Of a stretch of 64,000 nucleotides of DNA, positions 1 to 64,000 are shown piece after piece. The DNA is taken from positions 9,894 to 73,893 of the forward strand of contig JBJTOK010000079.1 of NCBI GenBank assembly GCA_046074525.1, written 5' to 3'. A program made the position numbers and the translations under genes. The stretch is from Flavobacteriales bacterium. GTDB taxonomy: Bacteria; Bacteroidota; Bacteroidia; Flavobacteriales_C; GCA-002722245. The notes below the pieces were generated by a model. The model worked only from the letters and a program-made list of their open reading frames with translations. It was not told the origin of the DNA and did not search any database. The number at the start of each line of letters is the position of its first letter. Within the stretch, counting starts at the first letter, position 1.

Positions 1-1680
1 CACCAACGGTTCAATTTCGGAGATGATGCGTGGGCGGTTTTCGGCCAGTACAAGGATGATGGGTTTTCCTGTTTTGGCCAATTCTTTAACCAGATTCAAC
101 TGCGCTTTTTCCATGGTTAAATCTTCAATATCGCCTGGTTTTTCGGCCGATGGTTTTTCTCCGAGGCACACAATAATGAAATTAGCGTTTTGAGCTTCTT
201 TTACAGCTTTTCCGGTATTTACATCGCTGTCATAAGAAGTACCCTGTACGAAAATTACTTTGTCACTGCCGATTTCATTTTGAATGGCTTGTACTATTGT
301 TTTTTTATCGGTGGGATTGTATTTGTCGTCAACTCCCTGCCATGTATGTGTCCACGCACCATTCAGAGGATTTAATGAATTGGCAGCAACACCGCAAACC
401 AATGTTTTTTTATCTTTTGGTAATGGGAGAATGTTGTTTTTGTTTTTCAGCAGGGTGATGCTTTCTAGTGCTGCCTGGAAATTTTGTTGGGCAAATTCTG
501 CCGATCCGAATTTCGGATAGTTTTTCATTTCATAGTAAGGATGTTCGAAGAGTCCGAGCATGAATTTTACGCGCAAAATTCTTCTTACTGCATCATCAAT
601 CCGGCTCATGGGAACTTTTTCTTCTTTCACCAGTTCGATGAGCAATTTGCAGAAAGATACATCCTGCGGAGTCATACTCATATCGATACCGGCGTTGATG
701 GCCAGGGCGATGGCATCTTTATATGTAGGTGCTACTTTGTGCACGCTGTGAAGCATAATAATGTCTTCCCAATCGGTCACTGCAAAGCCCTGGAAGTTCA
801 ATTCCTGTTTTAAAATTTCTGTGAGGATGTGATAATCGGCATGCACCGGTGTTCCGTTAATTTCGGTGGAGTTGATCATCACAGTCATCGCTCCGTTTTT
901 AATGGCTTCGGCAAAGGGAACTAAATAATATTCACGCAATAATCTTTCGGGCATAAGTATAGGTGTTCTGTCTTTTCCGGAAGCAGGCTGACTGTAGCCT
1001 ACAAAATGTTTGAGACAGGCTGCTACTTTTTCGGGATCATTGAAATTATTGCCCTGATAACCTTTGATAGCGGCATTTCCCATTTGCGTGGCCAGATAAG
1101 GATCTTCACCATAAGTTTCAAAGAAACGCGACCAAAGAGGTTGTCGACCCAAGTCGAGTACAGGAGAAAAATTCCACGGAATAGCAGAAGCGCGCACTTC
1201 ATACGCACAAACAGAGGTTCCTTTTTCTACGAGAGAAGGATTCCAAGTTGCAGCCATTCCCAATTCCTGAGGGAAGAGTGTGGATCCTTGTGTAAAGGTA
1301 GCTCCGTGTATCGCATCAATTCCGTAAAGAACAGGAATTTTCATTCGTGTTTTTTCGGCAGCTGTTTTCTGAATACTGCTGATGATGGTATACCAGTTTT
1401 CCCTGCTTAAGGTATGAGATCCTGTATTCAGTATGGAACCTACATGGTAGCGCAATAAAACCGAATCGAGTTTTACGGAATCGATTTCCATGGTTTTAGC
1501 ATCTTCGGCACTTTTTTTACAAACCATATCGAGGGTGAGCTGCGTCATTTGTCCCACTTTTTCTTCGAGGGACATTTCCGATAATAAGCGGGTGATTTTC
1601 TCTTCGGTGTCGTTTTGCTGAGCCTGTAATACAGAGAGTGATAAGCAAAGCAGCGACAGGGATATGGTTTTGAGATTCAT
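1..1680 (-). CDS. Glycoside hydrolase family 3 (beta-glucosidase-like), N-terminal roughly 560 aa. The gene starts at 1680 and runs off the window start. It is absent from the ORF track because no stop lies inside the window.
   Basis: The reverse-strand translation from the ATG at 1680 gives a signal peptide (MNLKTISLSLLCLSLSVLQA). It then gives a GH3 N-domain pattern (EEKVGQMTQLTLDMV) and GH3 C-domain-like sequence towards position 1. A 6-bp gap to the upstream gene supports an operon. Confidence 0.75.
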   Translation of the reverse strand, partial: MNLKTISLSLLCLSLSVLQAQQNDTEEKITRLLSEMSLEEKVGQMTQLTLDMVCKKSAEDAKTMEIDSVKLDSVLLRYHVGSILNTGSHTLSRENWYTIISSIQKTAAEKTRMKIPVLYGIDAIHGATFTQGSTLFPQELGMAATWNPSLVEKGTSVCAYEVRASAIPWNFSPVLDLGRQPLWSRFFETYGEDPYLATQMGNAAIKGYQGNNFNDPEKVAACLKHFVGYSQPASGKDRTPILMPERLLREYYLVPFAEAIKNGAMTVMINSTEINGTPVHADYHILTEILKQELNFQGFAVTDWEDIIMLHSVHKVAPTYKDAIALAINAGIDMSMTPQDVSFCKLLIELVKEEKVPMSRIDDAVRRILRVKFMLGLFEHPYYEMKNYPKFGSAEFAQQNFQAALESITLLKNKNNILPLPKDKKTLVCGVAANSLNPLNGAWTHTWQGVDDKYNPTDKKTIVQAIQNEIGSDKVIFVQGTSYDSDVNTGKAVKEAQNANFIIVCLGEKPSAEKPGDIEDLTMEKAQLNLVKELAKTGKPIILVLAENRPRIISEIEPLV

Positions 1681-1686
1681 GACAAA

Positions 1687-2661
1687 TTATGGTTGATAAG
1701 GTTTGTTGAAAGTAAATACAGGATGATCAAAAGCAACTGACACAGGATTGGTGTAAGGCGCAGTTTGATCGGAAAGCAATACAAAAGATACACTGGTCAG
1801 CTTATTTGGTTTAGCATCTCCGGTAACGTTGGCATCGGGAATCAAATCGTTGTAATTGTAGCTGAGTAATTTCCATCCATACCAATCGGGACGAATGCTG
1901 ATACCTCTTGCGTTTACACCATTTTCTGAGAAGTTTATCTGCAACCAGGTATCAGAAGGACCTTTGCCATACACCATGATATTGAAGTAAACGCGGTTCG
2001 CATCAGGGTATAAAGGGAAGTAAGTGCCATAATCCTCATCGGCATATTTAGCACTGATGGTCATGTAATTCACATATGGATTGTTTTGCCATGGTGTTCC
2101 CGACATATAGAAAAATTTTCCGCCGTCGGCCAGGATATTGTCTGTGTAAACATTGTTGGTAATGCTTACAGGAGGCCAGTCGCGTGGCCATTCGGTATTG
2201 CTTTTCAGTGTAGCGAAATCAGTCACCAGTACACTTCCCGCATCATGATTCACCATACCGGTAGTGAAAAGCGTAGTGGTAAAAGTATCGGTAGTGTGTT
2301 TGAAAGTGAGTTGTGCAGTCACTGTTTCTTTCTGGAAAGAAGGAGCGTCATCGGCATAGCCTGTCCATCGTGAATTCGACGCATCAATCGTTTTTGAAAT
2401 ACCTTTGATGGTTTTCACAGCAGTGCTTGTATTTCCTTTAAGAGTAATCTGCCATTCGGTTTCATTTTCAAATTCGGCAGTGAAATACTGTTCTTCGTTT
2501 TTTGAAAAATCTACTGATGCTGCTTTTTTATCGAAGCCTGAAAGCACAGTCACCGGACCGGAGATGGTTGACAAATCGGGTCCTAAGTTTTCCTTTGAGC
2601 AGCTCCATCCGAATAAGAGAACGGAGCTAATGCCCAATGATATTAAAATTGATTTTTTCAT
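1687..2661 (-). CDS. Surface lipoprotein of unknown function, a candidate glycan-binding protein (SusE/F-like position in the operon).
   Basis: The N-terminus is a lipoprotein signal (MKKSILISLGISSVLLFGWSCSK). The protein is Trp/Tyr/Asn rich, and the gene is tightly coupled (11 bp and 6 bp gaps) between an OMP gene and the GH3 gene. Confidence 0.55.
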   Translation of the reverse strand: MKKSILISLGISSVLLFGWSCSKENLGPDLSTISGPVTVLSGFDKKAASVDFSKNEEQYFTAEFENETEWQITLKGNTSTAVKTIKGISKTIDASNSRWTGYADDAPSFQKETVTAQLTFKHTTDTFTTTLFTTGMVNHDAGSVLVTDFATLKSNTEWPRDWPPVSITNNVYTDNILADGGKFFYMSGTPWQNNPYVNYMTISAKYADEDYGTYFPLYPDANRVYFNIMVYGKGPSDTWLQINFSENGVNARGISIRPDWYGWKLLSYNYNDLIPDANVTGDAKPNKLTSVSFVLLSDQTAPYTNPVSVAFDHPVFTFNKPYQP

Positions 2662-2672
2662 AGTATATAATT

Positions 2673-4409
2673 TTAATAAGTCATGCTGAACATTACTACC
2701 ACCTGATTGATAGAGTAAGTATTGGCCGCAGTTTTATTATCTGTGTAGTTGAAGATATGGTCCTGTAAAGTGAGGTAAGTTTTTTCGCTGAAGCGGTATT
2801 TTAATCCCACTGCAATTAAGCTTTGTTTCAAATCAACATTGATAGGGTTGAAGGTGGTAATGTCATTGAATTTGTTTCTTACCGCCATTGATTCGTTACC
2901 TTGTGCGAGTAGCATTTTGTAGCCGGCGAGCAAGCTCAGTTTCTTGAAAGTTTCCACTTCCAGTCCGAGATCCACCATGTTGTTCATCAGACTCACATAA
3001 GTTGTAGTATCGCCGCCTCTGTTGGTAGATTCAAATTTGTAACCAGTATTCACAATCAATCTTTTTTTCCATCCGAGGAATTTATTGATGTGGAAATCAA
3101 CACCACCTTTTACCACGATGAAAGAGCGAAGTTGTGCGGAACCTTCACCTACTACTTCCGAAAGGAAAGCAGCATCAACATCGGCTATGATGCGTTGCAG
3201 TGAGTCGCTGCATTGCAGGTTGATGTTAGCGCCGGTACGGTTAGGTGTAGCTTTTCCGTAAGGTTGTGCATTGCCGTAAATTGGATTGTAAGCCATGAGT
3301 GTAGTTACAATTCCGGCATTGTATAAAGCAGGATCTCTCACCAGGTCGAAGATGGAAATGCCACGGGAGATAAGGTTTGTTACATCATTTCCATAGTTGG
3401 AAAAAGTAGTAGGTGTATTTGTGTAATTCACTCGTTTGCTTTGTGCTGCCGAGCTGAAGAAATTAGGATCAACATAAGAATAGTTGGCACTGATAATGGT
3501 GTTGGCATTCTTCAGTTTCAGTTGCAATCCGGCATCGAAGAAAGCCCCCATTTTGGTGTCTACATTATATCCTTTGAAGCTGTATTGCGAGAAACCACCT
3601 TCGGCCATTAATTTCAGTTTCATTTTATTGTTGGCAAACAGTGCCGCTTCCACTTCAGCAGAACCTACAGGATTGCTTGTAGTCAAACTGTCGATGATAG
3701 TATTGGTTCCTACTTCATAAAGATCGAGGTAGTTGAAAGCCAGTTTTAATTTGCTGCTTTGCGTTACCGTAATCTTACCTCCTGCGTGGAAGGCCGAAGG
3801 AAACTGGGCATAGCTGGCTCTGTTTCTGAGGAAGAAACCATCAATGCGAATGGTATCAAATAAAGATTTGTCGAACGCAAAAGAAAAATTAGTGTGCGCT
3901 CCCTGCTGCCACCATGCATTGCCGCGGTTGCTGAAGTTTTCATAATTTGTGTAATCGTTGCGCAAATCGCGGAATATGCTTCCTTCGTTCACAGAACCTT
4001 CTGCGTTGTTGTTGAAGAAAGTATAAGGAGTGAGCTGCATATATAAATCTCCTACCTGATAATTAAAAGCTCTTCCAACAATGCCTTTTACATAAAGTTG
4101 TCGCAATGTTGCCTGGGCACCGGCAGTATAGAAGCCATTGAAATTATTGTTGAAACGCACGATGGCCTGTATCTCAGTTCTTTTGTCGGGATTAACATTG
4201 ATACCCAAATCGAGTAACACATTTCCTTTATTGGTATGGTCGGGATTAACGGTATCGGCTGCTCCCAGCGTATTGGTTTGTTGCAATGCCCTTGAATAGG
4301 CATTGAATTTTATTTTGTCATCCTGTGCGTTCATCAATTGAACGCCGATGAGCATTAAGCCGGCTAAGAGCGCTTTCTTATTCATTTTATGTAGATATGA
4401 AGTTTGCAT
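2673..4409 (-). CDS. Uncharacterised outer-membrane beta-barrel candidate (putative porin-like). The true start is probably the internal ATG at 4385 (MNKKALLAGLMLIGVQLMNAQ).
   Basis: It has a cleavable signal peptide without a lipobox Cys. Amphipathic alternating beta-strand patterns occur throughout (LKLAFNYLDLYEV, KLKLMAEGGF). The C-terminus is aromatic (..VVVMFSMTY). No TonB box or plug motifs are present. Confidence 0.5.
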   Translation of the reverse strand: MQTSYLHKMNKKALLAGLMLIGVQLMNAQDDKIKFNAYSRALQQTNTLGAADTVNPDHTNKGNVLLDLGINVNPDKRTEIQAIVRFNNNFNGFYTAGAQATLRQLYVKGIVGRAFNYQVGDLYMQLTPYTFFNNNAEGSVNEGSIFRDLRNDYTNYENFSNRGNAWWQQGAHTNFSFAFDKSLFDTIRIDGFFLRNRASYAQFPSAFHAGGKITVTQSSKLKLAFNYLDLYEVGTNTIIDSLTTSNPVGSAEVEAALFANNKMKLKLMAEGGFSQYSFKGYNVDTKMGAFFDAGLQLKLKNANTIISANYSYVDPNFFSSAAQSKRVNYTNTPTTFSNYGNDVTNLISRGISIFDLVRDPALYNAGIVTTLMAYNPIYGNAQPYGKATPNRTGANINLQCSDSLQRIIADVDAAFLSEVVGEGSAQLRSFIVVKGGVDFHINKFLGWKKRLIVNTGYKFESTNRGGDTTTYVSLMNNMVDLGLEVETFKKLSLLAGYKMLLAQGNESMAVRNKFNDITTFNPINVDLKQSLIAVGLKYRFSEKTYLTLQDHIFNYTDNKTAANTYSINQVVVMFSMTY

Positions 4410-4420
4410 ATAGAAGAAGT

Positions 4421-6373
4421 TTAGAACATTATTTTTAATTCAACAGTACCTTCTGTTCCCGAGAATTTTTCTGCGGCGAAGTTGTGATCGATGAAAGAGA
4501 AATATCTTTCTCTGAAGTAAAGTGTGGCCTGGTTGGAGAGTGTCAAATCGAAACCAGCTCCGATGGCCTGTCCTACCTGATCTCTTGGTAAACCTGATGT
4601 AATATCCAAATCAGTGTCTCCGTTGCATTTGATCACTTCTAGTCCGCCATAAAGCGTCAGAACGAAATTTTTATGCAGTTGGTAGTACACATCTATTTCA
4701 TGGTAATAGCCTCTGATGTAGGCACTGTAATCAAATTTTGTAAAGGCCGAAAAATCTTTCTGTACCGAGTTGAGTGAAGTAAGATAGTTGATGTACAAAT
4801 CTTTCCTGAACAGCGAACTTTTGAATTTTACCTGGAAATCGAAAGAGTTGAAATAACGGGTATAAATCAAAGAAGAATCGGCATTGATATCGGTAAGATT
4901 TACTTTTTCGTAAGCTCCGCGATAGAAAGTGTGCACTCTTTTGTTTGGTCCGAAACCACCGGCGAGAGGGAATACCCCTGGCAATCTCGACCAAAGAAGG
5001 CCGTTGATTCTGTGACTGTAGTTCAGTGTAGTAGCATTGGCAATGTTTTCCATTTCAGCAGAAATCTGTGTCCCGGTGGACACCATAAATTTCCATACTT
5101 TGAAATTGGTGTTGATGGCAGCACCTCTGCGGTTGTTGGCTAAATCGCCTACATTGTCCATTCCCGGACCGAAAGGGGTGAGTACTCCTTGCGCTCCTGC
5201 TTGTGAATAAGGACCGCTGTTGACCTGACTAACAGTGGTATTGTTAAAACTGGCTACGTTGCTGGTAAAACTTTTTCCGATTTGGAAATAACGCAAATCA
5301 ATAGGAATGAAAGTGTATTTTTTTGGAATGTTTACATCCAGTAAAATTCCTTCGCTCCAGTTTTCAGGGCTAGTCGGACTCATATATCTTCCCATACCTA
5401 CTTCACCGCTCAGAGCAATATCTTTGATTTTAAGTGCAAATTCCGAAGTGAAAATATTCCACTGCATGTTGTAAGAAGAGTTGACACTGTCGGTGCGCGC
5501 AAATGAATTAAATGTATTTAAGCTCACATAGTTTTCCTTTTTCAGGTTTCTCTTAAGTCGCACACCGAGATTTTGTGCCGGACGCACTTCGATTTCCCGG
5601 CTGATGCCACCGTTGATAGCAGTGTGTCCGTAAAAAATATCAAAGTTGGTTTTCAGTTTCTTGATGAAGCCATTCATCATAAATCCTTTAAAGGCTTGAG
5701 ATCCGAAACGGGCATCCTGGTTGATGCTTCCTTTATAATAATAAGAAGCATAACGCGATTTGATATTTCCTGATGGATCCCATGGGCGGCGTTCATAAAT
5801 GCTATAGCGGTTGTAACCTACGTTGGAACCAAAGGTGAACGGAGTAAGGCGCATCCATTCAATACCACCGGCTACAATATTGAAATTTCCATGTTTATTG
5901 GTGGTGCCGCCGCGCAAAACAGCAGAGAAAAAAGGACCAACATTTCCGTTGCTGCCCATAGCCGGACCGCGGTAAAGGGTAAACGGACTTCCCAGTATAA
6001 CTTCGGTACCAAAGCTGGTACCCGGTGCAGGAGATCCGCCCACATAAAGAAATAACACAGGATCATAATAGCCGTCACCCACACTGTTTACATGTTTTGC
6101 GTCAGTAGGCTGATACAGTTGTTGCATTTCCCTGTTGTAGAAAAAACCTCTGTAGTAACCACCTGTGTTGAGACCGCTCAGAAAGTTGTTCAATAAACTT
6201 TTGGATACCGGCGCAGTGATTTCGTCGGAAGTATTTTCTCTCACGAGAGAATTTCTCTGAATATCCCAGGATGCAGAATCCCTGTCTGTTTGTGCATGTA
6301 CAGTGCCGAGGCAACATGCAAAAAGCAGGGGAAGAAAGTGTTTTTTATGAAGAGTAAGATTCATTATTTCCAA
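4421..6373 (-). CDS. Uncharacterised outer-membrane beta-barrel candidate (putative porin family, about 650 aa).
   Basis: A signal peptide is present. The protein is Gly/Asn/Tyr/Phe-rich with alternating hydrophobic strands, and the C-terminus ..GTVELKIMF ends in Phe as classical OMP barrels do. It is too short for a SusC TonB-dependent transporter and has no TonB box. It sits 13 bp downstream of the GH16 gene. Confidence 0.5.
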   Translation of the reverse strand: MEIMNLTLHKKHFLPLLFACCLGTVHAQTDRDSASWDIQRNSLVRENTSDEITAPVSKSLLNNFLSGLNTGGYYRGFFYNREMQQLYQPTDAKHVNSVGDGYYDPVLFLYVGGSPAPGTSFGTEVILGSPFTLYRGPAMGSNGNVGPFFSAVLRGGTTNKHGNFNIVAGGIEWMRLTPFTFGSNVGYNRYSIYERRPWDPSGNIKSRYASYYYKGSINQDARFGSQAFKGFMMNGFIKKLKTNFDIFYGHTAINGGISREIEVRPAQNLGVRLKRNLKKENYVSLNTFNSFARTDSVNSSYNMQWNIFTSEFALKIKDIALSGEVGMGRYMSPTSPENWSEGILLDVNIPKKYTFIPIDLRYFQIGKSFTSNVASFNNTTVSQVNSGPYSQAGAQGVLTPFGPGMDNVGDLANNRRGAAINTNFKVWKFMVSTGTQISAEMENIANATTLNYSHRINGLLWSRLPGVFPLAGGFGPNKRVHTFYRGAYEKVNLTDINADSSLIYTRYFNSFDFQVKFKSSLFRKDLYINYLTSLNSVQKDFSAFTKFDYSAYIRGYYHEIDVYYQLHKNFVLTLYGGLEVIKCNGDTDLDITSGLPRDQVGQAIGAGFDLTLSNQATLYFRERYFSFIDHNFAAEKFSGTEGTVELKIMF

Positions 6374-6386
6374 TGTTTATTAAGGT

Positions 6387-7289
6387 TTATAATTTTTTAA
6401 ACACGCGTACATAGTCCACATACATGTACTTCGGGAAAAGAGTGTTTTCATCAGGAGGCCCAGGCCAGTCGCCACCCACAGCGAGGTTTAGTATCATGTG
6501 AAAATTCTGGTCGAAAGGCCAATGCTTTCCATCGAGGTCTCCCGGTTTTTTAGTAGAGTAGAGGACATCGTCCACGTACCATCTTATTTCATTCGGTTCC
6601 CATTCTACAGAGAAAACATGGAAGGCAGTAGACAAATCTCCTTGCGAGAGTTCGGTGGTGTCGCCTACGTGTTTGTTTTTAGGCCAGGGCTCACCAAAGT
6701 GAATGGTACCGTATACCGTTTTAGGCTGGTGGCCGATGGATTCCATGATGTCAATTTCACCACTCTGCGGCCATGAACCGTACACATAATCGGTAGGCAG
6801 CATCCATATGGCAGGCCATGTTCCTCTTTGCACAGGCACTTTAGCCCGGATGTCGAAACGCCCGTAAGTCCAGTCGGCTTTGTTCTTCGTACGCATTCTC
6901 GCCGAAGTGTAAAACTTGCCTTTGTAGTTTTGTTTAATGGCCTTGATGACCAGATATTTATTGTTGTTGATGTAAGAGTTGTTGCGTGAATCGGTATAGT
7001 ACTGCTGCTCATTATTTCCACCTCCGTCGCCGTTTACTTCATGACTCCATTTACTGGTGTCGATTTTAGGAGCGCTGAATTCATCGCTCCAGATGAGTTT
7101 CCAGCCAGTTCTTGATTCCGGCGATTTGTAACCGTTGTCGGTGGTGGTGGTATTGTCGACAATCACCACTTCCGATGCAGGTTGGTAGAGGTCGGGTAAA
7201 TCGACCAGACTTACCTGCGAGCACTTGCTGAAAAGCAGTGCTGATGAGGCAAGGATAGTGAATAAGTAAATGTTCTTTTTGATATACAT
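6387..7289 (-). CDS. Glycoside hydrolase family 16 endo-beta-1,3(4)-glucanase (laminarinase/lichenase type).
   Basis: The GH16 catalytic motif E-I-D-I-M-E appears in WPQSGEIDIMESIG. There is an N-terminal signal peptide (possible lipoprotein, ..LLFSKCSQ), and the length of 300 aa is typical. Confidence 0.85.
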   Translation of the reverse strand: MYIKKNIYLFTILASSALLFSKCSQVSLVDLPDLYQPASEVVIVDNTTTTDNGYKSPESRTGWKLIWSDEFSAPKIDTSKWSHEVNGDGGGNNEQQYYTDSRNNSYINNNKYLVIKAIKQNYKGKFYTSARMRTKNKADWTYGRFDIRAKVPVQRGTWPAIWMLPTDYVYGSWPQSGEIDIMESIGHQPKTVYGTIHFGEPWPKNKHVGDTTELSQGDLSTAFHVFSVEWEPNEIRWYVDDVLYSTKKPGDLDGKHWPFDQNFHMILNLAVGGDWPGPPDENTLFPKYMYVDYVRVFKKL

Positions 7290-7312
7290 GTTAGTTGGAT
7301 TATGGTGGTTGT

Positions 7313-7891
7313 TTATTTTTTGATGAAGCGGATTTCATCGAAGTAAATCGTACCTACAGGAAGTACCATATACAACATGGTGTTTACTCTTTTGAAATCG
7401 TGGCCTTTTAAGCTGATGCTGAATTTTTTCCATTCGGTATCCACCTCCAGGTAGCTGTCGCTCACTTTGTCTTCAGGCGAACCTCCACCACCTACACCAA
7501 TGTCTTGCAGCAGGTAGGGGCCATCACCAGTTTCTTCAGCACGCGCGTAAAATTCCAGTGTGTTGTAGGCAGAAAGATCAGGTAGTTTAGCATCGTCCTT
7601 CAATGCTACATTCCATGAACCGGTGTATTGAATATGCAAACCTCTCCAGCTTTCTTTGTTGGTGGTAACGATTTTTACACAGTTTTCACCTTTGTAAGGC
7701 TTGTCTTTGCAGACACTTTCAATTTTCATGCTTTCACCATTTTTTTCTCCCATGAATCCTGTGGGAATACCGTGAATCCAGTTGTCGGAGAAAACATAAT
7801 AAGGTTCAACTTCCCCTTCGATGAAGGATATGGAAAGAACGGCGAGTGCCAAGACTGCTGCTGTTTTTAAAATTGTTCGGATGTGCATCAT
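7313..7891 (-). CDS. Small secreted protein of unknown function and first gene of the beta-glucan operon. It is a paralog of 8419..9042 and a possible carbohydrate-binding-module-like protein.
   Basis: It has a signal peptide. It shares motifs with 8419..9042 (GFMGxxNGxSMxIxxxC...ESW..., TEW+K, TIYxD+IR+). The gap to the GH16 gene is 23 bp. Confidence 0.5.
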   Translation of the reverse strand: MMHIRTILKTAAVLALAVLSISFIEGEVEPYYVFSDNWIHGIPTGFMGEKNGESMKIESVCKDKPYKGENCVKIVTTNKESWRGLHIQYTGSWNVALKDDAKLPDLSAYNTLEFYARAEETGDGPYLLQDIGVGGGGSPEDKVSDSYLEVDTEWKKFSISLKGHDFKRVNTMLYMVLPVGTIYFDEIRFIKK

Positions 7892-7916
7892 ATACCTTTT
7901 TTATTTTTTTTTATGG

Positions 7917-7924
7917 GCTATTGA
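7917..7924 (-). promoter_or_regulatory. Candidate Bacteroidota sigma-A -7 element (TAccTTTG) for the beta-glucan operon.
   Basis: The reverse strand reads TACCTTTG, matching TAnnTTTG, 26-33 nt upstream of the ATG at 7891. No clear -33 TTG was found. Confidence 0.25.
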
Positions 7925-8207
7925 ATCAAAGGTAGGCGGGGTGTCTTCTTTGAATGTGTGACAATCGTTCGGAAAGAGTACAAAATCATCCGTAGGATTT
8001 GTTCGCTGATCTTTTAGTGAAATTGAAGAAGGGAAATGTTTTTTTTTGATTCGTACGATAATGAACTCTTTGTGAATGATTTTGTTCCCTTGTATTGCTC
8101 TCTGTGATTTACTTTTGTGAAGAGTAGTAAATTTCATAGTGCTGTAATAAAAACATCTGTTGCGTACAGGTGTAGAGGTTAACCAGAACGCTAGTTTAAG
8201 TTGATTC

Positions 8208-8245
8208 TGTCCCGTGCTTTAGAGGGAAAGCACGGGATTTTTTTG
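8208..8245 (+). terminator. Orphan intrinsic-terminator-like hairpin (10-bp stem cccgtgcttt/aaagcacggg followed by T7) on the plus strand, with no upstream plus-strand gene.
   Basis: The stem-loop plus U-tract is read directly from the sequence. It lies 170 nt upstream of the 8419 start codon in a 528-bp divergent spacer. Confidence 0.35.
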
Positions 8246-8418
8246 TTTTATAATTTTCTTAGTGAATTTTTTTTCTCGCGCATGTCATCCTTCGGGAGTA
8301 CCCTCGGGATGACATACGCGGGGAGAGACAGGGAAAATGTTAGCTAGTACAAACGAAGACTTTTTCTGTACAAATCAATCCCTATCTGCGCGCAGAGCGG
8401 TCCTACCTTAGCTCTATA

Positions 8419-9042
8419 ATGCCAAACCCAACAACTATGAATAAGATTATAAAACTGACAACACTGGCGCTGATTACAGCTGTGTTTTCATCCTGTACAA
8501 AGGATCCGATTTTAGCTGCCGATCAAAATAAAAAAACCGAGACCACTACCACTTCAACTGCAAGCGATGGTGAGCTTTATCTTGAAGAGCAACTGTATCC
8601 GCTCAATGGATTTATGGGGTCGAATAATGGTCAGAGCATGACCATTGATCACCTTTGCACAGAAAACCCTCATTCAGGAAAACATTGTTTGTCGATTACT
8701 TTCGACGGTAGTGAATCGTGGAGCGGGAATGTAATGTTTGCTTCTACACCATGGAAGTCGAATATTGGAAAAGATCTCTCCGGATATAAAAGACTCACCT
8801 TCTGGACACGCTGTAATCAAAAGGGTTTGGGTAACGGACAAATCCACATGGGGATGAAAACCAACGGCAATGATTTTTACGGACAGTTTTTCAATTACAC
8901 CAGTACCGAGTGGAGAAAAATTACCATCACACTTCCTGGAACAGTGAACAGTACACTCATCAATTATCTTTTTGAATATTCACAGAATGCACCCGTAGCA
9001 GGATCAACTATTTACCTGGATGATATCCGTTACGAGAAATAG
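8419..9042 (+). CDS. Small lipoprotein and paralog of 7313..7891 (unknown function, CBM-like). The start is possibly the ATG at 8437 (MNKIIKLTTLALITAVFSSC).
   Basis: There is a lipoprotein signal with Cys, and it shares the conserved blocks of 7313..7891. A terminator lies downstream. Confidence 0.5.
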   Translation: MPNPTTMNKIIKLTTLALITAVFSSCTKDPILAADQNKKTETTTTSTASDGELYLEEQLYPLNGFMGSNNGQSMTIDHLCTENPHSGKHCLSITFDGSESWSGNVMFASTPWKSNIGKDLSGYKRLTFWTRCNQKGLGNGQIHMGMKTNGNDFYGQFFNYTSTEWRKITITLPGTVNSTLINYLFEYSQNAPVAGSTIYLDDIRYEK

Positions 9043-9065
9043 TTTTCTTTCCTAACCCGTGTCCC

Positions 9066-9104
9066 GAGGGATTCGTCCGAAAGGAGAATCCCTCTTCTTT
9101 TTAG
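9066..9104 (+). terminator. Intrinsic terminator (gagggattc ... gaatccctc, then ttctttttag).
   Basis: A 9-bp perfect stem plus a T-rich tract sits 24 nt after the stop of 8419..9042. Confidence 0.5.
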
Positions 9105-9127
9105 ATGAAAATTAAAACACAATCAAT

Positions 9128-10099
9128 ATGAAGTATAGAAATTTAGGAAAAACAAACAGAAGCGTAAGTGCCATGGGCTATGGCATGTGGGGTTTGGCCG
9201 GCTGGACCGGCAGTGATGAAAAAGAAGTGAACAAAGCTTTGGATAAAGCAGTGGAAATGGGCTGTAATTTTTTTGATACCGCGTGGGATTACGGCGCAGG
9301 AAAAAGTGAGCAGATGCTGGCCGAACTCATCAAAAGAAATCGCGGAAGTCAATTGATTGCCGCTACAAAAATTCCACCGATGAATAAAAAGTGGCCGCCT
9401 GTCAAAGGATCTTCTATTGAAGAAGTTTTTCCTGTTCATCACATCATGGAATATACAGAGAAGAGTTTAAAAAATTTGCAGACCGACGCTATTGACCTTC
9501 TGCATTTTCATGTGTGGGAAGATGAATGGTCGAAGCGTGATGAATGGAAAATGGCTGTGTTAAAATTAAAGCAGGAAGGAAAAGTAAAATCTTTTGGGAT
9601 CAGTGTTAACCGCTGGGAGCCATCGAATTGTTTGCAGGCTCTGGAAAGCAGATTGATTGATGTGGTACAGGTGATTTATAATATTTTCGATCAGTCTCCC
9701 GAAGATGAACTTTTCCCTTATTGTCTTGAAAATAATATCGGCGTAATTGCCCGTGTTCCTTTTGATGAAGGTTCGCTGACAGGAGGTCTGACAAAAACTA
9801 CCGTGTGGCCCGAAGGCGACTGGCGCAATATTTATTTCTGTAAGGAAAATTTAGTGCCGACTGTAGATAGGGTAGAGGCACTCAAAAAAGTTGTTCATGA
9901 GGGAATGACATTGCCCGAGTTGAATTTGAAATTCATTTTGAATCATCCTGCGGTGTCCACCATTATTCCGGGAATGAGGAAGGTGCAGCATGTAGAAGAG
10001 AACATGAATGCTGTAAAGGGAAAGTTGTTGTCGTTAGAAATGATGCAGCATCTAAAACAATACCGCTGGGATAGACAACCGACGGTGTGGTCGTGTTAA
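9128..10099 (+). CDS. Aldo/keto reductase family oxidoreductase.
   Basis: The N-terminal pattern is LGKTNRSVSAMGYGMWGL, the length is 323 aa, and it is an AKR-fold family member. Confidence 0.8.
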   Translation: MKYRNLGKTNRSVSAMGYGMWGLAGWTGSDEKEVNKALDKAVEMGCNFFDTAWDYGAGKSEQMLAELIKRNRGSQLIAATKIPPMNKKWPPVKGSSIEEVFPVHHIMEYTEKSLKNLQTDAIDLLHFHVWEDEWSKRDEWKMAVLKLKQEGKVKSFGISVNRWEPSNCLQALESRLIDVVQVIYNIFDQSPEDELFPYCLENNIGVIARVPFDEGSLTGGLTKTTVWPEGDWRNIYFCKENLVPTVDRVEALKKVVHEGMTLPELNLKFILNHPAVSTIIPGMRKVQHVEENMNAVKGKLLSLEMMQHLKQYRWDRQPTVWSC

Positions 10100-10105
10100 C
10101 TTTTA

Positions 10106-10213
10106 AACCATAAAGGGCACAGAGATCACAGAGTTATCGTGCGCAAAGAAAACAGCTTAAAGCTGCAAGCTCTGTGTTCAAATCGGTCTCTGCGATCTCT
10201 GTGCCTTGTGGTT
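10106..10213. repeat. Intergenic nested-hairpin repeat element (copy A of a 2-copy family, REP/MITE-like). It fills the convergent spacer between the AKR gene and the secreted GH16 gene.
   Basis: The terminal imperfect 27-bp IR is aaccataaagggcacagagatcacagag / ctctgcgatctctgtgccttgtggtt. The internal palindrome is cagcttaaagctg. It shares end motifs and a gcgcaaagaaaacagct core with the 14489..14638 copy, in inverse orientation. Confidence 0.5.
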
Positions 10214-10223
10214 AAGTAAGAAG

Positions 10224-12356
10224 TTAATCCATCTTCACTATTCTCAATGTCTTCACCTGATCGGCATATTGCGCCTGCACAATATAAGTGCCCTGTGCCA
10301 AATCTTCACCTATGTTAATCGTTTCATTGGTTTTTACATTGTGTTGCTGTGCCACTGACCCGTTGAGGTTGAAAATCGTTAACTGCACAGATGAGTTCAA
10401 TGAATGCTCGAAGGTCAATGAAATTCTTTCACTAAACGGATTAGGGAAAGCATTGATTTGCGCATTGCTTATTTCATTAATACCAACATTGCAATTTTGT
10501 TTTGCAACAGTGATGGCTTTGCTTACTGTGTTACCAACGCAGAGGAGAGAACTTGTTTCTACTACCGACACATTCCCGCTGATGGTGTCAAAATCCACTG
10601 TAATGTTTTTGGTGCCTTGTCCGGAAGCAATTGTTGCCCCTGATGGCACTGTCCAGTTGAAGGTTGATCCGCTCATTCCAGTTACCGAATAAGCCACGCC
10701 TTTTTTATTGTAGCACACAGTAGTGTTGCCGGTGATAGCTGAAGTAGCAGGTGTTCCTTCTATCTTCAGGTTATCGAAATAATAAGTGTGATTGGTGAAA
10801 GAATTGGAGTTGAACAGTATTTGTATTTTATCCACGTCGCTTCCTTTCAAGGCACCATCAGGTGAAGACACCCATTTGAAGGTCAGTTTTGTCCAGGTGT
10901 TGGGAGCGCCCGTTGTAGCAGTATATTGGCTGTGTCGACCGTAAGGCCATCCTTTGGAAAGATCGGCTACTTTGTCAAATTCGATGGTGATCGTGGTTCC
11001 CTGCGGTGCCGAAGTTTTAACGTCCATGGTAAACTGACGGATTCCTTTTCGGAAATCATCGGGATCGGCTACCAGGAATTTTGTAAATCCGAGAATATCG
11101 TATTGCGATCCGCTATTGCGGGTGTATGATGCGCAGTAATCGGAAGAGTTACTTCCACCTTTTGCTGAGTTGGTAATTGGGGCATTTAAAGAGCCATCTG
11201 ATGAAGCACCGCTGAGGTAACGGTTATTTTCGAAATCGTCCATGATGATGGAGCAACTTTTGTCGATTGCTGTAACGCTCAGTTTTGCAGTTGTCATGCT
11301 ACAGCCGGATGGCGTGATATCGCAGGAAATATCTCCTTTGAGTGCCGAATTGTATTTTACACTGATGGATTTTGTTCCTTGTCCGCTCTCAATTGAAGCA
11401 CCGCTTGGGACAGTCCAGTTGTAAGTAGCATTCGCACCAGCATCGCTGGCAGTATAGGTTTGCGTGTCGTTGGTGAAGTTGAGTTCTTTACCTCCTACAT
11501 ATAAATAGCTGCCCGAAGTGTATACGCGAACATAATCTACGTACATTGAAACCGGATAATCGGAACTAACAGGAGTAGCGTTGCCGGTGTAAGTTCCACC
11601 AACGGCAAGATTGAGAATGATATAAAACGGACTGTCATCAAAAGTCCAGTCGGAAGCAGTAGCACCTTTGCCTGCAATGGTAGCAGGTGTAATAGTTTTT
11701 GTTACTACCCCGTCAACAGAAAATTTTATTTCCTGAGGCGCCCAGTCGATGGCATAAATATGATAATCGGCCGACCAGTCGGTACCGGTATTGTAATCAT
11801 TGTACACATATTGGTGATTGCCACAAGGTGTACAATAGAAGTGAACTGTTTGTGATGCTTTTTTTGGATTCTTGTTTTGTGTTTCCAGAATATCAATTTC
11901 TCCACTTTGAGGCCAGTTGTTGTTGTCGGAAAGCATCCAGAATGCCGGCCATACTGCCGATGCAGAAGGTACTTTTATACGGGCTTCATAATGTCCGTAT
12001 TTCCACGAATGCTTCTGGTAGGTATATATTTTCCCTGAAGTATAGTCGCTGCCTGAGCTTTGGTAATTTTTTTGATATCTGGCTGTAAGCACCAGATTTC
12101 CTCCGGTGACATTTACATTGTTGATACTTGATGTGTAGAACTGTTTTTCATTATTACCGAATCCGCAGCCGGAAGATCCGCCGCAGCCATTGCCGGTAAC
12201 GACAGTCCAGTTATTGGTGTTAATGGCGGTGCTGTCAAATTCATCTGACCACACAAGTGTACTGCATTGTGCGGATGCTGAATTGCAAATAGCTGTTAGG
12301 GGTATAGCCAGCGTTAATAGTTTTTTTAGGGATGTAAGGGGTAGTTTTAATGCCAT
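10224..12356 (-). CDS. Secreted multidomain GH16 beta-glucanase (GH16 catalytic domain, Ig/PKD-like domain, CBM-like domain, Ig-like domain, T9SS type-A C-terminal sorting domain).
   Basis: It has a signal peptide, and the GH16 motif is WPQSGEIDILETQ. The C-terminal Por-secretion tail is (INAFPNPFSERISLTF....GTYIVQAQYADQVKTLRIVKMD). Confidence 0.85.
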   Translation of the reverse strand: MALKLPLTSLKKLLTLAIPLTAICNSASAQCSTLVWSDEFDSTAINTNNWTVVTGNGCGGSSGCGFGNNEKQFYTSSINNVNVTGGNLVLTARYQKNYQSSGSDYTSGKIYTYQKHSWKYGHYEARIKVPSASAVWPAFWMLSDNNNWPQSGEIDILETQNKNPKKASQTVHFYCTPCGNHQYVYNDYNTGTDWSADYHIYAIDWAPQEIKFSVDGVVTKTITPATIAGKGATASDWTFDDSPFYIILNLAVGGTYTGNATPVSSDYPVSMYVDYVRVYTSGSYLYVGGKELNFTNDTQTYTASDAGANATYNWTVPSGASIESGQGTKSISVKYNSALKGDISCDITPSGCSMTTAKLSVTAIDKSCSIIMDDFENNRYLSGASSDGSLNAPITNSAKGGSNSSDYCASYTRNSGSQYDILGFTKFLVADPDDFRKGIRQFTMDVKTSAPQGTTITIEFDKVADLSKGWPYGRHSQYTATTGAPNTWTKLTFKWVSSPDGALKGSDVDKIQILFNSNSFTNHTYYFDNLKIEGTPATSAITGNTTVCYNKKGVAYSVTGMSGSTFNWTVPSGATIASGQGTKNITVDFDTISGNVSVVETSSLLCVGNTVSKAITVAKQNCNVGINEISNAQINAFPNPFSERISLTFEHSLNSSVQLTIFNLNGSVAQQHNVKTNETINIGEDLAQGTYIVQAQYADQVKTLRIVKMD

Positions 12357-12677
12357 GATTTGTTTACTGTATTTGGTTTACAAAAGTTATTAAATTTTGC
12401 CTTAGCGCTTCTACAAGATAGAAATTATTACGTTGGGTTGCCGGGTTCGGTTTTTTGCGATTCAGGTGCTAAAATCGTTCGTAGTTTTTTTGTCTGGCTT
12501 TATTGTCGAGGCCTGTATGACGAATAGTAAAATTCGCTGAGTACTATTTTGCGCCTTTATTTGTACAATTTTAGCCCTCTTTTTCTTCGATAAACGAATA
12601 TTATTGTGTGTGCGGTAACGCTTTTGAGTCTTTTTCCTGTTGGAAGAGGAGAGGTAGTTTTATTTAATATAATATTT

Positions 12678-14477
12678 ATGAGGATTTTAAAAATCACTTT
12701 TGTTTTGTTGTGGCTTTCCACAACTTTGTTTTCACAGAGCACCAATCTGATTACCAACATCGATAACCGTCAGGTGCAAAACCTTAACGGGAAATGGAAA
12801 ATCATTATCGATCCTTATGAAAATGGATTTTACAATTACAGGTATGAGGAAAGTCCGACCGGTTATTTTAAAAATGAAAAACCGAAAACTCCTTCGGATT
12901 TAATAGAATACAATTTCGATGCGTCGGATGAATTGTATGTACCGAGCGACTGGAACTCGCAAATGCAGGAGTTGAAATGGTATGAAGGAACAATATGGTA
13001 CAAGCGCTCTTTTGATTATAAGAAAACCCCGGGAAAAAGAGTATTTGTTTACCTCGGTGCAGTAAATTATAAAGCGCATGTTTACCTCAATGGAAAAAAG
13101 CTGGGTGAACACACAGGAGGATTTACACCTTTTAATTTTGAAGTAACCGATCTGATCAAAGAGAAAGACAATTTCCTGGTGATCAAAGCCGACAACAAAA
13201 GAGCCAAAGATGCGGTGCCTACCTTGAATACTGATTGGTGGAACTATGGTGGCGTAACGCGTGATGTGAAGATTGTAGAGGTAAATACCACTTTTATTCA
13301 GGACACTTATATACAACTGGCTAAAGGCAGTTTGAACCAGATTTCAGGATGGGTAAAACTGAATGGCGACAACAAAGCAAAAAAAATCCGCGTGAGCATT
13401 CCTGAAGCAAAGTGGAGTGCAGATGTTACTACTAACGATGAAGGTGTGGCTGTGATCAGCGGTGATGCAAAACTCAGTTTGTGGTCACCCGAAAACCCGA
13501 AATTGTATCAGGTGCTGGTGATTGCCGGTCAGGATACTTTAACAGATCAGATTGGTTTCCGTTGTGTTGAAACAAAGGATCACGATATTTTACTGAATAA
13601 AAAGTCAGTTTTACTGAAAGGAGTTTGCATTCATGAAGAAGTACCCACACGTGGCGGAAGGGCTTACAGTATGGAAGATGCGCAATTGCTTTTGGGCTGG
13701 GCAAAATCTTTGGGTTGCAATTATGTTCGACTGGCGCATTATCCGCACAATGAAAATATGACGCGCCTGGCTGATAAAATGGGATTGATGGTTTGGTCGG
13801 AAATTCCGGTGTACTGGACTATTGAGTGGAGCAATCCCTTGGTGCTGGAAAATGCGGAAAAGCAATTGACGGAAATGGTGCTGCGCGATAAGAATAAAGC
13901 GTCGGTAGTAATCTGGTCGATGGCTAATGAAACACCATTAAGCGCAGCACGCCTGACTTTCCTGAAAAATTTAATTGAAACCACGCGTCAGTTGGATAAT
14001 ACACGCTTGATTTCAGCAGCACTTGAAGTACACAATTCAAATAAAAATACGATGATGATTGATGATCCGCTGGGCGAATATCTGGATGTATTGGGATGTA
14101 ACGAATACATAGGATGGTACGGCGACAGAAAACCTGAAGAGTGCGATTCCATTTCATGGACCACCAAGTACAACAAGCCTCTGGTGATCAGTGAAACCGG
14201 GGCCGATGCAGCTTATGGTTTTCATGGCGCAACCGATCAGCGTTTTACCGAAGAATACCAGGCCAATTATTTTCAGCATCAATTGCTGATGTTGGGCAGG
14301 ATAGATTTCCTAAGAGGAATTTCTCCGTGGGTATTGGCCGATTTCCGTTCGCCGCGTCGTCCTTTGTCGAATGTTCAGGATTTCTGGAACAGGAAGGGAT
14401 TGATTTCGGAGCATGGTGAAAAGAAGAAAGCATTTTTTGTGGTGAAGAACTTTTATGAGAATTGGAAGTTGAAGTAG
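12678..14477 (+). CDS. Glycoside hydrolase family 2 enzyme (beta-galactosidase/beta-glucuronidase/beta-mannosidase-like). The ORF-track start at 12606 is probably upstream of the real ATG at 12678 (MRILKITFVLLWLSTTLFSQ signal peptide).
   Basis: The GH2 sugar-binding domain pattern is (VFVYLGAVNYKAHVYLNGKKLGEHTGGFTPFNFEVTDL). The TIM-barrel acid/base region is WSMANE. Confidence 0.8.
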   Translation: MRILKITFVLLWLSTTLFSQSTNLITNIDNRQVQNLNGKWKIIIDPYENGFYNYRYEESPTGYFKNEKPKTPSDLIEYNFDASDELYVPSDWNSQMQELKWYEGTIWYKRSFDYKKTPGKRVFVYLGAVNYKAHVYLNGKKLGEHTGGFTPFNFEVTDLIKEKDNFLVIKADNKRAKDAVPTLNTDWWNYGGVTRDVKIVEVNTTFIQDTYIQLAKGSLNQISGWVKLNGDNKAKKIRVSIPEAKWSADVTTNDEGVAVISGDAKLSLWSPENPKLYQVLVIAGQDTLTDQIGFRCVETKDHDILLNKKSVLLKGVCIHEEVPTRGGRAYSMEDAQLLLGWAKSLGCNYVRLAHYPHNENMTRLADKMGLMVWSEIPVYWTIEWSNPLVLENAEKQLTEMVLRDKNKASVVIWSMANETPLSAARLTFLKNLIETTRQLDNTRLISAALEVHNSNKNTMMIDDPLGEYLDVLGCNEYIGWYGDRKPEECDSISWTTKYNKPLVISETGADAAYGFHGATDQRFTEEYQANYFQHQLLMLGRIDFLRGISPWVLADFRSPRRPLSNVQDFWNRKGLISEHGEKKKAFFVVKNFYENWKLK

Positions 14478-14488
14478 AAGTGTTTTTT

Positions 14489-14638
14489 AACCACAGAGAC
14501 ACCGAGATCACAGAGTTCATACTGTCACAGAGTTTACAGCTTAACGCTGGAGATCACAGAGTCCCACACTCTGTGATCTCCAGCGTTAAGCTGTTTTCTT
14601 TGCGCGCGATACCTCTGTGACCTCTGTGCCCTGTGGTT
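14489..14638. repeat. Intergenic nested-hairpin repeat element (copy B), inverse orientation relative to copy A.
   Basis: The terminal IR is aaccacagagacaccgagatcacagag / ctctgtgacctctgtgccctgtggtt. The inner perfect 25-bp IR is cagcttaacgctggagatcacagag / ctctgtgatctccagcgttaagctg, with a 7-nt loop. It begins 12 nt after the GH2 stop. Confidence 0.5.
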
Positions 14639-14807
14639 GAAAATTGAACTTCCCGTACAAATTTATCCCTCCCTTTTTCTTTCGTACATTTTTTCCTTTC
14701 CAACCAGAACAATTCCACCCTTATTTCCGGATAATTATCCCCCTGGTGAGGAATAATTTTATGCCTTTTCCGGATGATTCAATCCCCTTTCGCGAATGAT
14801 GTGAAAG

Positions 14808-14815
14808 TAATTTTG
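14808..14815 (+). promoter_or_regulatory. Candidate -7 promoter element TAatTTTG upstream of giant gene 1.
   Basis: It matches the Bacteroidota TAnnTTTG consensus, 58 nt upstream of the ATG at 14873. Confidence 0.25.
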
Positions 14816-14872
14816 AAGTAAGCCCCGCTATGTTGCAGGGTAGGTTTATAAATCTAATTCAAACTAAATCAC

Positions 14873-17800
14873 ATGAAAAACAAATCATCAGCGAAAAGAA
14901 AGTATGGAGGAGTACTGCAAGTATGCTCCATGCGCAGTCTTTTCCTTGCAGCATTATTGACGCTGCTGGGAGGAGTGTCGGCAAATTTGTTGGCGCAATT
15001 GCCAACAGGTTTTGTGGCTAGAAAATTAACCACTAACAACATTAAAGAATGTGTGAAGATTGAACATGCACCTGATGGCCGGATTTTTATGGCCGAGAGA
15101 AGTGGTGCACTCAAAGTGTTGAAAGATGGAGTAGTGACAACCATCACTACAGTGAATACAACAACTGCTGATGAGCAGGGCTTTTTAGGAATGGCTCTTC
15201 ATTCAAGTTTTGCTCAAAATGGTAAGTTGTATGTGTATTATACTTCTGCTGATAAAACCAAACATTATTTAGATGTTATTGTTTTAGATGCAGCAAGCCA
15301 GATAGTTTCAAATACACGTTTAATGGAATTCGATCCGATTTTGGCTGGATACCACAACGGTGGAGCTATGGTGTTTAAAAACGGATATTTGTATTTGTGT
15401 ATTGGCGAAAGTAATACACAACAACAAGCTCAGTTGTTAGATACTTATCGTGGTAAAGTATTGCGTTTGCTGGATGACGGACAACCAGCGCCGGGTAACC
15501 CATATTACAACGTTGCAGGAGCTAGCCGACAGAAACAAAGTATCTGGGCCATTGGTATGCGTAATCCATGGTCGATGAGTATGGATCCTGTTTCAGGAAA
15601 ATTATTTGTTGGTAACGTTGGTGGAGGTTACGAAGAAATTAATGATGTAACTACTCCTGATCCGGCAAAAAATTACGATTATGGTTGGGGTACTGCTGGT
15701 CAATCCGGACCAGGGCAATCATCTGGTACAATCTTGCCAGCTTTTTGCTACAACAAAACCAACTGGTATACACCAACTGCTAATGGTGCTTGGAATGCCC
15801 CAAGCTCGTGTGCCATAACAACAGCATTGTTTTTTAATCCCGCCAACACCAATTATCCGAATGAATACAAAAACAAATTTTATTTCGGCGACTGGTGTCA
15901 TGATTGGCTGCGAAGCATTGATCCAAATAATCCATCGGCAGGTTTTCAGGAACCATTTTTATCAAGTGCTTTACACAGGATCTTAGGATTAAGTGTGGGT
16001 ATTGATGGCAACATCTATTACAGTGAGTACGCCGGGACAGGAAACATCTGGAGGCTCGAATATACTTTATCTAATACACCGATTGTTGTCAACCAGCCAA
16101 CCAGTCAAACGATTTATGCTCAGGATGCGGTATCCTTTAGTGTTTCAGCATCAGGAACCGGACCGTTGAGCTACAAATGGCAAAAAAATGGAGTGGATAT
16201 TCCAGGAGCAACTTCAAGTACATATACTATAGGTTCAGCTGCTGTTTCTGATGGAGGAAATTACAAAGCAATTGTATACAATGCATATGGTGAAGCAATA
16301 AGCAGCGAAGCTGTTTTAACGGTTAAGCCTTACAATGCAATTCCTGTTGCGGATATCATCACACCATTATCAAGTAACACAGCAAGTGTATTGGATGTGA
16401 TCAACTATTCAGGAGATGCTACTGATGCAGAAGATGGAACTTTACCGGCATCAGCTTTTGAATGGGAAGTACGTGTTTTCCATAAAGATTGCGGAGCATG
16501 TGAGCACTGGCATCCTGGTCCTGCAGCAACGGACGGCGTGAAATCAGGATCTTTCATCGCAGATAACGGAGGTGAGACTTCTGCCAACGTTTGGTTCCGT
16601 TTGATTTTAAGAGTGACCGATTCAGAAGGAAGGGTAGGGATTGATTCAGTAGATCTGCAACCAAACAAAGTGGTGTTAACTGTGAACAGCAACCGACCTG
16701 GTTTACAGGTGGCCATTGGATCTTCTTCAAACACGCCATATACAAAAACACAAGTAGTGAATAATGCTACCAACATGACAGCCATTTCTCCGCAAACTTT
16801 TGGTGATACAGTATATACTTTTAGTTCATGGGATCACGGTGGGCCAGCTTCACAAAACTTCCGTGTACCAAATGTAAACACAACTTACAAAGCTAATTTT
16901 ATTGGAACTTATGTTCCAAATACCAACATCGCGCTCAATAAAAAGGCGTATTCCACTTCCAACCAGAATGCAGGAAACAACGCTTCCAAAGCAGTGGATG
17001 GTGTTGCCAACAGCCGTTGGGAAAGTCAGTTCGCCGATCCGCAGGCCCTTGTGGTAAATTTAGGCGCGGTGTACAACATCACCCGCGTGAAAATTACTTG
17101 GGAAAATGCGAAAGCGAAAAACTACGAGTTGCAGACTTCTAACGACTCTATCAACTGGACACCCATCAAGTCGGTGAGCGATAACGCAACAGACATCAAT
17201 GAATGGAGTAACCTGGCTGGCACAGGTAAATTCATTCGTATGTATGGAACTCAAAGAACCACTGCTTATGGCTATTCTATTTATGAGTTTGAAGTGTTTG
17301 GTGCTTTGGCTCCGGGAGGCAACCTTGATCCTGCAGTAAGCATCACTGCTCCGGCGAACAACGCTTCTTTTGCTGCTCCAGCAGCCATCAACATCACAGC
17401 CAATGCATCCGATGCAGATGGTACTGTGAGCAAAGTTGATTTCTACAATGGAACTACATTGCTGGGTACCGACAACACTGCTCCTTATGCTTTTCCATGG
17501 AACAATGTTGCTGCGGGTACTTATACTATTTCTGCCAAGGCAACCGATAACGGAGGTGCGGTAGCTACTTCTTCTATTGCTGTTACAGTAACAGGAGCAA
17601 GCAGCAACAGCAACATCGCACTCGGCAAATACACATCGGCTTCCACAGTGTTGAACGGCAGTGGGAATACTGCTCTCAAAGCAACCGATGGCATCGCTGA
17701 TTCCCGCTGGGAAAGTGAGTTCGCTGATCCGCAGTGGATCATGGTGAACCTTGGCGCCAAGTATGACATCAGCCAGGTGAAAATCAAATGGGAAAATGCA

Positions 17801-19975
17801 ATGGCGAAAACTTACATGCTGCAAACTTCCAATGATTCTATCAACTGGACAGATGTTAAACAAGTGAACGACAATGCTGCTGAATTGAATGACCACACAG
17901 GTTTAACGGCTTCCGGTAAGTATGTTCGCATTTATGGAACAGAAAGAACAACAGGTTACGGTTACTCTATCTTCGAGCTGGAAGTATACGGAACTCCTTC
18001 TGCTGTGACCAATGCGAATCCAACAGTAAGCTTGACAGCACCTGTGAACAATGCTTCGTTTACTGCTCCGGCCAGCATTTCTATCTCGGCTAATGCTGTC
18101 GATGCTGATGGCACTGTAAGCAAAGTTGATTTTTACAATGGTGCTACTTTGCTGGGCACCGATAATACTGCGCCTTACACTTATACCTGGAGCAATGTGG
18201 CTGCCGGAACTTATGCGATCACAGCAAAAGCCACCGACAATCAAAATGCAACTACCACTTCAGCTGCAGTGAATGTAACAGTGAATGCCGTCAGTGGAAC
18301 CAACCTTGCACTGAGCAAAATCATCTGGTCTTCTTCCAATGAAAATGGAGGCACACCTGCAACAGGCGCTAACGACGGCGTAGCGAATACAAGATGGTCA
18401 TCCAAATTCGCCGATCCGCAGTGGATCACTGTTGACCTCGGTGCTTCATACGACATCAACCGCGTAAAAATTACCTGGGAAAATGCGAAAGCAAAAGATT
18501 ACCAAATTCGTATGTCGAATGACACGATCAACTGGACTACTGTTAAACCAGTTTCTGGTAATACGGCTACAGTGAATGATCACACCGGATTGACAGGCTC
18601 TGGTCGCTACTTGAGAATTTACGGTACAGCAAGAACAACTGCTTACGGTTATTCCATCTTTGAACTGGAAGCGTACGGTACATTGGCAGGTGTGAGCAAT
18701 ACTGCTCCAACAGTGAGCCTGACTTCACCAGCCAACAACGCCACGTTTACTTCACCAGCCAGCATCTCTATCGCGGCTACTGCTGCCGATGCTGATGGAA
18801 CAGTAAGTAAAGTTGATTTCTATAATGGTGCTACTTTGCTGGGAACAGCAACTGTTGCTCCTTATACTTTCAGCTGGAACAATGTTGCTGCAGGAACTTA
18901 TACCATCACCGCACAAGCTACCGATAACCAAAACGCAGTAACAACATCTGCTGCAGTTAATATTACGGTGAATACGCCTGCGAATGTTGCTCCGACTGTG
19001 AGTTTGACTTCACCTTCGAACAACGCTGTGTTTACTTCGCCGGCTGCTATCTCCATTGCAGCCAACGCTGCCGATGCTGACGGAACTGTAAGTAAAGTGG
19101 ATTTCTACAATGGCGCTACTTTACTGGGTACCGATAACACTGCTCCTTATACTTTCACCTGGAGTAATGTAGGGACCGGAACTTATGCTATCACCGCAAA
19201 GGCGACCGATAATTCCAATGCAGAAACAACATCTGCTGCTGTAAATGTAACAGTGAATGCTGCTACCAATGTAAATTTGGCTTTGAGTAAACTCACCTGG
19301 GCTTCTTCTATTGAGAATGGTGGTACACAAGCTTACAAAGCAACAGATGGTGTAGCCAATTCAAGATGGTCGTCAAAATTTGCGGATCCACAATGGATCA
19401 CTGTTGACCTTGGTGCTGTTTACGATATCAACCGTGTGAAAATTACCTGGGAAAATGCGAAAGGTAAAAATTACCAGGTGTTGGTTTCCAACGACACTGT
19501 AAACTGGACGTCTGCAAAAACAGTAACTGGTAACACAGCGTTGGTGAATGATCACACTGGTTTAACTTCTACCGGTCGCTATGTTAGAATTTACGGTACT
19601 GCCAGAACAACAGGTTACGGTTATTCTATTTTCGAACTGGAAGTTTATGGAACCTTGTCTCCTGCTCCTGCGCCAATGGCTGCTGAAGAAACAACAACTA
19701 CTGTTGTGGATTTGATTTCAGTAAAAGAAGGAGTAGTGACTTATCCGAATCCTTTCAGCAATGAACTTACAGTGATTGCGCTTTTCCAAACTCCTTCCAT
19801 GGTTAATCTGCTCATCGTAGATGTGAAAGGTTCCGTGGTAGTCGATAGGGATTATGAAAACACCAGCGGTCACTTTGAAAATAAAATCAACGTGGAGAAT
19901 TTACCAGCCGGACAATATGTGCTGAAATTATTTTCGGGTAACGAAGTGTTTACTCAAAAATTAGTGAAGTACTAA
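14873..19975 (+). CDS. Giant (1700 aa) T9SS-secreted surface protein. It has an N-terminal PQQ-type glucose/sorbosone-dehydrogenase-like beta-propeller, an Ig (I-set-like) domain, four [discoidin F5/8 type C + bacterial Ig] modules and a T9SS type-A CTD.
   Basis: The GSDH-like motifs are (GFLGMALH, HNGGAMVFKNGYLYLCIGE, GKVLRLLDDGQPAPGNPY, IWAIGMRNPWSMSMDP, NYDYGWG). The repeated discoidin blocks are (NSRWESQFADPQ...VKITWENAKAKNY...YGYSIYEFEV). The C-terminal Por tail is (YPNPFSNEL...GQYVLKLFSGNEVFTQKLVKY). Confidence 0.8.
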   Translation: MKNKSSAKRKYGGVLQVCSMRSLFLAALLTLLGGVSANLLAQLPTGFVARKLTTNNIKECVKIEHAPDGRIFMAERSGALKVLKDGVVTTITTVNTTTADEQGFLGMALHSSFAQNGKLYVYYTSADKTKHYLDVIVLDAASQIVSNTRLMEFDPILAGYHNGGAMVFKNGYLYLCIGESNTQQQAQLLDTYRGKVLRLLDDGQPAPGNPYYNVAGASRQKQSIWAIGMRNPWSMSMDPVSGKLFVGNVGGGYEEINDVTTPDPAKNYDYGWGTAGQSGPGQSSGTILPAFCYNKTNWYTPTANGAWNAPSSCAITTALFFNPANTNYPNEYKNKFYFGDWCHDWLRSIDPNNPSAGFQEPFLSSALHRILGLSVGIDGNIYYSEYAGTGNIWRLEYTLSNTPIVVNQPTSQTIYAQDAVSFSVSASGTGPLSYKWQKNGVDIPGATSSTYTIGSAAVSDGGNYKAIVYNAYGEAISSEAVLTVKPYNAIPVADIITPLSSNTASVLDVINYSGDATDAEDGTLPASAFEWEVRVFHKDCGACEHWHPGPAATDGVKSGSFIADNGGETSANVWFRLILRVTDSEGRVGIDSVDLQPNKVVLTVNSNRPGLQVAIGSSSNTPYTKTQVVNNATNMTAISPQTFGDTVYTFSSWDHGGPASQNFRVPNVNTTYKANFIGTYVPNTNIALNKKAYSTSNQNAGNNASKAVDGVANSRWESQFADPQALVVNLGAVYNITRVKITWENAKAKNYELQTSNDSINWTPIKSVSDNATDINEWSNLAGTGKFIRMYGTQRTTAYGYSIYEFEVFGALAPGGNLDPAVSITAPANNASFAAPAAINITANASDADGTVSKVDFYNGTTLLGTDNTAPYAFPWNNVAAGTYTISAKATDNGGAVATSSIAVTVTGASSNSNIALGKYTSASTVLNGSGNTALKATDGIADSRWESEFADPQWIMVNLGAKYDISQVKIKWENAMAKTYMLQTSNDSINWTDVKQVNDNAAELNDHTGLTASGKYVRIYGTERTTGYGYSIFELEVYGTPSAVTNANPTVSLTAPVNNASFTAPASISISANAVDADGTVSKVDFYNGATLLGTDNTAPYTYTWSNVAAGTYAITAKATDNQNATTTSAAVNVTVNAVSGTNLALSKIIWSSSNENGGTPATGANDGVANTRWSSKFADPQWITVDLGASYDINRVKITWENAKAKDYQIRMSNDTINWTTVKPVSGNTATVNDHTGLTGSGRYLRIYGTARTTAYGYSIFELEAYGTLAGVSNTAPTVSLTSPANNATFTSPASISIAATAADADGTVSKVDFYNGATLLGTATVAPYTFSWNNVAAGTYTITAQATDNQNAVTTSAAVNITVNTPANVAPTVSLTSPSNNAVFTSPAAISIAANAADADGTVSKVDFYNGATLLGTDNTAPYTFTWSNVGTGTYAITAKATDNSNAETTSAAVNVTVNAATNVNLALSKLTWASSIENGGTQAYKATDGVANSRWSSKFADPQWITVDLGAVYDINRVKITWENAKGKNYQVLVSNDTVNWTSAKTVTGNTALVNDHTGLTSTGRYVRIYGTARTTGYGYSIFELEVYGTLSPAPAPMAAEETTTTVVDLISVKEGVVTYPNPFSNELTVIALFQTPSMVNLLIVDVKGSVVVDRDYENTSGHFENKINVENLPAGQYVLKLFSGNEVFTQKLVKY

Positions 19976-20017
19976 GAGGTTCAGTAATGTGAATTTTTAG
20001 AAACGTTTTATCATAAG

Positions 20018-20052
20018 ATAGCCCCTCTTTGCAGAGGGGCTATTTTTTTTTA
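20018..20052 (+). terminator. Intrinsic terminator after giant gene 1 (atagcccctct ttgc agaggggctat + T9).
   Basis: An 11-bp perfect stem, a 4-nt loop and a U-tract lie 43 nt after the stop. Confidence 0.6.
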
Positions 20053-20301
20053 TCCCTCTTGCGAGGCTTTATTTTACAGGTATTTCAGGATTGTGTGAAT
20101 GATATTGTACTGTTTGTGAATAATTGAATGCCACTTTTTTTGACCCCATGAGAACGATTGTGCTCCTGTTTGCGAATGATTTGTTCCAGTTGTACGACAT
20201 CTGCGAACGTAGCTTTGTGGGGAAGATTCTCGTGAGTCATTGTTTTCCGCATAAACACGACCCAAGAGAATGGGTATAGTAAATAACTAAAAACTAAAAG
20301 A

Positions 20302-23300
20302 ATGAAAAACAAATCATCCACAAAAAGAAAGTATGGAGGAACACTGCAAGTGTGCTCTATGCGTAGTCTTTTCCTTGTGTCGCTATTGATGCTGCTGGGA
20401 GGAGTATCCCAAAGTTTGTTTGCACAATTGCCGGAAGGCTTTGTGAAAAACAAATTAACCAACAACAACATCGCCGATGCAGTAAAAATGGAACACGCTG
20501 CTGACGGCAGAATTTTTATTGCCGAACTGGGAGGTAAAATTAAAGTGCTGCAAAACGGTGTGGTATCACTTGTGCATAGTGTTGCCACCAATACCAATGA
20601 TGAGCAGGGTTTGTTAGGTATTGCTCTTCATACCAATTTTGCCACCAATGGTAAATTGTATTTGTATTACACCGCTCCCGACAAATCAAAACATTTTTTG
20701 GATGTGATTGTTGTGGATGGCGATAACCAGGTAGTGTCATCCACCCGTGTTATGGAATTTGATCCTATATTATTCGGCTACCATAACGGTGGTGCAATGC
20801 TGTTTAAAAACGGTTATTTGTATTTGTGTATCGGCGAAAGTAATGCTCCGCAGTACGCTAATGATCTTACTACTTACCGTGGTAAAATTTTGCGTTTGCT
20901 GGATGACGGTCAGCCTGCGCCTGGCAACCCTTACTACGATACTCCGGGCGCCAACCGCCAGCAAAAAAGCATCTGGGCAACAGGAATGCGTAATCCATGG
21001 TCGATGAGTATGGATCCTACCACCCAAAAAATATATGTGGGTAACGTAGGTGGAACTTACGAAGAGATCAACGATGTAACAGCTCCCGATGCTGCGAGAA
21101 ATTACAATTACGGTTGGGCGGCTTCCGGTAAATCCGGATCGGAACAGGATGCCAATACTATCCTTCCTGTGTTTTGTTATAGCGGCGCAGAGGCGATTCA
21201 AAAATGGCAGTCGCCCACTACACAAGGCGACTGGATACAAGGCTCCTGTGCAATCACTACGGGAACATTTTTCAATCCTGCCATCACCAATTATCCGGCG
21301 GAATACAGAAACAGATTTTATTTTTCCGACTGGTGTCAGCTATGGATCAGAAGCATCAATCCTGCGAATACCACCACGGGTTTTCAAACCAATTTTGCTG
21401 ATCAGGGTTTCAACAGAATTTTGGGGTTGAGCACAGGTATCGACGGAAACCTCTATTACATTGAGCATGCAGGCGGAGGAAATATTTACCGACTGGAATA
21501 CACCTTGTCTAATCAGCCTGTCATCGTAAACAATCCATCTTCTCAAACGGTGTATGCCCAGGATGCAGTTTCTTTTTCGGTAGCTTCATCAGGTGCCAAT
21601 CCTAAGTCTTATCAATGGCAAAAAAACGGTACTAATATTTCAGGTGCAACAGCGAGCACTTATGCTATCTCTTCTGCAGCAGAAGCCAATGCAGGAAATT
21701 ACAGAGTAATTGTGAGCAACAGCTATGGTGCTGATACCAGTGATGCAGCGGTGTTGACCGTATTGCCTTACAATGCTATTCCGGTAGCGCACATCACATC
21801 ACCTGCTTCTACAGTAACGGCAAGTGTTTTGGATGTGGTGAACTATTCAGGAACAGGATCAGATGCCGAAGATGGAATATTGCCGGCTTCTGCATTCAAT
21901 TGGGAAGTGCGTGTTTTCCACAAAGATTGCGGAACCTGTGAGCACTGGCATCCTGGTCCGAATGCACCCGACGGTGTGACTTCAGGATCTTTCACAGCCG
22001 ACAACGGAGGAGAATCTTCTTCCAACGTTTGGTTTCGTTTGATTTTAAGAGTAACGGATTCAGAGGGAAGAGTGGGGACGGATTCAGTAGATCTTCAACC
22101 CAACAAAGTGGTATTGACTGTGAACAGCAGCAAACCAGGTTTGCAGGTGGTGATCGGATCTTCTTCCATTACGCCCTACAACAAAACACAGGTAGTGAAC
22201 AATGCCATTAATATTACTGCTATCACACCGCAAACTATTGGTGATACAGTGTATACCTTCAGTTCATGGGATCATGGTGGAGTGGCTTCACAAAGCATCC
22301 GAGTGCCTAATGTGAACACTACTTACAAAGCTAATTTTACTGCTGCTTACGTAAGCAACACCAATCATGCTTTGAATAAAATTGCCGGTTCATCATCTAA
22401 TCAGGGTGGCAATACTGCTAATAAAGCGGTAGATGGAGATTTCAATTCCCGCTGGGAAAGTCAGTCTTCCGATCCGCAATTCCTGGTGGTGAATTTAGGT
22501 GCAGTTTACGACATCAATCGCGTGAAAATTTACTGGGAAAATGCAAAAGCGAAAAATTATCTGGTGGAAACTTCTATGGACTCTGTGGTGTGGGATAAGA
22601 TGAAAGAGGTGACCGATAATGCAACGGATATCAATGAGTGGAGCAACTTATCTGGTACAGGAAAGTACGTTAGAATTTTCGGAACGGAAAGAACAACCAA
22701 CTACGGCTATTCAATTTTTGAATTGCAGGTATTTGGTGCTTTGCATCAGGGAGGTTCTAATACTTTGCCTACAGTGAGCATCACTGCGCCATCCAACAAT
22801 GCCAATTTTTCAACACCAGCCGAAATCAATATTACAGCCAATGCTGCCGATGCAGACGGTACTGTAAGCAAGGTTGATTTTTACAATGGTGCTACTTTGC
22901 TTGGAACCGATAACACTGCTCCTTATGCGTATACCTGGAGCAATGTTGCTGCGGGAACTTATACCATCACAGCAAAAGCAACCGATAATCAGAATGCAGT
23001 AAAGACTTCTTCTGCTGTGACTGTAGTAGTAGGTGCGGTAGCGACTAACGTAGCGCTGAACAAAACTACTTATGTGTCTTCTTCTTTGGGAGGAAATTCC
23101 AAAGCGAATGCAGTAGATGGTAACTTGAATTCCCGCTGGGAAAGTGCTTTCTCTGATCCGCAATACATCACTGTGGATCTCGGTGCTGTTTACGACATCA
23201 GTCGCGTACACATCGTGTGGGAAAATGCGAAAGCGAAGAACTACCGTGTTCTGGCTTCTAACGATACATTGAGCTGGCCGGATACTTTGAAAACAGTGGT

Positions 23301-25314
23301 GAACAACACGCAGGACGACAACAACTGGACTGGTTTGTCATCCAGCCGCCGCTTTGTTAGAATTTACGGAACAGAAAGAACGACGAACTATGGCTATTCT
23401 ATTTTTGAACTGGAAGTTTATGGCGTGCCTGCATCCGGCGGAAATGCGAATCCGACAGTAAGCTTGACCGCTCCGGCAAACAACGCTTCGTTCAATGCTC
23501 CGGCTACTATCAATATCACCGCCAACGCAGCTGATTCGGATGGTACAATAAGCAAAGTGGATTTCTACAATGGTACTACCTTATTGGGAACCGACAACGC
23601 TGCACCTTATGCTTACACCTGGACTGGCGTTGCTGCCGGGACTTATGCGATCACGGCAAAAGCTACCGACAACCAGAATGCAGTAACTACTTCTTCTGCG
23701 GTGAATGTTACCGTGAGCTCACCAAACACTGTGAACCTGGCGTTGAACAAACCAACTTACTCTTCTTCGGATGAAAATGCCGGCACCCCTGCAAGCAACG
23801 CAACCGATGGGAATGGCAACTCCCGCTGGTCGAGTGAGTTTTCTGATCCACAACACCTCATTGTGAATTTAGGCGCTGTGTATGACATCAGCCGAATTAA
23901 AATCAATTGGGAAAATGCAAAAGCGAAGAAGTACAATTTGCTGGTATCGGTAGATAGCTTGGTTTGGGACACTGTGAAAACAGTAAATAACAATGAACAA
24001 AATGAGAATGACTGGACAGTGAGCGGCACTGGTCAATACGTGAAAATGTATGGCACCGAAAGAACCACTCCTTACGGTTATTCTATTTTTGAATTAGAAG
24101 TGTATGGCGCTGCTGCCAATGCGCAGCCAACTGTGAGTATCACATCCCCTGCTAACAACGCCGGTTTCCTTTCTCCTGCAACGATCAGCATTACAGCTAA
24201 TGCAGGGGATGCCGACGGAAGTGTGAGTCAGGTTGATTTCTACAACGGCGCTACTTTGCTGGGCAGCGACAATACTGCTCCATATTCTTATACCTGGACC
24301 AACGTTGCTGTTGGATCATATGCCATCACAGCTAAGGCTACCGATAACAACGGTGCAGTGACAACGTCATCTGCCGTAAATTTTACGGTAAGTGTACCTG
24401 TTAACCTTGCGCTGAACAAGCCAACGTATTCTTCCACTGATGAGAATGGCGGAACCCCTGCAGCTAGCGCTACCGACGGTAATGCGAACTCAAGATGGTC
24501 GAGTGAGTTTTCTGATCCGCAATACCTCATCGTGAATTTAGGCACTGTGTACGATATCAGCCGCATTAAAATCAACTGGGAAAATGCAAAAGCGAAGAAA
24601 TACGATTTGCTGGTGTCTGTTGACAGCTTGAGCTGGGATACCTTGAAAACAGTACTCAACAACACCCAGAACAACAATGACTGGACGGTGAGTGGTACAG
24701 GAAAATACGTGAAAATGTATGGTGCTGAAAGAACTACGCCTTATGGTTATTCCATCTTCGAATTCGAAGTGTACGGAACCGAACATCAGGAGGTAGGAGG
24801 TTCTAACACAAATCCAACAGTGAGCATTACATCTCCTTCTAATGGTGCAATCTTCACTGCTCCGGCAAGCATCACTATCACAGCGAATGCTGCCGATAGC
24901 GATGGAAGCGTAAGCAAAGTAGATTTCTACAACGGTACTACTTTATTGGGTACCGATAATACTGCACCTTATTCTTACACCTGGAACAACGTGGCTGTAG
25001 GTAACTACGCTATTGTTGCCAAGGCTACAGATGACCAGAATGCAGTGAATGCTTCTTCAATTGTGAATGTAGTGGTGAATTCTCCTAATACTGTTAACCT
25101 TGCGCTGAACAAGCCAACCTATTCTTCTACGGATGAGAATGGCGGAAACCTGGCAGTAAATGCTACCGATGGTAACAACAACTCCCGCTGGTCGAGTCAG
25201 TTTGCTGATCCGCAACACCTAACGGACATAACTATGGCTTCAATTTCAGCAATTGTAAATACGGTTTGTACTTTGATGGAAGCAATGGAGTGGGAATTAT
25301 GTTCACCGACATGA
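20302..25314 (+). CDS. Second giant T9SS-type surface protein paralog (GSDH-like propeller, Ig domain, five discoidin/Ig modules). It is truncated: the fifth discoidin domain breaks at about 25220, the frame then runs 31 aberrant codons to a stop, and there is no CTD.
   Basis: The first 60 nt are almost identical to gene 1 (MKNKSSxKRKYGGxLQVCSMRSLFL). The same domain order is seen. The last repeat reads ..NSRWSSQFADPQHL and then departs from the repeat consensus (expected IVNLGAVYDI..). Confidence 0.7.
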   Translation: MKNKSSTKRKYGGTLQVCSMRSLFLVSLLMLLGGVSQSLFAQLPEGFVKNKLTNNNIADAVKMEHAADGRIFIAELGGKIKVLQNGVVSLVHSVATNTNDEQGLLGIALHTNFATNGKLYLYYTAPDKSKHFLDVIVVDGDNQVVSSTRVMEFDPILFGYHNGGAMLFKNGYLYLCIGESNAPQYANDLTTYRGKILRLLDDGQPAPGNPYYDTPGANRQQKSIWATGMRNPWSMSMDPTTQKIYVGNVGGTYEEINDVTAPDAARNYNYGWAASGKSGSEQDANTILPVFCYSGAEAIQKWQSPTTQGDWIQGSCAITTGTFFNPAITNYPAEYRNRFYFSDWCQLWIRSINPANTTTGFQTNFADQGFNRILGLSTGIDGNLYYIEHAGGGNIYRLEYTLSNQPVIVNNPSSQTVYAQDAVSFSVASSGANPKSYQWQKNGTNISGATASTYAISSAAEANAGNYRVIVSNSYGADTSDAAVLTVLPYNAIPVAHITSPASTVTASVLDVVNYSGTGSDAEDGILPASAFNWEVRVFHKDCGTCEHWHPGPNAPDGVTSGSFTADNGGESSSNVWFRLILRVTDSEGRVGTDSVDLQPNKVVLTVNSSKPGLQVVIGSSSITPYNKTQVVNNAINITAITPQTIGDTVYTFSSWDHGGVASQSIRVPNVNTTYKANFTAAYVSNTNHALNKIAGSSSNQGGNTANKAVDGDFNSRWESQSSDPQFLVVNLGAVYDINRVKIYWENAKAKNYLVETSMDSVVWDKMKEVTDNATDINEWSNLSGTGKYVRIFGTERTTNYGYSIFELQVFGALHQGGSNTLPTVSITAPSNNANFSTPAEINITANAADADGTVSKVDFYNGATLLGTDNTAPYAYTWSNVAAGTYTITAKATDNQNAVKTSSAVTVVVGAVATNVALNKTTYVSSSLGGNSKANAVDGNLNSRWESAFSDPQYITVDLGAVYDISRVHIVWENAKAKNYRVLASNDTLSWPDTLKTVVNNTQDDNNWTGLSSSRRFVRIYGTERTTNYGYSIFELEVYGVPASGGNANPTVSLTAPANNASFNAPATINITANAADSDGTISKVDFYNGTTLLGTDNAAPYAYTWTGVAAGTYAITAKATDNQNAVTTSSAVNVTVSSPNTVNLALNKPTYSSSDENAGTPASNATDGNGNSRWSSEFSDPQHLIVNLGAVYDISRIKINWENAKAKKYNLLVSVDSLVWDTVKTVNNNEQNENDWTVSGTGQYVKMYGTERTTPYGYSIFELEVYGAAANAQPTVSITSPANNAGFLSPATISITANAGDADGSVSQVDFYNGATLLGSDNTAPYSYTWTNVAVGSYAITAKATDNNGAVTTSSAVNFTVSVPVNLALNKPTYSSTDENGGTPAASATDGNANSRWSSEFSDPQYLIVNLGTVYDISRIKINWENAKAKKYDLLVSVDSLSWDTLKTVLNNTQNNNDWTVSGTGKYVKMYGAERTTPYGYSIFEFEVYGTEHQEVGGSNTNPTVSITSPSNGAIFTAPASITITANAADSDGSVSKVDFYNGTTLLGTDNTAPYSYTWNNVAVGNYAIVAKATDDQNAVNASSIVNVVVNSPNTVNLALNKPTYSSTDENGGNLAVNATDGNNNSRWSSQFADPQHLTDITMASISAIVNTVCTLMEAMEWELCSPT

Positions 25315-28300
25315 AGATCACCGGCTGTGAATACGGTGTGTATGCAGCAGCAAATACAGGCGGTGTTCTGCAGTTGTATAAATGGAATATTTCGGCCACC
25401 GATGCTGCTATTTTTTCCGATAAAACTTCAGGCACTAAAATACTTTTGCAGGAATCCGCCATCGCTTCAGGAAAAGTGCAATTGCAAGGTGGAACCTTGC
25501 TTGCTACTGATAACGATTTCAATAACACGGCGCCGCAAATCCAGTTTGAATACAACTCCCGAGGTAACCTCACCGGCAATCGTTTTAAAAATGCAGTAAA
25601 CATTTCCGAAAAATCTGTTTTCCTCAACCAGATTGATCACACTCCGGTAAGCTCTATTAAACTTCCTGCGTATTATGAATTTATACCGCAATCGAAAAAA
25701 CCTTCACGTAATGTAATGTACAATGTGTTGAATTATGGTGTTACTGCGGGAACCCGCGATGCTATTCCTGCAGGAGATGCAACAACAGGAATTCAAAATG
25801 CACTCAATCAGGCGAAGAATGATGGTGGTGGAATTGTTTATCTTCCGCCGGGGCATTACAGAATCAATGGTTCTCTCACGATTCCCACAGGTGTGGAATT
25901 AAAAGGTTCGGTGGATATAGGGGAGTTCCCTTTGGGGCCTGGATCCATCCTTGAAATTTATGGAAACAAAGGAAATGAAAATGGAGCTTCTCCTGTGATT
26001 TTACAGCAGGGTAGCGGTTTACGTGGTGTGGTGTTCAATTATCCCGACCAGGTTTTTTGTACTGTACTTCCCAATGCGGTGTTGAAATTTCCTTATTCGG
26101 TTCAGGTGCAAGGCAGTGATGCCTATATCGTAAATGTTGGATTCCGTGCAGCTTACAAAGCAGTAGATTTATTTTCCTACAAAAGTGATCGCTTCTATCT
26201 CGATTTCCTTACGGGACATGTATTCAATGAAGGTGCTAAAGTGGGCGCCGCCTCTGCTGATGGTATAATCGCAAATATGCAGTTCAATACCATCGCTTAC
26301 AACTGCGGTGATGAATCGAAATTTGGCGGATGGCCTAATTCGCTTCGCTCGCCATGTTCGGGTGATGCTACTAAAAATCCTTACGACTACAACGCTAAAT
26401 ATCTCGACTTCCTTATCGTGGGCAATGCGCCGGATATCATGCTGTACAACGATTTTAATTATGATGCGAATCATGGCTTGATTTTGCAGGATGGTGCTTC
26501 GGGAACTGCCATCGGTTTAGGTTTGGATGGCGATCGTACCGGAATTTTAGTGGATGGAAATGCCAATTTCTCTTTCATCAATACACAGGATGTATCTCTT
26601 AATTATGATGCCTTGGGAGGTGAACAATCCAGCTATCTGAAAACGACTTCCAACTTCAATGCTGGTTCCATTAATCTCTTCAGTTGCGATTATTGGGGAC
26701 AAGCTACCAGCAGTGGTATTGTGATGGATGGCGCAGGAACAGTGAATCTGCAATCATCAAATTTTGAGAGTCCCGGCAGCCAGTCTTTTGCCCAAGTCAA
26801 TAACGGAACGTTGAATATCAACAACTCGGTAGTGAACCCAAAAGATCCTCTGGTGAACGGTACGCATCTGTCGGGTGTTAATATCGTGGGTTCCGATGTA
26901 ACTCCTTATACCATCAATACGAACTTGCTTGGCAATTACGATAACAATATAGGCACCGCAAAACCTTCGCCAACCAGTTCTCTCAGCAGGACAGGTTGGA
27001 TTGCTACATCGTCAAGGAATGTTAATTCGGGACGTGTTGCTCAAAATGGAATTGATGGAGATGCTAATACCAGCTGGAGCAGTGGCTGGCAAAACGATGG
27101 CGCAGCCATCTGGTACCAGGTAGATATGCTTGTGCCGCAGACTTTCAATGAAGTGATTCTGGATTACAGCGGAAGTCCGAACGACGGTCCTGCATCTTAT
27201 ACTTTCTCAGTATCCAATGATGGCGTTAACTGGACGCAGGTAGCCTCCGGCACAGGAAATAATATGATGACCATTATTTCCTTTCCTGAAACTACAGCAC
27301 GTTATATCCGCATGGATAAGCCTGCCAATGCAAGTAAAGCCAATTTCCTGGCGATTCATGAATTGTATGTATTCAATGTAAAAGCTGCCGCAGGCAATCT
27401 GGTGGCGGTGCCGATGAAAAATCCCTTGTACCACCAGTTCACATCGCCATTGTATGGTTCTGCGGGAACAGGAAATATGTACACTGCCGATCCTTCTGCA
27501 CACGTATGGGCCGATGGTCGTTTGTATGTTTATGCATCACACGATATGGAGCCAGCACAAGGGTGCGATAGAATGGATCGCTATCATGTTTTCTCTACCG
27601 ATGATATGACCAACTGGGTAGATCATGGTGAAATTCTCAGCGCGAGTCAGGTTTCCTGGGGGCGCGCTGAAGGTGGTTTCATGTGGGCACCTGATTGCGC
27701 ATACAATCCGGCCAATCAGACTTACTATTTTTATTATCCTCATCCAAGCGGTACCGATTGGGGTGCTACCTGGAAAATAGGCGTGGCTACTTCTAAGGAA
27801 CCTGCAGCTAATTTTACCGATCAGGGCTATATCACAGGAATGTCATCTCTCATTGATCCTTGCGTTTTTGTCGACGATGACGGTCAGCCTTATATTTATC
27901 AGGGTGGCGGTGGAACCTGTATGGGGGGTAAACTCGATAAAAATGACTGGACCAAATTGGATGGCGCCATGCAGCCTATGACGGGTTTGGTCGATTTTCA
28001 CGAAGCTACATGGGTACACAAATACAATGGAAAATATTATTTGTCGCACGCCGATAACCACGGCGTTGATGGCAATCAGCTGAAATATGCTGTGAGCAAC
28101 AGTCCGCTCGGACCATGGACCGACATGGGTGTGCTGATGTACGCCACGGGTTGCGATACGCATCATGGTTCAATTGTGGAATACAAAGGTCAGTGGTGGT
28201 CTTTCTATCACACCAGCAATTTCTCAGGCGAATACAACCTGCGTTCGGTATGTGCAGATAAGCTTTACTACAATAATGATGGTAGCATTCAACCAGTAAA

Positions 28301-29519
28301 CAACTGGGGTACTGCTTTCAAGAGCAATGTGGTGGCGGTTACCAACAACACTACAGATGTTGCTCTCACTGTGGAAGCCGAGGATTTCAATAATGGTGGT
28401 TCACATTATGGTTACTGGGATAAAACCGATGCCAATTCAGGAGGCAATAATTCCCGTTCAGGAGAAGGAGTGGATATTGAAACCCGTGGTAATGTGGTGG
28501 ATATAGGATGGATTGAGAATGGCGAATGGTTGAGGTATACGGTGAATGTTACCAAGGCAGGCTTGTACGATATCGATTTCACTGTGGCTGCAGGCAATAC
28601 GGGAGGAAAATTCCATTTGAGCGTGAATGGCACTAATTTATCGGGCGACCTAACTGTTCCTAATACAGGAGATTGGGGGAATTGGACTACTGTTACGGCT
28701 CTCAATATTCCTTTGCAGGCGGGCGAGCAGTACATTGATTTGCGTTTCAATGGCGGATTCAATCTGGATAAGTTTCAGTTCCGCAAATCAGCACCATACC
28801 AGGGCACGGCGTATAATGGTCCGCACAACGTTCCCGGAACTTTTGAAGCCGAAGATTATGACAATGGTGGAACAGGAGTGGCTTATTATGACAGCGATGT
28901 CGCCAACAACAGCGGTGCTTACAGAACAACAGAAGGCGTAGATCTGGAAACCTCCAACGGTAGTACGCACATCAGCTGGTCGAATAGTGGTGAGTGGACC
29001 AAGTACACTATTGTTGTGGCTACTGATGGCACTTATGAAGTGCAGATTCCTGTGTCTACGGGCAATGGCGCAGCAGGGACCTTGTCGCTCACTTTCGATG
29101 ATGTGTATACTGTACCTGTCGCCAGCATCAATACCGGCAACTGGAACACCTATCAATCACTTACGATCAAAGACATTCAGCTTACGGCCGGAACGCACGT
29201 AATGAAGCTGAATATTGGCGGAAACATCAATGTAGATCAATTCACTTTTACGAAAAGCATTACCACAGCAATGCCGGAAGCGACTGCGCAGCATCACATC
29301 AGCATTTATCCTAACCCTTCGGCCGATGGTATTTTTAATATCAAAGCCACGCAGCAGGGGCAGCTGATCATCAGTGATGTGGCAGGCAAAATGGTGCTGA
29401 GCGAAATAGTGGCTGAGCCGGGAAACATTGATTTGTCGGGCCGTGCGTCGGGTATTTATATTGCTACGTTTATTACCGGAGAGCAGACTTACAGGTTTAA
29501 GCTGATGGTGAATAAATAA
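25266..29519 (+). CDS. 5'-truncated composite glycoside hydrolase, possibly a pseudogene or gene fusion. It has a Pectate_lyase_3-type right-handed beta-helix (GH55-like exo-beta-1,3-glucanase architecture), a discoidin/CBM32-like domain, a GH43-like five-bladed propeller, two CBM6-like domains and a T9SS type-A CTD. The coding frame is open from 25209 (after a TGA) with no signal peptide. The ORF-track start is a TTG.
   Basis: The beta-helix start motif is YNVLNYGVTAGTRDA..DATTGIQNALNQAKNDGGGIVYLPPGHYRING. The discoidin block is NTSWSS...YIRMD. GH43 motifs are (ADPSAHVWADGRLYVYASHD, WAPDCAY, DPCVFVDDDG). Two modules of TVEAEDFNNGG...LDKFQF / TFEAEDYDNGG...VDQFTF are present. The Por tail is (ISIYPNPSADGIF...YRFKLMVNK). 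Confidence 0.6.
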   Translation: MYFDGSNGVGIMFTDMKITGCEYGVYAAANTGGVLQLYKWNISATDAAIFSDKTSGTKILLQESAIASGKVQLQGGTLLATDNDFNNTAPQIQFEYNSRGNLTGNRFKNAVNISEKSVFLNQIDHTPVSSIKLPAYYEFIPQSKKPSRNVMYNVLNYGVTAGTRDAIPAGDATTGIQNALNQAKNDGGGIVYLPPGHYRINGSLTIPTGVELKGSVDIGEFPLGPGSILEIYGNKGNENGASPVILQQGSGLRGVVFNYPDQVFCTVLPNAVLKFPYSVQVQGSDAYIVNVGFRAAYKAVDLFSYKSDRFYLDFLTGHVFNEGAKVGAASADGIIANMQFNTIAYNCGDESKFGGWPNSLRSPCSGDATKNPYDYNAKYLDFLIVGNAPDIMLYNDFNYDANHGLILQDGASGTAIGLGLDGDRTGILVDGNANFSFINTQDVSLNYDALGGEQSSYLKTTSNFNAGSINLFSCDYWGQATSSGIVMDGAGTVNLQSSNFESPGSQSFAQVNNGTLNINNSVVNPKDPLVNGTHLSGVNIVGSDVTPYTINTNLLGNYDNNIGTAKPSPTSSLSRTGWIATSSRNVNSGRVAQNGIDGDANTSWSSGWQNDGAAIWYQVDMLVPQTFNEVILDYSGSPNDGPASYTFSVSNDGVNWTQVASGTGNNMMTIISFPETTARYIRMDKPANASKANFLAIHELYVFNVKAAAGNLVAVPMKNPLYHQFTSPLYGSAGTGNMYTADPSAHVWADGRLYVYASHDMEPAQGCDRMDRYHVFSTDDMTNWVDHGEILSASQVSWGRAEGGFMWAPDCAYNPANQTYYFYYPHPSGTDWGATWKIGVATSKEPAANFTDQGYITGMSSLIDPCVFVDDDGQPYIYQGGGGTCMGGKLDKNDWTKLDGAMQPMTGLVDFHEATWVHKYNGKYYLSHADNHGVDGNQLKYAVSNSPLGPWTDMGVLMYATGCDTHHGSIVEYKGQWWSFYHTSNFSGEYNLRSVCADKLYYNNDGSIQPVNNWGTAFKSNVVAVTNNTTDVALTVEAEDFNNGGSHYGYWDKTDANSGGNNSRSGEGVDIETRGNVVDIGWIENGEWLRYTVNVTKAGLYDIDFTVAAGNTGGKFHLSVNGTNLSGDLTVPNTGDWGNWTTVTALNIPLQAGEQYIDLRFNGGFNLDKFQFRKSAPYQGTAYNGPHNVPGTFEAEDYDNGGTGVAYYDSDVANNSGAYRTTEGVDLETSNGSTHISWSNSGEWTKYTIVVATDGTYEVQIPVSTGNGAAGTLSLTFDDVYTVPVASINTGNWNTYQSLTIKDIQLTAGTHVMKLNIGGNINVDQFTFTKSITTAMPEATAQHHISIYPNPSADGIFNIKATQQGQLIISDVAGKMVLSEIVAEPGNIDLSGRASGIYIATFITGEQTYRFKLMVNK

Positions 29520-29532
29520 TCTATTGTTATTG

Positions 29533-29578
29533 AGAGTGTGAGGGCTTGTTCCTCACACATTCTCAGGTTTTTTTCCTA
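29533..29578 (+). terminator. Terminator-like hairpin (gagagtgtgagg..cctcacacattctc) followed by a T7 tract.
   Basis: It is read directly from the sequence, 14 nt after the stop at 29519. Confidence 0.45.
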
Positions 29579-29693
29579 ATTTGGTAATCAGTCTGTTTGG
29601 TGTTTTGTTGAACCTTTTTTATTGAGGATCGTTACACTCAGCAGCTACGAAATGGCGTAAAAGCGCCATTGGATTAAATTCAAAATCTGATTT

Positions 29694-31301
29694 GTGAAAT
29701 ATAAGTTTTTATTGATTTGTTGTTTCGCCTTTACTTTCGTGGCCTTTGCCAGTGAAGACGAAGATACCATGTATGTCCAGCTGGACAGTCTTTTGGAACA
29801 AAAACCACAACTTGTAAAAGATAAGCAACAGCGTATTCAATCGCTGGCCCGTATGTTGTTCGATAGCGAGCGCCGAAAAGACGTGCAGAGCCAATTTCAA
29901 TTTTGCGCCAAGCTTTTTGAAGAATACAAATCCTTCCAGTACGATTCGGCTTTTAAGTACACCGACCGTATGCTTAAGCTTGCCTACGTCCTCAATGATC
30001 CCGCGAAAATCAACAACGCAAAAGTCAATTTTAGTTTTATTTTCCTTTCATCTGGGATGTTTAAGGAAGCCCTGGATACTTTGTCTACAGTTGATGCGAT
30101 GGCGCTGCCTGTAGCGGAAAGAATCAATTTCTATAAAGTTTTTGCCCGCACTTATTTTGATCTTTCGGATTTCTCGCAAAGTCAGCAATACAGTCAGTCT
30201 TATAATAATAAAGGCGATGAGTATGTCACCCGTGCTCTCGATCTTTCGGAGAAAGCGTCGGCAGAGTACCTTTTCCTTAAGGCTTGGAAATACATGCGTA
30301 TCCGCAACATTGAAATGGCCATTAAAACCTACCAGAAGCTTCTCTTGTATTATAATCTCACCCAACACGAATATGCTATTGTAACTTCCAGTTTGAGCTT
30401 CATGTACATGCTCGATAACAACCAGGAGAAGCACAAGGAATTCCTGATTAAAGCTGCCATTGCGGATATCCGGGGATGTGTGTTTGAAACAGTGGCATTG
30501 CGCAATCTTGCGGAAATTGTATACAAGGAAGGGAATTATGAGCGTGCTTACCGCTACATCAAAATTGCCAATGATGATGCTTATGCCTATGGCGCAAAAT
30601 TCCGCCAGGTGCAGGTGGCTTATCTCCTGCCGATGATAGAAGCTGCCCAAATGAATGAAGTGGAAAGCAAAAGAAGAAATCTCATCGTTTTCGCGCTCTT
30701 TGCGAGTTTAGTGAGCGTATTGATCTTTATTTTGTACTTCATAGTTTACCGCAACAACATTAAACTTAAACTGGCTAAACAAAGTTTGGTGGAGTCACAT
30801 GTGCATTTACAGGTACTCAATAATACCCTTCAGGATGCCAATAAAATCAAGGAGGAATATATCGGTCACTTCTTCACAGCGATTTCAGACTACATAGATA
30901 AATTGGATAAACTCAAGAATTCCATCGACAGGAAAATTACGCAAAACAGGACTGATCAGATACGTGATGTGGTGAAGCAAATTAATCTTAAGGCGGAAAG
31001 GGAGGAACTATATGGTAATTTCGATAGGATTTTCCTCAAAATATTTCCTGATTTCATCCCTAAATTCAATAGCTTCCTCAATGAAGATGCAAAATATGTA
31101 ATTGAGGAGAATGCCCCGTTGCCGCCTGAATTGAGAATTTTTGCTCTGATTCGTTTAGGGATCAATGACAATGAGAAAATTGCGCAGTTTTTAGGATATT
31201 CCATCAATACGATTTATACCTATAAAACGAGATTGAAGAACAAAACCATTGTCCCTAATGAAAAGCTGGAAGTGCGGGTGATGGAAATCAAAGCGAATTG
31301 A
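29694..31301 (+). CDS. Membrane-anchored one-component regulator candidate. It has a signal peptide, an extracytoplasmic TPR-like region, a single TM helix and a cytoplasmic coiled-coil plus C-terminal helix-turn-helix (DUF6377-like architecture).
   Basis: The signal is MKYKFLLICCFAFTFVAFA and the TM segment is LIVFALFASLVSVLIFILYFIVY. The C-terminal LuxR/HTH-like segment is ELRIFALIRLGINDNEKIAQFLGYSINTIYTYKTRLKNK. Confidence 0.5.
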   Translation: MKYKFLLICCFAFTFVAFASEDEDTMYVQLDSLLEQKPQLVKDKQQRIQSLARMLFDSERRKDVQSQFQFCAKLFEEYKSFQYDSAFKYTDRMLKLAYVLNDPAKINNAKVNFSFIFLSSGMFKEALDTLSTVDAMALPVAERINFYKVFARTYFDLSDFSQSQQYSQSYNNKGDEYVTRALDLSEKASAEYLFLKAWKYMRIRNIEMAIKTYQKLLLYYNLTQHEYAIVTSSLSFMYMLDNNQEKHKEFLIKAAIADIRGCVFETVALRNLAEIVYKEGNYERAYRYIKIANDDAYAYGAKFRQVQVAYLLPMIEAAQMNEVESKRRNLIVFALFASLVSVLIFILYFIVYRNNIKLKLAKQSLVESHVHLQVLNNTLQDANKIKEEYIGHFFTAISDYIDKLDKLKNSIDRKITQNRTDQIRDVVKQINLKAEREELYGNFDRIFLKIFPDFIPKFNSFLNEDAKYVIEENAPLPPELRIFALIRLGINDNEKIAQFLGYSINTIYTYKTRLKNKTIVPNEKLEVRVMEIKAN

Positions 31302-31312
31302 ATCTGTTTGAA

Positions 31313-31386
31313 CTTGATTCACTTGATTTAAGGATTAAAAGACGGATTAGTAAATATCCTTTCGTCCTTAAATCAAGTGAATCAAG
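31313..31386. terminator. Perfect 22-bp inverted repeat (cttgattcacttgatttaagga / tccttaaatcaagtgaatcaag) with a 30-nt loop between the convergent regulator gene and rpe. It is a putative bidirectional terminator or structural element.
   Basis: The arms are perfectly complementary as read from the sequence. No strong U-tract is present. Confidence 0.4.
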
Positions 31387-31399
31387 GTTCAGACAAATA

Positions 31400-32050
31400 C
31401 TATACCCTCTTCAAATCAGCGATCGTTTGCACGGGATTTTTTGCGGCAAAAACAGCATTACCTGCCACCAGCACATCGGCACCACATTCCACCAATTGTT
31501 TGTAGTTGTTGAGTCCAACTCCTCCATCTATTTCAATAAGGGCTTTGCTTCCTGATATTGAGATAAGTTGCTTGAGTTTTTTGATTTTCTGGTAAGTGTG
31601 CTCAATGAATTTCTGTCCGCCAAAACCAGGGTTTACCGACATCAGCAAAACAACATCAATATCAGTGATCACATTTTCCAGAAGCTCTACATTCGTATGT
31701 GGATTGAGTGCCACGCCTGCTTTCATGCCTTCTGCTTTAATAGCCTGAATGCTGCGGTGTAAGTGCGGACAGGCTTCATAATGTACAGTAAGGATATCAG
31801 CGCCTGCTTTTTTGAAGGTGCTGATATATCTGTCGGGATTGATGATCATTAAATGCACATCCAAAGTTTTCTTTGCATGTTTTTTTATGGCTTCCAAAAC
31901 AGGAAAACCGAAAGAGATATTGGGTACAAATTCTCCATCCATCACATCGATATGAAACCAGTCGCCGGCGCTGTTGTTTACCATTTCAACGTCTCTTTGA
32001 AGGTTAGCGAAATCTGCCGCTAGGATGGAAGGAGCTATAAGATGAGCCAT
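31400..32050 (-). CDS. rpe: Ribulose-phosphate 3-epimerase.
   Basis: The N-terminus is MAHLIAPSILAADFANLQRDVEMV..., with FHIDVMDGEFVPNISFG and GADILTVHYEA motifs. The length is 216 aa. Confidence 0.9.
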   Translation of the reverse strand: MAHLIAPSILAADFANLQRDVEMVNNSAGDWFHIDVMDGEFVPNISFGFPVLEAIKKHAKKTLDVHLMIINPDRYISTFKKAGADILTVHYEACPHLHRSIQAIKAEGMKAGVALNPHTNVELLENVITDIDVVLLMSVNPGFGGQKFIEHTYQKIKKLKQLISISGSKALIEIDGGVGLNNYKQLVECGADVLVAGNAVFAAKNPVQTIADLKRV

Positions 32051-32116
32051 GAGTTTTTTTTCAAAGTTAAAAAGAAGTTCAATGTTCGATAATCGATGTT
32101 CAAACTTTTTGATAAA

Positions 32117-32148
32117 TAAAAAAGCCGCGGTTGATCCGCGGCTTTTTT
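32117..32148 (-). terminator. Bidirectional intrinsic terminator (A6 aagccgcgg ttgat ccgcggctt T7) downstream of rpoD.
   Basis: There is a 9-bp GC-rich stem flanked by A and T tracts. It lies 21 nt after the rpoD stop. Confidence 0.65.
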
Positions 32149-32168
32149 TAGAAAAGTAGGGGCTTTTG

Positions 32169-33038
32169 TTACCCTAAATATTTAACAAGTATGTTGCTTC
32201 TAGAAGTATGCTTGAGTCGGCGCAGGGCTTTCTCTTTGATTTGTCGCACTCTCTCCCTGGTCAAATCGAATTTTTCGCCGATTTCTTCCAGTGTTAGCGA
32301 CTGGTTATCAGTTCCCAAGCCGAAGTACAGTACAATCACATCTGCTTCGCGTGGAGTAAGTGTATCCAGGGTTCTCTTGATTTCTTCCTTGAGTGAAGCA
32401 TCAATAAGGTCGCTGTCGGGACGCTTGCTGTCTTCGCTGGTCATTAAATCATACATATTACCGGCATCTTCACCCTCCTGCAAAGGGGCGTCCATTGAGA
32501 CGTGGCGGGAATTGCTTTTCAGTGATTCTCTCACTTCGTCCACCGGGAGATCCAGTGCAATCGCTATTTCATCAGCTGATGGCTCTCTTTCAAATTCCTG
32601 CTCCAACTGGGAGAAGGTTTTGTTGATCTTATTGATAGCGCCAATTTTATTCAGCGGTAATCGCACGATACGAGCCTGTTCGGCTAAAGCCTGCAGTATA
32701 GACTGACGGATCCACCATACGGCGTAAGAAATGAATTTAAAGCCTCTCGTTTCGTCGAAACGCTGAGCTGCTTTAATCAATCCTAAATTGCCTTCGTTGA
32801 TCAAATCCGGAAGAGTTAATCCCTGGTTTTGGTATTGTTTGGAAACCGATACCACAAATCGGAGATTGGCACGTGTTAATTTTTCCAAAGCTGCGGCGTC
32901 GCCGGCTTTAATTTTTTTAGCGAGTTCAACTTCCTGCTCGGCGGTGATAAGTCCCTCCTTGCTGATTTCATGGAGATACTTGTCGAGAGAAATGGTTTCT
33001 CTGTTGGTAACCTGTTTGCTTATCTTAAGTTGTCTCAT
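32169..33038 (-). CDS. rpoD: RNA polymerase primary sigma factor (short Bacteroidota-type sigma-A, 289 aa).
   Basis: Sigma-70 regions 2-4 are present ([40 protein letters not shown] and [28 protein letters not shown]). Confidence 0.9.
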
Positions 33039-33164
33039 GTATATTTGGTGTTAAAATATTTGTAATTCGTGGAGCAAAACTGTCTGTTTATCGAAACGCA
33101 AAGAAAGGTATTAGAGTTTCGGTAAAATGAAATTTATTTCCTTAGTTTTAAACAAAAGTCTTTC

Positions 33165-34499
33165 ATGAAGCATATCGTTTTATTAGGAGCCGGTCGGAGT
33201 AGCTCGGTTTTACTGGAATATCTCAAGGAGCATGCCATCGGCATGTTGTTGAAAATTAGTGTTGCAGATATCTCATTAAACCATGCAAAGGACATAGTAA
33301 AAAATCATTCCTCATTCAGTTTCCATGATTTGCAAAAAACACCTGCTGTAAAGGAAGAACTCATCAGCCAGGCAGATATTGTGCTTTCCATGCTACCTGC
33401 AAGTCTGCATATTGAAGTAGCCAAGCTGTGTTTACAGTATAAAAAACACCTTGTAACGGCTTCTTATGTTTCGCCTGAAATGAAGGCGATGGAAGAAGAA
33501 GTAAAAAATGCCGGATTGATCTTTATGAATGAAGCCGGATTGGATCCAGGATTAGACCACATGTCGGCAATGAAAATTATCGATCATCTTCGTGATGAAG
33601 GAGCGCTGTTGCACGGATTTGAATCTTTTTGCGGCGGACTCATCGCACCCGAAAGCGATGATAATCCGTGGCGATATAAATTTACATGGAATCCACGAAA
33701 TGTAGTGGTGGCCGGACAAGGCGGTGCTGCCATGTTTTTACAGGAAGGAACTTACAAATACATTCCTTACCACAAATTATTCCGACGCACCGAAGTCATC
33801 AATATTGAAGGTTATGGGAAATTTGAAGGTTATGCGAATCGTGATTCATTGAAGTATATAGATATCTACGGCTTACAAGGTATAAAAACTATTTTCCGCG
33901 GAACGCTGCGCCGACTGGGCTTTTGCCGTGCCTGGGATCTTTTTGTTCAATTGGGCATGACCGACGATAGTTATCGTATTCCTGATTCCGATAAGATGAC
34001 GCACCGGCAGTTCATCAATTTATTTCTCGCCTATAACAAACACGATTCCGTGGAGCTTAAGCTGAAGCATTACCTGAAGCTGGAGCAGGATGATGTGGAT
34101 ATTTGGGAAAAGCTGGAGTATACGGGCATTTTCAGCAATGAGAAAATCGGATTGAAAAATGCAACGCCTGCACAAATTCTTCAGCATATTTTAGAAAAGA
34201 AGTGGAAGTTGAATCACAACGATAAGGACATGATCATCATGTTTCATCGTTTCAACTATAAACTCAACAACGAAATGAAGGAACTTCATTCTTACCTCGT
34301 TGTGGAAGGAGAAGATGAAAACAACACAGCCATGGCCAAAACAGTTGGCTTGCCAGTGGGTATCATCGCAAAAATGATTTTGAATGATGAAATCAAAAGC
34401 CGCGGAGTGCTCGTTGCTGTGCAAAAAGAAGTGTACGATCCTGTGCTGGAGGAACTGAAAAAATACAACATTAATTTTATTGAGAAGCAGGCTATCTGA
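33165..34499 (+). CDS. Saccharopine dehydrogenase family protein (NAD(P)-binding Rossmann domain plus C-terminal domain).
   Basis: The N-terminus is MKHIVLLGAGRSSSVLLEYL. The length of 444 aa is typical for this Bacteroidota family. Confidence 0.75.
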   Translation: MKHIVLLGAGRSSSVLLEYLKEHAIGMLLKISVADISLNHAKDIVKNHSSFSFHDLQKTPAVKEELISQADIVLSMLPASLHIEVAKLCLQYKKHLVTASYVSPEMKAMEEEVKNAGLIFMNEAGLDPGLDHMSAMKIIDHLRDEGALLHGFESFCGGLIAPESDDNPWRYKFTWNPRNVVVAGQGGAAMFLQEGTYKYIPYHKLFRRTEVINIEGYGKFEGYANRDSLKYIDIYGLQGIKTIFRGTLRRLGFCRAWDLFVQLGMTDDSYRIPDSDKMTHRQFINLFLAYNKHDSVELKLKHYLKLEQDDVDIWEKLEYTGIFSNEKIGLKNATPAQILQHILEKKWKLNHNDKDMIIMFHRFNYKLNNEMKELHSYLVVEGEDENNTAMAKTVGLPVGIIAKMILNDEIKSRGVLVAVQKEVYDPVLEELKKYNINFIEKQAI

Positions 34500-36000
34500 T
34501 CAGGTTCAGGTGTGTGAATTGCTGCACTTTTTGTTTCTTGTCGGTATTGGGAGACAAGCCTTCGTACTCGTAGTACACCACGTATACTCCTATCGGAGCA
34601 CCATTGCCATCCCAGCCTTTGGAAGGATCGGTAGTTTCAAACACCAGTTCTCCCCAGCGATTGAAAATGCTTAGTCGCATGATATAAATTGATTCTCCCT
34701 GTACCGCGAAAACATCGTTGATTCCATCTCCGTTGGGTGAGAAGGCATTCGGTAAATAAAAAAAGGTGGGATAACAATAATCCTTGATGTTTACACTGTC
34801 GCTAACACTGCAGTTTTTTCCATTGGATAATGTAAGGTTATAAGTTCCTTCACCGTGAATGGAAATCATATCGGTTTTTTCTCCTGTCGACCACGTGTAA
34901 TTCAATGCATTTCCGGCGTGCAAATCGTAAGAAGACACGAAAGCAAAACACAGTGTGGTATCGCTTTCCAGTGTAGATACAGGAATGCCCAAAGGGGAAA
35001 GTTTAATAGTGTCATTGTCGGTGCAGCCAAAACCATTGTCAACGTTTACGGTGTATGTCCCGGCATTGGTAACGTATGTGCTGGCAGTTGTAGCGCCATT
35101 CGACCAGCTGAATTGGTAATTCGATGGTAAATCGGTTTTTAATAAATTACTGTCGCCGGGACAAATATTTTTATCAGCACCCAAATCCACTGATATGGAA
35201 GGATGTACTACCACAACCACACTGTCTTCACTGAAACAAACTGATTTGAAGGAAATATCATCCATGGCAAAGTCGTTGCCCTGACCTTCGGTGTTCTGGT
35301 TCACCACACATATTTCTGCGGAGGTAGCGACGCCTGAGTTCCACAATTCATAAAACTGGTACCACTGGCAGGTGTTTTCCGAGGCACGGAATGGATCGCC
35401 CAATAACTGATTATTAATGGAGAATTGCAATAAGGCCGGATTTTCATCGAGGACGGAAGTGATCCAGGTGGTGAACTGATAATCGGTGTTGGGATTTACA
35501 GGAACCGTCTGGCACCACACCTTCACTCCGGCAACAGTTGCAGCATCCATGATCATCATGTTGCCCGATCCGCCGGTATGATCGGAACAGGCATCCCATC
35601 CAGGCCAGTATATATTGGTAACGTTATTCACGCAATAATTGCCTTGCTCCAAACTCCCCGGAGAGCAATCTACTCCATACTGACTGGTGAAGCCCATATC
35701 GCCCTGCTCAAAATTTCCATTGACGATGCTTTCAACAGGGTAGAGGTAGCGGTTCAATACATGGTATTCGGTAGTACTTGTGGGAGAGGCCACAGGACTC
35801 GCGGAGGTAGAGTCGCTCAGGTTGGTTTTCGGCGACCAGCTCATTGCATACTTGGTTCCGAGAGCTTGCAGAGTAACGGATTTTCCTGAGCAAATTTCCA
35901 AAGTGTCGGGAACAATGTTAACGGAGCAATTGATCTGTGCATACAGCATCAGTGAAGGAAAGAGGAGGAGAAGTAAAACTATATTTTTCAATTTGCCCAT
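34492..36000 (-). CDS. T9SS type-B C-terminal-domain protein (gliding-motility-associated CTD) with Ig-like repeats.
   Basis: It has a signal peptide. The C-terminal hallmark is PNAFSPNGDGINDVF....IFNRWGELVFE. Confidence 0.75.
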   Translation of the reverse strand: MGKLKNIVLLLLLFPSLMLYAQINCSVNIVPDTLEICSGKSVTLQALGTKYAMSWSPKTNLSDSTSASPVASPTSTTEYHVLNRYLYPVESIVNGNFEQGDMGFTSQYGVDCSPGSLEQGNYCVNNVTNIYWPGWDACSDHTGGSGNMMIMDAATVAGVKVWCQTVPVNPNTDYQFTTWITSVLDENPALLQFSINNQLLGDPFRASENTCQWYQFYELWNSGVATSAEICVVNQNTEGQGNDFAMDDISFKSVCFSEDSVVVVVHPSISVDLGADKNICPGDSNLLKTDLPSNYQFSWSNGATTASTYVTNAGTYTVNVDNGFGCTDNDTIKLSPLGIPVSTLESDTTLCFAFVSSYDLHAGNALNYTWSTGEKTDMISIHGEGTYNLTLSNGKNCSVSDSVNIKDYCYPTFFYLPNAFSPNGDGINDVFAVQGESIYIMRLSIFNRWGELVFETTDPSKGWDGNGAPIGVYVVYYEYEGLSPNTDKKQKVQQFTHLNLIR

Positions 36001-36001
36001 T

Positions 36002-36727
36002 TCAAAACTTCAGATAAAAATCCTTTGTAAGCTCCCTGTACGCGGGGGAAAATTCATTGTGATTCATTTCAATTACCAATTCATTTTCGAATCGTTGTGC
36101 CTGTGCCTGCCTGGTGATTTCTACCAGTATTCGTTTTGGGGGATTGCTAGCTTTAGGTTTAACTAATGTAAGTTTTTTTATTGATAAATGCATGCCGGAA
36201 GTGAGGGCTTCAATTTCTGCTAAACCTTCAAAGGGATAGATGAGGCAGAGCTTTCCGTCGGGTTGTAAAATATTACTCGCTTGTTCCACTAATTTTTCCA
36301 ATCCGAGAAAAATACTGTGTCTTGCCGTATTTCTTGAAGGATCAGTACTCAGCGATGAATTGGAAAAATAGGGTGGATTGCTGATGATGAGATCAAATTT
36401 TTCTTCGCTTATGAAATCAGAGAAGTCGATATGCTGCAAATGGAGTCTGTCCTTCCAAGGCGATAAATTGAAATTGATTTCAGTTTGCCTGAAAGCATTT
36501 TCATCGATATCTATGGCCTGAATTTTTGCAAAAGAATTTCTCTGCGCCATCATCAGTGCAATTACGCCGCTGCCTGTTCCCACATCTAAAATATTTTTGC
36601 AACCGGTAACATTAGCCCATGCGCCCAGCAACACACCATCCACGCCAATTTTCATGGAACATAAGTCGTGGTGCACTAAAAATTGTTTGAAGCGGAAGGG
36701 TTCGTATTTCGGCTTTGAGCTACTCAT
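36002..36727 (-). CDS. trmN6: tRNA (adenine37-N6)-methyltransferase (TrmN6/YfiC-like class I SAM methyltransferase).
   Basis: The SAM-binding motif is ILDVGTGSGVIALMMA and the NPPY motif is DLIISNPPYF. The length is 241 aa. Confidence 0.7.
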   Translation of the reverse strand: MSSSKPKYEPFRFKQFLVHHDLCSMKIGVDGVLLGAWANVTGCKNILDVGTGSGVIALMMAQRNSFAKIQAIDIDENAFRQTEINFNLSPWKDRLHLQHIDFSDFISEEKFDLIISNPPYFSNSSLSTDPSRNTARHSIFLGLEKLVEQASNILQPDGKLCLIYPFEGLAEIEALTSGMHLSIKKLTLVKPKASNPPKRILVEITRQAQAQRFENELVIEMNHNEFSPAYRELTKDFYLKF

Positions 36728-37286
36728 TCAAATCCAAAAGGGCTGATGGTACATCAATGTGCAATTCTTTTTTTTCTTCATCAATGCCTTCAATGAATTC
36801 TTCAACAAGGGGAATCAGGATTTCTTTTTTGTTGAGAGTCACTGTGATAAGGGTTTGTGCTGTTTGGTCGTTTACATCGGAAATATCACCGATGTAGCCT
36901 TTTTCCTTATCGAAAACCTTGTAGGATAAAATATCCTTCGGATTCCATTCTTCTTCCAGTTCAGGGAAATCGGCGGTGTTCAGGTACATTTTGAATTTCA
37001 AAAGTCCTGCAGCTTCTTTATCGGTATTGACGCCTTCAAATTTAATCACGCCTTTTTCTTCGTTCAGTGAAACCCGCTCCACTTTATATTCGGCCAGGTG
37101 TTTGCCTATCAGGAGCTGCACCGCTTTTATAGATTCGGTGTCTTCAATAAAGGTTTCTACCTTAAAATGGATTTCTCCCTTAAAGCCTTTGAGTTTGGTT
37201 AAAACCCCGAAATAAAATGTGTCGCCAGTCTGCATGTAATTGAATTTCCTCCGAAAATACAAAAAGGAACGCAGCTGAATTAACAT
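36720..37286 (-). CDS. rimM: Ribosome maturation factor RimM. The real start is probably the internal ATG at 37235 (MQTGDTFYFGVLTKLKGFKGE).
   Basis: The RimM N-terminal pattern is G.L.K..G.KGE..., with a PRC-barrel-like C-terminus. It overlaps the trmN6 start by 8 nt. Confidence 0.75.
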   Translation of the reverse strand: MLIQLRSFLYFRRKFNYMQTGDTFYFGVLTKLKGFKGEIHFKVETFIEDTESIKAVQLLIGKHLAEYKVERVSLNEEKGVIKFEGVNTDKEAAGLLKFKMYLNTADFPELEEEWNPKDILSYKVFDKEKGYIGDISDVNDQTAQTLITVTLNKKEILIPLVEEFIEGIDEEKKELHIDVPSALLDLNE

Positions 37287-37364
37287 TGATTGTTTGATTT
37301 TTATTTGATCCTCCGGATTTTCGGGGAAGCATTAATACTTACCTTGATCGTGTAAAATTATCTT

Positions 37365-38852
37365 ATGAACGAATCCCTGATCCTTGTCATTATTGTTGCC
37401 TACTTTGCCGTGTTGATACTGATGTCGTACCTCACCAGTCGAGGCGCCGATACCAATAGTTTTTTTGTTGGTAATAAAGAATCGAAATGGTATATAGTGG
37501 CTTTTGGAATGATAGGAGCATCACTATCAGGAGTGACTTTCATTTCTGTTCCGGGTGGAGTAGAAGCCAATCAATTTGCCTACATGCAAATTGTATTCGG
37601 ATATCTCGTTGGTTATCTTGTGGTGGCTTATGTGTTGTTGCCGATTTACTACCGGATGAACCTGATTTCTATTTATGGATATCTGGAAAACAGGTTTGGG
37701 TTCTGGACTTATAAAACCGGTGCATCGCTTTTTTTAGTATCGCGTATTTTTGGCGCTTCTATTCGTCTATTGCTGGCGGCAACGGTGTTTCATGCTTTTA
37801 TTTTTGAAAAGTGGGGCATTCCTTTTTCGGTGACGGTATTTTTATCCATTGCCTTTATTTGGGTGTGTACTTTTAAGGGAGGAATTAAAACTATTGTTTG
37901 GACCGACACCTTGCAAACGGCGTTCATGCTGTTGTCGTTGGGTATTACAATTTACCTGATTTCTGATGCTTTGGATTTTGGGCAGCAGGGGGGATTGGCA
38001 TCAGTTATTTCAGAAAGTAAGTATTCCAGAATTTTCTTTTTTGATGATTGGACTGCCGGCAATTACTTCTGGAAGCAGTTTATTACGGGAATGTTCATTA
38101 CCATAGGCATGACTGGTCTGGATCAGGATCTGATGCAAAAGAACCTGAGTTGTAAAAACATTAAAGACGCACAAAAAAACATGGTGTCGTTTGCTTTTAT
38201 TGTCACCTTTGTCAATCTGATATTTCTAGTGCTGGGCGCTGCTTTGTTTATGTATGCTGCTAAAAACGGAATTGATGTCCCGGTGACTGATGGCAAAGCA
38301 AGAACCGATTTGCTTTTCCCGACCATGGCCCTTAGCGGAACTTTTCCAGCGGTAGTGGGTGTGTTTTTTATTTTGGGTTTGTTTGCGGCCACTTATGCCA
38401 GTGCTGACTCGGCATTGGCAAGTTTAACCACTTCCTTCTGCGTGGATTTTTTAGGCATTCGAAAGATGGAGGAGGCACAGCAAAAGAAGTGGAAGGACAG
38501 GGTTCATGTTGCCATGTCGGGAATATTACTGATGGTAATTCTTATTCTTGATGCTTTTGTAGACAGCAGCGCCATTCAGCAAATTCTCACTTTTGCCGGT
38601 TTTACTTACGGTCCGCTGATTGGCATTTTTGCCTTTGGCATTTTCACAAAGAGAGTGTTGAAGGTTGAATACTATTCTTTGGTTATTGCTATTGCCGCCT
38701 TTAGTATTTCGCTCACGATTCACTTGCTCTCAAATTCGGATAACTTTTTTGGTATTAAGGTTGGAAGTGAGTTGATTGTGTATAATTCACTGATCACCAT
38801 TTTGCTGATGTGGGTGGTGTCGGAGAAGAGGAATGAGGTTGTGGTTCAATAA
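37365..38852 (+). CDS. Sodium:solute symporter (SSS) family transporter.
   Basis: The protein is 495 aa with multiple TM helices. The N-terminus is (MNESLILVIIVAYFAVLILMSYLTSRGADTNSFFVGNKE...), typical of the SSS family. Confidence 0.8.
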   Translation: MNESLILVIIVAYFAVLILMSYLTSRGADTNSFFVGNKESKWYIVAFGMIGASLSGVTFISVPGGVEANQFAYMQIVFGYLVGYLVVAYVLLPIYYRMNLISIYGYLENRFGFWTYKTGASLFLVSRIFGASIRLLLAATVFHAFIFEKWGIPFSVTVFLSIAFIWVCTFKGGIKTIVWTDTLQTAFMLLSLGITIYLISDALDFGQQGGLASVISESKYSRIFFFDDWTAGNYFWKQFITGMFITIGMTGLDQDLMQKNLSCKNIKDAQKNMVSFAFIVTFVNLIFLVLGAALFMYAAKNGIDVPVTDGKARTDLLFPTMALSGTFPAVVGVFFILGLFAATYASADSALASLTTSFCVDFLGIRKMEEAQQKKWKDRVHVAMSGILLMVILILDAFVDSSAIQQILTFAGFTYGPLIGIFAFGIFTKRVLKVEYYSLVIAIAAFSISLTIHLLSNSDNFFGIKVGSELIVYNSLITILLMWVVSEKRNEVVVQ

Positions 38853-38943
38853 GCTTTCTTCTTTTTAAAAGAAGAAGGAATTAACGATCAAAAAATCGCA
38901 ATGATATAAGGAGGAAATTTTCTAAATGATTGTTCAGCAAGAA

Positions 38944-40545
38944 TTACTGCACCCATTTCTGTCCTGAAATCATCAATGCTTCCTGCACTGTGATTCTGGT
39001 GCCTTTGTTGTACGCGGTTACAAACGGACCAACAACTTTATTTTCAGTCTTCACCACTTCGCGGTGGTCACGGGCATCTTTGTAAACCGTAAATTCGCCT
39101 ACCACATACTTATGCCATCCTTCGTGCATCATGGTGTACACTTTTTCATTGATGTTGTTGTTCTGTTTGAAATACGCAACATCCACCTGTCTCTTGGTAG
39201 CGCAAATCTGAACACTGTAGTAGAGTCCCTGATTAGGATTGCTCGATCCAAAATCTCCTGAGCCAGCGCTGCCTGAAGAAGGAGATTTTTTAGTGTTGTC
39301 GGCTGTGTTGTTGTCCTTAATCACTTTTACAGAAGGAGTTTTATCATCTTTCTTAGGCTCTTTCTTTGGCGTTTGAGCTATAGGATCTTTCTTAGGTTCG
39401 TCTTTTTTGGGCTCATCCTTCTTTGGCTCATCCTTTTTGGGTTCGTCTTTCTTTGGTTCGTCTTTTTTAGTATCCACAATAGCAACAGGCTCTTCTGTGA
39501 TTTGATCCACCACAGTGATTTCGCTGTTGTTGAAAGCTATTTTTTTATTGGTGCCATCGCTTTCTTTCAAATAAGAGAAGAAACCTTCCACAGGGAATTT
39601 TCCTTTGGCATCACCAACATAAGTTATTTTGTATTTCACCCTGATTTCTTTTGAGGCAGGCATGGTCATCCAAAGGATTTTAACTTTGCCCTCCTGAAAA
39701 GAAAACACACCACCGAAAGCATCAACTTCTTCAGCAGTGAAGCCAGGAGGAAGGGTTTCCATGATTTTTGCAAAACCGGTAGTACTGCCTTTGTTGATCA
39801 CAAGATCAACCATGATAGAGCTGCCTTTCTTGATTTGTGTTCCCGATAAAATTCTTTTCACTTCAATACCATCAGCAGAAGCTACTGCATCATTTTGGTT
39901 GGTGGCAGTGTTAGAAGTTGCATTGTTTGTTGCAGTATTGGTTTGTGTTGAAGCATTGTTGTTGGTTGCTGTGTTTTGAGTTGTGCCTGTTGTGTTTTGG
40001 GTGTTGTTTTTTGCAGCACCGGTACCGGCGCTGTTGGTTGCAGTGCCTGTATTTGCAGCAGTACCTGTATTGTTTGCGGTATTTCCCGTGTTGGTTGGCG
40101 TCATGGCCACATCAGAAGGCGTACCAACAGTAATAATTTTTACTGGAGTGCTCGCTTCGTATTTTGTGCCTTGCAACACATAATGGAATTTTCCGGTGAG
40201 ATTGTAAGTGCCGTTCGTGCTAGGAAAACTTTTTACCTTGAATTTGATCTGGAATTGCGCTTCTGTAGGCAATGCCATCCAGATGATTTTCACCTGTTGC
40301 TGGGCAAAAGTGAAAGAACCTGATTTGCTGTCGATATTTTCTGCGGTGAATCCTACAGGTAGCTGCATCTGGAATTTAGCAAACTCCGTGATGCTCCCTT
40401 TTTTTATGTTTACCACAACTTCAAATGTTTCTCCCGGCTTGGCGGTTGCAGGCATCTGAGCATCTACGGTAACGGCATCTTCTGCAAAGTATCCCAGCAG
40501 GGATAAGAAGATAATGTTAATGTATACGAGTAGTCCTTTTATCAT
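38944..40545 (-). CDS. SPOR-domain (peptidoglycan-binding) protein with two N-terminal duplicated domains of about 130 aa each, an Asn/Thr-rich low-complexity linker and a (KKDEP)5 tandem repeat.
   Basis: The C-terminal SPOR pattern is YYSVQICATKRQVDVAYF...KYVVGEFTVYKDARDHREV. The two internal duplicated blocks are (..EFAKFQMQLPVGFTAENID.. / ..GFAKIMETLPPGFTAEEVD..). Confidence 0.7.
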   Translation of the reverse strand: MIKGLLVYINIIFLSLLGYFAEDAVTVDAQMPATAKPGETFEVVVNIKKGSITEFAKFQMQLPVGFTAENIDSKSGSFTFAQQQVKIIWMALPTEAQFQIKFKVKSFPSTNGTYNLTGKFHYVLQGTKYEASTPVKIITVGTPSDVAMTPTNTGNTANNTGTAANTGTATNSAGTGAAKNNTQNTTGTTQNTATNNNASTQTNTATNNATSNTATNQNDAVASADGIEVKRILSGTQIKKGSSIMVDLVINKGSTTGFAKIMETLPPGFTAEEVDAFGGVFSFQEGKVKILWMTMPASKEIRVKYKITYVGDAKGKFPVEGFFSYLKESDGTNKKIAFNNSEITVVDQITEEPVAIVDTKKDEPKKDEPKKDEPKKDEPKKDEPKKDPIAQTPKKEPKKDDKTPSVKVIKDNNTADNTKKSPSSGSAGSGDFGSSNPNQGLYYSVQICATKRQVDVAYFKQNNNINEKVYTMMHEGWHKYVVGEFTVYKDARDHREVVKTENKVVGPFVTAYNKGTRITVQEALMISGQKWVQ

Positions 40546-40725
40546 AAAAAGTATTCATCAATTGACACAAATCTATTTTAAATAGAAAGCGTCGGGGGAT
40601 GGGGCTACTCATTATTGCAAACACAGGCTTGTTAATAAGGGCTTGAAAATGTTGAAAAGATTCAGGGGGATTTCTTGCCTTGAATTAATTTGAAAAAAGA
40701 GAAAAGCTGGTGTGATTTTTCAGCG

Positions 40726-42039
40726 TTAATGCTCAAAGAAATAGTCAATGATTTTATGGACATCATTGAGTTTGATCTCGGTGGATCCGTCAAAAACCCT
40801 GTCGATTACCTTATAGATTTCATCAGAGCTAATAGAGCCATCGTTGTTAACATCGGCATAGGAATATGGCGTCTTCAATTTTGAATTGCTGTTTTTACTG
40901 TCGCTTTCTTCTACCTTGCTTCCTTGTTTGCACAGACTAGGATATACTGCGCAAATTATATCGTGATCCATTACAATGGAGTCGTTGTAAGCTGCCTGGA
41001 AAGTACTGTCGGTAATGGCCACACCGCTGTCGGTTACTACAGCATTTTTTGCCGATTCTTTTTCAGCATCCAGATAATCAGGAACACCGTCGCCATCTTT
41101 ATCAAGCGGACAGCCTTTATCGTCTACTTTGGTGCCTGCAGGAGTTCCAGCGCAAAGGTCGGCTTTATCCAAAACGCCATCAGCATCTTTGTCTGATTTT
41201 AGGAGAAGCGTCTCCATGTCAACATCATCGTATATTTGTTTGCTCTTGTCTTCCGGTGCTTTCTTCTGGAAGTTGAACTGGAGTCCGCCGGTAGCTGTCC
41301 AGAAAGCATCGCTGTTTGCTCCCGCGCTGAAATTATCAAGGAAATCGGTTTGGGTAATATAATACGTCCCATTCACAAAGAAATCCACATTTCTATGGAG
41401 TTGGAATTTTGATCCAATACCCACAGGAAAAATAAGAGCGCCTTTGCTGTAGTTGTTGTTAGGATCAGTCAGTTGGGTTTCGTAATTGAAATCTCTTTTC
41501 AGTATTTTGGAGAGAGGAATATTGGCTTGTGTTTCAGCAATATCACGTGTGCTTCCATCGCTCCAGTAGTAGTATTGCTGGTCATTTTCATCTTTAAGAT
41601 CCCCCATCGGGTTGAACATAAAATAACCAACACCACCAAAAATGTAGGGGCCGAATTTCCCGCTTTTAATCATGTATTTATTGTCAAGGTGAAATGCTAA
41701 TGTCAGATTGCCGCCCATTATCTGGGATTCGAAGTTGAGGTTACGAGTACCGCTTCTTTCGCTTTTGGAAACCTGACCGTAAAAACCGTTGAGGTTGGCG
41801 CTGAACATGGTTAAAAAGCGTTGGCTCGCAGAGAAAGTATAACCTAAGCGAAGATCATCTACTGTTCCTATTTTAGAGAAAACACCAACGTCGCCATCAA
41901 AATTGAAGGCGCCGGCACCGATGCCTATTTTAAAGAGATTGAAATTTACGGGAGCTTCTTCAACTACTGCAGAATCCTGGGCGCGTGAAATTAACGCGCC
42001 AAGAAAAAATAAAACTGTAATAGTCAATCGAATTTTCAT
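40726..42039 (-). CDS. Outer-membrane protein with an N-terminal beta-barrel-like region, thrombospondin type-3 (Ca-binding) repeats and a C-terminal EF-hand/dockerin-like motif.
   Basis: It has a signal peptide. The TSP3 repeats are DKDADGVLDKADLCAGTPAGTKVDDKGCPLDKDGDGVPDYLD. The EF-hand-like segment is DVNNDGSISSDEIYKVI. Confidence 0.55.
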   Translation of the reverse strand: MKIRLTITVLFFLGALISRAQDSAVVEEAPVNFNLFKIGIGAGAFNFDGDVGVFSKIGTVDDLRLGYTFSASQRFLTMFSANLNGFYGQVSKSERSGTRNLNFESQIMGGNLTLAFHLDNKYMIKSGKFGPYIFGGVGYFMFNPMGDLKDENDQQYYYWSDGSTRDIAETQANIPLSKILKRDFNYETQLTDPNNNYSKGALIFPVGIGSKFQLHRNVDFFVNGTYYITQTDFLDNFSAGANSDAFWTATGGLQFNFQKKAPEDKSKQIYDDVDMETLLLKSDKDADGVLDKADLCAGTPAGTKVDDKGCPLDKDGDGVPDYLDAEKESAKNAVVTDSGVAITDSTFQAAYNDSIVMDHDIICAVYPSLCKQGSKVEESDSKNSNSKLKTPYSYADVNNDGSISSDEIYKVIDRVFDGSTEIKLNDVHKIIDYFFEH

Positions 42040-42126
42040 AGAAAAAATTTGTCCCTTGAGCGAGCCTAATTTATAATTAATTTTTTACAAAAAACAGCTT
42101 TCAATTTGATATGCATCAACTTAAAA

Positions 42127-42891
42127 TTAGAAATTCGGTTTCAACAGATACTTGCCATAGAATTTATTGATTTCCGAAACGGCTTCTTCGGCTGTATCCA
42201 CAACGATGTATAAATCGAGGTCTTCCGCGCTAATGTTCTTTTCCGTGAGGAGAGTACTCTTAAACCATTCAATCAATCCACCCCAAAAACTTTTGCCTAC
42301 AAGGATGATCGGAAAGTGTCCGATTTTTTGTGTCTGAATTAAGGTGATCGCTTCAAAAAGTTCATCCAATGTTCCGAATCCTCCTGGAAGTACGATAAAA
42401 CCCTGAGCGTATTTTACGAACATTACTTTACGTACAAAGAAGTATTCGAAGTCGATGTTTTTGTCTTTATCTATAAAAGCATTAGAAGATTGTTCAAAAG
42501 GAAGGTCGATATTTAATCCGACTGAAATTCCACCTCCTTTATTTGCACCTTTATTTGCAGCTTCCATGATACCCGGACCACCACCGGTGATAACGCCGTA
42601 TCCATTTTGTGTAAGCTTAAAAGCGATTTCCTCCGCAAGCTGATAGTATTTGTTGTCGTTTGGAGTTCTCGCCGAACCGAATATAGAAACACAAGGGCCG
42701 ATTCGTGCGAGCTTATCGAATGCTTCAACAAATTCCGCCATGATCTTGAAAATAGCCCAGGAATCGTTTGTTTTAATTTCGTTCCACTTCTTTTTCTTGA
42801 AGGCTTCCCTTACTTTTTTTGCGTCGTTTTCTTTCATTATTTGATATATGTGGAATAAAGATAGTTGCTGTAAATTGCTTTTGAAGCTCAA
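42127..42891 (-). CDS. LOG family protein (TIGR00730 Rossmann-fold nucleotide-binding / cytokinin riboside 5'-monophosphate phosphoribohydrolase-like). The start is likely an internal Met (MKEND...).
   Basis: The motifs are GGGPGIMEAANKGA and PGGFGTLDELFE. Confidence 0.8.
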   Translation of the reverse strand: MSFKSNLQQLSLFHIYQIMKENDAKKVREAFKKKKWNEIKTNDSWAIFKIMAEFVEAFDKLARIGPCVSIFGSARTPNDNKYYQLAEEIAFKLTQNGYGVITGGGPGIMEAANKGANKGGGISVGLNIDLPFEQSSNAFIDKDKNIDFEYFFVRKVMFVKYAQGFIVLPGGFGTLDELFEAITLIQTQKIGHFPIILVGKSFWGGLIEWFKSTLLTEKNISAEDLDLYIVVDTAEEAVSEINKFYGKYLLKPNF

Positions 42892-42939
42892 CTATTTACG
42901 AAGTATTAAGAGTGCTTTGTTAATTGCGGGGGAATTATT

Positions 42940-45741
42940 TTACAATTCCTGCTTTAAAAAGGCGCCGGTAACGCTTTTCTTGTTTTTTGCCACTTGTTCG
43001 GGAGTGCCTTCGGCAACAATATTTCCTCCATTTTTTCCGCCTTCTGGTCCCATGTCGAAAATATAATCGGCAAGTTTTATTACATCGAGGTTGTGCTCAA
43101 TCACAAGAACAGTATTGCCCTTGTCGGCGAGTCGGTGCAAAATATCCGTAAGTATGCGAATGTCCTCAAAATGCAATCCTGTTGTAGGTTCATCAAGAAT
43201 ATAGAGGGTTTTCCCGGTGTCTTTTTTTGATAGCTCCGAAGCCAGCTTGATGCGCTGTGCCTCACCACCGGAGAGAGTAGTGGAGGGCTGGCCTAGATTA
43301 ATATAACCCAGTCCGACATCCTGAAGCGTTTTTAATTTGTGGTAAATTTTAGGATGGTTTTCGAAAAAATGAGTAGACTCATTTATAGAGAGATTCAAAA
43401 CATCGTTGATGTTTTTCCCTTTGTATTTCACGCGCAAGGTTTCGGCATTGAATCTTTTGCCCGAACAGGTTTCACATTGCACCAATACATCAGGAAGAAA
43501 ATTCATCTCCACTTTTTTTACACCTGCACCTTTGCATTCTTCACATCGTCCGCCTGAAATATTGAAGGAAAAACGGTTGGCTTTAAAGCCTTTGATTTTC
43601 GATTCGGGAAGCATTGCGTAAAGATTACGGATGTCGGTATAAACATCGGTATAGGTGGCAGGATTAGAGCGTGGTGTGCGGCCAATCGGTGACTGATCAA
43701 TTTGTATCACCTTGTCGATGTTCTCCAGTCCATCGATGGATTTGTAGGGCAATGCAATATTGCTACCCTTATTCACATACTGATTTACAGCAGGGTAAAG
43801 TGTTTCATTGATGAGCGTTGATTTCCCGCTGCCACTGAGTCCGGTGATACACACTAATTTCCCCAGCGGAAGATCGAGTGTTACATTTTTCAAGTTGTTG
43901 CCCGACGCACCTTTGATCGATAAAAATTTACCATTCCCTTTTCTTCTCGTTTTAGGAACCTCAATTTTTTTGATGCCCCTGAGATATTGAAAAGTAGTGG
44001 ATTCGGGATTGCTGAGTTTGGAGGGTATTGCGGCATCTATGATTTGTCCGCCGTGGATACCTGCTCCCGGCCCCACATCAATCACATAATCCGCTGCTTC
44101 AATCATCTCCTTATCGTGCTCCACCACTAAAATAGAGTTGCCTCCGTCGCGCAGTTTTTTCAAGGCAGAAATTAACTTGATGTTGTCTTTCTGATGGAGT
44201 CCGATACTCGGTTCATCTAAGATGTAAAGCACACCAACCAAATCGGAACCGATTTGTGAGGCGAGGCGTATGCGCTGACTCTCACCTCCCGACAGGCCTT
44301 TGGAGCCGCGGTTGAGGGTGAGGTAGTGCAAACCTATATCGACTAAAAATTCAGTTTTCCTTTTTATTTCCTTGATGATTTCACTGGCTATCCTAAGCTG
44401 GCTGTCGGATAATTTTTTGTTCAGCTGCGCTATCCACTGGTAAAAATCATCAATATCGAGATTCACCAGATCCTGCATCCCGCTGCCACCTACTTTAAAA
44501 TGTAGTGCGATTTTGTTGAGTCGTGCTCCGTTGCATACTTTACAAGTAATGTAATTAGAAAAAGTGCCCAGCCATTTCTCGGCGCCTTCCTGGTCGTCGG
44601 AAAGCTGTTCAAGCAAATTCAATATGCCCTGGAAGCCTTCCGGTTCACCATACAATATTTCATTCATCAGTTCTTCCGATAATTCTTTTACCGGAGTGAA
44701 GATGGTTGCATTGTGTTTCTGACAAAGATTTTCCAATTGCGTGAAAATCCAGTTATCACGGTGCTTGCCCAAAGGCAATAAAGCACCGCTTTTGATGGAC
44801 AGATTTTTATTGGGAATGATCTTGCTTTCATCGAGTTCGGGAATATTGCCCAAACCTTTGCAGTGCGGACAAGCTCCGTAAGGCGAGTTGAAGGAAAATA
44901 AATTCGGTTCAGGATCAGGATAGGAGAGTCCGGAAGTAGGACACATCAAATTCCTGCTGTAGTATTTTAGGTCGTCTGATTCGTGGATGCCGACCATCAA
45001 AATACCATTCCCCATTTTGAGGGCCGATTCAACGGAGCTTTTCAATCTGTCGCCAGGGTTGCTTGATAAATCCAGTCGGTCAATCACCACTTCAATATCA
45101 TGGATCTTATATCTGTCTACCTGAAAACCTTTAGTGAGCTCCACAATTTTTCCATCCACCCGCACTTTTAAATAGCCTTGTTTCAACAACTTTTCAAAGA
45201 GTTCGCGGTAGTGCCCCTTGCGGCCTTTGATGAGTGGGGCGTACAAAACAATTTTCTTGTTTTTGTAGGAGCTGCTTATTTTTTCAATGATCTGGCTGGT
45301 GGTGAAGCGAATCATTTCGTCACCGGTTTCATAGGAGTAAGCTGTGCCGGCACGTGCGAAAAGCAAACGCAGTAAGTCGTAAATTTCAGTGATGGTGCCG
45401 ACAGTGGATCGCGGACTTTTACTCGTTGTTTTTTGTTCAATGGAAACCACCGGACTCAATCCTTCGATACTATCTACATCCGGTTTCTCAAGATCACCGA
45501 GGTACTGTCGTGCATACACCGAAAAACTTTCAATGTATCTGCGCTGACCCTCGGCATAAATGGTGTCGAAAGCCAATGATGATTTCCCGCTGCCGCTCAA
45601 ACCTGTAATCACTACAAGTTCATCGCGCGGAATCTCAACGTTGATGTTTTTAAGATTATGTTCGCGTGCCCCAAAAACCTTAATATATTCTTTGGAAGTG
45701 CTCACTTTATTCTTTGCCTGAATTCGGAGCTGTGATATCAA
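42940..45741 (-). CDS. uvrA: Excinuclease ABC subunit A. The true start is probably near 45705 (GTG), which would remove the 35-nt overlap with the upstream gene.
   Basis: The N-terminus is [50 protein letters not shown]. There are two ABC modules and zinc-finger CxxC pairs. The length is 933 aa. Confidence 0.95.
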
Positions 45742-46708
45742 TTACTGTTGAGTCGCTCACTAAAGGTACTGCTGCCGTGTCAGCAGCAGGAGCAAATAAC
45801 TCTTCATACTGGTAAATACCGCTTTTTGGTAGTTTAATAGTATAGCTTGTTCCCGGACGCACGGTGAGTCGTTTTTCACGCAGCCACGGGTTGAGCGTTT
45901 TCAGAATTTTGTAATTGGAATTTTTTGAAAGCGCGTATCTCATAAGATCGGGAATGGTGGAATCCACTTTCACTGAATATACATCGTAAGGAGGATAACC
46001 GTCGATGTTTTCAGGATCATAGCCATAGTATTTAGGGTTATTGAAAATCTCCTTGTAGGAAAGGATTCGAAAAACATACCTGGATGTTTCGGTATTGAGT
46101 AACAAGTCGTAGTAGCTGTTTACCCCCTGTTCTTCCATCTTGCTTGCCAGTCCGCCCATCCCCATGTTGTATGAAGCGGCGGCAGCAGTATAAGATTTGA
46201 ATTTTCGGTAAGCCGATCGGAAATATTTGCAGGCGGCGTGTGTAGATTTTTCTACATCGTAGCGGTCGTCCACTTCTTCACGGATTTCCATTCCGTACTC
46301 TTTTCCGGTACGTTCCATGATTTGCCAGAACCCCGTTGCACCGGCCGGACTCACTACATTCACCAGTCCGCTTTCAATAATGGCTACATATTTCAAATCA
46401 TCAGGCAAACCGTATTGTTTCAGGATGGGTTCAATCACAGGGAACCATCTTTTGGCTCTTTTGAAATACATAATGGTTTCCGATTGCCAGTAGGCGTTTT
46501 TCAGTATCTCCCTGTCGAAACGTTCACGGATATCATCACTCTGGAAAGGTACAGGCTCTCCACAAAAATTGATATCGGGAGAGATTTTAAAGTCTTTGAA
46601 AATAATCGTGAAAGGATATTTTTCAGCCTCTCTGGAAAAGGTGAAAAGCTCAATAACAACAAAGAGAACAGCAACAGTGCTAAATGCTATGAGTCCCTTT
46701 TTTTTCAT
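45707..46708 (-). CDS. Lytic transglycosylase (SLT domain) protein.
   Basis: It has a signal/TM N-terminus. The SLT motif is [24 protein letters not shown], followed by ..AASYNMG. Confidence 0.8.
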
Positions 46709-47799
46709 TTGTTTTCCTTTGCTTTAGGTGGTCTTTTTACTCGTGTAAGGTAATAAAGAATGGTGAATATTATTACACAATACGTACCAAAAAGGATGGT
46801 GGTGGTGGTGTTCCACTCTTTCACAAAATGGATGATATACACCGACAGGAACATGGAAACCAATGATATAGCGCAGAATACCAGAGCCACTTCGCGATCA
46901 CTGAGCCCGGCATAGGACAAGTGATGTGTGGTGTGGTCCTTACCGCCAACGAACGGACTTTGTTTCTTCAGCAAGCGATTGATAGTTACCGTGGTGGTAT
47001 CAACAATAGGGAGGATAAATACAGTTACTGCTGCCAGTATTTTTCTTGAAAACTCAAGGGGTTCTCCATCTCGGCCCTGGGCATTCCAGAAGAAGAGAAT
47101 ACCAATTGCAGCCAGCAGCACACCAAGGAACTGACTCCCTGTATCACCCATATACATGCGTGACGGATTCCAGTTGAAATAAAGGAAGCCGAGCAATGCA
47201 GCTACCTGTCCCAGACAAATAATAAAGAAAATATTCCCGAAGTCGCCGCTTACTACAAAAAGTACCAGGGTAGTAAGACAAACGAAGATGGATACTGAGG
47301 TAGTGATTGCATCCATGTTATCGAGCATGTTAATAGAGTTCATCATGCCTATCACCCAAAAAATAGTGAGGGCGATGTTGACGATATCATTATCGAATAG
47401 AGTGATTTTTGTATTGGTGATCACCAGGATCACTGCACAAAGTACCTGTCCCAAAAACTTCAGAAGTGGCTTGGTGTTGTAAGCATCATCGGCCAGTCCT
47501 ATCATAAAGCCCAATGAAACGGCGATAAGAATTCCCAGTACTTGTGTGTCAATAAGATTGTGTTTGAATGCAGCCAGGATAAAGGAAAAGAGGAAGAGGA
47601 TATAAAAGGAAATACCTCCAAATGCCGGTTTCGATGTGCTGCCCCAGCGAATAATGGTTTCATCATTGTTACTGTTACTGCTGTTTCTAATTCCCAGCGT
47701 TTTGGCAAACTTTAAGAAAAGTCCGTTGATCAGTGCAGAAAAGCCTATCAAGACAATGAAGAAACAGATGTAAAAAAGCAGTTCGTTGATTTTAAGCAT
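46705..47799 (-). CDS. Glycosyltransferase family 4 polyprenol-phosphate sugar-1-phosphate transferase (WecA/MraY-like initiating transferase of the polysaccharide locus).
   Basis: It is a multi-TM protein. Motifs ..GLADD.. and NSINMLDNMDAIT (NxxNxxDGxDG-like) are present. Confidence 0.75.
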   Translation of the reverse strand: MLKINELLFYICFFIVLIGFSALINGLFLKFAKTLGIRNSSNSNNDETIIRWGSTSKPAFGGISFYILFLFSFILAAFKHNLIDTQVLGILIAVSLGFMIGLADDAYNTKPLLKFLGQVLCAVILVITNTKITLFDNDIVNIALTIFWVIGMMNSINMLDNMDAITTSVSIFVCLTTLVLFVVSGDFGNIFFIICLGQVAALLGFLYFNWNPSRMYMGDTGSQFLGVLLAAIGILFFWNAQGRDGEPLEFSRKILAAVTVFILPIVDTTTVTINRLLKKQSPFVGGKDHTTHHLSYAGLSDREVALVFCAISLVSMFLSVYIIHFVKEWNTTTTILFGTYCVIIFTILYYLTRVKRPPKAKENK

Positions 47800-47844
47800 T
47801 ATCTACTGTTGGATTCTGAAATGCAAAAGTAAGATTTTACAATG

Positions 47845-48387
47845 TTAAAACAAACCATAAAAATGCTTGAGTGGTTTCCCGTTGAGGTCTTTCTCGGAAA
47901 GAATAGGATTGCTGATCCCCCAATCAATACCTAATGCAGGGTCGTTCCACAAAATAGAACAGTCGGCTTCCTTATTGTAAAAATTGGTGCATTTGTAATG
48001 GAAAATGGTATTGTCTTCAAGGGTGAGGAAGCCATGGGCAAAACCTTCGGGAACCCAGAGCATGCGCTGATTTTCCTCCGAGAGAAGCACTTTTACATGT
48101 TTGCCATAGGTAGGGGAATCTTTGCGGAGATCTACAGATATATCCAGCACAGAACCCTGAATGGCTTTCACCAGTTTCCCTTGAGTATAGGGCGGTTTCT
48201 GGAAATGGAGTCCGCGCAAAATGCCTTTGGAGGATTTGGAAAGGTTATCCTGTACAAATTTAGCGGTGATGTTGTGCTCGTGAAATTTTTTCTCGTTGTA
48301 GCTTTCGTAAAAATATCCCCTCGGATCGTAAAAGACTGCCGGTTCAACGATCAGTAAATCCGGGATTTCTGTTGGTATGACTTTCAT
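47845..48387 (-). CDS. rfbC: dTDP-4-dehydrorhamnose 3,5-epimerase.
   Basis: The cupin epimerase motifs are (YDPRGYFYESY..., RGLHFQ, MLWVPEGFAHGF). The length is 180 aa. Confidence 0.9.
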   Translation of the reverse strand: MKVIPTEIPDLLIVEPAVFYDPRGYFYESYNEKKFHEHNITAKFVQDNLSKSSKGILRGLHFQKPPYTQGKLVKAIQGSVLDISVDLRKDSPTYGKHVKVLLSEENQRMLWVPEGFAHGFLTLEDNTIFHYKCTNFYNKEADCSILWNDPALGIDWGISNPILSEKDLNGKPLKHFYGLF

Positions 48388-48404
48388 TGTATAAGTCCTA
48401 TGGC

Positions 48405-50846
48405 CTAGCCAAATAATTTTGAAAAAAAGTTTGACTTCTTCTTTTTCTTGGTTCTGGTTGACTCTTCATAGTAGCCATAGCCGTAGCCATAACCATAACC
48501 ATAACCGTAGCCATAACCGTAGCCATAACCATAACCGTAACCATAACCACCTTTGCTGGCCCTGTTTCCGGCACCATTAAGGATGACAGAGAGGTTGGTG
48601 ATTTTATTCTCCTCTTTCAGGTGGTTGATGTTTTGCAGGAAGATTTTCTTCGATACATTGGCACGCAGGATATATATCGGATAATCGGCCTTCTGGATGA
48701 TAGGGAAGGCATCAGTTACGATACCTACCGGCGGATTATCAATTACGATTACATCGTATGTTTTTTTAAGCTCGGCCAGGATAATGTCCATCTCCTTGCT
48801 GATAATAAGCTCTGAAGGGTTTGGAGGAATAGGTCCGGCAGTAATAAAGTGCAGGTTTTCCAAGCTGCTTCGCTGAATAGATTCTTCAAGGTTCGATTTC
48901 TTGATCAGCAAGGTGCTCATGCCAATTCTGTTTTCAGCGTTAAAACCAATGTGGGTTTTAGGTTTACGCATATCCAAATCGAGAATGATTACCTTCTTTC
49001 CTGAAAAAGCAATGATACCACCAAGGTTAATGGCGACGAAGGTTTTACCTTCACCGCTGACTGTTGAGGTTACGGCTATGACTTTTGAATCGTCGCTCTT
49101 TCTAAGGAACTGAAGGTTTGAACGGATAGAGCGGAAGGCCTCCGTCATCAATGATTTCGGATTTTTGTCTACCAGCAACTGAGAAATCGGAATAGACTCT
49201 TTGTATTCGGGAATCATCCCCAGGATAACCACCTGGTTGGTATATTTAACTATGTCGACAATAGCCGAAACGGTATTGTGCATAAGGTAGCGTACCACTA
49301 TAATACCAATGCTTATGGCAGCCCCTATGGAAATGAAAAGAATGTAGATGAGCCTTGTCTGCGGTTCAATTGGTGTTTCGTTGCTGTAAGCATATTCAAG
49401 AATGTCGTTGTTAGAAACAAAGCCGGCCTTTACCATCTCAAACTCCGATTTTTTCTGGAGGAGTTTGGTATAGTAATCCTGACTGATTTCATACATTCTT
49501 TCTATCTGATTGATTTCAGAGTCTTTTATTTTCTTGTTTATCACATCGGTTACGACGATCTGATTGTTTTTCTTGGAAATTTTGAGCTCCAGTTTATCAA
49601 GCTCCTGCTGCATTTCACTTATAGCAATATCAATACTTTCCAGCAATTCTTTCCTGTTGAGCTGTATCTTATAATCGAGCTCCCTTATCGGACCGCTATT
49701 TTCGGTGTACATGTAACGCAACTCCTTGCGCTGGGTAATCATGAGTTGGTTTTGCTGTATAATTGGCAGTAAGGCATGGGCTACAGGAGAGGTGAGCAAT
49801 GGCGCATAGATGTAATCGCTGGCCTGAAGTTTCCCCAGTTTTTGCTTGTAATCTTTAAGTGCCTGCAACTCGAAAGTCATTAACTGGAACTTATCCTCAT
49901 CAATATTCTGGTTATTGGCAGGTGGATTGAAAAGCAGGGGATTGAATTTGCTTGCACCTGATTCATCCTTGTCAGCATATGGTTCAAGGATCTTAGCGTA
50001 GTCATTGATTTTTTCATTGATGAGCAGTAACTGATCATTAGTGAAGTTGATCATCTGATTGGCGCTTTCCGCCTTCTTTTCAACATTGTATTTGAGGAAT
50101 TCCCTGGATATGGCATTGGCAATATCGGCACATTTGAGAGGGTTGTTGGAAATGAATTCCACTTCCAGTGTTTTTGCCTGTTCGTTGATTACATTGATCA
50201 TCAGCTGCGACAAACATTCATTAACGATATGATCCTCTTCGTGCAGGATAAAGTACCTTGGCGACGCTTCTCCTTCTCCCTGTAATTTAACGTACTGGGC
50301 CTGTGAAATGGTGATTTTAAGCTCCATTTCAGGGAAGGTTGTCCAGGTATTGATAGAAATGACATGTTCGTGTGCGACCTCACCGAGATAATAGCTTACC
50401 TGTACTTTTTCATCTGGGAGGAATTTTACATAAATAGGAACCTCATAGATAGACTGGTTTTTTATCTGATAGCTTACTTTATAAGGAGAAGTTTTGTATT
50501 CCTCAAAATTCAGAAATGCTCCTTCCGAAAAATAGGAAATATCCAGAGGTAGATTTTTCAATGCTCTTGTAATGAGAGACTTCGACCTCATGAGTTCCAC
50601 TTCCCCTGCGATAGCCATCTCGTAGATGTTCTCAAACTGCATGATTTTATTCATGTTGTTGTTCTCACCGATTTTCAAAATGGTTTTCGCCTGGAATACA
50701 GGCTGGGTATAACGATTGTAAATAAAGGCAAAGGTATAGCCCAGAGACAGTAAAACGATGACCCACACGATAGAACCCTTTGTTATTTTCAGCGCGAGGG
50801 CTAAATCAAAGTCGTCATTCAGCAGGGCTATCTTTTTTCTTTCCAT
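48405..50846 (-). CDS. Polysaccharide co-polymerase / BY-family tyrosine autokinase (Wzc/EpsB-like) with an unusually long C-terminal (GY)12-Y tail.
   Basis: It has a TM N-terminus, a Wzz-like periplasmic coiled-coil region and a Walker A VTSTVSGEGKTFVAINLG. A Walker B-like VIVIDNPP and the C-terminal tyrosine cluster GGYGYGYGYGYGYGYGYGYGYGYGYYEE are also present. Confidence 0.85.
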   Translation of the reverse strand: MERKKIALLNDDFDLALALKITKGSIVWVIVLLSLGYTFAFIYNRYTQPVFQAKTILKIGENNNMNKIMQFENIYEMAIAGEVELMRSKSLITRALKNLPLDISYFSEGAFLNFEEYKTSPYKVSYQIKNQSIYEVPIYVKFLPDEKVQVSYYLGEVAHEHVISINTWTTFPEMELKITISQAQYVKLQGEGEASPRYFILHEEDHIVNECLSQLMINVINEQAKTLEVEFISNNPLKCADIANAISREFLKYNVEKKAESANQMINFTNDQLLLINEKINDYAKILEPYADKDESGASKFNPLLFNPPANNQNIDEDKFQLMTFELQALKDYKQKLGKLQASDYIYAPLLTSPVAHALLPIIQQNQLMITQRKELRYMYTENSGPIRELDYKIQLNRKELLESIDIAISEMQQELDKLELKISKKNNQIVVTDVINKKIKDSEINQIERMYEISQDYYTKLLQKKSEFEMVKAGFVSNNDILEYAYSNETPIEPQTRLIYILFISIGAAISIGIIVVRYLMHNTVSAIVDIVKYTNQVVILGMIPEYKESIPISQLLVDKNPKSLMTEAFRSIRSNLQFLRKSDDSKVIAVTSTVSGEGKTFVAINLGGIIAFSGKKVIILDLDMRKPKTHIGFNAENRIGMSTLLIKKSNLEESIQRSSLENLHFITAGPIPPNPSELIISKEMDIILAELKKTYDVIVIDNPPVGIVTDAFPIIQKADYPIYILRANVSKKIFLQNINHLKEENKITNLSVILNGAGNRASKGGYGYGYGYGYGYGYGYGYGYGYGYGYYEESTRTKKKKKSNFFSKLFG
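48468..48549 (-). repeat. Coding hexanucleotide microsatellite (ggttatggctac-type units) encoding (GY)12Y at the BY-kinase C-terminus.
   Basis: A near-perfect 6-nt periodic repeat of about 80 nt is read directly from the sequence. Confidence 0.8.
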
Positions 50847-50849
50847 CTG

Positions 50850-51677
50850 TTAAGGCTTGGTAAGGACTGAATACAACACGGCAATACTCAGGATTGAAGT
50901 AATCAAACCGGTAAATGAGGTAATATCCGAGGTAATAGTGTATGGGTAGTTGATTACCGGCTCAATGTACACAATATCATTGGCCTGCATAACAATGTCG
51001 GCGTCCTTGAGTCCGTCAATTTTTGATAAATCAACCAGGTAGATATCTGGTTTTTTGAGGTCGCCTCTGATAATCTTTATTTTATTGGCGTAGTTCATTG
51101 CACCGCCACCGCCATTGCTGGATGCGGCATTGGAACTTCCTGTTCCTCCGGCAACACCTCCGGCTTTGGCAAGTACTTCAAAGAGAGTGGTGTTTTCATT
51201 TTCAAGGGTGACAATATTGGCTGAAACACCTCCCCGGAAGAGATAAATTCTCTTGTTTGTGATTTCCAGTATTACAAAGGGATTGACGAAATATTGCTTA
51301 AATTTTTCTTCCAGTAATTCCTCGGCCTGTTTCACGGTGAGGCCAAGAACGTCAAGTTCACCCAATACGGGCATCTTGATTTTTCCATTGGAGCGTACTT
51401 TAAAGGTGGTGGCTCCTGCTGCCCCCGCTCCACCGGCTGAACCTTCTGCATAGCCTGAAATAGTGGCCATCTTGAAACCATCATTGGTGTATAAACTAAA
51501 GCTGATAATGTCGTTGACGGCTATTTTATACGGTTCAACCTTTACCGAATCCGGGAACTTTGCATAAGGGTAATCCGCAGGGATTTTGAGCATCCTGCTG
51601 GGATTTAAGGTGGCGCATGATGAAAGAGCCACCACAGCCATTACGATAAGTATATAAGGTTTTAATAAGTATTTCAT
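50850..51677 (-). CDS. Polysaccharide export outer-membrane protein (Wza-like, Poly_export/SLBB).
   Basis: It has a lipoprotein-type signal (..VALSSCAT). A Gly/Ala-rich linker is present. Its position is 3 nt upstream of the BY-kinase gene. Confidence 0.75.
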   Translation of the reverse strand: MKYLLKPYILIVMAVVALSSCATLNPSRMLKIPADYPYAKFPDSVKVEPYKIAVNDIISFSLYTNDGFKMATISGYAEGSAGGAGAAGATTFKVRSNGKIKMPVLGELDVLGLTVKQAEELLEEKFKQYFVNPFVILEITNKRIYLFRGGVSANIVTLENENTTLFEVLAKAGGVAGGTGSSNAASSNGGGGAMNYANKIKIIRGDLKKPDIYLVDLSKIDGLKDADIVMQANDIVYIEPVINYPYTITSDITSFTGLITSILSIAVLYSVLTKP

Positions 51678-51678
51678 T

Positions 51679-52866
51679 TCAGCTATTCAGTAAAGTGCTA
51701 TACAGTTTATCCATATCATTCACCAGGCGGGTATAATGGAATTTTTCCCTCACATTTTCCCAGCCTTCTTTTTGCATCTGACCGCGAAGGACTTCATCTT
51801 CAATGAGTTTCAGTAAGTTGGCGGCATAGGCCTTGATATCACCTACTTCAGATAATAAACCTGTTTTGTTGTGGATCACCACATTTTCAATTCCGCCTAC
51901 CTTCGTGCTTACCACCGGATTGTTGCCGGCCTGCGCTTCAATCAAACTTACAGGTGTGCCTTCATTTAAAGAACTCAATGCAATGATATCTACTCCTGCA
52001 TTAACGACGTCAACGTCTTTAATCCATGATGTAAACGTAAGACTACATTTGGAATTTTCAAAATTTTCGGTACAAATAGAAATGTTCAGCTCCTTCGCCA
52101 AAGCTTCTGTTTTTAAGCGGTCTTCACCATCCCCCACAATGAAGCCTCGTATCTTTTTGCTGGTCTTGTCACTCACCTCTTTCCAGGCACGAATAAAAAG
52201 TTCATGGTTCTTCACCGGAACGATGCGTCCTACAATACCAACGGCAATCTCATCGTCAGCAATGTTGTATTGCTTGCGGAAGGCAATTCTCTTGCCTTCT
52301 ATATTTTCCTGGAAACGACTGAGGTCGAAACCCAGTGGAATTACTTCCAGTTTTTCCGGACGGCAAATGCGGTGTATTGTTCCAAGTTCGTACTTCTGCT
52401 TTTCGCTGATGGCAATGATCCTCGTGCTTTTTCCGGCCAGGTTGCGTTCAATTCTTTTGAAGAGCGAGGTTTTGGTTTTGTTGAAATAGGAGTGGAATAC
52501 GTGGCCGTGGAAGGTGTGTACAATTACGGGAACTCCTGAATTGTAAGCAGCCAGTCGCCCAATGGTTCCTGCCTTTGCAGCATGGGTATGAACGATGTCC
52601 GGCTTGAAATCCTTAATAATCGCTTTGATTTTTTTATACGTATTGTAGTCGTTCATCGGATTGATGGAACGTTTCATTTCGGGGATGATAATAGGATTAA
52701 GTCCAAGATCGTGAAGGATATGCATGCTGCTTTCCTCATGATCTTCTTTTTCACCACCAATGAGCATGGTTTCATATTCGGGCGGCATGTACTTGCTTAG
52801 ATAGGCTGCGTTGTACGTAGGTCCCCCAAGGTTAAATCTGTTTATAATCCGTAAAATTCGTGGCAT
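51679..52866 (-). CDS. GT4 (group 1) glycosyltransferase.
   Basis: It is 395 aa with a GT-B fold pattern. It has the N-terminal IINRFNLGGPT motif and the C-terminal E..G....EA motif region. Confidence 0.75.
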   Translation of the reverse strand: MPRILRIINRFNLGGPTYNAAYLSKYMPPEYETMLIGGEKEDHEESSMHILHDLGLNPIIIPEMKRSINPMNDYNTYKKIKAIIKDFKPDIVHTHAAKAGTIGRLAAYNSGVPVIVHTFHGHVFHSYFNKTKTSLFKRIERNLAGKSTRIIAISEKQKYELGTIHRICRPEKLEVIPLGFDLSRFQENIEGKRIAFRKQYNIADDEIAVGIVGRIVPVKNHELFIRAWKEVSDKTSKKIRGFIVGDGEDRLKTEALAKELNISICTENFENSKCSLTFTSWIKDVDVVNAGVDIIALSSLNEGTPVSLIEAQAGNNPVVSTKVGGIENVVIHNKTGLLSEVGDIKAYAANLLKLIEDEVLRGQMQKEGWENVREKFHYTRLVNDMDKLYSTLLNS

Positions 52867-52896
52867 TAGTGCGCTTCAAGTATTCGGCAAAAGTAA

Positions 52897-54783
52897 TCAA
52901 TTTATCCACTTTTTCCACCAGTATTGAAAAACGATGAGGGCCCAGATGTTTCCTGTGGCGTCCTGAGGGTTGGAGCTGTTGAGTTTTGCTTTGAGCTGTT
53001 CAATCTTTTCAGGGTTGAAAATACCTTGCTTCTCGATGAAGTCTTTTGAAAGCAGATCGTTGTGTATCATCCACTTGAGGTCGGTGCGGAACCACGACAA
53101 GAGTGGTACTTCAAAGCCGTGCTTCGGCCGCTTGTATAATCTCTCGGGGAGGATGTCTTTAAATGTGTCCTGCAAAATGCGCTTGCGGTGAGTCGGACAT
53201 ATTTTATAGTCTTCGGGCAGGGAGAAAACAAAGTTGACTACCTCATGATCGAGGAAAGGGACGCGTACCTCCAGACTGTTGGCCATGGACATCCTGTCGA
53301 CTTTCGTGAGCATGTCGCCTTCCAGCACCATATTCATGTCGGTAAGCAGTACTTCGTTGAAATCTCCATCCGGAGTAAAGGCTTTTAATAATTCAGATTT
53401 CGCATTTTTATATTCAGAACCATCTATGCTCTGCTTCAACATTTCCTTTGCAGCGTGTTCATTCATGAGCCCTGCCCAGCTCCAATACCTTTCCGATGCG
53501 GTCAACTTTGAAGCCGAAGCGAATTTATCCAGCTGTCGCATCTTGTTGCCAATGGAACTGTTGCGCGATTGCGGCATCATTTTCCACAGCCAGCCCATAT
53601 TATTGATCACCGCATTTTTGGCCGAAGGATGGCGCATGAGGTATTCGGCCTTGTGCTTGTTGTAACCCGAAAACAATTCATCGGCACCATCGCCGGAGAG
53701 GGCAACTGTTACTTTCTTCCGTGTTTCGCGACTCAATATATATACCGCCAGGGCTGAAGAATCGGCGAAAGGTTCGTCGGTGTAATCCAGCACTTCGTAA
53801 AGCACATCAAACAAATCTTTGTTGGTAAGCTTGAAAACAGTGTGATGGGTATTGAATTTTTTGGCGACTTCCTGGGCGTAAGCTGTTTCGTCAAATAAAG
53901 GTTCGTCCTGGTACCCAATAGAAAAAGTGTTCAGGTTTTTGGTTTGCTTACTTGCCAGCGCTGTAATAATAGAGGAGTCGGTACCGCCACTTAAAAAAGC
54001 TCCTAGCGGCACATCAGCGATCATTCTTCTTTCTACCGATTTTTCCAGCAACTCCACTAGTTTTTTCTGGGCATCGGCGTAGGATAAAGATGTTTTGTAT
54101 TCGCGGTTGTAGGGAATGGTATAATAGGCTTTCGACTCGATTTTGTTATCAGAGATTACAGCGAAATGTCCTGGCTTCAGTTTATATGCATTCTTGAAAA
54201 TGCACTGGTTGCCGGGAATATAATTGAATTGCAGATATTGGTAAACAACAGTGAAGTTGATCTCCTTTTTAATATCAAAGGCCATAATGGATTTCAACTC
54301 GCTGGCAAAAAGGATCTTCTGATCATCCTGATAGATATAAAGTGGCTTGATGCCAAAGCGATCGCGGGCAATGAAAACAGAATTATCGCGCTTATCCAAA
54401 ATAGCAAAGGCAAAAAATCCAACAAACTTTTCAATGCATCTTTCTTTTTCCCTGCGGTACATTTCCAGTAAAACCTCGGTATCGGAATGCGTACGGAATT
54501 TTACACCTTCTTTTTCCAGCGGAGCGCGCAGCTCTTTGAAGTTGTAGATTTCACCGTTGAAGACGAGTATATGATGGCCATCTTCATGAATGAAAGGTTG
54601 ACTTGCGGCGGAGCTGGTGTCCATAATAGACAAACGGGCGTGGCCCACGCCGATGTTCTGGTGAACAAAGGTGCCGTTACTGTCGGGACCTCTTTTAGTC
54701 AGACAAGATACCGACGCTTTCAATTGCGTGATCTCGTTTTGACTGAGATCTGTTTTGCTGATTATTCCGCTAATGCCGCACAT
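52897..54783 (-). CDS. asnB: Asparagine synthase (glutamine-hydrolysing).
   Basis: It has the N-terminal MCGISGII Ntn-amidotransferase nucleophile and the SGGTDSS PP-loop. The length is 628 aa. Confidence 0.9.
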   Translation of the reverse strand: MCGISGIISKTDLSQNEITQLKASVSCLTKRGPDSNGTFVHQNIGVGHARLSIMDTSSAASQPFIHEDGHHILVFNGEIYNFKELRAPLEKEGVKFRTHSDTEVLLEMYRREKERCIEKFVGFFAFAILDKRDNSVFIARDRFGIKPLYIYQDDQKILFASELKSIMAFDIKKEINFTVVYQYLQFNYIPGNQCIFKNAYKLKPGHFAVISDNKIESKAYYTIPYNREYKTSLSYADAQKKLVELLEKSVERRMIADVPLGAFLSGGTDSSIITALASKQTKNLNTFSIGYQDEPLFDETAYAQEVAKKFNTHHTVFKLTNKDLFDVLYEVLDYTDEPFADSSALAVYILSRETRKKVTVALSGDGADELFSGYNKHKAEYLMRHPSAKNAVINNMGWLWKMMPQSRNSSIGNKMRQLDKFASASKLTASERYWSWAGLMNEHAAKEMLKQSIDGSEYKNAKSELLKAFTPDGDFNEVLLTDMNMVLEGDMLTKVDRMSMANSLEVRVPFLDHEVVNFVFSLPEDYKICPTHRKRILQDTFKDILPERLYKRPKHGFEVPLLSWFRTDLKWMIHNDLLSKDFIEKQGIFNPEKIEQLKAKLNSSNPQDATGNIWALIVFQYWWKKWIN

Positions 54784-54801
54784 GGGGCAAATATACTTTT
54801 T

Positions 54802-54905
54802 TGATTGTAGATTTTAGATTGATTGAAGATTTCAGATTTACGATTGTAGATTGAATTCTTTAAGCAATCTAAAATCGTAAATCTAAAATCGTAAATCTAA
54901 AATCC
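54802..54905. repeat. Array of short direct and inverted repeats (aatctaaaatcgta x3 on the right; cgattgtagatt(t) x2 on the left, mutually complementary). It lies in the fabF-asnB spacer and overlaps the last three fabF codons.
   Basis: It is read directly. There is a 19-bp imperfect stem (agatttacgattgtagatt / aatctaaaatcgtaaatct) plus 14-bp period direct repeats. Confidence 0.5.
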
Positions 54906-56153
54906 TTCATACTTCTTAAACAGCGAAGCGGCGATATGGCCGCCAAAACCAAACGTATTGCTCATCGCATAGGTCACGGTTTTGTGCTCGGCCTTGCCTA
55001 AAGTGAGGTTGAATTTATCGGCATACAACGGTTCCGGCTCATCGGTGTTGATGGTTGGGGGGATAATATTTTCCCTTGTTGCCATGATACATGCAATGCC
55101 TTCTATTGCCCCGGCAGCGCCCAGCAGGTGGCCCGTCATGGATTTGGTAGCGCTGACAGAGAATTTTTTCGAAGTACCGAACAATCTTTCCACTGCACGC
55201 AATTCGCTTACATCGCCTTGTGGTGTGGAAGTGGCGTGCAGATTGATGTAATCGATTTGATCAGCAGTAATACCTGCTTCATTCATTGCTTCCAGCATGC
55301 CGAGGTAAGCGCCTTCACCTTCGGGGTGCGTACCGGTGAGATGGTAAGCATCGGCAGTCATACCACCGCCAACAATTTCAGCCAATATCGGAGCACCGCG
55401 CTTGATGGCGTGGTCATAGCTTTCCAAAATCACAGCGCCGGCACCTTCACCCATTACAAATCCGTCTCGTTTTATATCAAATGGTCGACAAGCCTTTTGT
55501 GGATTTTCGTTGAATTGAGACAACGCTTTTGCAGCACTAAAGCCACCAACGGCACTTTCGCAAATTGGCGCTTCCGATCCGCCGGTAATAATCATATCGG
55601 CTTTTCCCCAGCGGATGTGGTTGAAAGAGTCTATGATAGCAGTGTTGGATGTAGCACAAGCCGATACAGCGGTGAAATTTACACCTCGCAAACCATATTT
55701 AATAGAGATAATGCCTGATGCGATATCTACAATCATTTTAGGAATGAGGAAAGGGGAGAAGCGCGGAGTGCCATCGCCTTTGGCATATTCTTTCACTTGT
55801 TCTTCAAAGAAGCCAATACCGCCGTTACCACTTCCCCAAATCACACCAATGCGGTTTTTGTTGAGTTTTTCAAAATCGATTTGTGCATGTTTGATAGCTT
55901 CTTCGGTGGCAATCAAAGCATATTGCGTGAATAGGTCGTAGCGACTCGCTTCTTTTTTATCGATGAAATCAAGCGGATTGAAATTTTTCAATTCGCAGGC
56001 AAAACGTGTTTTGAACTTGGATGCATCAAACTTGGTGATCGGACCGGCGCCGCTTACTCCGTTTTTCAGGTTGGTCCAGAAATCATTCACGTTGTTTCCA
56101 ATTGGCGTCAATGCGCCAACTCCCGTAACTACTACTCTTTTTAAATGACTCAT
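54897..56153 (-). CDS. fabF: 3-oxoacyl-[acyl-carrier-protein] synthase II.
   Basis: The N-terminus is RVVVTGVGALTPIGN, and the active-site Cys region is VSACATS. The HxxxGH and GH motifs are present. The length is 418 aa. Confidence 0.9.
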   Translation of the reverse strand: MSHLKRVVVTGVGALTPIGNNVNDFWTNLKNGVSGAGPITKFDASKFKTRFACELKNFNPLDFIDKKEASRYDLFTQYALIATEEAIKHAQIDFEKLNKNRIGVIWGSGNGGIGFFEEQVKEYAKGDGTPRFSPFLIPKMIVDIASGIISIKYGLRGVNFTAVSACATSNTAIIDSFNHIRWGKADMIITGGSEAPICESAVGGFSAAKALSQFNENPQKACRPFDIKRDGFVMGEGAGAVILESYDHAIKRGAPILAEIVGGGMTADAYHLTGTHPEGEGAYLGMLEAMNEAGITADQIDYINLHATSTPQGDVSELRAVERLFGTSKKFSVSATKSMTGHLLGAAGAIEGIACIMATRENIIPPTINTDEPEPLYADKFNLTLGKAEHKTVTYAMSNTFGFGGHIAASLFKKYEGF

Positions 56154-56584
56154 TATTTAGCGATTTCAGTTTTTAATAAATTCGATTGCCCGCGGGCTAC
56201 TATTCTTGTTTGATCGGCATTCCATATTTCGCACTGGGCATGAATCAGCTGTTTTCCTTTTTTAAGAACCTCTCCTTTTGCGATGATCGTTTCGCCATTT
56301 TTCACTGCCGAAAGATAATCAACAGATAAATTAATTGTGGCAAAAAAGTGAGGTTCGCCGAGTGAAAAAACGGCAGCACCTAAAATGTCATCTACAATGC
56401 CGGAAGTGACACCGCCATGCAGGTTGCCCATGGCATTGGTCATTTCATGACGTACAACATATTGCAGGGTAATATTTCCTCTTTCTGCTTTAAGAATGGT
56501 AGGCTTTAACCAATTCATGAATTGTGACGGACTGCCCTGCACTACATTCCCGACATTACTTTGCAGCATTTTTAATACATCCAT
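56153..56584 (-). CDS. Hotdog-fold (PaaI/YbgC-type) acyl-CoA thioesterase.
   Basis: The length is 143 aa, with a ..NAMGNLHGGVTSGIVDDILGAAV.. hotdog thioesterase pattern. Confidence 0.75.
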   Translation of the reverse strand: MDVLKMLQSNVGNVVQGSPSQFMNWLKPTILKAERGNITLQYVVRHEMTNAMGNLHGGVTSGIVDDILGAAVFSLGEPHFFATINLSVDYLSAVKNGETIIAKGEVLKKGKQLIHAQCEIWNADQTRIVARGQSNLLKTEIAK

Positions 56585-56586
56585 AT

Positions 56587-57138
56587 TTATTTTTTTAAAT
56601 CATTAATGACACTTTGTTTGATGAGCGTAAAATCTTTGTCGTTGGTGAGTCTTGATATTTGCAGCGCAGCCAGCATTGCGCTAATGATGAGCAATGCTTT
56701 TGTGCGTGCTGGCAAATCAAAATAAAACACTTTTTTTTTCTTGCCTTCTTCTAGTATTTCCGTCACCCAAATCAGTATTTCTGCAGCAAGAATTTTTAAT
56801 TCCTTTGCAATTTTTTTATCTACGGAATTCAGGTCTGTTGCTAGAGATCCAACGATGCAAACTTTTCCTTCTTGCTTACTTTTGGAGTAAATAGATAGAA
56901 AAGCTTCCAGTTTTCTTTCGGGAGATTTCGTGCTGGTTTTTTCTTTCAGCTCTTTTACTTTCTCGGTGTGCAGCTTCAGTAAAGCCACGCCCAAATCGCA
57001 TTTGCTTGGAAAATGATAGTGAATAGAAGCGGTTTTGATACCAATGGTTTTAGAGATATCATAAAAGCTGAAGGCGTTGAAACCTTTGTCGCGAATGAGG
57101 TGATCCGTCAGCTTTAATATTTTTGCTCGTGTATCCAC
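56587..57138 (-). CDS. TetR/AcrR family transcriptional regulator (GTG start).
   Basis: The N-terminal HTH is AKILKLTDHLIRDKGFNAFSFYDISKTIGIKTASIHYHFPSK. Confidence 0.85.
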   Translation of the reverse strand: MDTRAKILKLTDHLIRDKGFNAFSFYDISKTIGIKTASIHYHFPSKCDLGVALLKLHTEKVKELKEKTSTKSPERKLEAFLSIYSKSKQEGKVCIVGSLATDLNSVDKKIAKELKILAAEILIWVTEILEEGKKKKVFYFDLPARTKALLIISAMLAALQISRLTNDKDFTLIKQSVINDLKK

Positions 57139-57218
57139 GAAGCAAATATAACTACCTACTAGTTGATAGGCAAATCTATTATTGATTTTTTTAGCAGTGG
57201 TTGCGTGCGCTCCATTAA

Positions 57219-57416
57219 GTTTAGCGAAGCGTAACTTGACGGAATTTTTTCCTGAAGCTTTCAGCTTCGTTATTGTTTTTGGATGGGAAGCTGAAAGCTT
57301 CGGTAAAAGATTCCGCTAAGTTGAAAACTTAGCAGAGGGGCGGGGTAGGGATTTTCAATCCCTGGCGATTGCAAATCGCCGCTATGTAGATTTCAGATTA
57401 CGCTTCGCTAAATCTA
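57219..57416. repeat. IR-bounded highly structured intergenic element. The outer 15-bp IR is tttagcgaagcgtaa / ttacgcttcgctaaa. It encloses an inner IR (gaagctttcagcttc / gaagctgaaagcttc) and three further hairpins.
   Basis: It is read directly, and all arms were verified as reverse complements. Confidence 0.5.
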
Positions 57417-57605
57417 AATTACGGTTTCTTACTTTTCTAATTTGAGTTTAAATATTTTGTTGATTATCCATATAGGTACCCAAACAGGCCAGTATGCAAC
57501 GCCTATTCCAATAGGTCCTTGATGTCTAAGGCTAAGTAAGAATTTAAGTGCTTGTCTGTTTTTTTTCATTGCACGGTATTATAAAAAAAAGGCGAATATT
57601 ACTTC

Positions 57606-57797
57606 AGTCATGGTCGGAAGATCTTTTTAATTGACTATTTTATCTTGATGCCACAATGGTAAACCTGATTTACCTTACCGTTTTTGAGGTAGCCGCAATG
57701 CTTGCGGCTGAAGTGTAGTCTTGAAATCCATTTCATGGCCGCAAGCATTGCGGCTCAACCTCAAAAAAAATGGTCGGAATTTCTTCCGACCATGACT
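57606..57797. mobile_element. MITE-like non-autonomous element (192 bp). It has perfect 15-18-bp terminal inverted repeats (agtcatggtcggaag ... cttccgaccatgact) flanked by a direct duplication (gaatattacttc, 57594-57605 and 57798-57809). It is inserted in the loop of the lpdA terminator.
   Basis: The TIRs and flanking duplication are read directly. Removing the element plus one duplication copy restores A8-ggcgaa-tattac-ttcgcc-T4, a canonical terminator hairpin. The element carries an internal 22-bp-stem hairpin (gaggtagccgcaatgcttgcggc / gccgcaagcattgcggctcaacctc). Confidence 0.6.
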
Positions 57798-57837
57798 GAA
57801 TATTACTTCGCCCTTTTAAGTTATTTGAGAAGTTGTC

Positions 57838-59226
57838 TTACAAATGTATCACTTCCCCATACGCAGCAGCTGTAGCTTCCATAATAGCTTCGCTCATGGT
57901 TGGGTGAGGGTGAACTGCTTTGAGGATTTCGTGACCTGTAGTTTCGAGTTTCTTCGCTACTACAATTTCAGCGATCATTTCGGTAACGTTGAGGCCTATC
58001 ATGTGGGCACCCAGCAGTTCGCCGTACTTAGCATCGTAAATCACTTTGATGAACCCGTCTTTCGCACCGGCTGCAGAAGCTTTACCAGAAGCGCTGAAAG
58101 GGAATTTACCTACTTTAATTTCATGTCCTGCTTCCTTCGCTTTTTTCTCTGTCATACCTACAGAAGCAATTTCCGGTGAGCAGTAAGTACAACCTGGGAT
58201 GTTTGAGTAATCCAATGGTTCAGGGTGGTGACCAGCGATTTTTTCTACGCAGATGATTCCTTCTGCAGAAGCAACGTGTGCCAGGGCGGCAGTTGGGATT
58301 ACATCGCCTATAGCGTAGTAACCTGGGATGTTGGTTTGGTAGTAGTCGTCAACTTTGATTCTTCCTTTGTCGGTTACGATACCTACATCTTCTAATCCAA
58401 TATTTTGGATGTTAGCCTCAATACCTACAGCAGAAAGAACGATTTCAGCGTCGAGCGCTTTCTCGCCGTCTTTCGCTTTGATAGTTACTTTACAGTCTTT
58501 TCCGGTAGTGTCCACCTTCTCAACAGAAGCGTTGGTCAGTACTTCAATCCCTTGTTTCTTGAATGATTTTTCGAGTGCCTGGGAAACATCAGTATCTTCA
58601 ACAGGAACGATGTTCGGCAAATATTCCACTACAGTTACCTTAGTCCCCATAGCGTTGTAAAAATAGGCAAATTCAACACCGATAGCTCCTGATCCTACGA
58701 TCACCATTGATTTTGGTGCTTTAGGCAAAACGAGGGCTTCACGGTAGCCAATGATTTTTTTGCCATCCTGCGGCAGGTTTGGCAGCTGACGGGAGCGGGC
58801 TCCTGTAGCGATGATAATACTTTTAGCGCTTACCTCAGATTTCTTTCCGTCGGCAGCGGTTACTTCAACTACTTTTCCTGCTTTTACCTTAGCAGTTCCG
58901 GCAATGACCTCAATCTTGTTTTTCTTCATCAGGAACTGGATGCCTTTGCTCATGCCATCGGCAACATCGCGACTTCTTTTTACAACCTTGCTGAAATCAG
59001 CTTCGGCACTTTTTACAGTAATACCATAATCAGCAGCGTGGTTAATATATTCAAAAACGTTGGCGCTCTTTAATAAAGCTTTGGTTGGAATACAACCCCA
59101 GTTGAGGCAGATTCCGCCCAGCTCAGAACGTTCAACGATAGCAGTTTTTAAACCCAGTTGGGAAGCGCGGATAGCAGCAACATATCCACCAGGGCCGCTT
59201 CCTATTACGATAAGATCAAAATTCAT
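57838..59226 (-). CDS. lpdA: Dihydrolipoyl dehydrogenase (E3 component).
   Basis: The FAD motif is VIGSGPGGYVAAIRA, the redox disulfide motif is GGICLNWGCIPTK, and the C-terminal HPTMSE interface motif is present. The length is 462 aa. Confidence 0.9.
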   Translation of the reverse strand: MNFDLIVIGSGPGGYVAAIRASQLGLKTAIVERSELGGICLNWGCIPTKALLKSANVFEYINHAADYGITVKSAEADFSKVVKRSRDVADGMSKGIQFLMKKNKIEVIAGTAKVKAGKVVEVTAADGKKSEVSAKSIIIATGARSRQLPNLPQDGKKIIGYREALVLPKAPKSMVIVGSGAIGVEFAYFYNAMGTKVTVVEYLPNIVPVEDTDVSQALEKSFKKQGIEVLTNASVEKVDTTGKDCKVTIKAKDGEKALDAEIVLSAVGIEANIQNIGLEDVGIVTDKGRIKVDDYYQTNIPGYYAIGDVIPTAALAHVASAEGIICVEKIAGHHPEPLDYSNIPGCTYCSPEIASVGMTEKKAKEAGHEIKVGKFPFSASGKASAAGAKDGFIKVIYDAKYGELLGAHMIGLNVTEMIAEIVVAKKLETTGHEILKAVHPHPTMSEAIMEATAAAYGEVIHL

Positions 59227-59265
59227 TGAGGTATAATTTGAATGTTATGCGGCGAAGATAAGAAA

Positions 59266-61038
59266 TTAGTGGGGAATGACGGCATAGGGTCCTTTGAAAA
59301 AATCCAGATGCGTGTACTTGTCATAGTAGACACATTCCTGCTTCTGGCAAATGTCGCTCCATTTGTACTTTTTCTTGAAAAAGCGCACTTCATAATTAAT
59401 GCCTTTAGCCAGGTCAGAAGCGGGGAAAAGCGTATTGACCTGGACGTAAATCACGTTGGCATATTCATACTGCTTATTGATGCAGAATTCTACAAAGGTT
59501 TCATACCATTGCTCAAAATCATTCGGATGCCTTCTTAGATAATCAAAGCAAATAGCGGTGTCCATTTTGTTTCCATCCTGCATGTACCAGAAAAGTGTTT
59601 TGAAATATTCAGTGTTGGCAGTGTCTTCTATGTAAGCTGATTTGATGTAATGTAAGGCGCTGTCGGATAGTAGTTTATTCTCGTAAATAACCGAGTGCCA
59701 GTCGCCGTACAAATTTCCTATTGCATATAAGGTTTTGGCGTGATCGTATTGTGGGTTATTGAGATGAGATTTAAAATGCTCTACGCCGGCAGCGGCAATG
59801 GGGCCAATTTTCTTAAAAGGGATATCGCTGTCCCGACAACCGGATATGTAAGAATGCCAATATTTGGAATCATTGGAATCCAGTCTGAGCGCTTCTTTCA
59901 GATAAGTAGTTCTTTCCGCTCTCCTGCTACTGTATTCAATAACTTCTGCTTTCCATAAGTGATATTTAGGATTTCCTGGCTTTAGTAAGGAGGCCTTATT
60001 CACACAGTCGAAAGCTTTGTTGAACAGCATTTCTTTTTCTTCTTTGCCTTTGCCATTATCCCATTCGACTTTGTTTCCTTTATAGTAGTAACATAAACCC
60101 ATCCAGTAATAGGACCAGTCACTTTTAGGATTGCCTTTTATCGCCACCTGATAATACTTTATCGCAGTGTCGTAGTCGTCGATATCATAATAACAATTTG
60201 CCACTTCTTCGTTTAAGCGGCCATTATCATAATCTGTTTTCATCAGATTCAAAAACACTTTAATGGCCTGGTCGTACTGTTTTAAATATTTGTAGCACAA
60301 ACCAATATTGAAAAACGCAGCTTTGTCTTTGCCCACTGCATACGATTTGCGATAATATTCCATGGCTTTATCATATTTTTCCTGATCGAAATAAACACCT
60401 GCAATCCCAAAATTTCCGCTGGCTTCATCCACTTTCAAGAAATCGGCGTAAACCACCATAGCCTTGTTGAATTCATTGTTGTCGCGATAGTAAGTCCCTA
60501 CTGTCCTGTAGCATTTTTCAAAAAAAGGATTTTCTTTTTTCACCAGGTCGAAGTAGTGTTGAATGTTTTTTTCATTCTTCTCTTCCACGGCGATGATGAG
60601 CATGAACTGCAGGGCATCGGTGAAATGAGGGTCGTTTTTTAAAACCAAATCGAGGTATTGATGCGCCTTTTCAAATTCTTTGCTTTCATGAGCCTTATAA
60701 GCTTTTGAATAATAGTAAATAGTAGAATCGTACAGTGTTTTGTTCAGGGCTAAAAATTTATTCGCTTTTTTAAGATGTTTTTTATCGCAGGGTTGATTTA
60801 CAATGCGGATGAACAAACGGCTACTCTCGCATAACTTATTGTTTTTATCATAGAGAATAGCTGCATAATAATTTTCTTCACCTGTAGCATTCTCAAACAA
60901 GTTGTTTTTCTGGCAATAACGTAAGCCTTCAATATAATTTTTCTTTTTAATGAAAAATTTCAGGGTGTCGCTGTGATTTTGCGCCAATCCTGCAAAATAC
61001 AGCATGCTCAGTAATAATAGAAGCAGATAATTTTTCAA
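59266..61038 (-). CDS. Tetratricopeptide-repeat protein with a signal peptide (unknown function).
   Basis: It has multiple TPR-like 34-aa repeats (..AIKYYQVAIKGNPKSDWSYYWMGLCYY..) and the N-terminal signal MKNYLLLLLLSMLYFAGLAQ. Confidence 0.65.
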   Translation of the reverse strand: MKNYLLLLLLSMLYFAGLAQNHSDTLKFFIKKKNYIEGLRYCQKNNLFENATGEENYYAAILYDKNNKLCESSRLFIRIVNQPCDKKHLKKANKFLALNKTLYDSTIYYYSKAYKAHESKEFEKAHQYLDLVLKNDPHFTDALQFMLIIAVEEKNEKNIQHYFDLVKKENPFFEKCYRTVGTYYRDNNEFNKAMVVYADFLKVDEASGNFGIAGVYFDQEKYDKAMEYYRKSYAVGKDKAAFFNIGLCYKYLKQYDQAIKVFLNLMKTDYDNGRLNEEVANCYYDIDDYDTAIKYYQVAIKGNPKSDWSYYWMGLCYYYKGNKVEWDNGKGKEEKEMLFNKAFDCVNKASLLKPGNPKYHLWKAEVIEYSSRRAERTTYLKEALRLDSNDSKYWHSYISGCRDSDIPFKKIGPIAAAGVEHFKSHLNNPQYDHAKTLYAIGNLYGDWHSVIYENKLLSDSALHYIKSAYIEDTANTEYFKTLFWYMQDGNKMDTAICFDYLRRHPNDFEQWYETFVEFCINKQYEYANVIYVQVNTLFPASDLAKGINYEVRFFKKKYKWSDICQKQECVYYDKYTHLDFFKGPYAVIPH

Positions 61039-61090
61039 GAGTGTTCTTTTATTTAGTTGCTCCGAAGATAAAAAGATTTACTTTGGTGAT

Positions 61091-62821
61091 ATGAAAAATC
61101 AGGAAAACAAAGTTTTTTATACGATAGGTGCAGCCAATCCGGGTTCGCATTTTGTTGAAGTGGAAATGAAAGTAAAAAACATGGAAGGAAGATCTACCAT
61201 GCAATTTTACCTTCCGGTATGGCGTCCGGGCCGCTATGAGTTGGCCGATTATGCCAAAAACATCCAGAAAATAAAGTTCTTTACCGCTAAGGGTGCCGAA
61301 CTGAAATTTGAAAAAAGCAGCAAAAGCTGCTGGGAGGTGGAAGCCAGCGGTGCCGAAGAAATAGTGGTGAAGTACACGTATTACGCCAATCAGTTGGATG
61401 CAGGTGCTTCTTTCAGTAATGAAGATCAGTTGTATGTCAATCCTTCCAACTGCTTTTTATATACGCAGGAACATTTTTACAATGCTATAGAATTAACACT
61501 CGATATTCCTGTTGCTTATACCGTTGCAACAGGTTTGCAAAAGCTGAAGAAAAATGTTTTTGCAGCGAAGAATTTTGATGAGCTGGCTGACAGTCCTTTC
61601 ATAGCTTCCAAAAATCTGCAAAGCAAAAATTATACAGTCAAAGACACCAATTATATCATTTGGTTCAATGGCGAATGCAAACCCGATTGGGACAAGGTGC
61701 TGAGCGATTTCAAGGCTTTCACCGCCGAGCAGGTAAAAGTTTTTGGCAACTGTCCGGTAGAAGAGTATCATTTCCTTTTCCAGATTTTGCCAGTCGGATT
61801 TTACCATGGAGTGGAGCATTGCAATTCCACTGTGATCGCTCTCGGTCCCGGCTGTAATCTGATGAAAGGAAAATCTTACGAAAACTTTTTAGGTATTTCT
61901 TCTCATGAACTTTTTCATACCTGGAACATCAAATCCATTCGTCCGGAGGAGATGTTTCCTTATGACTTCGGTAAAGAAAATTATTCGCGATTGGGTTATG
62001 TTGCCGAAGGGGTGACTACTTATTACGGCGACCTCATGCTGGCGCGTTCGGGCGTAATTTCGGAGCAGCAGTATTTCGGTTTGCTCAATGAAACTTTCGA
62101 TAAGCATTTTTACAATTACGGCCGCGAAAACCAATCGGTGGCAGAGGCTTCTTTTGATACCTGGCTGGATGGATACAGTAAAGGAATTCCAAATCGTAAA
62201 ACATCCATTTATACCGAAGGATCGCTCAATGCGATGATTTTCGATTTGCATATTCGTAAACTATCGGGAGGCAAAAAGAGTTTGGATTCAGTGATGAAAA
62301 AACTCTATCTCGATTTTGCTTTGGAGCACCAGGGCTATAGTGAAGAGGATTATAAAAAACTCGTGAATGAAGCGGCCGGAAAGGATTTGTCGGCTTTGTT
62401 CGATAAATATGTTTATGGCACCGAAGATTATTTTTCTAAAATTAATGAATCGCTGAAATATGTGGGTTGCCAGCTGAAGCACACTGAAAACACACAATAT
62501 GCGGCTTCTTATTTTGGGATGCGCTTGGAAGGTGATGGCAAAGTTGCTGATGTTGCGCCTGCTTCTCCTGCCGATTTAGCGGGCATTTGCAGAGGTGATG
62601 AAGTGGTGGGGGTGAATGGTTTGGGGATTGAAAAAAACAAGGCTGCTGATTGGATTGAATATTTCCAGGATGAAATAAAAGTGACTTTCAAAAAGGATCA
62701 CCGTTTGGTGGATGTCTTGCTGAAAACCACAAACGACAGGTATTTTAGTACAGCACGTATCGAGAAATTGAAAACACTTTCAAAGGAGCAAGAGGAATTT
62801 TTCAAAAACTGGTTGGGATAA
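61091..62821 (+). CDS. M61 family (glycyl aminopeptidase-like) metallopeptidase with a C-terminal PDZ domain.
   Basis: The HExxH motif is HELFHTW, and the PDZ-like motif is GDEVVGVNG. The length is 576 aa. Confidence 0.75.
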   Translation: MKNQENKVFYTIGAANPGSHFVEVEMKVKNMEGRSTMQFYLPVWRPGRYELADYAKNIQKIKFFTAKGAELKFEKSSKSCWEVEASGAEEIVVKYTYYANQLDAGASFSNEDQLYVNPSNCFLYTQEHFYNAIELTLDIPVAYTVATGLQKLKKNVFAAKNFDELADSPFIASKNLQSKNYTVKDTNYIIWFNGECKPDWDKVLSDFKAFTAEQVKVFGNCPVEEYHFLFQILPVGFYHGVEHCNSTVIALGPGCNLMKGKSYENFLGISSHELFHTWNIKSIRPEEMFPYDFGKENYSRLGYVAEGVTTYYGDLMLARSGVISEQQYFGLLNETFDKHFYNYGRENQSVAEASFDTWLDGYSKGIPNRKTSIYTEGSLNAMIFDLHIRKLSGGKKSLDSVMKKLYLDFALEHQGYSEEDYKKLVNEAAGKDLSALFDKYVYGTEDYFSKINESLKYVGCQLKHTENTQYAASYFGMRLEGDGKVADVAPASPADLAGICRGDEVVGVNGLGIEKNKAADWIEYFQDEIKVTFKKDHRLVDVLLKTTNDRYFSTARIEKLKTLSKEQEEFFKNWLG

Positions 62822-62833
62822 TCATTGGAGGTG

Positions 62834-62920
62834 ATAGGTCCTTCCTTCGCCGGGATGACATTCCCAATTCATTTGTTAATGTTTTCCCGCGGATGTCATC
62901 CCGGCGAAGGAAGGGCCTAT
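62834..62920. repeat. Long hairpin (28-bp stem with 1 mismatch: ataggtccttccttcgccgggatgacat / atgtcatcccggcgaaggaagggcctat, loop about 31 nt) between the convergent M61 peptidase and acyltransferase genes. It is a bidirectional terminator or a REP-like element.
   Basis: It is read directly and overlaps the acyltransferase stop codon. Confidence 0.5.
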
Positions 62921-63984
62921 CGCCATTGACGTAACAATAATTTCCTGCACTTTTTTTCAATAAAAATATAGCTCGCCGCTGAGCATATAAGTAATACAGC
63001 GAGATAAAGAAAAAATAAATTTCCATTTACATTTTCAGTTTGAAGTATTTCGCAAAACCATAAATACACGGGGAATTGCAGCAGATACATACTGTAGCTT
63101 ATTTCCCCCAAAAACACCAATTCCTTTCTTCCCAGAATTTTTGCGATGAAGGATTTGTCCACAGCCAATGCAAAAGCAACAATAAAAAATAGTGGAGCGA
63201 AAAGTCCGTTGTGTCCTTTCGAATGAATTGGATTATCTCCGGAAAGAATGAAAATCAACAAAGCTGAAGCAGCAATAAAAACCAAGACAGGAACAATTTC
63301 CGATGAAACTTTGTCTTTGTATTTTTTGATCGTCCATCCGCACAGCATCCCCAGAACAAAAGTGTTCAGGTGCCATAAGGGAAAGTACAAAAGGAAGTCG
63401 CCTGCTTCGTTGGTGTTGTTATCTCTCAGTAAATCCGCCAGAAAGAAATCGTTGATCGTACTCGCGATCCACAGCGTAATAGCGCAAAAAGCAAAATATT
63501 TAAAGTGCAATTTCCTCGCTGCCAAAAACAAAAAGGGGAAGAGTAAATAGAAAAATATTTCCACGGAGAGCGACCACGAAGGATAATTGATTTCCAAACA
63601 AATTCCCGGTACCCATGCGTGCAAACCAAACATTTGTAATAGTATGCTACTCGCTTTAGGTACAGCATTTTTAAGTAGCATGGCCGATATCAATGTGAGT
63701 ACAAACGCAAAAAAGTACAGCGGATAAATTCTTGCGAAACGGCGCAGAAAAAAATTCTGCGCTGAAAATTTTTCTATCGAAGGATTACTGTAATACAGCA
63801 CCAATCCTGAGAGGAAGAAAAAGCAACTTACGGCAATGGCGCCTTCTGAAATCAGGGGGCTGAGCCATTCGGTGTTGAAAGGAAAAGTGTGTTGTCCGCA
63901 ATGAAAAATCACTATCAGCAGCGCCAGGAAAAAGCGCAGAGTAGTGAGTTGAGGAAGATATATGTCAGTCTTCAATCCATTCAT
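62917..63984 (-). CDS. Acyltransferase family 3 (OafA/YrhL-like) integral membrane O-acyltransferase.
   Basis: The N-terminus is LPQLTTLRFFLALLIVIFH, with about 10 TM helices. The length is 355 aa. Confidence 0.7.
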   Translation of the reverse strand: MNGLKTDIYLPQLTTLRFFLALLIVIFHCGQHTFPFNTEWLSPLISEGAIAVSCFFFLSGLVLYYSNPSIEKFSAQNFFLRRFARIYPLYFFAFVLTLISAMLLKNAVPKASSILLQMFGLHAWVPGICLEINYPSWSLSVEIFFYLLFPFLFLAARKLHFKYFAFCAITLWIASTINDFFLADLLRDNNTNEAGDFLLYFPLWHLNTFVLGMLCGWTIKKYKDKVSSEIVPVLVFIAASALLIFILSGDNPIHSKGHNGLFAPLFFIVAFALAVDKSFIAKILGRKELVFLGEISYSMYLLQFPVYLWFCEILQTENVNGNLFFLYLAVLLICSAASYIFIEKKCRKLLLRQWR

Positions 63985-64000
63985 TTGACCGTACGATTTC

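Follow-up and report, generated by a model that had tools for sequence, protein, structure and literature searches.

How do glucan fragments cross the outer membrane of a Bacteroidota bacterium when the operon that degrades them holds no SusC/SusD pair? Such pairs serve to define, predict and count Bacteroidota PULs, and their expression is taken as an indicator of glycan turnover in marine, lake, soil and gut settings. The question is raised by a 64,000-nucleotide stretch of DNA, here called the window, from an uncultured Flavobacteriales bacterium (GCA_046074525.1 JBJTOK010000079.1:9894-73893). A preliminary description of this DNA had assumed a Chitinophagaceae setting, which is corrected by the source record, labelled as a Flavobacteriales MAG (loci ACKOXB_15225/15220).

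Six co-directional genes are packed on the minus strand at positions 1..7891. They had been described as separated by 6-23 bp, and recomputation from the ORF coordinates returned exactly such gaps, of 23, 13, 11, 11 and 6 bp in order of transcription. The open frames lie at 7313..7891 (192 aa), 6387..7289 (300 aa), 4421..6373 (650 aa), 2673..4409 (578 aa) and 1687..2661 (324 aa), and a sixth starts at 1680 and leaves the window at position 1. The Logan contig L088 represents the same DNA; there the sixth gene, encoding a GH3 enzyme, is complete and closes the operon. On its 3' side lie a hairpin accompanied by a T-run and, beyond these, convergent genes. Upstream, a candidate Bacteroidota -7 promoter box, TACCTTTG (7927..7934, minus strand; consensus TAnnTTTG), was read from the sequence 36 nt 5' of the operon's first ATG, but a chance origin is plausible because only six bases are specified, with about 0.25 occurrences expected in this spacer. 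The operon includes neither an inner-membrane transporter nor a regulator, no ECF sigma gene was seen in its vicinity, and an Rfam scan of positions 1..13000 gave no match.

Searches against Pfam and NCBIfam recognised the GH16 and GH3/BglX-like enzymes and returned no match for the other four operon proteins. Gene 2 (6387..7289, minus strand) encodes a predicted GH16 endo-beta-1,3-glucanase, or laminarinase (Pfam GH16, E 1.8e-23), with a lipobox (...LLFSKC-SQV...) marking it as a lipoprotein; its nearest solved structures are the laminarinases 3iln (E 2e-67), 2hyk and 3azx. Gene 6 (1..1680, minus strand) contributes the first 560 codons of a GH3 exo-beta-glucosidase with an SPI signal peptide, 746 aa long when complete in L088, which matches an exo-beta-1,3/1,6-glucosidase (E 1e-95) and BglX (E 4e-88). 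Both results agree with the earlier assignment of a beta-glucan operon. Outside the operon, a 710-aa GH16 protein (10224..12356, minus strand) combines its catalytic domain (Pfam GH16, E 2.5e-21) with PKD-like domains (PKD_6, E 2.4e-25) and a type IX secretion C-terminal domain (Por_Secre_tail, E 2.2e-9). Judged by these domains, it is probably a secreted or surface endo-glucanase feeding the operon's system, and GH16 proteins with T9SS tails were seen again in related loci.

The preliminary description had reported an operon free of SusC and SusD, and neither was found among the six genes. The PULDB/CAZy definition of a PUL, which calls for at least one susC/susD pair, accordingly does not cover it. 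Among 122 members of the families represented by genes 3 and 4 (56 for gene 3, hereafter A1, and 66 for gene 4, hereafter A2), none matched Plug (PF07715) or TonB_dep_Rec at E <= 0.01, and no Plug domain was detected by Pfam in the window proteins. No residues are conserved between the A1 signal peptide and its first strand, where a TonB box would be sought, and A2 has no such segment; the earlier report that plug and TonB box are missing was thus borne out across both families. Homology to SusC or other TonB-dependent transporters (TBDTs; 22-strand barrels, PF00593 and relatives) was rejected, the hhalign probability against a SusC being below 1%. Likewise, the SusD/RagB families PF07980, PF12771 and PF14322 had no match in 47 members of the family of gene 5, hereafter L. 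Uptake through A1 and A2 is probably independent of TonB.

A1 (4421..6364, minus strand; NCBI protein P0001) has 647 aa when counted from its ATG, or 650 aa from an alternative TTG start at 6373, while A2 (2673..4385, minus strand; P0090) has 570 aa from its ATG at 4385, or 578 aa from an alternative start at 4409. Neither matched Pfam, NCBIfam or PDB sequences, so that the HMM check proposed for the two large proteins yielded no family and no SusC/SusD relationship. Exact look-ups of P0176 and P0090 also returned no match. A few members of the A1 and A2 families match OMP_b-brl, and a CBM_4_9 domain was found at the N-terminus of one A1 member. AlphaFold2 modelled A1 as a large beta-barrel of approximately 22-24 strands (pLDDT 80) and A2 as a beta-barrel of 22 strands by DSSP (pLDDT 90), each with short turns on the periplasmic side and long loops on the extracellular side. 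A1 ends in ...ELKIMF and A2 in ...VMFSMTY, and the last residue is Phe in all 56 A1 members and Phe or Tyr in 65 of the 66 A2 members (121/122 overall); sequences with an AQ-type cleavage motif number 65/66 in A2 and 42/56 in A1. With a signal peptide, a closed antiparallel barrel and a C-terminal aromatic beta-signal, both are predicted to be outer-membrane beta-barrels, as had been proposed. The same proposal called them porin-like; the barrel fold stands, whereas the size does not fit a classical porin, since 22-24 strands correspond to a TBDT rather than to the 16-18 strands of porins, and the sugar-porin families went unmatched. Membership in the classical sugar porins (LamB, OprB, KdgM and OprD/ChiP; 12-18 strands) was rejected on the same two counts, strand number and Pfam.

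The A1 and A2 profiles align with each other in hhalign at 97.6%, and the two proteins appear to be distant paralogs. A1 begins with a disordered tail of about 35 residues (pLDDT <50) that shows no conservation across the family alignment, and the first strand of A2 starts about 4 residues past the signal-peptide cleavage site. Two long loops of A2 are highly conserved and lie at extracellular-side positions, L3 (residues 117-157) and L7 (residues 306-382), the latter carrying the motifs AQSKRV and PYGKATPNRxG. These loops could be taken as a built-in plug, opened non-canonically by TonB or by another transducer, in which case the pair would be energised after all and would represent a degenerate or convergent analogue of TonB-dependent transporters. 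We consider this unlikely. A plug-less pair of TBDT size does pose the question of how large oligosaccharides could enter without leaving the outer membrane leaky.

Related loci were gathered by a profile scan of genome contigs with an A2 sub-alignment, and 80 were retained, all from MAGs and none from Cytophaga hutchinsonii. Gene calls in these loci are crude, being longest ORFs grouped into single-linkage BLAST clusters, and family members come nearly all from MAGs. In all 82 loci with upstream DNA present, A1 lies directly 5' of A2 in the same order, and when the search was started from A1 instead, a gene of approximately 560-600 aa came next in 8/8 contexts. The arrangement is far beyond chance, recurring in the same order in more than 80 independent loci. 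Its carriers span several orders of Bacteroidota as well as Rubricoccaceae and include the culturable Rubricoccus marinus (BSZ36_11525 locus), and clustering of the family at 50% identity gives 600 clusters or more. A SusC homolog occurs within 10 kb in only 1 of 85 loci. Of 84 loci, 63 have neighbours recognisable as CAZymes or sugar-catabolism genes; the other 21 stayed unclassified, in part owing to short contigs. By enzyme set, 47 loci are of beta-glucan type (GH16/GH3/GH158), 7 combine GH18 with the GlcN-6-P enzymes NagB/PIG-L, and 9 carry GH13/GH31; a GH158 endo-beta-1,3-glucanase is present in 33 related loci, and GH9 adjoins A1 and A2 in further loci. Single MAGs hold several copies of differing enzyme type. 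The unit is therefore modular, with one core placed beside swapped enzyme sets.

These counts bear on the simplest alternative, namely that A1 and A2 are common outer-membrane proteins for general diffusion or housekeeping and that their place in a hydrolase operon is accidental. It draws on the fact that the two proteins have no annotated domains and that their function is read from their neighbours. Nevertheless, an order kept in every checkable locus across such a range of lineages, CAZyme or sugar-catabolism neighbours in most loci, and multiple copies per genome with differing enzyme sets all argue against it, and we regard it as very improbable. The picture of two separate porins is likewise replaced by that of a paralogous, obligately adjacent pair within a larger unit.

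Two further components complete this unit. L (gene 5; 1687..2661, minus strand) is a 324-aa SGBP-like lipoprotein with the lipobox ...FGWSC-SKEN.... Its family, of about 340 aa, lies directly 3' of A2 in 73 loci; the lipobox Cys is present in 71/71 members, and 67/71 have Asp or Glu at positions +2 to +5. Some members show weak matches to the beta-sandwich, CBM-type families SGBP_B_XBD, CBM_11, CIA30 and CBM30. L is a two-domain lipoprotein that is probably exposed at the cell surface. Gene 1 (7313..7891, minus strand) encodes a secreted 192-aa protein of family A5, with a signal peptide that has no Cys, a single CBM-like domain and no Pfam match. In hhalign it aligns (96.7%, E 3.6e-10) with the N-terminal CBM30-like domain of SGBP-B-like lipoproteins of about 394 aa found in related loci, and its own family occupies the same position in 13 loci. 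It represents the one-domain version of the fourth component, and a CBM-like protein is usually part of related loci as well. Homology between the 192-aa family and L was unsupported (hhalign 6%), and the comparison of L with the ~394-aa family was weak (40%). Divergent from the operon, a gene on the plus strand (8419..9042) encodes a 207-aa lipoprotein (...FSSC-TKD...) that falls into the BLAST cluster and the alignment of gene 1 and matches the A5 HMM with an E of 1e-66, alongside a weak choice-of-anchor-J match; this CBM-like paralog is probably an accessory surface glycan-binding protein. Neither the GH16 lipoprotein of gene 2 nor the ~394-aa lipoproteins have acidic residues after the Cys, and they may for this reason be oriented towards the periplasm, a difficulty for any simple surface model. 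Altogether, the outer-membrane core reads as a conserved four-part cassette of A1, A2, L and a CBM-like protein, standing in the place of SusC/SusD.

A search of the literature for non-SusCD loci or for such outer-membrane proteins led only to work on Cytophaga hutchinsonii and its cluster chu_1276-1280. This cluster is also said to be treated in Ji 2014, Zhou 2016 and Wang 2019. It has been described as an "atypical PUL" that is genetically required for cellulose and glucose uptake (Zhang 2025, PMC12016534). CHU_1276 and CHU_1277 are outer-membrane proteins on both of which cellulose use depends (PMC12016534; PMC5553014), and CHU_1276, for which a beta-barrel model with TBDTs among its matches has been reported, is additionally required for growth on low glucose (PMC12016534). 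CHU_1279 is an essential, SGBP-B-like protein of 375 aa, and CHU_1280 is a GH9 enzyme (PMC12016534; PMC5553014). In both the cassette and chu_1276-1280, two adjacent non-SusC barrels are followed in a single orientation by SGBP-like proteins of beta-sandwich type and a glycoside hydrolase; in C. hutchinsonii, a bimodular beta-sandwich protein and then an SGBP-B-like CBM protein follow the barrels, and an ECF sigma factor is involved.

The likeness is closest in the GH9-linked version of the cassette, which, compared with the published description, matches in both gene order and sizes. In the P0217/P0218 loci, an ECF sigma gene is followed by A1 (700-703 aa), by genes for proteins of 585-596, 374-395 and 379-381 aa, and by GH9; an ECF sigma gene also adjoins the relative L002. 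A metagenome scan with P0217 gave only two short contigs; one of them, a relative, shows the start of an A2-like gene after A1, opening with the A2 signature VxFxGxxRA. On the strength of gene order and sizes, the likeliest reading is that the cassette and CHU_1276-1279 are one and the same machine. The window operon differs in that its enzymes are GH16 and GH3 for beta-1,3-glucan rather than GH9 for cellulose, its CBM-like part is encoded by the first gene as a single-domain non-lipoprotein, whereas the C. hutchinsonii counterpart has 375 aa and follows L, and no regulator lies in or beside it. Furthermore, the published cluster was reported from only three cellulolytic species (PMC12016534), against hundreds of 50%-identity clusters here. 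The earlier suggestion that the route belongs to no characterised system consequently needs qualification, given that its cellulose-linked version shares gene order with the studied C. hutchinsonii cluster (PMC12016534).

The explanation we favour, with a probability of roughly 0.6 for the whole, is that the six genes make up an entire operon for the utilisation of laminarin (beta-1,3-glucan), in which the A1/A2/L/CBM cassette replaces SusC/SusD as the import module. In this model, the CBM-like proteins, L and the T9SS-secreted GH16 would capture and nick glucan at the cell surface, the A1/A2 barrels would let oligosaccharides through the outer membrane with no coupling to TonB, and the GH16 lipoprotein together with the periplasmic GH3 would break them down to glucose. 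Gene context suggests that import runs through the barrels, and entry may be passive, as in the earlier porin-based proposal; A1 and A2 probably form a hetero-complex, and L may act as a lid or delivery protein. Like the SusC/SusD core, the cassette takes a position between an endo-enzyme at the surface and an exo-enzyme in the periplasm, contains an obligate pair of genes accompanied by a lipoprotein, and is reused with varied CAZymes in several copies per genome. Both systems also have barrels of about 22 strands, but A1 and A2 have no plug, TonB box, N-terminal extension or sequence or profile similarity to SusC, the partner lipoprotein is a beta-sandwich rather than the alpha-helical SusD fold, and a paralogous pair of barrels takes the place of a single one. 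Sugar channels of Proteobacteria (the maltoporins LamB/ScrY, the chitoporin ChiP, CymA, KdgM and OprB) provide a working model for TonB-independent oligosaccharide passage; as proposed for A1 and A2, their genes lie beside those of catabolic enzymes and long inward-folding loops shape the channel.

Alternatively, the barrels might be no import route at all but a platform for anchoring or assembly, by which the lipoproteins and CBM-like proteins are held or exported to the surface, with sugars entering through other porins; one or both lipoproteins could then occupy the interior of a barrel, in the manner of LptE in LptD or MtrA in MtrB. However, SusCD-type loci display surface lipoproteins without such barrels, two barrels of 570-650 aa per locus would be a costly anchor, and the poor growth of the chu_1276 mutant on low glucose points to a channel (PMC12016534). 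We therefore consider a platform rather unlikely.

There is also a broader proposition, which we hold tentatively and at somewhat less than even odds. Bacteroidota and Rubricoccaceae would possess a second widespread archetype of glycan locus, built on a TonB-independent A1/A2 hetero-complex that dedicated beta-sandwich lipoproteins would cap or serve, and reused for laminarin, chitin, starch and cellulose, of which cellulose uptake in C. hutchinsonii would be one specialised member. Since 84 of 85 related loci have no SusC homolog within 10 kb, predictors based on SusCD would miss them. Glycan-degrading capacity would then be under-counted, chiefly in the uncultured freshwater, soil and rumen lineages from which almost all members derive, and the cassette has neither a Pfam/NCBIfam model nor a solved structure. 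For the problem of cellulose uptake in C. hutchinsonii, the family offers a large comparative set, with loop motifs that are conserved, residues that are invariant and relatives in which the substrate is swapped; among these, the versions for soluble substrates (laminarin, starch and chitin oligomers) lend themselves to assays much more readily than crystalline cellulose does.

In one related locus, L019, A1 and A2 appeared to be joined in a single open frame. A genuine fusion was rejected, as A1 ends normally (...ELKTFF) and A2 retains its own signal peptide; the join reads as a stop codon lost or mis-sequenced rather than as a Rosetta-stone fusion.

The operon at 1..7891 consists of six minus-strand genes called in one direction and separated by gaps of 23, 13, 11, 11 and 6 bp, in agreement with the 6-23 bp packing given in the preliminary description. 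Gene 1 (7313..7891) encodes 192 aa and gene 2 (6387..7289) 300 aa. Gene 3 (4421..6373), termed A1, encodes 650 aa from a TTG start, or 647 aa from the ATG at 6364, as in NCBI protein P0001; gene 4 (2673..4409), termed A2, encodes 578 aa, or 570 aa from the ATG at 4385 (P0090). Gene 5 (1687..2661), termed L, encodes a 324-aa lipoprotein, and gene 6 is an open frame from 1680 that runs off the window start. On Logan contig L088, which carries the same DNA, this final gene is seen whole as a 746-aa GH3 enzyme, followed by a hairpin with a T-run and then by convergent genes; the operon therefore comprises exactly six genes, none of which encodes a regulator or inner-membrane transporter. A TAnnTTTG-type box, TACCTTTG (7934..7927), 36 nt 5' of the first ATG, is a tentative candidate promoter element. 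Exact database matches of the DNA are named as a Flavobacteriales MAG.

Judged from the enzymes, the substrate is beta-1,3-glucan (laminarin), possibly together with mixed-linkage glucan. The gene 2 product is a GH16 enzyme (Pfam E 1.8e-23) whose nearest solved structures are laminarinases (3iln, E 2e-67; 2hyk; 3azx), and it bears a lipoprotein signal (…FSKC followed by SQV). The GH3 enzyme carries an SPI signal peptide, with exo-beta-1,3/1,6-glucosidase and BglX as best models, so that the earlier assignment of a GH16 laminarinase and GH3 beta-glucan operon holds. Another GH16 protein, at 10224..12356, combines PKD-like domains with a type IX secretion (T9SS) tail according to Pfam. Together with GH2 (12606..14477, +) and a 1417-aa GH43 (25266..29519, +) that also bears CBM6, F5/8-type-C and a T9SS tail, among other genes, the first 31 kb form a carbohydrate-enzyme island, within which no SusC or SusD was found. 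A TPR and DUF6377 protein directly after GH43 (29694..31301, +) is likely a regulator. The island also contains tandem giant paralogues of ~1700 aa each (14873..19975 and 20302..25314, +), comprising an N-terminal glucose/sorbosone-dehydrogenase (GSDH) domain, four Big_7 and four F5/8-type-C domains, with a T9SS tail in the first. Secreted PQQ-type sugar dehydrogenases adjoining glycan loci are unusual.

Neither A1 nor A2 has a match in Pfam, NCBIfam or PDB sequences, and a word-indexed search returned ~90-110 homolog clusters per barrel, none informatively named. AlphaFold2 models built from family alignments confidently predict barrels for both: A2 (pLDDT 90.0, pTM 0.85) with 22 strands, and A1 (pLDDT 80.3, pTM 0.79) with ~22-24 strands and 58 disordered N-terminal residues. 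The C-terminal residue, the usual beta-signal, is Phe in 56/56 A1 and Phe or Tyr in 65/66 A2 proteins. Profile comparison (hhalign 97.6%, E 3.5e-12, 477 columns) indicates that the two are distant paralogs. The preliminary observation stands, and its interpretation is largely right with three amendments, the first being that the barrels are not porin-like singletons; they form a paralogous pair of the size of TonB-dependent transporters (TBDTs).

No scanned A1 (56) or A2 (66) member matches Plug or TonB_dep_Rec, a few match OMP_b-brl, and both family profiles align to a real SusC with hhalign probability below 1%. When the DSSP string of the A2 model is read under usual barrel parity, the periplasmic-side turns span 3-10 residues, and two long, high-pLDDT loops, L3 (117-157) and L7 (306-382), lie on the extracellular side. 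These loops hold the family's most conserved motifs, AQSKRV and PYGKATPNRxG, with ERxPWDP and NNRxG as A1 counterparts. Since the motifs are invariant across loci of differing substrate, we infer a structural or gating role and not glycan recognition. The loops could conceivably serve as the plug of a cryptically energised transporter, an explanation that is unlikely. One A1-family barrel, P0088 (L089 4977..7352), carries a CBM_4_9 domain (residues 28-154) fused N-terminally; the N-terminal end of a normal outer-membrane barrel is periplasmic.

Genomic context was compared across four look-ups, 80 genome loci fetched by the PYGKATPN motif, and the window, almost all members deriving from MAGs. 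ORFs were called in every locus and scored with A1 and A2 family HMMs; gene calling and clustering were simple, and the 80 loci were chosen via this single A2 motif. A1 lies immediately 5' of A2 on the same strand in 82/82 loci having upstream DNA, the other three being contig ends, and contexts entered from A1 show a 560-600-aa gene directly 3' in 8/8. The gene 3' of A2 belongs in 73 loci to one ~340-aa family that includes L, some members of which weakly match SGBP_B_XBD, CBM_11, CIA30 or CBM30. In most loci a fourth component follows: in 40 loci this is a lipoprotein of ~394 aa containing CBM30 and SGBP_B_XBD domains, and in 11 it is a relative of ~243 aa with a single domain (hhalign 99.2%). 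The window has no such gene at the usual place after L; gene 1 (hhalign 96.7%, E 3.6e-10) and a divergent 207-aa lipoprotein (8419..9042) are homologous to its CBM-like domain, so all four components are represented. The second amendment is that the barrels belong to a four-part cassette.

The L family has a lipobox Cys in 71/71 members examined and Asp or Glu at +2..+5 in 67/71. Its consensus, C-K-K-E, resembles the Bacteroidota lipoprotein export signal (Lauber 2016; Valguarnera 2018), which makes surface exposure of L likely. In contrast, the ~394-aa family, resembling surface glycan-binding proteins (SGBPs), has a conserved non-acidic linker, C-G/V-x-R/F-M/K-x-T, where L has C-K-K-E/D (for example, L084 12712..13893 against L at L084 11678..12709). 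This sharp difference suggests different topologies or a barrel-contacting linker. As acidic residues after Cys are also absent from the GH16 lipoprotein, both it and the ~394-aa proteins may be periplasm-facing, or may arrive at the surface by a different path, perhaps via a barrel. That the barrels are a scaffold or export platform for the lipoproteins is improbable.

In 47 loci the cassette neighbours are GH16, GH3 and GH158; another 7 loci (and P0086) have GH18 alongside GlcN-6-P isomerase/PIG-L deacetylase, and 9 have GH13 and GH31 accompanied by type IX proteins with CBM20/48. Other loci are unclassified or short contigs. Regulators (propeller-LuxR, NrtR/NUDIX, ECF sigma) and inner-membrane transporters (SSF, MFS) also vary. 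Several cassettes of unlike type occur within single MAGs, as in CH-Oct18-48 (L006 and L009, beta-glucan; L060 and L075, GH18); chromosome OZ253953.1 has two, and the source MAG holds a second A2 paralog, P0095, on a different contig. A module serving glycan uptake in general would be expected to behave in this way; that A1 and A2 are unrelated housekeeping porins is very unlikely. A SusC homolog lies within 10 kb in 1/85 loci: in L004 (299..18143), a canonical laminarin PUL (SusC, SusD, PKD protein, GH16) stands back-to-back with a GH158/A1/A2/L/SGBP-like/GH3 cassette; both uptake systems can coexist for one substrate.

A genetically studied relative probably exists, which is the third amendment to the description, where no characterised system had been recognised. 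In Cytophaga hutchinsonii, the outer-membrane proteins CHU_1276 and CHU_1277 are both required for cellulose use; CHU_1276, needed also for low-glucose growth, was modelled as a TBDT-resembling barrel, CHU_1278 is a predicted bimodular beta-sandwich protein, CHU_1279 (375 aa) is essential and SGBP-B-like with two CBM-like domains, and CHU_1280 is a GH9 (PMC12016534; PMC5553014; PMC11611037). This atypical PUL, under ECF sigma factor control, was reported from three cellulolytic species only (PMC12016534; PMC5553014; PMC11611037). Profile searches place P0217 (E 3e-149) and P0218 (E 1e-144) in the A1 family, within clusters ordered ECF sigma, GidB, A1 (700-703 aa), 585-596 aa, 374-395 aa, 379-381 aa and GH9. 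Both these and the CHU cluster, known here from published descriptions, are ECF sigma-linked and end in GH9; in L086, a 67%-identical relative, the gene after A1 opens with the A2 N-terminal signature AQ..VxFxGxxRA. From this order and signature, the CHU cluster is probably the cellulose member of the cassette family.

The best-supported model, to which we assign a probability of about 0.6, combines surface capture with TonB-independent passage. Glucan would be captured at the surface by the CBM-like proteins and L and nicked there by the secreted GH16; oligosaccharides would pass through A1/A2 without TonB, as suggested by the lack of a plug, TonB box or conserved periplasmic segment; and the lipoprotein GH16 and periplasmic GH3 would complete hydrolysis. 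The cassette is of a kind barely characterised so far and is invisible to SusCD-based PUL prediction, and its relatives provide soluble-substrate systems in which the C. hutchinsonii problem is tractable. The family, although large, has neither annotation nor a solved structure; searched exhaustively, the A2 profile HMM recovered 794 representatives at 50% identity, of which 625 reach E <= 1e-10 and 310 reach E <= 1e-30.

Five cassettes (L010, L040, L056, L057, L071) occur in MAGs labelled Bifidobacterium/Bifidobacteriaceae, Gammaproteobacteria or Comamonadaceae; because cassette neighbours elsewhere include Bacteroidota-type T9SS-tail proteins, these assignments probably reflect wrong labels or mis-binned contigs. 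Seven others (L023, L027, L028, L031, L033, L034, L036), from rumen/gut Bacteroidales MAGs (sheep, buffalo, yak), have downstream genes of ~360-390 aa and ~226 aa, and no enzyme family was found among the clusters scanned. A 1301-aa ORF at L019 1015..4920, considered as an A1-A2 fusion, lacks the A1 stop codon and retains the A2 signal peptide, and probably reflects a sequencing error or recent mutation rather than a working fusion. Between the operon and the divergent 8419..9042 gene, the + strand of the spacer bears a strong terminator-like hairpin with a 12 bp stem (8209..8238) and a T-run, with no ORF 5' of it, and a sigma-70-like site (7958..7986); around 8275..8310 there is a further inverted repeat, GTCATCC…GGATGAC. 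The elements at 7958..8238 (+), which have no match in Rfam, could represent a small RNA or a leader.

Follow-up and report, generated by a model that had tools for sequence, protein, structure and literature searches.

The window analysed here is a stretch of 64,000 nucleotides from a contig of an uncultured Flavobacteriales MAG. It begins with a compact minus-strand operon (1-7891) free of SusC and SusD, whose six genes are separated by gaps of 6-23 bp and encode, in this order, the CBM-like protein X192, a GH16 lipoprotein, barrel A, barrel B, lipoprotein C and a GH3 enzyme. The operon neighbours a T9SS cargo enzyme with GH16, PKD and CTD modules. Neither SusC nor SusD was found in the 64 kb (Pfam on window ORFs of at least 150 aa; BLASTP with the SusC and SusD of a related locus, L087). 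No T9SS machinery genes were detected within the window, and no inner-membrane sugar transporter or regulator within the operon.

Genes of the 12-kb region

The first operon gene (7313-7891, minus strand) encodes X192, a small secreted CBM-like protein without a match in a Pfam search. It is a paralogue (33% identity, E 4e-21) of X207, a CBM-like lipoprotein (FSSC|TKD) with a weak choice-of-anchor-J match that is encoded divergently from the operon (8419-9042, plus strand). Next follows the GH16 lipoprotein (6387-7289, minus strand; 300 aa; LLFSKC|SQVSLV), predicted to be a laminarinase-type endo-beta-1,3-glucanase (Pfam GH16, E 2e-23), with laminarinases as its best PDB relatives (3ILN, E 2e-67; 2HYK; 3AZX). 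Inspection of its N-terminal motif revealed no acidic surface-export-like motif, so its cellular location is uncertain. The last operon gene (1-1680, minus strand) was recognised from its translation as a GH3 beta-glucosidase; it is partial, its C-terminus lying beyond the window edge. Its type-I signal peptide (MNLKTISLSLLCLSLSVLQA|QQ) predicts a periplasmic enzyme, and the GH3 genes called at related loci carry Pfam GH3/GH3_C/Fn3-like domains.

Barrel A (4421-6373, minus strand; 650 aa) is 100% identical to NCBI ACKOXB_15225 and was assigned to the CHU_1276 family of outer-membrane beta-barrels by its AF2 model and by profile and BLASTP searches. The model (pLDDT 82.3, pTM 0.81) has about 22-24 strands preceded by some 40 variable residues and shows no plug domain; an alignment of N-termini showed no conserved TonB box. 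Some relatives bear an N-terminal CBM_4_9. The CHU_1277-like barrel B (2673-4409, minus strand; 578 aa), identified by AF2 model and BLASTP, was modelled with higher scores (pLDDT 90.7, pTM 0.86), likewise with about 22-24 strands and no plug domain. Foldseek returned best PDB TM-scores of 0.3-0.4 for each, against TonB-dependent transporter barrels, ushers, AlgE and porins for A and against ushers, MtrB, LptD and porins for B. No Pfam or NCBIfam model exists for either family, no family member matches Plug or TonB_dep_Rec, and 108 homologues of barrel B are without a Pfam domain except for one weak OMP_b-brl record. As modelled, A and B are thus large, plug-less barrels without a close solved relative. 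Lipoprotein C (1687-2661, minus strand; 324 aa) has no Pfam, NCBIfam or PDB match; S-K-E follows its lipobox cysteine, where the family consensus is [KR]-K-[DE].

Beyond X207 lie an aldo/keto reductase gene (AKR; 9128-10099, plus strand; Pfam E 1e-55) and, on the minus strand at 10224-12356, the cargo enzyme of 710 aa. Pfam and TIGR04183 resolve the latter into a laminarinase-type GH16 domain, two PKD domains and a type-A CTD; its GH16 matches PDB laminarinases at E 1e-41 to 1e-44, and its C-terminal Por_Secre_tail/TIGR04183 together with an N-terminal signal peptide mark it as type-A T9SS cargo.

The segment from 12.6 to 36 kb

All glycan-related genes of this segment are on the plus strand. 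A GH2 enzyme of the beta-glucuronidase/galacturonidase type (12606-14477; PDB 6D1N, E 1e-214; 7VQM, E 2e-197) is followed by two giant proteins that carry, as N-terminal domain, a propeller of the PQQ-type soluble aldose dehydrogenases (GSDH 142 bits; PDB 2ISM, E 4e-26). In giant 1 (14873-19975; 1700 aa) the domain search placed an Ig domain, four F5/8C modules alternating with four Big_7 and a type-A CTD after the propeller, and a signal peptide is present. Giant 2 (20302-25221), a tandem paralogue with 68% identity, has a signal peptide too and ends inside a discoidin domain with the residues '...ADPQHL'; neither Pfam/TIGRFAM nor an independent iterated profile detected a CTD. The adjoining ORF of 1417 aa (25222-29519) starts mid-domain in a frame other than that of giant 2 and, as assembled, has no start codon context and no signal peptide. 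It comprises an N-terminally truncated beta-helix domain (PF12708, 29.7 bits over 60 residues), an F5/8C module, a GH43 of the xylosidase/arabinofuranosidase type, two CBM6 and a type-A CTD. A phmmer search with the beta-helix domain matched nothing in the PDB at E<=0.01; at E<=10 it returned antibody light chains alone and no solved GH55. The abrupt break near 25,219-25,222, which leaves both genes broken as assembled, reflects either a genuine deletion or a chimeric assembly. A SusR-family (DUF6377) glycan-utilisation regulator (29694-31301, plus strand; NCBIfam NF058541, 574 bits at a cut-off of 480) lies 17 kb from the operon and most likely acts on its plus-strand neighbours rather than on the operon's barrel genes. 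Finally, a type-B CTD (CHU_C) protein without a glycan-related domain is encoded at 34492-36000 (minus strand), separated from the glycan genes by rpe, an rpoD-like sigma-70 gene and a saccharopine dehydrogenase gene; we judge it unrelated to the glycan system.

An earlier note on this DNA had listed four type-A CTD cargo proteins. We find three (GH16-PKD-CTD, giant 1 and the 1417-aa ORF); giant 2, correctly described as truncated since it is cut off inside the discoidin domain near 25,220, has none. The 'GH55/GH43 composite' of the earlier note does contain a beta-helix and a GH43, but GH55 is unconfirmed (PF12708 at 29.7 bits only), and its lectin-like giants do carry F5/8C modules (four in giant 1) but are not merely lectin-like, given the dehydrogenase propeller. 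The single type-B CTD protein, the GH2, the AKR, the T9SS-secreted depolymerase beside the operon and an operon combining GH16 and GH3 with porin-type proteins (two barrel-like proteins and a lipoprotein between the enzymes) were all recovered.

Homology and conservation of the A-B-C cassette

The cluster chu_1276-chu_1280 is described as a SusCD-independent 'atypical PUL' of Cytophaga hutchinsonii, an organism that depends on T9SS cellulases, and encodes two OMPs, a hypothetical protein, a 375-aa protein and a GH9 enzyme (PMC12016534). According to work cited there, chu_1276, chu_1277, chu_1279 and chu_1280 are each required for cellulose use (PMC12016534 and its references 22, 23, 26 and 27; for the cluster see also Zhou 2016, Ji 2014 and Zhu 2016 as cited there). 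CHU_1277 has been termed a porin and was found among cellulose-bound outer-membrane proteins (PMC5553014). A Cytophaga-type cluster in our comparative set, L089, has the same architecture, with a 375-aa fourth gene and GH9 as hydrolase partner. Barrel A matches its first gene at BLASTP E 1e-52, barrel B its second (32% identity, E 2e-84; profile E 6e-168) and lipoprotein C its third (25% identity, E 7e-17; profile E 6e-46), the match that makes C CHU_1278-like. The profile of barrel A (A1) also matches P0238 at E 1e-130 (BLASTP: 26% identity over 684 columns, E 2e-53), whose 90% cluster includes NCBI MGN6645131.1, 'CHU_1276 family cellulose-binding protein [Cytophaga sp.]'; the link to CHU_1276 is this product name within a 90%-identity cluster together with the cluster architecture. 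The first protein of L089 falls in a cluster bearing this family name. By these alignments, the window's A, B and C are homologous, in the same order, to genes one to three of a Cytophaga cluster built like chu_1276-1280. No homologue of the CHU_1279-type protein (SGBP-B-like, 375 aa) was found among the window proteins, the best being X192 with E 0.25 against the fourth gene of L089.

The comparative set comprised 370 related stretches in species-representative genomes; neighbourhoods were counted in detail at 86 related loci, and SusC/SusD and T9SS cargo at 88. In 83 of the 86 loci the genes of barrels A and B are immediate neighbours, and lipoprotein C follows barrel B in 72. The order of the core operon was found again in dozens of genomes, which makes the arrangement more than chance. 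GH3 lies downstream of the cassette in 43/86 loci, X192 upstream of GH16 in 23, and the GH16 lipoprotein gene precedes barrel A in every operon of the window type. Elsewhere the cassette is accompanied by a clan GH-A enzyme with GH3, by GH18, by GH26-CTD or by GH9, and other cassette types have CBM-like proteins of 215-435 aa at the fourth-gene (CHU_1279) position. Carriers number hundreds of genomes, mostly of uncultured freshwater Flavobacteriales, Cytophagales and Chitinophagales. SusC or SusD was absent within 10 kb of the cassette in 85/88 loci; at least one T9SS cargo gene occurs near it in 57/88, a count of cassette neighbourhoods alone, without a genome-wide control. In another genome a GH16-CBM6-CTD enzyme is encoded close to the cassette. 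The A-B-C triplet is thus a conserved cassette across Bacteroidota, combined with different hydrolases and usually without SusC/SusD nearby.

The neighbouring genes behave differently. X207 is syntenic in the closest relative (L007), the only related locus in which an AKR (70% identity) adjoins the cassette; the AKR has at most a putative role in the glucan system. GH2 and the SusR-like regulator occur in none of the 86 related loci, and both giants and the beta-helix/GH43 gene are absent from all of them, including the closest relative (70% identity). We regard the GH2 as a neighbour outside the conserved system, giant 1 as an accessory neighbour and the genes at 12.6-31.3 kb as a separate, non-conserved set directed at other glycans; judged by their sequence relatives, which act on uronides, xylose or arabinose, GH2 and GH43 are not beta-glucan enzymes.

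These counts decide the scope of the proposal in the earlier note, a SusCD-independent, T9SS-dependent beta-glucan harvesting system extending over 36 kb. In the co-occurrence analysis that it had called for, A-B-C recurs with hydrolases, but the 12.6-31.3 kb segment is not kept with the cassette and the AKR is kept in a single locus. Since the cassette is conserved and that segment is not, the idea of a SusCD-free, T9SS-assisted system holds for about 12 kb and not for 36 kb.

Proposed function and relation to known systems

We propose, with a probability of about 0.7, that the region 1-12,356 is a utilisation system for beta-1,3-glucan of the laminarin type which belongs to the CHU_1276-type 'atypical PUL' class and would import its substrate through the barrels. 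Laminarin would be cut outside the cell by the T9SS-secreted GH16-PKD-CTD enzyme, possibly also by the GH16 lipoprotein, and the glycan would be held at the cell surface by the CBM-like X207 and X192 and by the putative surface lipoprotein C. Oligosaccharides may then pass the outer membrane through one or both of the barrels, independently of TonB-derived energy, and breakdown to glucose would be finished by the periplasmic GH3 and possibly by GH16.

Rather unlikely, in our view, but the likeliest of the competing explanations, is that another part of the genome holds a canonical SusCD laminarin PUL, which the cassette would merely assist as an auxiliary channel, for example for small oligosaccharides or glucose; the system would then not be SusCD-independent. 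Three loci have SusC or SusD within 10 kb of the cassette (L087, L037 and L076). In L087 an operon of GH-A, A-B-C and GH3 has a canonical SusC/SusD-PKD-GH16 laminarin PUL as its immediate, divergently oriented neighbour, so both systems can coexist and independence from SusCD is not general. C. hutchinsonii, too, encodes SusC/D pairs (PMC12016534). Against such an auxiliary role stand the 85/88 loci without SusC/SusD, the operon's own pair of endo- and exo-enzyme, and the dispensability of the C. hutchinsonii SusC/D homologues for cellulose use, as cited from reference 22 in PMC12016534. SusC/SusD are absent from this window and from the surroundings of most related cassettes, but L087 limits the SusCD independence claimed in the earlier note, and one window is insufficient for a statement about the genome.

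We consider it improbable that barrels A and B form a platform for assembly or anchoring at the cell surface, on which lipoprotein C, hydrolases and binding proteins are displayed while sugars enter via other porins or SusCD. The best structural matches of barrel B are indeed barrels that house or export partner proteins (pilus ushers, MtrB, LptD), a lipoprotein does accompany the cassette (72/86 loci), and chu_1276 and chu_1277 mutants of C. hutchinsonii lose cell-associated beta-glucosidase activity (PMC5553014). The usher TM-scores, however, do not exceed about 0.4, and neither a plug nor periplasmic domains of the usher kind are predicted; moreover, CHU_1276 has been tied to glucose uptake (as cited from reference 23 in PMC12016534), and a periplasmic GH3 or GH9 is encoded downstream in the operon, as in import systems.

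That the whole of 1-36 kb is one co-regulated T9SS-dependent beta-glucan system, in which discoidin giants tether the glycan and GH2, AKR and GH55/GH43 take part, is very improbable: the genes are physically clustered, with three type-A CTD proteins and a SusR-family regulator within 31 kb and no CAZymes in the remainder of the window, but GH2, giants, beta-helix/GH43 and SusR are missing at the 86 homologous loci, GH2 and GH43 are of glucuronidase/galacturonidase and xylosidase/arabinofuranosidase type, GH55 is unconfirmed, the break at about 25,220 disrupts both giant 2 and the GH43 gene, and the 12.6-31.3 kb genes lie on the other strand in transcription units distinct from the operon.

Glycan use in Bacteroidota is predicted almost entirely via SusC/SusD pairs. 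To our knowledge, chu_1276-1280 of C. hutchinsonii is the only described exception of its type, and it is regarded as a peculiarity of three cellulolytic Cytophagaceae. In the window the same three outer-membrane proteins are wired to laminarinase genes, and about 370 triplet-related stretches in species-representative genomes feature five or more different hydrolase partners. Should the cassette prove to be an importer, it would explain the use of algal beta-glucans without a recognisable PUL in many freshwater Flavobacteriales, Cytophagales and Chitinophagales; it would offer soluble substrates such as laminarin for studying a mechanism that is hard to dissect on crystalline cellulose, and it would make a case for including the barrel and lipoprotein families in PUL and CAZyme-cluster predictors. 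More tentatively, and at somewhat short of even odds, Bacteroidota may possess in the CHU_1276/1277/1278-type triplet a second general module for glycan import across the outer membrane. It would be TonB-independent and hydrolase-modular, with two large plug-less barrels capped or served by a surface lipoprotein, and would take up long oligosaccharides without SusCD; the hundreds of loci that carry it belong mostly to uncultured freshwater lineages. On this reading laminarin would be served by GH16/GH3, cellulose by GH9, chitin by GH18 and other beta-glycans by GH-A/GH3 and GH26, and predictors keyed to SusC/SusD would systematically overlook some of the capacity of the carrier clades to degrade polysaccharides.

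The system of the window is a variant of a known but barely characterised one. With chu_1276-1280 it shares the order OMP, OMP, lipoprotein and then a glycoside hydrolase on one strand, the lack of SusC/SusD and T9SS-secreted endo-enzymes in the neighbourhood. Both CHU_1276 and barrel A are large, and the models of both retrieve TonB-dependent transporter barrels (PMC12016534 for CHU_1276). Barrel A is, however, about 100 residues shorter than the Cytophaga family member and only 26% identical to it. The enzymes also differ, GH16 and GH3 for beta-1,3-glucan in the window as opposed to GH9 for cellulose in Cytophaga, and the small CBM-like X192 and X207 are found instead of a CHU_1279 SGBP-B-like gene. 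Whereas the published cluster has been reported only from three cellulolytic Cytophagaceae, the A-B-C cassette occurs in hundreds of genomes, mostly uncultured.

Canonical laminarin PULs, e.g. those of 'Gramella forsetii' and Bacteroides uniformis, combine SusC/SusD with a surface GH16, a periplasmic GH3 and a PKD protein. The enzyme logic of the window is the same: endo-acting GH16 outside the cell, exo-acting GH3 in the periplasm, plus accessory binding proteins and a lipoprotein partner at the surface. As the earlier note had recognised, the organisation is nevertheless unlike Sus: no TonB-dependent transporter, Plug domain or SusD fold was found in the window, which has two plug-less barrels and a lipoprotein in their place, so import is presumably not TonB-energised. 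Maltoporin/ScrY, the chitoporin ChiP, CymA and AlgE, barrels of 14-18 strands, resemble the proposed system in TonB-independent passage of oligosaccharides and in being encoded beside matching hydrolases. All of them were among the fold-search matches, with TM-scores of only 0.25-0.36, and an assignment of A and B to the classical sugar porins (LamB/ScrY, ChiP, CymA) was rejected on these scores and on strand number. In contrast to those porins, A and B are much larger (about 22-24 strands), occur together as an obligatory heterologous pair and are accompanied by a lipoprotein of their own.

A probable operon for beta-glucan use and its relatives

Our analysis places the conserved beta-glucan system of the window at about 1-12.4 kb. 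In the map built from the ORF listing and Pfam/NCBIfam scans, its core is an operon on the minus strand (1-7891) with intergenic gaps of 6-23 bp. It comprises the small secreted protein X192, a GH16 lipoprotein of 300 aa (6387-7289), two barrel proteins, A (650 aa) and B (578 aa), a lipoprotein C of 324 aa, and a GH3 enzyme whose gene runs past the window edge. Divergent from this operon lie an aldo/keto reductase (AKR) gene and X207, a CBM-like lipoprotein paralogue of X192 (33% identity, E 4e-21); a second GH16 enzyme, carrying two PKD domains and a type-A T9SS CTD, is encoded at 10224-12356. The two GH16s are both of the laminarinase type (3ILN, E 2e-67; 5WUT, E 9e-44). No SusC/SusD was found across the entire 64-kb window. 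The earlier note had proposed one 36-kb T9SS-dependent, SusCD-independent beta-glucan harvesting system. A SusCD-free, T9SS-associated beta-glucan system is supported by our data, the GH16-PKD-CTD enzyme being T9SS cargo, but it had been drawn three times too large and several of its parts were mislabelled.

The smaller extent follows from a co-occurrence check in 86 related loci. Barrel B follows barrel A in 83 of these and lipoprotein C follows barrel B in 72, many of the contigs being truncated; GH3 occurs in 43 and GH16 in 37. Homologues of the GH2 and of the SusR-family regulator found further right in the window are present in none of the 86 loci and the AKR in a single one, so that the inclusion of the GH2 in the system, as put forward earlier, is not upheld; the AKR is a putative member. 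Matches to the two giant proteins of the window reflect shared domains only. The closest relative (L007, 70% identity) shares only X207, the AKR and the core operon.

Word-index searches returned 89 homologues of barrel A and 108 of barrel B, nearly all from MAGs or metagenomes, and repeating the word-indexed search with a sequence profile of the barrel A family added no further homologues. Precomputed Pfam annotation among these proteins consists of two isolated weak records (one CBM_4_9, one OMP_b-brl). In a set of 1.84 billion representatives, an exhaustive search with the barrel A profile yielded 394 clusters (50% identity level), and a scan of species-representative genomes gave 370 related stretches, the best 80 of which are all from Bacteroidota MAGs: Flavobacteriales (including Crocinitomicaceae, Fluviicola and Lishizhenia), Cytophagales and Chitinophagaceae. 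A member of the barrel B family is encoded by a cultured Rhodothermia species (P0176, Rubricoccus marinus BSZ36_11525), and barrel A has relatives in marine metagenomes of the Tara expedition (P0360 cluster, Tara Oceans Flavobacteriales); both offer possible experimental and ecological entry points.

The triplet of barrel A, barrel B and lipoprotein C (hereafter the cassette) occurs in several types of operon. The type found in the window consists of an optional CTD protein, X192, GH16, the cassette and GH3. A second type combines an NrtR/NUDIX or ECF-sigma regulator, a clan GH-A TIM-barrel enzyme, the cassette, a CBM30-like protein, GH3 and an unknown protein of 281 aa; two further types place GH18 and a GH26-CTD protein, respectively, before the cassette. 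Type-A CTD genes were found in 57 of 88 loci, at about 0.63 per 10 kb, a density that describes cassette neighbourhoods only; this suggests a recurrent link of the cassette to T9SS cargo. Only 3 of the 88 loci have SusC/SusD at a distance of up to 10 kb from the cassette. In one of these (L087:299-18143) a textbook laminarin PUL (SusC, SusD, PKD protein, GH16) stands back-to-back with an operon of a GH-A enzyme, the cassette, a 393-aa protein and GH3. Since this PUL adjoins and diverges from the cassette operon, two import systems can coexist at one locus.

Genomes of the lineage carry two paralogous GH16/GH3 cassette operons that are about 65-70% identical (P0095 from the MAG of the window, ACKOXB_11335; L007 and L008, both from MAG nzgw150). 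One has X207 and the AKR upstream, the other a giant CHU_C protein and a gene of ~620 aa; genes of 626 and 630 aa, similarly placed in two other loci, encode 7TMR-DISM sensors.

The neighbouring genes from 12.6 kb onwards

The genes at 12.6-31.3 kb are unrelated to this system; they form an accessory set, broken in part, that has a SusR-like regulator of its own. The set begins with a GH2 gene (12606-14477), followed by two tandem giant paralogues of T9SS type (14873-25221; 68% identical to each other), an ORF of 1417 aa whose product combines a PF12708 beta-helix with F5/8C, GH43, two CBM6 modules and a CTD, and a SusR-family regulator (DUF6377) at 29694-31301 (NF058541, 574 bits, above the NCBIfam equivalog cut-off). 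This regulator directly follows the broken beta-helix/GH43 gene in a window without SusC/SusD. The GH2 is similar over nearly its full length to beta-glucuronidase/galacturonidase enzymes of gut Bacteroides (6D1N, E 1e-214; 7VQM, E 2e-197), and the GH43 resembles beta-xylosidases and arabinofuranosidases; as these relatives act on other glycans, the right-hand genes are not regarded as beta-glucan enzymes. A GH2 of the glucuronidase/galacturonidase type beside a laminarin operon is unexpected for a freshwater MAG.

The giants had been called lectin-like, and they do carry CBM32-like modules. The description misses their N-terminus, a PQQ-type soluble aldose dehydrogenase propeller (GSDH, 142 bits; PDB 2ISM, E 4e-26). 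Behind the propeller come an Ig domain and 4-5 discoidin (CBM32-like) plus Big_7 repeats. Because of the propeller, the giants are probably enzymes as well as module carriers; judged from sequence, they would be cell-surface sugar oxidoreductases fused to lectin modules, an unusual combination. The second giant ends abruptly inside a discoidin domain ("...SQFADPQHL"), and the beta-helix of the following ORF begins mid-domain, in another frame and without a signal peptide, which places the breakpoint between the two at ~25,219-25,222. Either a genuine deletion has ruined both genes (a deletion pseudogene), or the junction is a chimera of the MAG assembly; a search for a repeat that would account for the break found no shared 12-mers at ~25,220, a result compatible with both scenarios. 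The same ORF had been annotated as GH55. Our data do not support this label: the only hit is PF12708 at 29.7 bits, and none of the solved GH55 structures is similar. Likewise, four type-A CTD proteins had been counted, of which three are detectable with Pfam/TIGRFAM and, in agreement, with an independently iterated CTD profile.

Also within the 36 kb lie housekeeping genes (rpe, sigma-70 and saccharopine dehydrogenase) and a CHU_C protein with a type-B CTD that had been assigned to the system. Since housekeeping genes intervene, this gene was rejected as a member; it is unrelated to the beta-glucan system. The remaining 36-64 kb hold housekeeping and exopolysaccharide genes. Among them, 45707-54783 is an exopolysaccharide/capsule cluster (Wzz/GNVR tyrosine-kinase protein, Poly_export, GT1, GT4, an asparagine synthase-like gene and a dTDP-sugar epimerase) with no relation to the beta-glucan system. 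Two proteins of 533 and 437 aa encoded at 38944-42039 on the minus strand have sub-threshold Pfam matches only (bMG10, TSP_3).

Plug-less barrels and a possible route for laminarin

Barrel A, barrel B and lipoprotein C have no sequence match in Pfam, NCBIfam or PDB, and no model of NCBIfam release 20 matches them or their Cytophaga counterparts. An NCBI "Flavobacteriales bacterium" MAG encodes a hypothetical protein with 100% identity to barrel A. AlphaFold2 models computed with family alignments are confident barrels (barrel A: pLDDT 82.3, pTM 0.81; barrel B: pLDDT 90.7, pTM 0.86) and show ~22-24 strands each and no plug domain; long loops (175-225 and 366-414 in A, 125-165 and 314-390 in B) could, according to these models, constrict the lumen. 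Foldseek against PDB returned generic barrel matches only, with TM-scores of 0.25-0.40 (TonB-dependent transporter barrels, ushers, AlgE and porins for A; FimD/PapC ushers, MtrB, LptD and chitoporin for B). In 35 diverse members of each barrel family there was no Plug or TonB-receptor match, and a weak generic OMP_b-brl match appeared occasionally. The ~40 N-terminal residues of barrel A were also searched for a TonB box or a plug; they are variable, with only an acidic/Ser-rich start and no conserved TonB box, and the idea was rejected. Tested as possible paralogues, the two barrels showed no significant similarity. An N-terminal CBM_4_9 is found in some relatives of barrel A. Several relatives (P0088, L088:4977-7352; P0225, P0226, P0229, P0242, P0271) reach 790-836 aa through an additional N-terminal stretch of ~180 aa, which in P0088 is a CBM_4_9, i.e. 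a carbohydrate-binding module fused to the barrel itself.

Lipoboxes are present on the GH16, lipoprotein C and X207, and the GH3 has a type-I signal peptide. In lipoprotein C the lipobox Cys is followed by a [KR]-K-[DE] motif, which resembles the surface-export signal of Bacteroidota lipoproteins, whereas the cassette GH16 lipoproteins (6387-7289; homologues in L007-L031) show a conserved S-x-V-[ST]-[LMF]-V-x-Q directly after the Cys and no acidic residues there. The differing motifs may reflect different membrane faces or a docking strand. Without acidic residues after the Cys, the GH16 lipoprotein may therefore face the periplasm, in which case fairly long chains would be imported. A parallel would then exist in C. 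hutchinsonii, for which periplasmic endoglucanases are described as required (Zhu 2016, as cited in PMC12016534).

The data show the operon structure, the laminarinase-type GH16s, the GH3 signal peptide, the lipoboxes, the large plug-less barrels and the conservation and modularity of the cassette; the following scenario is inferred. The T9SS-secreted GH16-PKD-CTD enzyme, perhaps together with the GH16 lipoprotein, would fragment laminarin extracellularly, and lipoprotein C and X207 would bind the glycan at the cell surface. Barrel A and/or barrel B would then let oligosaccharides diffuse across independently of TonB, and the GH3 would release glucose in the periplasm.

Relationship to the CHU_1276 cluster of Cytophaga hutchinsonii

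The genes chu_1276-chu_1280 of Cytophaga hutchinsonii were described in 2025 as an "atypical PUL" (PMC12016534). According to this study, CHU_1276 and CHU_1277 are two outer-membrane proteins, each required for cellulose use; CHU_1276, a predicted barrel whose model retrieves TonB-dependent transporter matches, is linked to glucose uptake and is under ECF sigma factor control. CHU_1278 is a hypothetical beta-sandwich protein, CHU_1279 an SGBP-B-like cellulose binder of 375 aa and CHU_1280 a GH9 endoglucanase, the SusC/D homologues of the species are dispensable, and the cluster was reported from only two further cellulolytic species (PMC12016534). All mentions of CHU_1276/CHU_1277 in the searchable literature concern C. 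hutchinsonii; that literature contains no account of a beta-1,3-glucan variant, of how broad the family is, or of its modular combination with several GH families.

The barrel A profile matches the representative P0238 (749 aa) at E 1e-130, whose 90%-identity cluster holds the NCBI entry "CHU_1276 family cellulose-binding protein [Cytophaga sp.]"; for 20 distant representatives, the names in the clusters are only "hypothetical protein" from MAGs. On the contig of a member of this cluster (L089), genes for proteins of 749 aa and 599 aa, a 388-aa lipoprotein, a 375-aa protein and a GH9 follow one another, which is exactly the architecture published for chu_1276-chu_1280. The first three correspond to barrel A (26% identity; BLASTP E 1e-52, profile E 2e-133), barrel B (32%; 2e-84 and 6e-168) and lipoprotein C (25%; 7e-17 and 6e-46), while the 375-aa protein has no counterpart in the window. 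When the CHU_1279 residues Y253, F256 and F343 were sought in fourth-gene proteins, one candidate cluster turned out to be an unrelated membrane protein. By homology, the system of the window belongs to the CHU_1276-type atypical PUL class, the link to strain ATCC 33406 itself probably holding through the NCBI family name and the cluster architecture; because of this homology the system is not categorically new.

Follow-up and report, generated by a model that had tools for sequence, protein, structure and literature searches.

A tandem pair of GSDH-propeller/CBM32 genes of the Bacteroidota: one intact with a T9SS sorting domain, one truncated by a deletion

Six-bladed beta-propellers of the Pfam family GSDH have been described from the Asd/sGDH enzymes, among them E. 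coli Asd/YliI (2G8S), the T. thermophilus (2ISM), P. aerophilum (3A9G) and Sorangium (7CDY) enzymes and A. calcoaceticus sGDH (1C9U), which are single-domain periplasmic proteins of about 350–450 aa. The fungal AA12 enzyme CcPDH, likewise of the six-bladed PQQ type, is extracellular and CBM-tethered and joins its propeller to a cytochrome b and a CBM1. This cytochrome reportedly serves as a built-in electron outlet, and CcPDH is said to drive LPMOs. The secretome of the polysaccharide degrader Teredinibacter turnerae contains secreted proteins of putative function, TERTU_2567/3803, that combine CBM, GSDH and cytochrome c (PMC12055684). In sGDH, His144 is the catalytic base and Arg228/Asn229 polarise the PQQ (PMC6881789). 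The PQQ carboxylates are held in the bacterial enzymes by C-terminal basic residues (Arg408 and Lys377 of sGDH), and one C-terminal Arg (sGDH Arg406, CcPDH Arg621) is common to all six-bladed PQQ enzymes (PMC6881789). In fungal AA12, Lys377 is absent and Arg408 is replaced by an Arg of the first blade, which contacts PQQ in CcPDH (PMC6881789). Closest to the genes analyzed here is a T9SS family of the Bacteroidota (Chitinophaga, Ohtaekwangia, Spirosoma, Xanthocytophaga, Hymenobacter), whose members share a GSDH-Ig-X-Y cassette followed by CBMs and a Por_Secre_tail domain. No biochemical characterisation of any member was found in the searchable literature.

The two genes lie in tandem within a 64-kb stretch of DNA from a Flavobacteriales-type bacterium, referred to as the window (Table 1). 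Both ORFs of the original prediction are genuine, and both are deposited: gene 1 as MFM7024329.1 ('discoidin domain-containing protein', identical to family match P0168) and gene 2 as MFM7024330.1 ('Ig-like domain-containing protein'). The domains first read from the translations, namely a GSDH-like propeller, an Ig domain, discoidin and bacterial Ig modules and a C-terminal domain (CTD) in gene 1, were recovered by Pfam, NCBIfam and PDB sequence searches and by AlphaFold models compared with Foldseek. With the Asd/sGDH enzymes the window propellers have the Pfam family, the catalytic residues and the six-bladed fold in common. However, the gene 1 propeller forms the N-terminal part of a T9SS cargo of 1700 aa that also contains Ig and CBM modules, and the window propellers lack equivalents of Arg408 and Lys377, their dehydrogenase activity being putative. 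CcPDH also lacks the Lys377 equivalent, but no haem domain or LPMO was seen here and the window propeller is nearer to the Asd type; no AA12 entry was among the best 50 Foldseek matches listed. The T. turnerae proteins are, like those of the window, secreted bacterial GSDH proteins fused to CBMs. In this gammaproteobacterium, however, the partners are CBM5/10 or CBM2 and cytochrome c, whereas the window genes have CBM32, Ig and a T9SS CTD and no cytochrome.

The GSDH-Ig-X-Y cassette is shared by 857 matches at E<1e-10 from Bacteroidota, with 36–63% identity over >90% of the query; the closest member among the matches listed is 63% identical. Members also carry CBM6/35, F5/8-C, PA14 or NPCBM together with Por_Secre_tail, and several bear the NCBI name 'PQQ-dependent sugar dehydrogenase' or 'carbohydrate-binding protein'. 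To call the function simply unknown, as had been done, thus overstates the novelty of genes that have more than 850 Bacteroidota relatives. The pair is an ordinary addition to a known, biochemically uncharacterised family. The best 120 of the 857 matches measure 662–1186 aa with one or two CBMs, whereas the window genes reach 1670–1700 aa with 4–5 discoidin and 4 Big_7 modules and stand in tandem, one of them truncated. Their discoidin/Big_7 array is an unusually long variable part for this family.

Table 1 Features of the gene pair and its downstream neighbours (positions in the window; D, discoidin module; B, Big_7 module).
Feature	Position	Strand	Description and basis
Gene 1	14873..19975	+	1700 aa; ORF list, translation, Pfam; intact member of the pair
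Gene 1 leader and Sec-type signal peptide	14873..14995	+	aa 1-41, ...LLTLLGGVSANLLA/QLP; by inspection
GSDH/Asd-type six-bladed beta-propeller, gene 1	14996..16066	+	aa 42-398; Pfam PF07995
I-set-like Ig domain, gene 1	16079..16321	+	aa 403-483; Pfam Ig_3/I-set near threshold
X-Y, two beta-sandwich domains, gene 1	16334..16918	+	aa 488-682; AF2
Module array, gene 1	16925..19672	+	D1-B1-D2-B2-D3-B3-B4-D4; Pfam, identity matrix
T9SS type A CTD, gene 1	19742..19966	+	aa 1624-1698; PF18962, TIGR04183
Intrinsic-terminator-like hairpin	20015..20056	+	14-bp stem and T-run, 3' of gene 1
Gene 2	20302..25314	+	1670 aa; ORF list, Pfam; shares the gene 1 cassette; without CTD
Partial D5, gene 2	25096..25221	+	first ~42 of ~125 residues; 80-83% nt identical to gene 2 D3/D4
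Deletion junction	25212..25222	+	GCAACACC(TAA), common to the D-P-Q-H-L (discoidin) and A-T-P-N (beta-helix) readings
Out-of-frame tail, gene 2	25222..25314	+	30 codons (TDITMASISAIVNTVCTLMEAMEWELCSPT) and stop; beta-helix gene in the wrong frame
ORF3, beheaded beta-helix (GH55-like)/F5/8-C/GH43/2xCBM6/T9SS-CTD gene	25221..29519	+	
SusR-family glycan-utilisation regulator	29694..31301	+	NCBIfam NF058541, 574 bits; Pfam DUF6377

Genes 1 and 2 are paralogues that arose by an old tandem duplication (dS 1–2.8), with an omega of 0.08–0.20 across all domains. The pair is not an assembly duplication, which had been named as a possible objection, because the two proteins are only 68% identical, the longest exact repeat is 33 nt and gene 1 has its own terminator. 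Given this terminator-like hairpin, the two genes look, by their sequence, separately transcribed. Their N-termini, originally described as identical, share 23 of the first 25 residues, and five of the eight nucleotide differences in the first 75 nt fall on third codon positions. Over these 25 codons the nucleotide identity is 89% and dS is 0.39, compared with about 1.6 in the propeller. Hydrophobic cores (LLTLLGGVS in gene 1, LLMLLGGVS in gene 2) precede A-Q/LP, and the Sec signal peptides of both genes were called by inspection. Leaders of other family members ahead of 'QxPxGF' are typically 27–37 aa long. The leader motif of the pair was absent from the other genes of the window.

Gene 1 ends, as predicted, in a T9SS CTD (PF18962, Por_Secre_tail, 47 bits vs 27; TIGR04183, 38.7 vs 23), and four other CTD-bearing ORFs are found in or adjoining the window region. 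Between the cassette and this CTD, the D modules are F5/8-C (CBM32-like) domains of about 125 aa and the B modules Big_7 Ig-like spacers of about 93 aa. Pfam detected an Ig_3/I-set match, four F5_F8_type_C stretches and four Big_7 domains per gene (PF00754, 263 and 244 bits for the two genes; PF22633 also matched); the order in gene 2 is D1-B1-D2-B2-D3-B3-D4-B4, followed by a partial D5. The modules had been described as ~600-bp repeats of high nucleotide identity that render the locus recombinogenic. Their period is 669–690 bp (about 687 bp, with 285 bp for the one extra Big_7) and module-to-module identity is 58–83% at the nucleotide level, too diverged for this view; the longest exact repeat of the locus lies in the two propellers, outside the modules. 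The sole rearrangement seen involves microhomology with an unrelated gene and not the repeats. The discoidin modules are of three types, the third of which was re-duplicated independently in each paralogue.

The closest solved relatives of every discoidin module are the CBM32 domains DD1/DD2 of the chitosanase/glucanase from Paenibacillus sp. IK-5 (4ZY9, 2RVA), which align over the full length with E 3e-28 and ~45% identity. Chitosan is reportedly contacted in DD2 by Glu14, Arg31, Tyr36 and Glu61 (work of Shinya et al. 2016). The equivalents of Arg31 and Glu61 are invariant across the modules. In place of Tyr36 they have Phe or Ser, whose counterpart at the Glu14 position is Gln in D1, Leu in D2 and Glu in D3 and later modules of both genes. 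The modules are assigned to CBM32, nearest to the chitosan-binding DD1/DD2, with a ligand predicted by homology. Discoidin domains of a Paenibacillus GH16 beta-1,3-glucanase bind several polysaccharides (PMC2789033). The original description of the pair as multivalent glycan-binding and possibly oxidoreductase-linked is a fair reading, and gene 1 very probably encodes a T9SS-secreted multivalent glycan binder of the Bacteroidota GSDH-cassette family.

The propeller scored 142 bits (gene 1) and 125.5 bits (gene 2) against Pfam GSDH (cut-off 25), and its profile matched 2ISM, 2G8S, 3A9G, 7CDY and 1C9U in the PDB with E values from 1e-38 to 1e-20. The AF2 model (pLDDT 91) gave target-normalised Foldseek TM scores of 0.82–0.85 to 2ISM, 3A9G, 2G8S and 7CDY. 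Key residues of the gene 1 propeller are His161, Arg230-Asn231, Glu254-Glu255, Arg369 and Cys313/Cys342. His161 and Arg230/Asn231, which correspond to His144 and Arg228/Asn229 of sGDH, are found in both window genes, and neither these two genes nor any of 120 homologues (here and below, the best-scoring 120 of the 857 family matches, P0001-P0120) deviate at the catalytic His, the Arg-Asn pair or the Glu-Glu pair. On the C-terminal side, the equivalent of Arg406 is kept in both window genes (Arg369 in gene 1, Arg372 in gene 2); among the 120 homologues it is Arg in 22 and Ser in 50, being lost in 82% of members. The Arg408 position is Leu in both window genes (Leu/Val/Ile in 118/120 homologues) and the Lys377 position is Cys (115/120). 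The PQQ- and Ca-binding residues, for which a check had been proposed, are therefore kept in part: the catalytic face is conserved and the C-terminal ligands of the PQQ carboxylates are not. As these ligands are unconserved, PQQ dependence is unproven. The absence of Arg408 and Lys377 does not exclude PQQ either, because AA12 enzymes also lack both. A blade-1 Arg (Arg70, in PDGR) is invariant in the family and, by analogy with AA12, could stand in for Arg408.

We put the chance that the gene 1 propeller is a PQQ-dependent aldose dehydrogenase at slightly below even. Most likely, the gene 1 protein is exported via Sec and then, by virtue of its CTD, passed through the outer membrane by the T9SS, to be released or anchored at the cell surface, where its four discoidin modules would bind cell-wall polysaccharide multivalently and hold the propeller at the polymer. 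As a PQQ enzyme, the propeller would take up PQQ and Ca2+ from its surroundings, like E. coli Asd, and convert reducing-end aldoses into lactones by oxidation, the electrons passing to some acceptor. The pair adjoins glycan genes, in line with the original prediction: two GH16 genes, one GH2, a beta-helix/GH43/CBM6 gene and the SusR-family regulator (Pfam, NCBIfam). A fungal-type wall (beta-glucan with chitosan or chitin) is suggested as the target because of these neighbours and of the closest characterised CBM32s.

Alternatively, the propeller may have kept the fold and the pocket and not be a PQQ enzyme, its role being some other chemistry or ligand binding only, as in Hedgehog-interacting protein (HHIP); both genes would then encode pure adhesins or glycan-capture proteins, or an undescribed type of enzyme. 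This reading, which we consider possible if rather doubtful, agrees with the family-wide loss of the Arg408 and Lys377 equivalents and the loss of the Arg406 equivalent in most members. The genomic context fits it as well: no pqq biosynthesis gene, cytochrome c or other electron acceptor was detected within the window, nor were pqq genes or an electron acceptor found adjoining two homologues examined. HHIP itself is among the PDB matches (E 1e-14), and PGAP gave neither window protein a dehydrogenase name. However, the complete invariance of the His, Arg-Asn and Glu-Glu residues in the 120 homologues argues for catalysis, the model is much closer to the Asd enzymes than to HHIP (TM 0.57), and the AA12 precedent, which the invariant Arg70 could follow, weakens the argument from the missing ligands. 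A lactonase chemistry like that of the Deinococcus SOD-propeller protein was considered and rejected, as the Deinococcus propeller is a member of the SGL family and not of GSDH.

The Ig domain that follows the propeller has strong matches among phage tail proteins, in their Ig-like repeats (9ncf_S, 9c2d_S). Between it and the first discoidin module lies a region of ~200 aa without a match to any Pfam family, a pair of beta-sandwiches (X-Y) that the original prediction had overlooked. Its AF2 model (pLDDT 96) has only generic fold matches (Ig/pilin/PKD); Y resembles the InlB-B repeat, and X holds three family-invariant histidines, His537, His545 and His547, in FHKDCGACEHWHPGP (His-x7-His-x-His). 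X-Y is the best-conserved part between the paralogues (82% aa identity, dN 0.12). An exhaustive search combined with Pfam co-occurrence found it in 4005 representatives, some of them without GSDH, in which it occurs together with PA14, PKD, Laminin_G_3, CBM96 and NPCBM; a word-indexed search with the same region returned mostly fragments. The GSDH-Ig-X-Y cassette might represent a class of its own among secreted redox enzymes, tethered to polysaccharide, in which PQQ is not bound in the bacterial manner and the His cluster of X forms a metal site, for example for copper, acting as an electron outlet or second catalytic centre. The features behind this proposal are the absent Arg408 and Lys377 equivalents, the conserved Cys pair and the invariant blade-1 Arg. 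The occurrence of X-Y outside GSDH proteins makes a dedicated redox partner less plausible, and we regard such a class as unlikely. If real, it would be a bacterial counterpart of the fungal CBM-linked AA12 enzymes, oxidising or sensing cell-wall glycans.

Gene 2 is truncated, a feature which had escaped the original prediction. Its D5 breaks off after ...FADPQHL, where a deletion of at least ~1.6 kb, mediated by 8–11 nt of microhomology at the junction, has joined it out of frame to ORF3 at codon ~300. The stop codon of gene 2 overlaps an ATG at 25311 (ATGA), from which ORF3 has been deposited as a 1402-aa CDS (MFM7024331.1). ORF3 has lost about 299 residues at the N-terminus, among them the signal peptide and the beginning of the first beta-helix domain. 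Its intact homologue in the locus of a related MAG (L001:9896-15097) encodes a 1733-aa protein with a signal peptide that is 83–84% identical, and the homology of ORF3 to this protein begins at residue 300. In L001 the SusR-family regulator (82% identity) is syntenic with the beta-helix/GH43 gene, with a spacer of 174 vs 176 nt; a GSDH pair upstream of the intact GH gene and regulator was absent there in the genome scan. The beta-helix of ORF3 matches only PF12708, its GH55 label being putative, and the corresponding part of the L001 homologue had no sequence match in the PDB. Metagenome scans with the gene 2 cassette revealed no close relative with the gene pair, and neither did scans with the ORF3 alignment, which yielded only a full-length ORF3 homologue of 47% identity (L002) and irrelevant gut GH43 genes. 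The state before the deletion was thus not recovered. Strains within the population may differ at this site, some of them still with intact alleles.

No Por_Secre_tail or TIGR04183 match was obtained for gene 2; it lacks a CTD because its C-terminus has been deleted. Of the pair originally regarded as T9SS cargo, gene 1 is thus left as the intact cargo, whereas the gene 2 product cannot be one and would at best be stranded in the periplasm. Gene 2 and ORF3 are most likely pseudogenes, and recent ones, since neither ORF has suffered further disruption. We also dismissed programmed frameshifting as an explanation of the junction, as both flanking domains are broken mid-fold.

Two other explanations of the junction were weighed. 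Gene 2 could be a functional paralogue without a CTD, periplasmic or otherwise exported, the fusion having been selected; the 1402-aa GH43 protein might in that case be translationally coupled through the ATGA overlap. Its 1640 intact codons, an omega of about 0.15 against gene 1 and the overlap of its stop with an in-frame ATG of ORF3 are compatible with this. The low omega, however, reflects a long history before the deletion. The breaks fall inside the discoidin fold and the beta-helix domain and not at domain boundaries, the tail consists of 30 out-of-frame residues, and ORF3 keeps a T9SS CTD that is useless without Sec export once the signal peptide is lost. We therefore consider a functional gene 2 very unlikely. 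In a metagenome-assembled genome with a biologically senseless fusion of reading frames, one might also suspect that the junction arose during assembly or library preparation and that the real gene 2 is intact with a CTD. This is very improbable, since the shared nucleotides are far below assembler k-mer sizes and the independently assembled Logan contig SRR29270175_10286 has the same junction with 100% identity (0 mismatches over 18,531 nt) and ends at the 33-nt propeller repeat, not at the deletion junction. This contig, although probably built from the reads that also gave the MAG, excludes an assembler artefact.

On balance, we find the account as a whole somewhat more likely than not: an old duplication within the Bacteroidota GSDH family, a gene 1 that encodes a T9SS glycan binder and possibly a dehydrogenase, and a gene 2 truncated by deletion. 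This design is common among Bacteroidota and already annotated, and a T9SS multi-CBM protein next to a pseudogenising deletion is routine. The pair cleanly illustrates how CBM32 modules have expanded in nature: the modules are of three types, and re-duplication went on independently in both paralogues. Each of the deposited CDSs MFM7024330.1 and MFM7024331.1 represents one half of a deletion scar, and their annotation should be corrected so that both are treated as disrupted genes. Caution is also advised with the label 'PQQ-dependent sugar dehydrogenase' in this Bacteroidota family, as it rests on the fold and half of the active site. If the family truly consists of extracellular glycan oxidoreductases, it would be relevant to the oxidative turnover of polysaccharides by Bacteroidota in soil and freshwater.

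Both large ORFs of the original prediction are present as a tandem pair, gene 1 and gene 2, deposited as MFM7024329.1 ("discoidin domain-containing protein") and MFM7024330.1 ("Ig-like domain-containing protein") on a 122,166-bp contig of a MAG that carries the label Flavobacteriales bacterium. The domains named for them (GSDH propeller, Ig, F5/8-C, bacterial Ig and CTD) were all backed by Pfam. GSDH scored 142 bits in gene 1 and 125.5 bits in gene 2 (cut-off 25), Ig_3 and I-set scored around threshold, and each gene contained four complete F5_F8_type_C stretches (263 and 244 bits) and four Big_7 stretches. The T9SS CTD was recovered at the end of gene 1 (Por_Secre_tail, 47 bits vs 27; NCBIfam TIGR04183 agrees), and gene 2 had no Por_Secre_tail match. 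The Big_7 units match the Ig-like spacers found in chitodextrinase, GH9 and CelAly enzymes. Phage tail Ig-like repeats matched the I-set-like domain of gene 1 (aa 403-483) far better than cellular Ig did, with whole-chain E-values of 4e-40 and 1e-34 for the solved phage tail proteins 9ncf_S and 9c2d_S, respectively.

Features of the window discussed in the text
Feature	Position	Strand	Remark
Gene 1 ORF	14873-19975	+	1700 aa
Gene 2 ORF	20302-25314	+	1670 aa
ORF3	25266-29519		1417 codons
I-set-like Ig of gene 1	16079-16321
Blade-5 Cys codons of gene 1	15809-15811, 15896-15898		aa 313 and 342
33-nt exact repeat	15557-15589, 20986-21018
Terminator-like hairpin 3' of gene 1	20015-20046
Sequence common to discoidin repeats and L001	25212-25222		8-11 nt
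CACAGAG/CTCTGTG-rich palindromic element	10118-10197, 14492-14622		two copies
Hairpin in second palindromic copy	14542-14588		20-bp stem
Five sizeable ORFs without a Pfam match above the applied thresholds	2673-6373, 7313-7891, 38944-42039		578, 650, 192, 533 and 437 aa
GH16 gene	6387-7289
Exopolysaccharide/capsule-type cluster	46705-54783	-

The two proteins are 68% identical across 1388 aligned residues, with dS of ~1-2.8, i.e. synonymous sites near saturation, and omega of 0.08-0.20 in every domain; nucleotide similarity fades ~12 nt upstream of the ATG. Because of this divergence, the near-saturated dS and the strong terminator-like hairpin that gene 1 possesses of its own, a collapsed or duplicated assembly artefact was ruled out, and the duplication is genuine and old. 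The N-terminal 25 residues, predicted to be identical, are nearly so but differ at two positions, and five of the eight differences in the first 75 nt fall at third codon positions. In these 25 codons (14873-14947 vs 20302-20376) dS was 0.39 compared to 1-2.8 in the rest of the genes, which suggests that the 5' end is constrained at the nucleotide level or has undergone gene conversion over a short tract; no further copy of the motif lies in the window.

The pair had been described as two T9SS cargos, which does not hold for gene 2. Its product reads ...NSRWSSQFADPQHL, after which come 30 unrelated residues before the stop; another frame reads ATPNGHNYGFNFSNCKYGLYFDG... and runs on as ORF3, which has Pfam matches to a pectate-lyase-like beta-helix, F5/8-C, GH43, two CBM6 and a T9SS CTD, and lacks a signal peptide. 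The NCBI CDS begins at the ATG at 25311 (1402 aa, MFM7024331.1), keeps the CTD and likewise has no signal peptide; at ATGA (25311-25314) the out-of-frame stop of gene 2 overlaps this in-frame ATG. An intact 1733-aa homologue (83-84% identical) with signal peptide and two beta-helix matches occurs in a related groundwater MAG (JAHEZL010000023; locus L001), and homology of ORF3 begins at residue 300 of this protein. A second full-length homologue (L002) is 47% identical.

At the junction, the discoidin repeats read GATCC(A/G)CAA(C/T)ACCTCAT, L001 reads ACTGCAACACCAAACGG, and the window reads GATCCGCAACACCTAACGG. GCAACACC(TAA) is common to both source sequences, and the junction carries the signature of a microhomology-mediated deletion. 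Lost in it were the rest of D5 (the fifth discoidin module), any further modules, the gene 2 CTD, the sequence between the genes and some 299 codons at the start of the next gene, at least ~1.6 kb in all, leaving the reading frames out of register. The deletion is probably recent, because gene 2 and ORF3 are otherwise undisrupted. An assembler artefact was ruled out by the same junction in Logan contig SRR29270175_10286, which matches window 20989-39519 over 18,531 nt with 0 mismatches and also encodes the 1402-aa product. This contig breaks at a 33-nt repeat in the propeller, as is expected for the short-k graph of Logan. Gene 2 is a deletion-truncated copy that, its CTD deleted, can no longer serve as a T9SS substrate, and ORF3 is its beheaded neighbor, whose product is no longer exportable.

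The beta-helix/GH43 gene and a SusR-like regulator are syntenic in L001 and the window (82-84% aa). In the comparison of L001:7081-9896 with window 12606-25220, the upstream gene of L001 encodes a G8/CTD protein on the opposite strand, and no GSDH-discoidin gene lies upstream of the beta-helix/GH43 gene there. The pair may have been acquired in this lineage specifically, or L001 may have lost it.

The module arrays were expected to form recombinogenic ~600-bp repeats of high nucleotide identity. The period is instead 669-690 bp, with one extra Big_7 adding 285 bp, and modules share only 58-83% nucleotide identity. The sole exact repeat of ≥30 nt in the 10.4-kb locus is that of 33 nt in the two propellers, which encodes MRNPWSMSMDP, the conserved Arg-Asn motif; a recombinogenic character was therefore not borne out. 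Module positions correspond between the paralogues (D1 vs D1, 69% identity), as does one putative ligand-site position, which in both genes is Gln in D1 and Leu in D2 but Glu from D3 onward. The closest pairs are intragenic (D3/D4 of gene 1, 77% aa; D3/D4/D5 of gene 2, 80-84% aa). Together, these patterns indicate that the ancestor already had D1-D2-D3 and that a D3-type module was re-duplicated later in each copy.

The best solved relatives of the discoidin modules were DD1/DD2 of the Paenibacillus IK-5 glucanase/chitosanase (E 3e-28, full length). Of the DD2 ligand-contact residues Glu14, Arg31, Tyr36 and Glu61, the equivalents of Arg31 and Glu61 do not vary, that of Glu14 is found in D3-type modules only, and that of Tyr36 is Phe or Ser. 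DD1/DD2 bind chitosan and belong to CBM32 (PMC12154041); a ligand of the window modules is assigned by homology. The GH16 beta-1,3-glucanase of a Paenibacillus carries a discoidin domain that binds several polysaccharides and raises activity on composite substrates (PMC2789033).

The AlphaFold2 model of gene 1 residues 42-690 was confident (pLDDT 91), and in Foldseek its propeller matched the Asd-type PQQ dehydrogenases 2ISM, 3A9G, 2G8S and 7CDY with target-normalised TM of 0.82-0.85, compared to 0.57 for HHIP. Active-site residues were mapped with roles from PMC6881789 and the E. coli Asd sequence as ruler. Retention of the PQQ/Ca residues was partial. The catalytic His (His161), Arg-Asn (Arg230/Asn231) and Glu-Glu (Glu254/Glu255) were each kept in 120/120 homologues and both window genes; the equivalents of sGDH Arg408 and Lys377 were not. 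The Asd motif QRIRDV (sGDH Arg406, Arg408) reads HRILGL and NRILGL in the window genes; the first Arg is kept in just 22/120 family members, the second is hydrophobic throughout, and Lys377 is Cys in 115/120. PQQ binding stays putative: the C-terminal carboxylate ligands are not conserved, but Lys377 is missing from fungal AA12 enzymes too, which use a first-blade Arg instead (PMC6881789), and a blade-1 Arg (Arg70) is invariant in the family. Two blade-5 Cys are nearly invariant; one takes the place of the Lys binding the PQQ carboxylate in sGDH, and the two might pair as a disulfide or as metal ligands. The 64-kb window contains no pqq gene, cytochrome or LPMO.

Between the Ig domain and the first discoidin, residues 488-682 of gene 1 (the X-Y region) had no Pfam match, were modelled as a pair of beta-sandwiches (pLDDT 96) whose fold neighbors were all generic (Ig, pilin or PKD), and are the best-conserved part between the paralogues (82% aa). 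His537, His545 and His547 are invariant across 46 family members; a metal site formed by them is speculative. An exhaustive search found the unit in 4005 cluster representatives, several copies in some. In a deliberately atypical sample, 16 of 36 carriers had GSDH, and the others PA14, PKD, Laminin_G_3, CBM96 or NPCBM instead. Given these other combinations, X-Y is a general extracellular module, not a dedicated propeller partner.

Elsewhere in the window, the palindromic element, which is intergenic, looks like a REP-type repeat serving also as terminator; the hairpin of its second copy lies directly downstream of the GH2 gene. The first three ORFs without Pfam match adjoin a GH16 gene. The exopolysaccharide/capsule-type cluster encodes a Wzz/tyrosine-kinase-like protein, Poly_export, GT1 and GT4 glycosyltransferases, asparagine synthase and a GT4-family phosphotransferase.

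The first 690 residues, used as query, retrieved 857 proteins at E<1e-10, of which the best 120 were 36-63% identical and 662-1186 aa long, combining GSDH and Ig with CBM6/35, F5/8-C, Big_7, PA14, NPCBM or ricin domains and Por_Secre_tail. Their labelled members were all Bacteroidota (e.g. Chitinophaga, Ohtaekwangia, Niastella, Spirosoma, Fibrisoma, Xanthocytophaga, Rhodocytophaga and Hymenobacter), none of them Flavobacteriales, and source names, where given, were "PQQ-dependent sugar dehydrogenase", "carbohydrate-binding protein" or "glucose/arabinose dehydrogenase". Two homologues viewed in context were solitary, with no conserved partner gene beside them. A literature search found no paper characterising a family member; the nearest described CBM-GSDH-cytochrome proteins of the Teredinibacter secretome and AA12-like six-bladed enzymes. 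The window genes are thus long-array members of a known, abundant but uncharacterised family.

The gene 1 product would be exported by Sec and translocated by the T9SS via its type A CTD, and its four CBM32 modules, with Ig spacers between them, would bind wall polysaccharide multivalently with mixed specificity; these steps most likely apply, following from well-supported domain identities. The CBM32 relatives and the neighboring two GH16 genes, GH2 gene, beta-helix/GH43 gene and SusR-family regulator make fungal-type cell-wall material a reasonable but unproven target. There is about an even chance that the Asd-like propeller would then act on sugars, whether bound or released; the most probable reaction would be PQQ/Ca-dependent oxidation of their reducing ends, the cofactor being scavenged.
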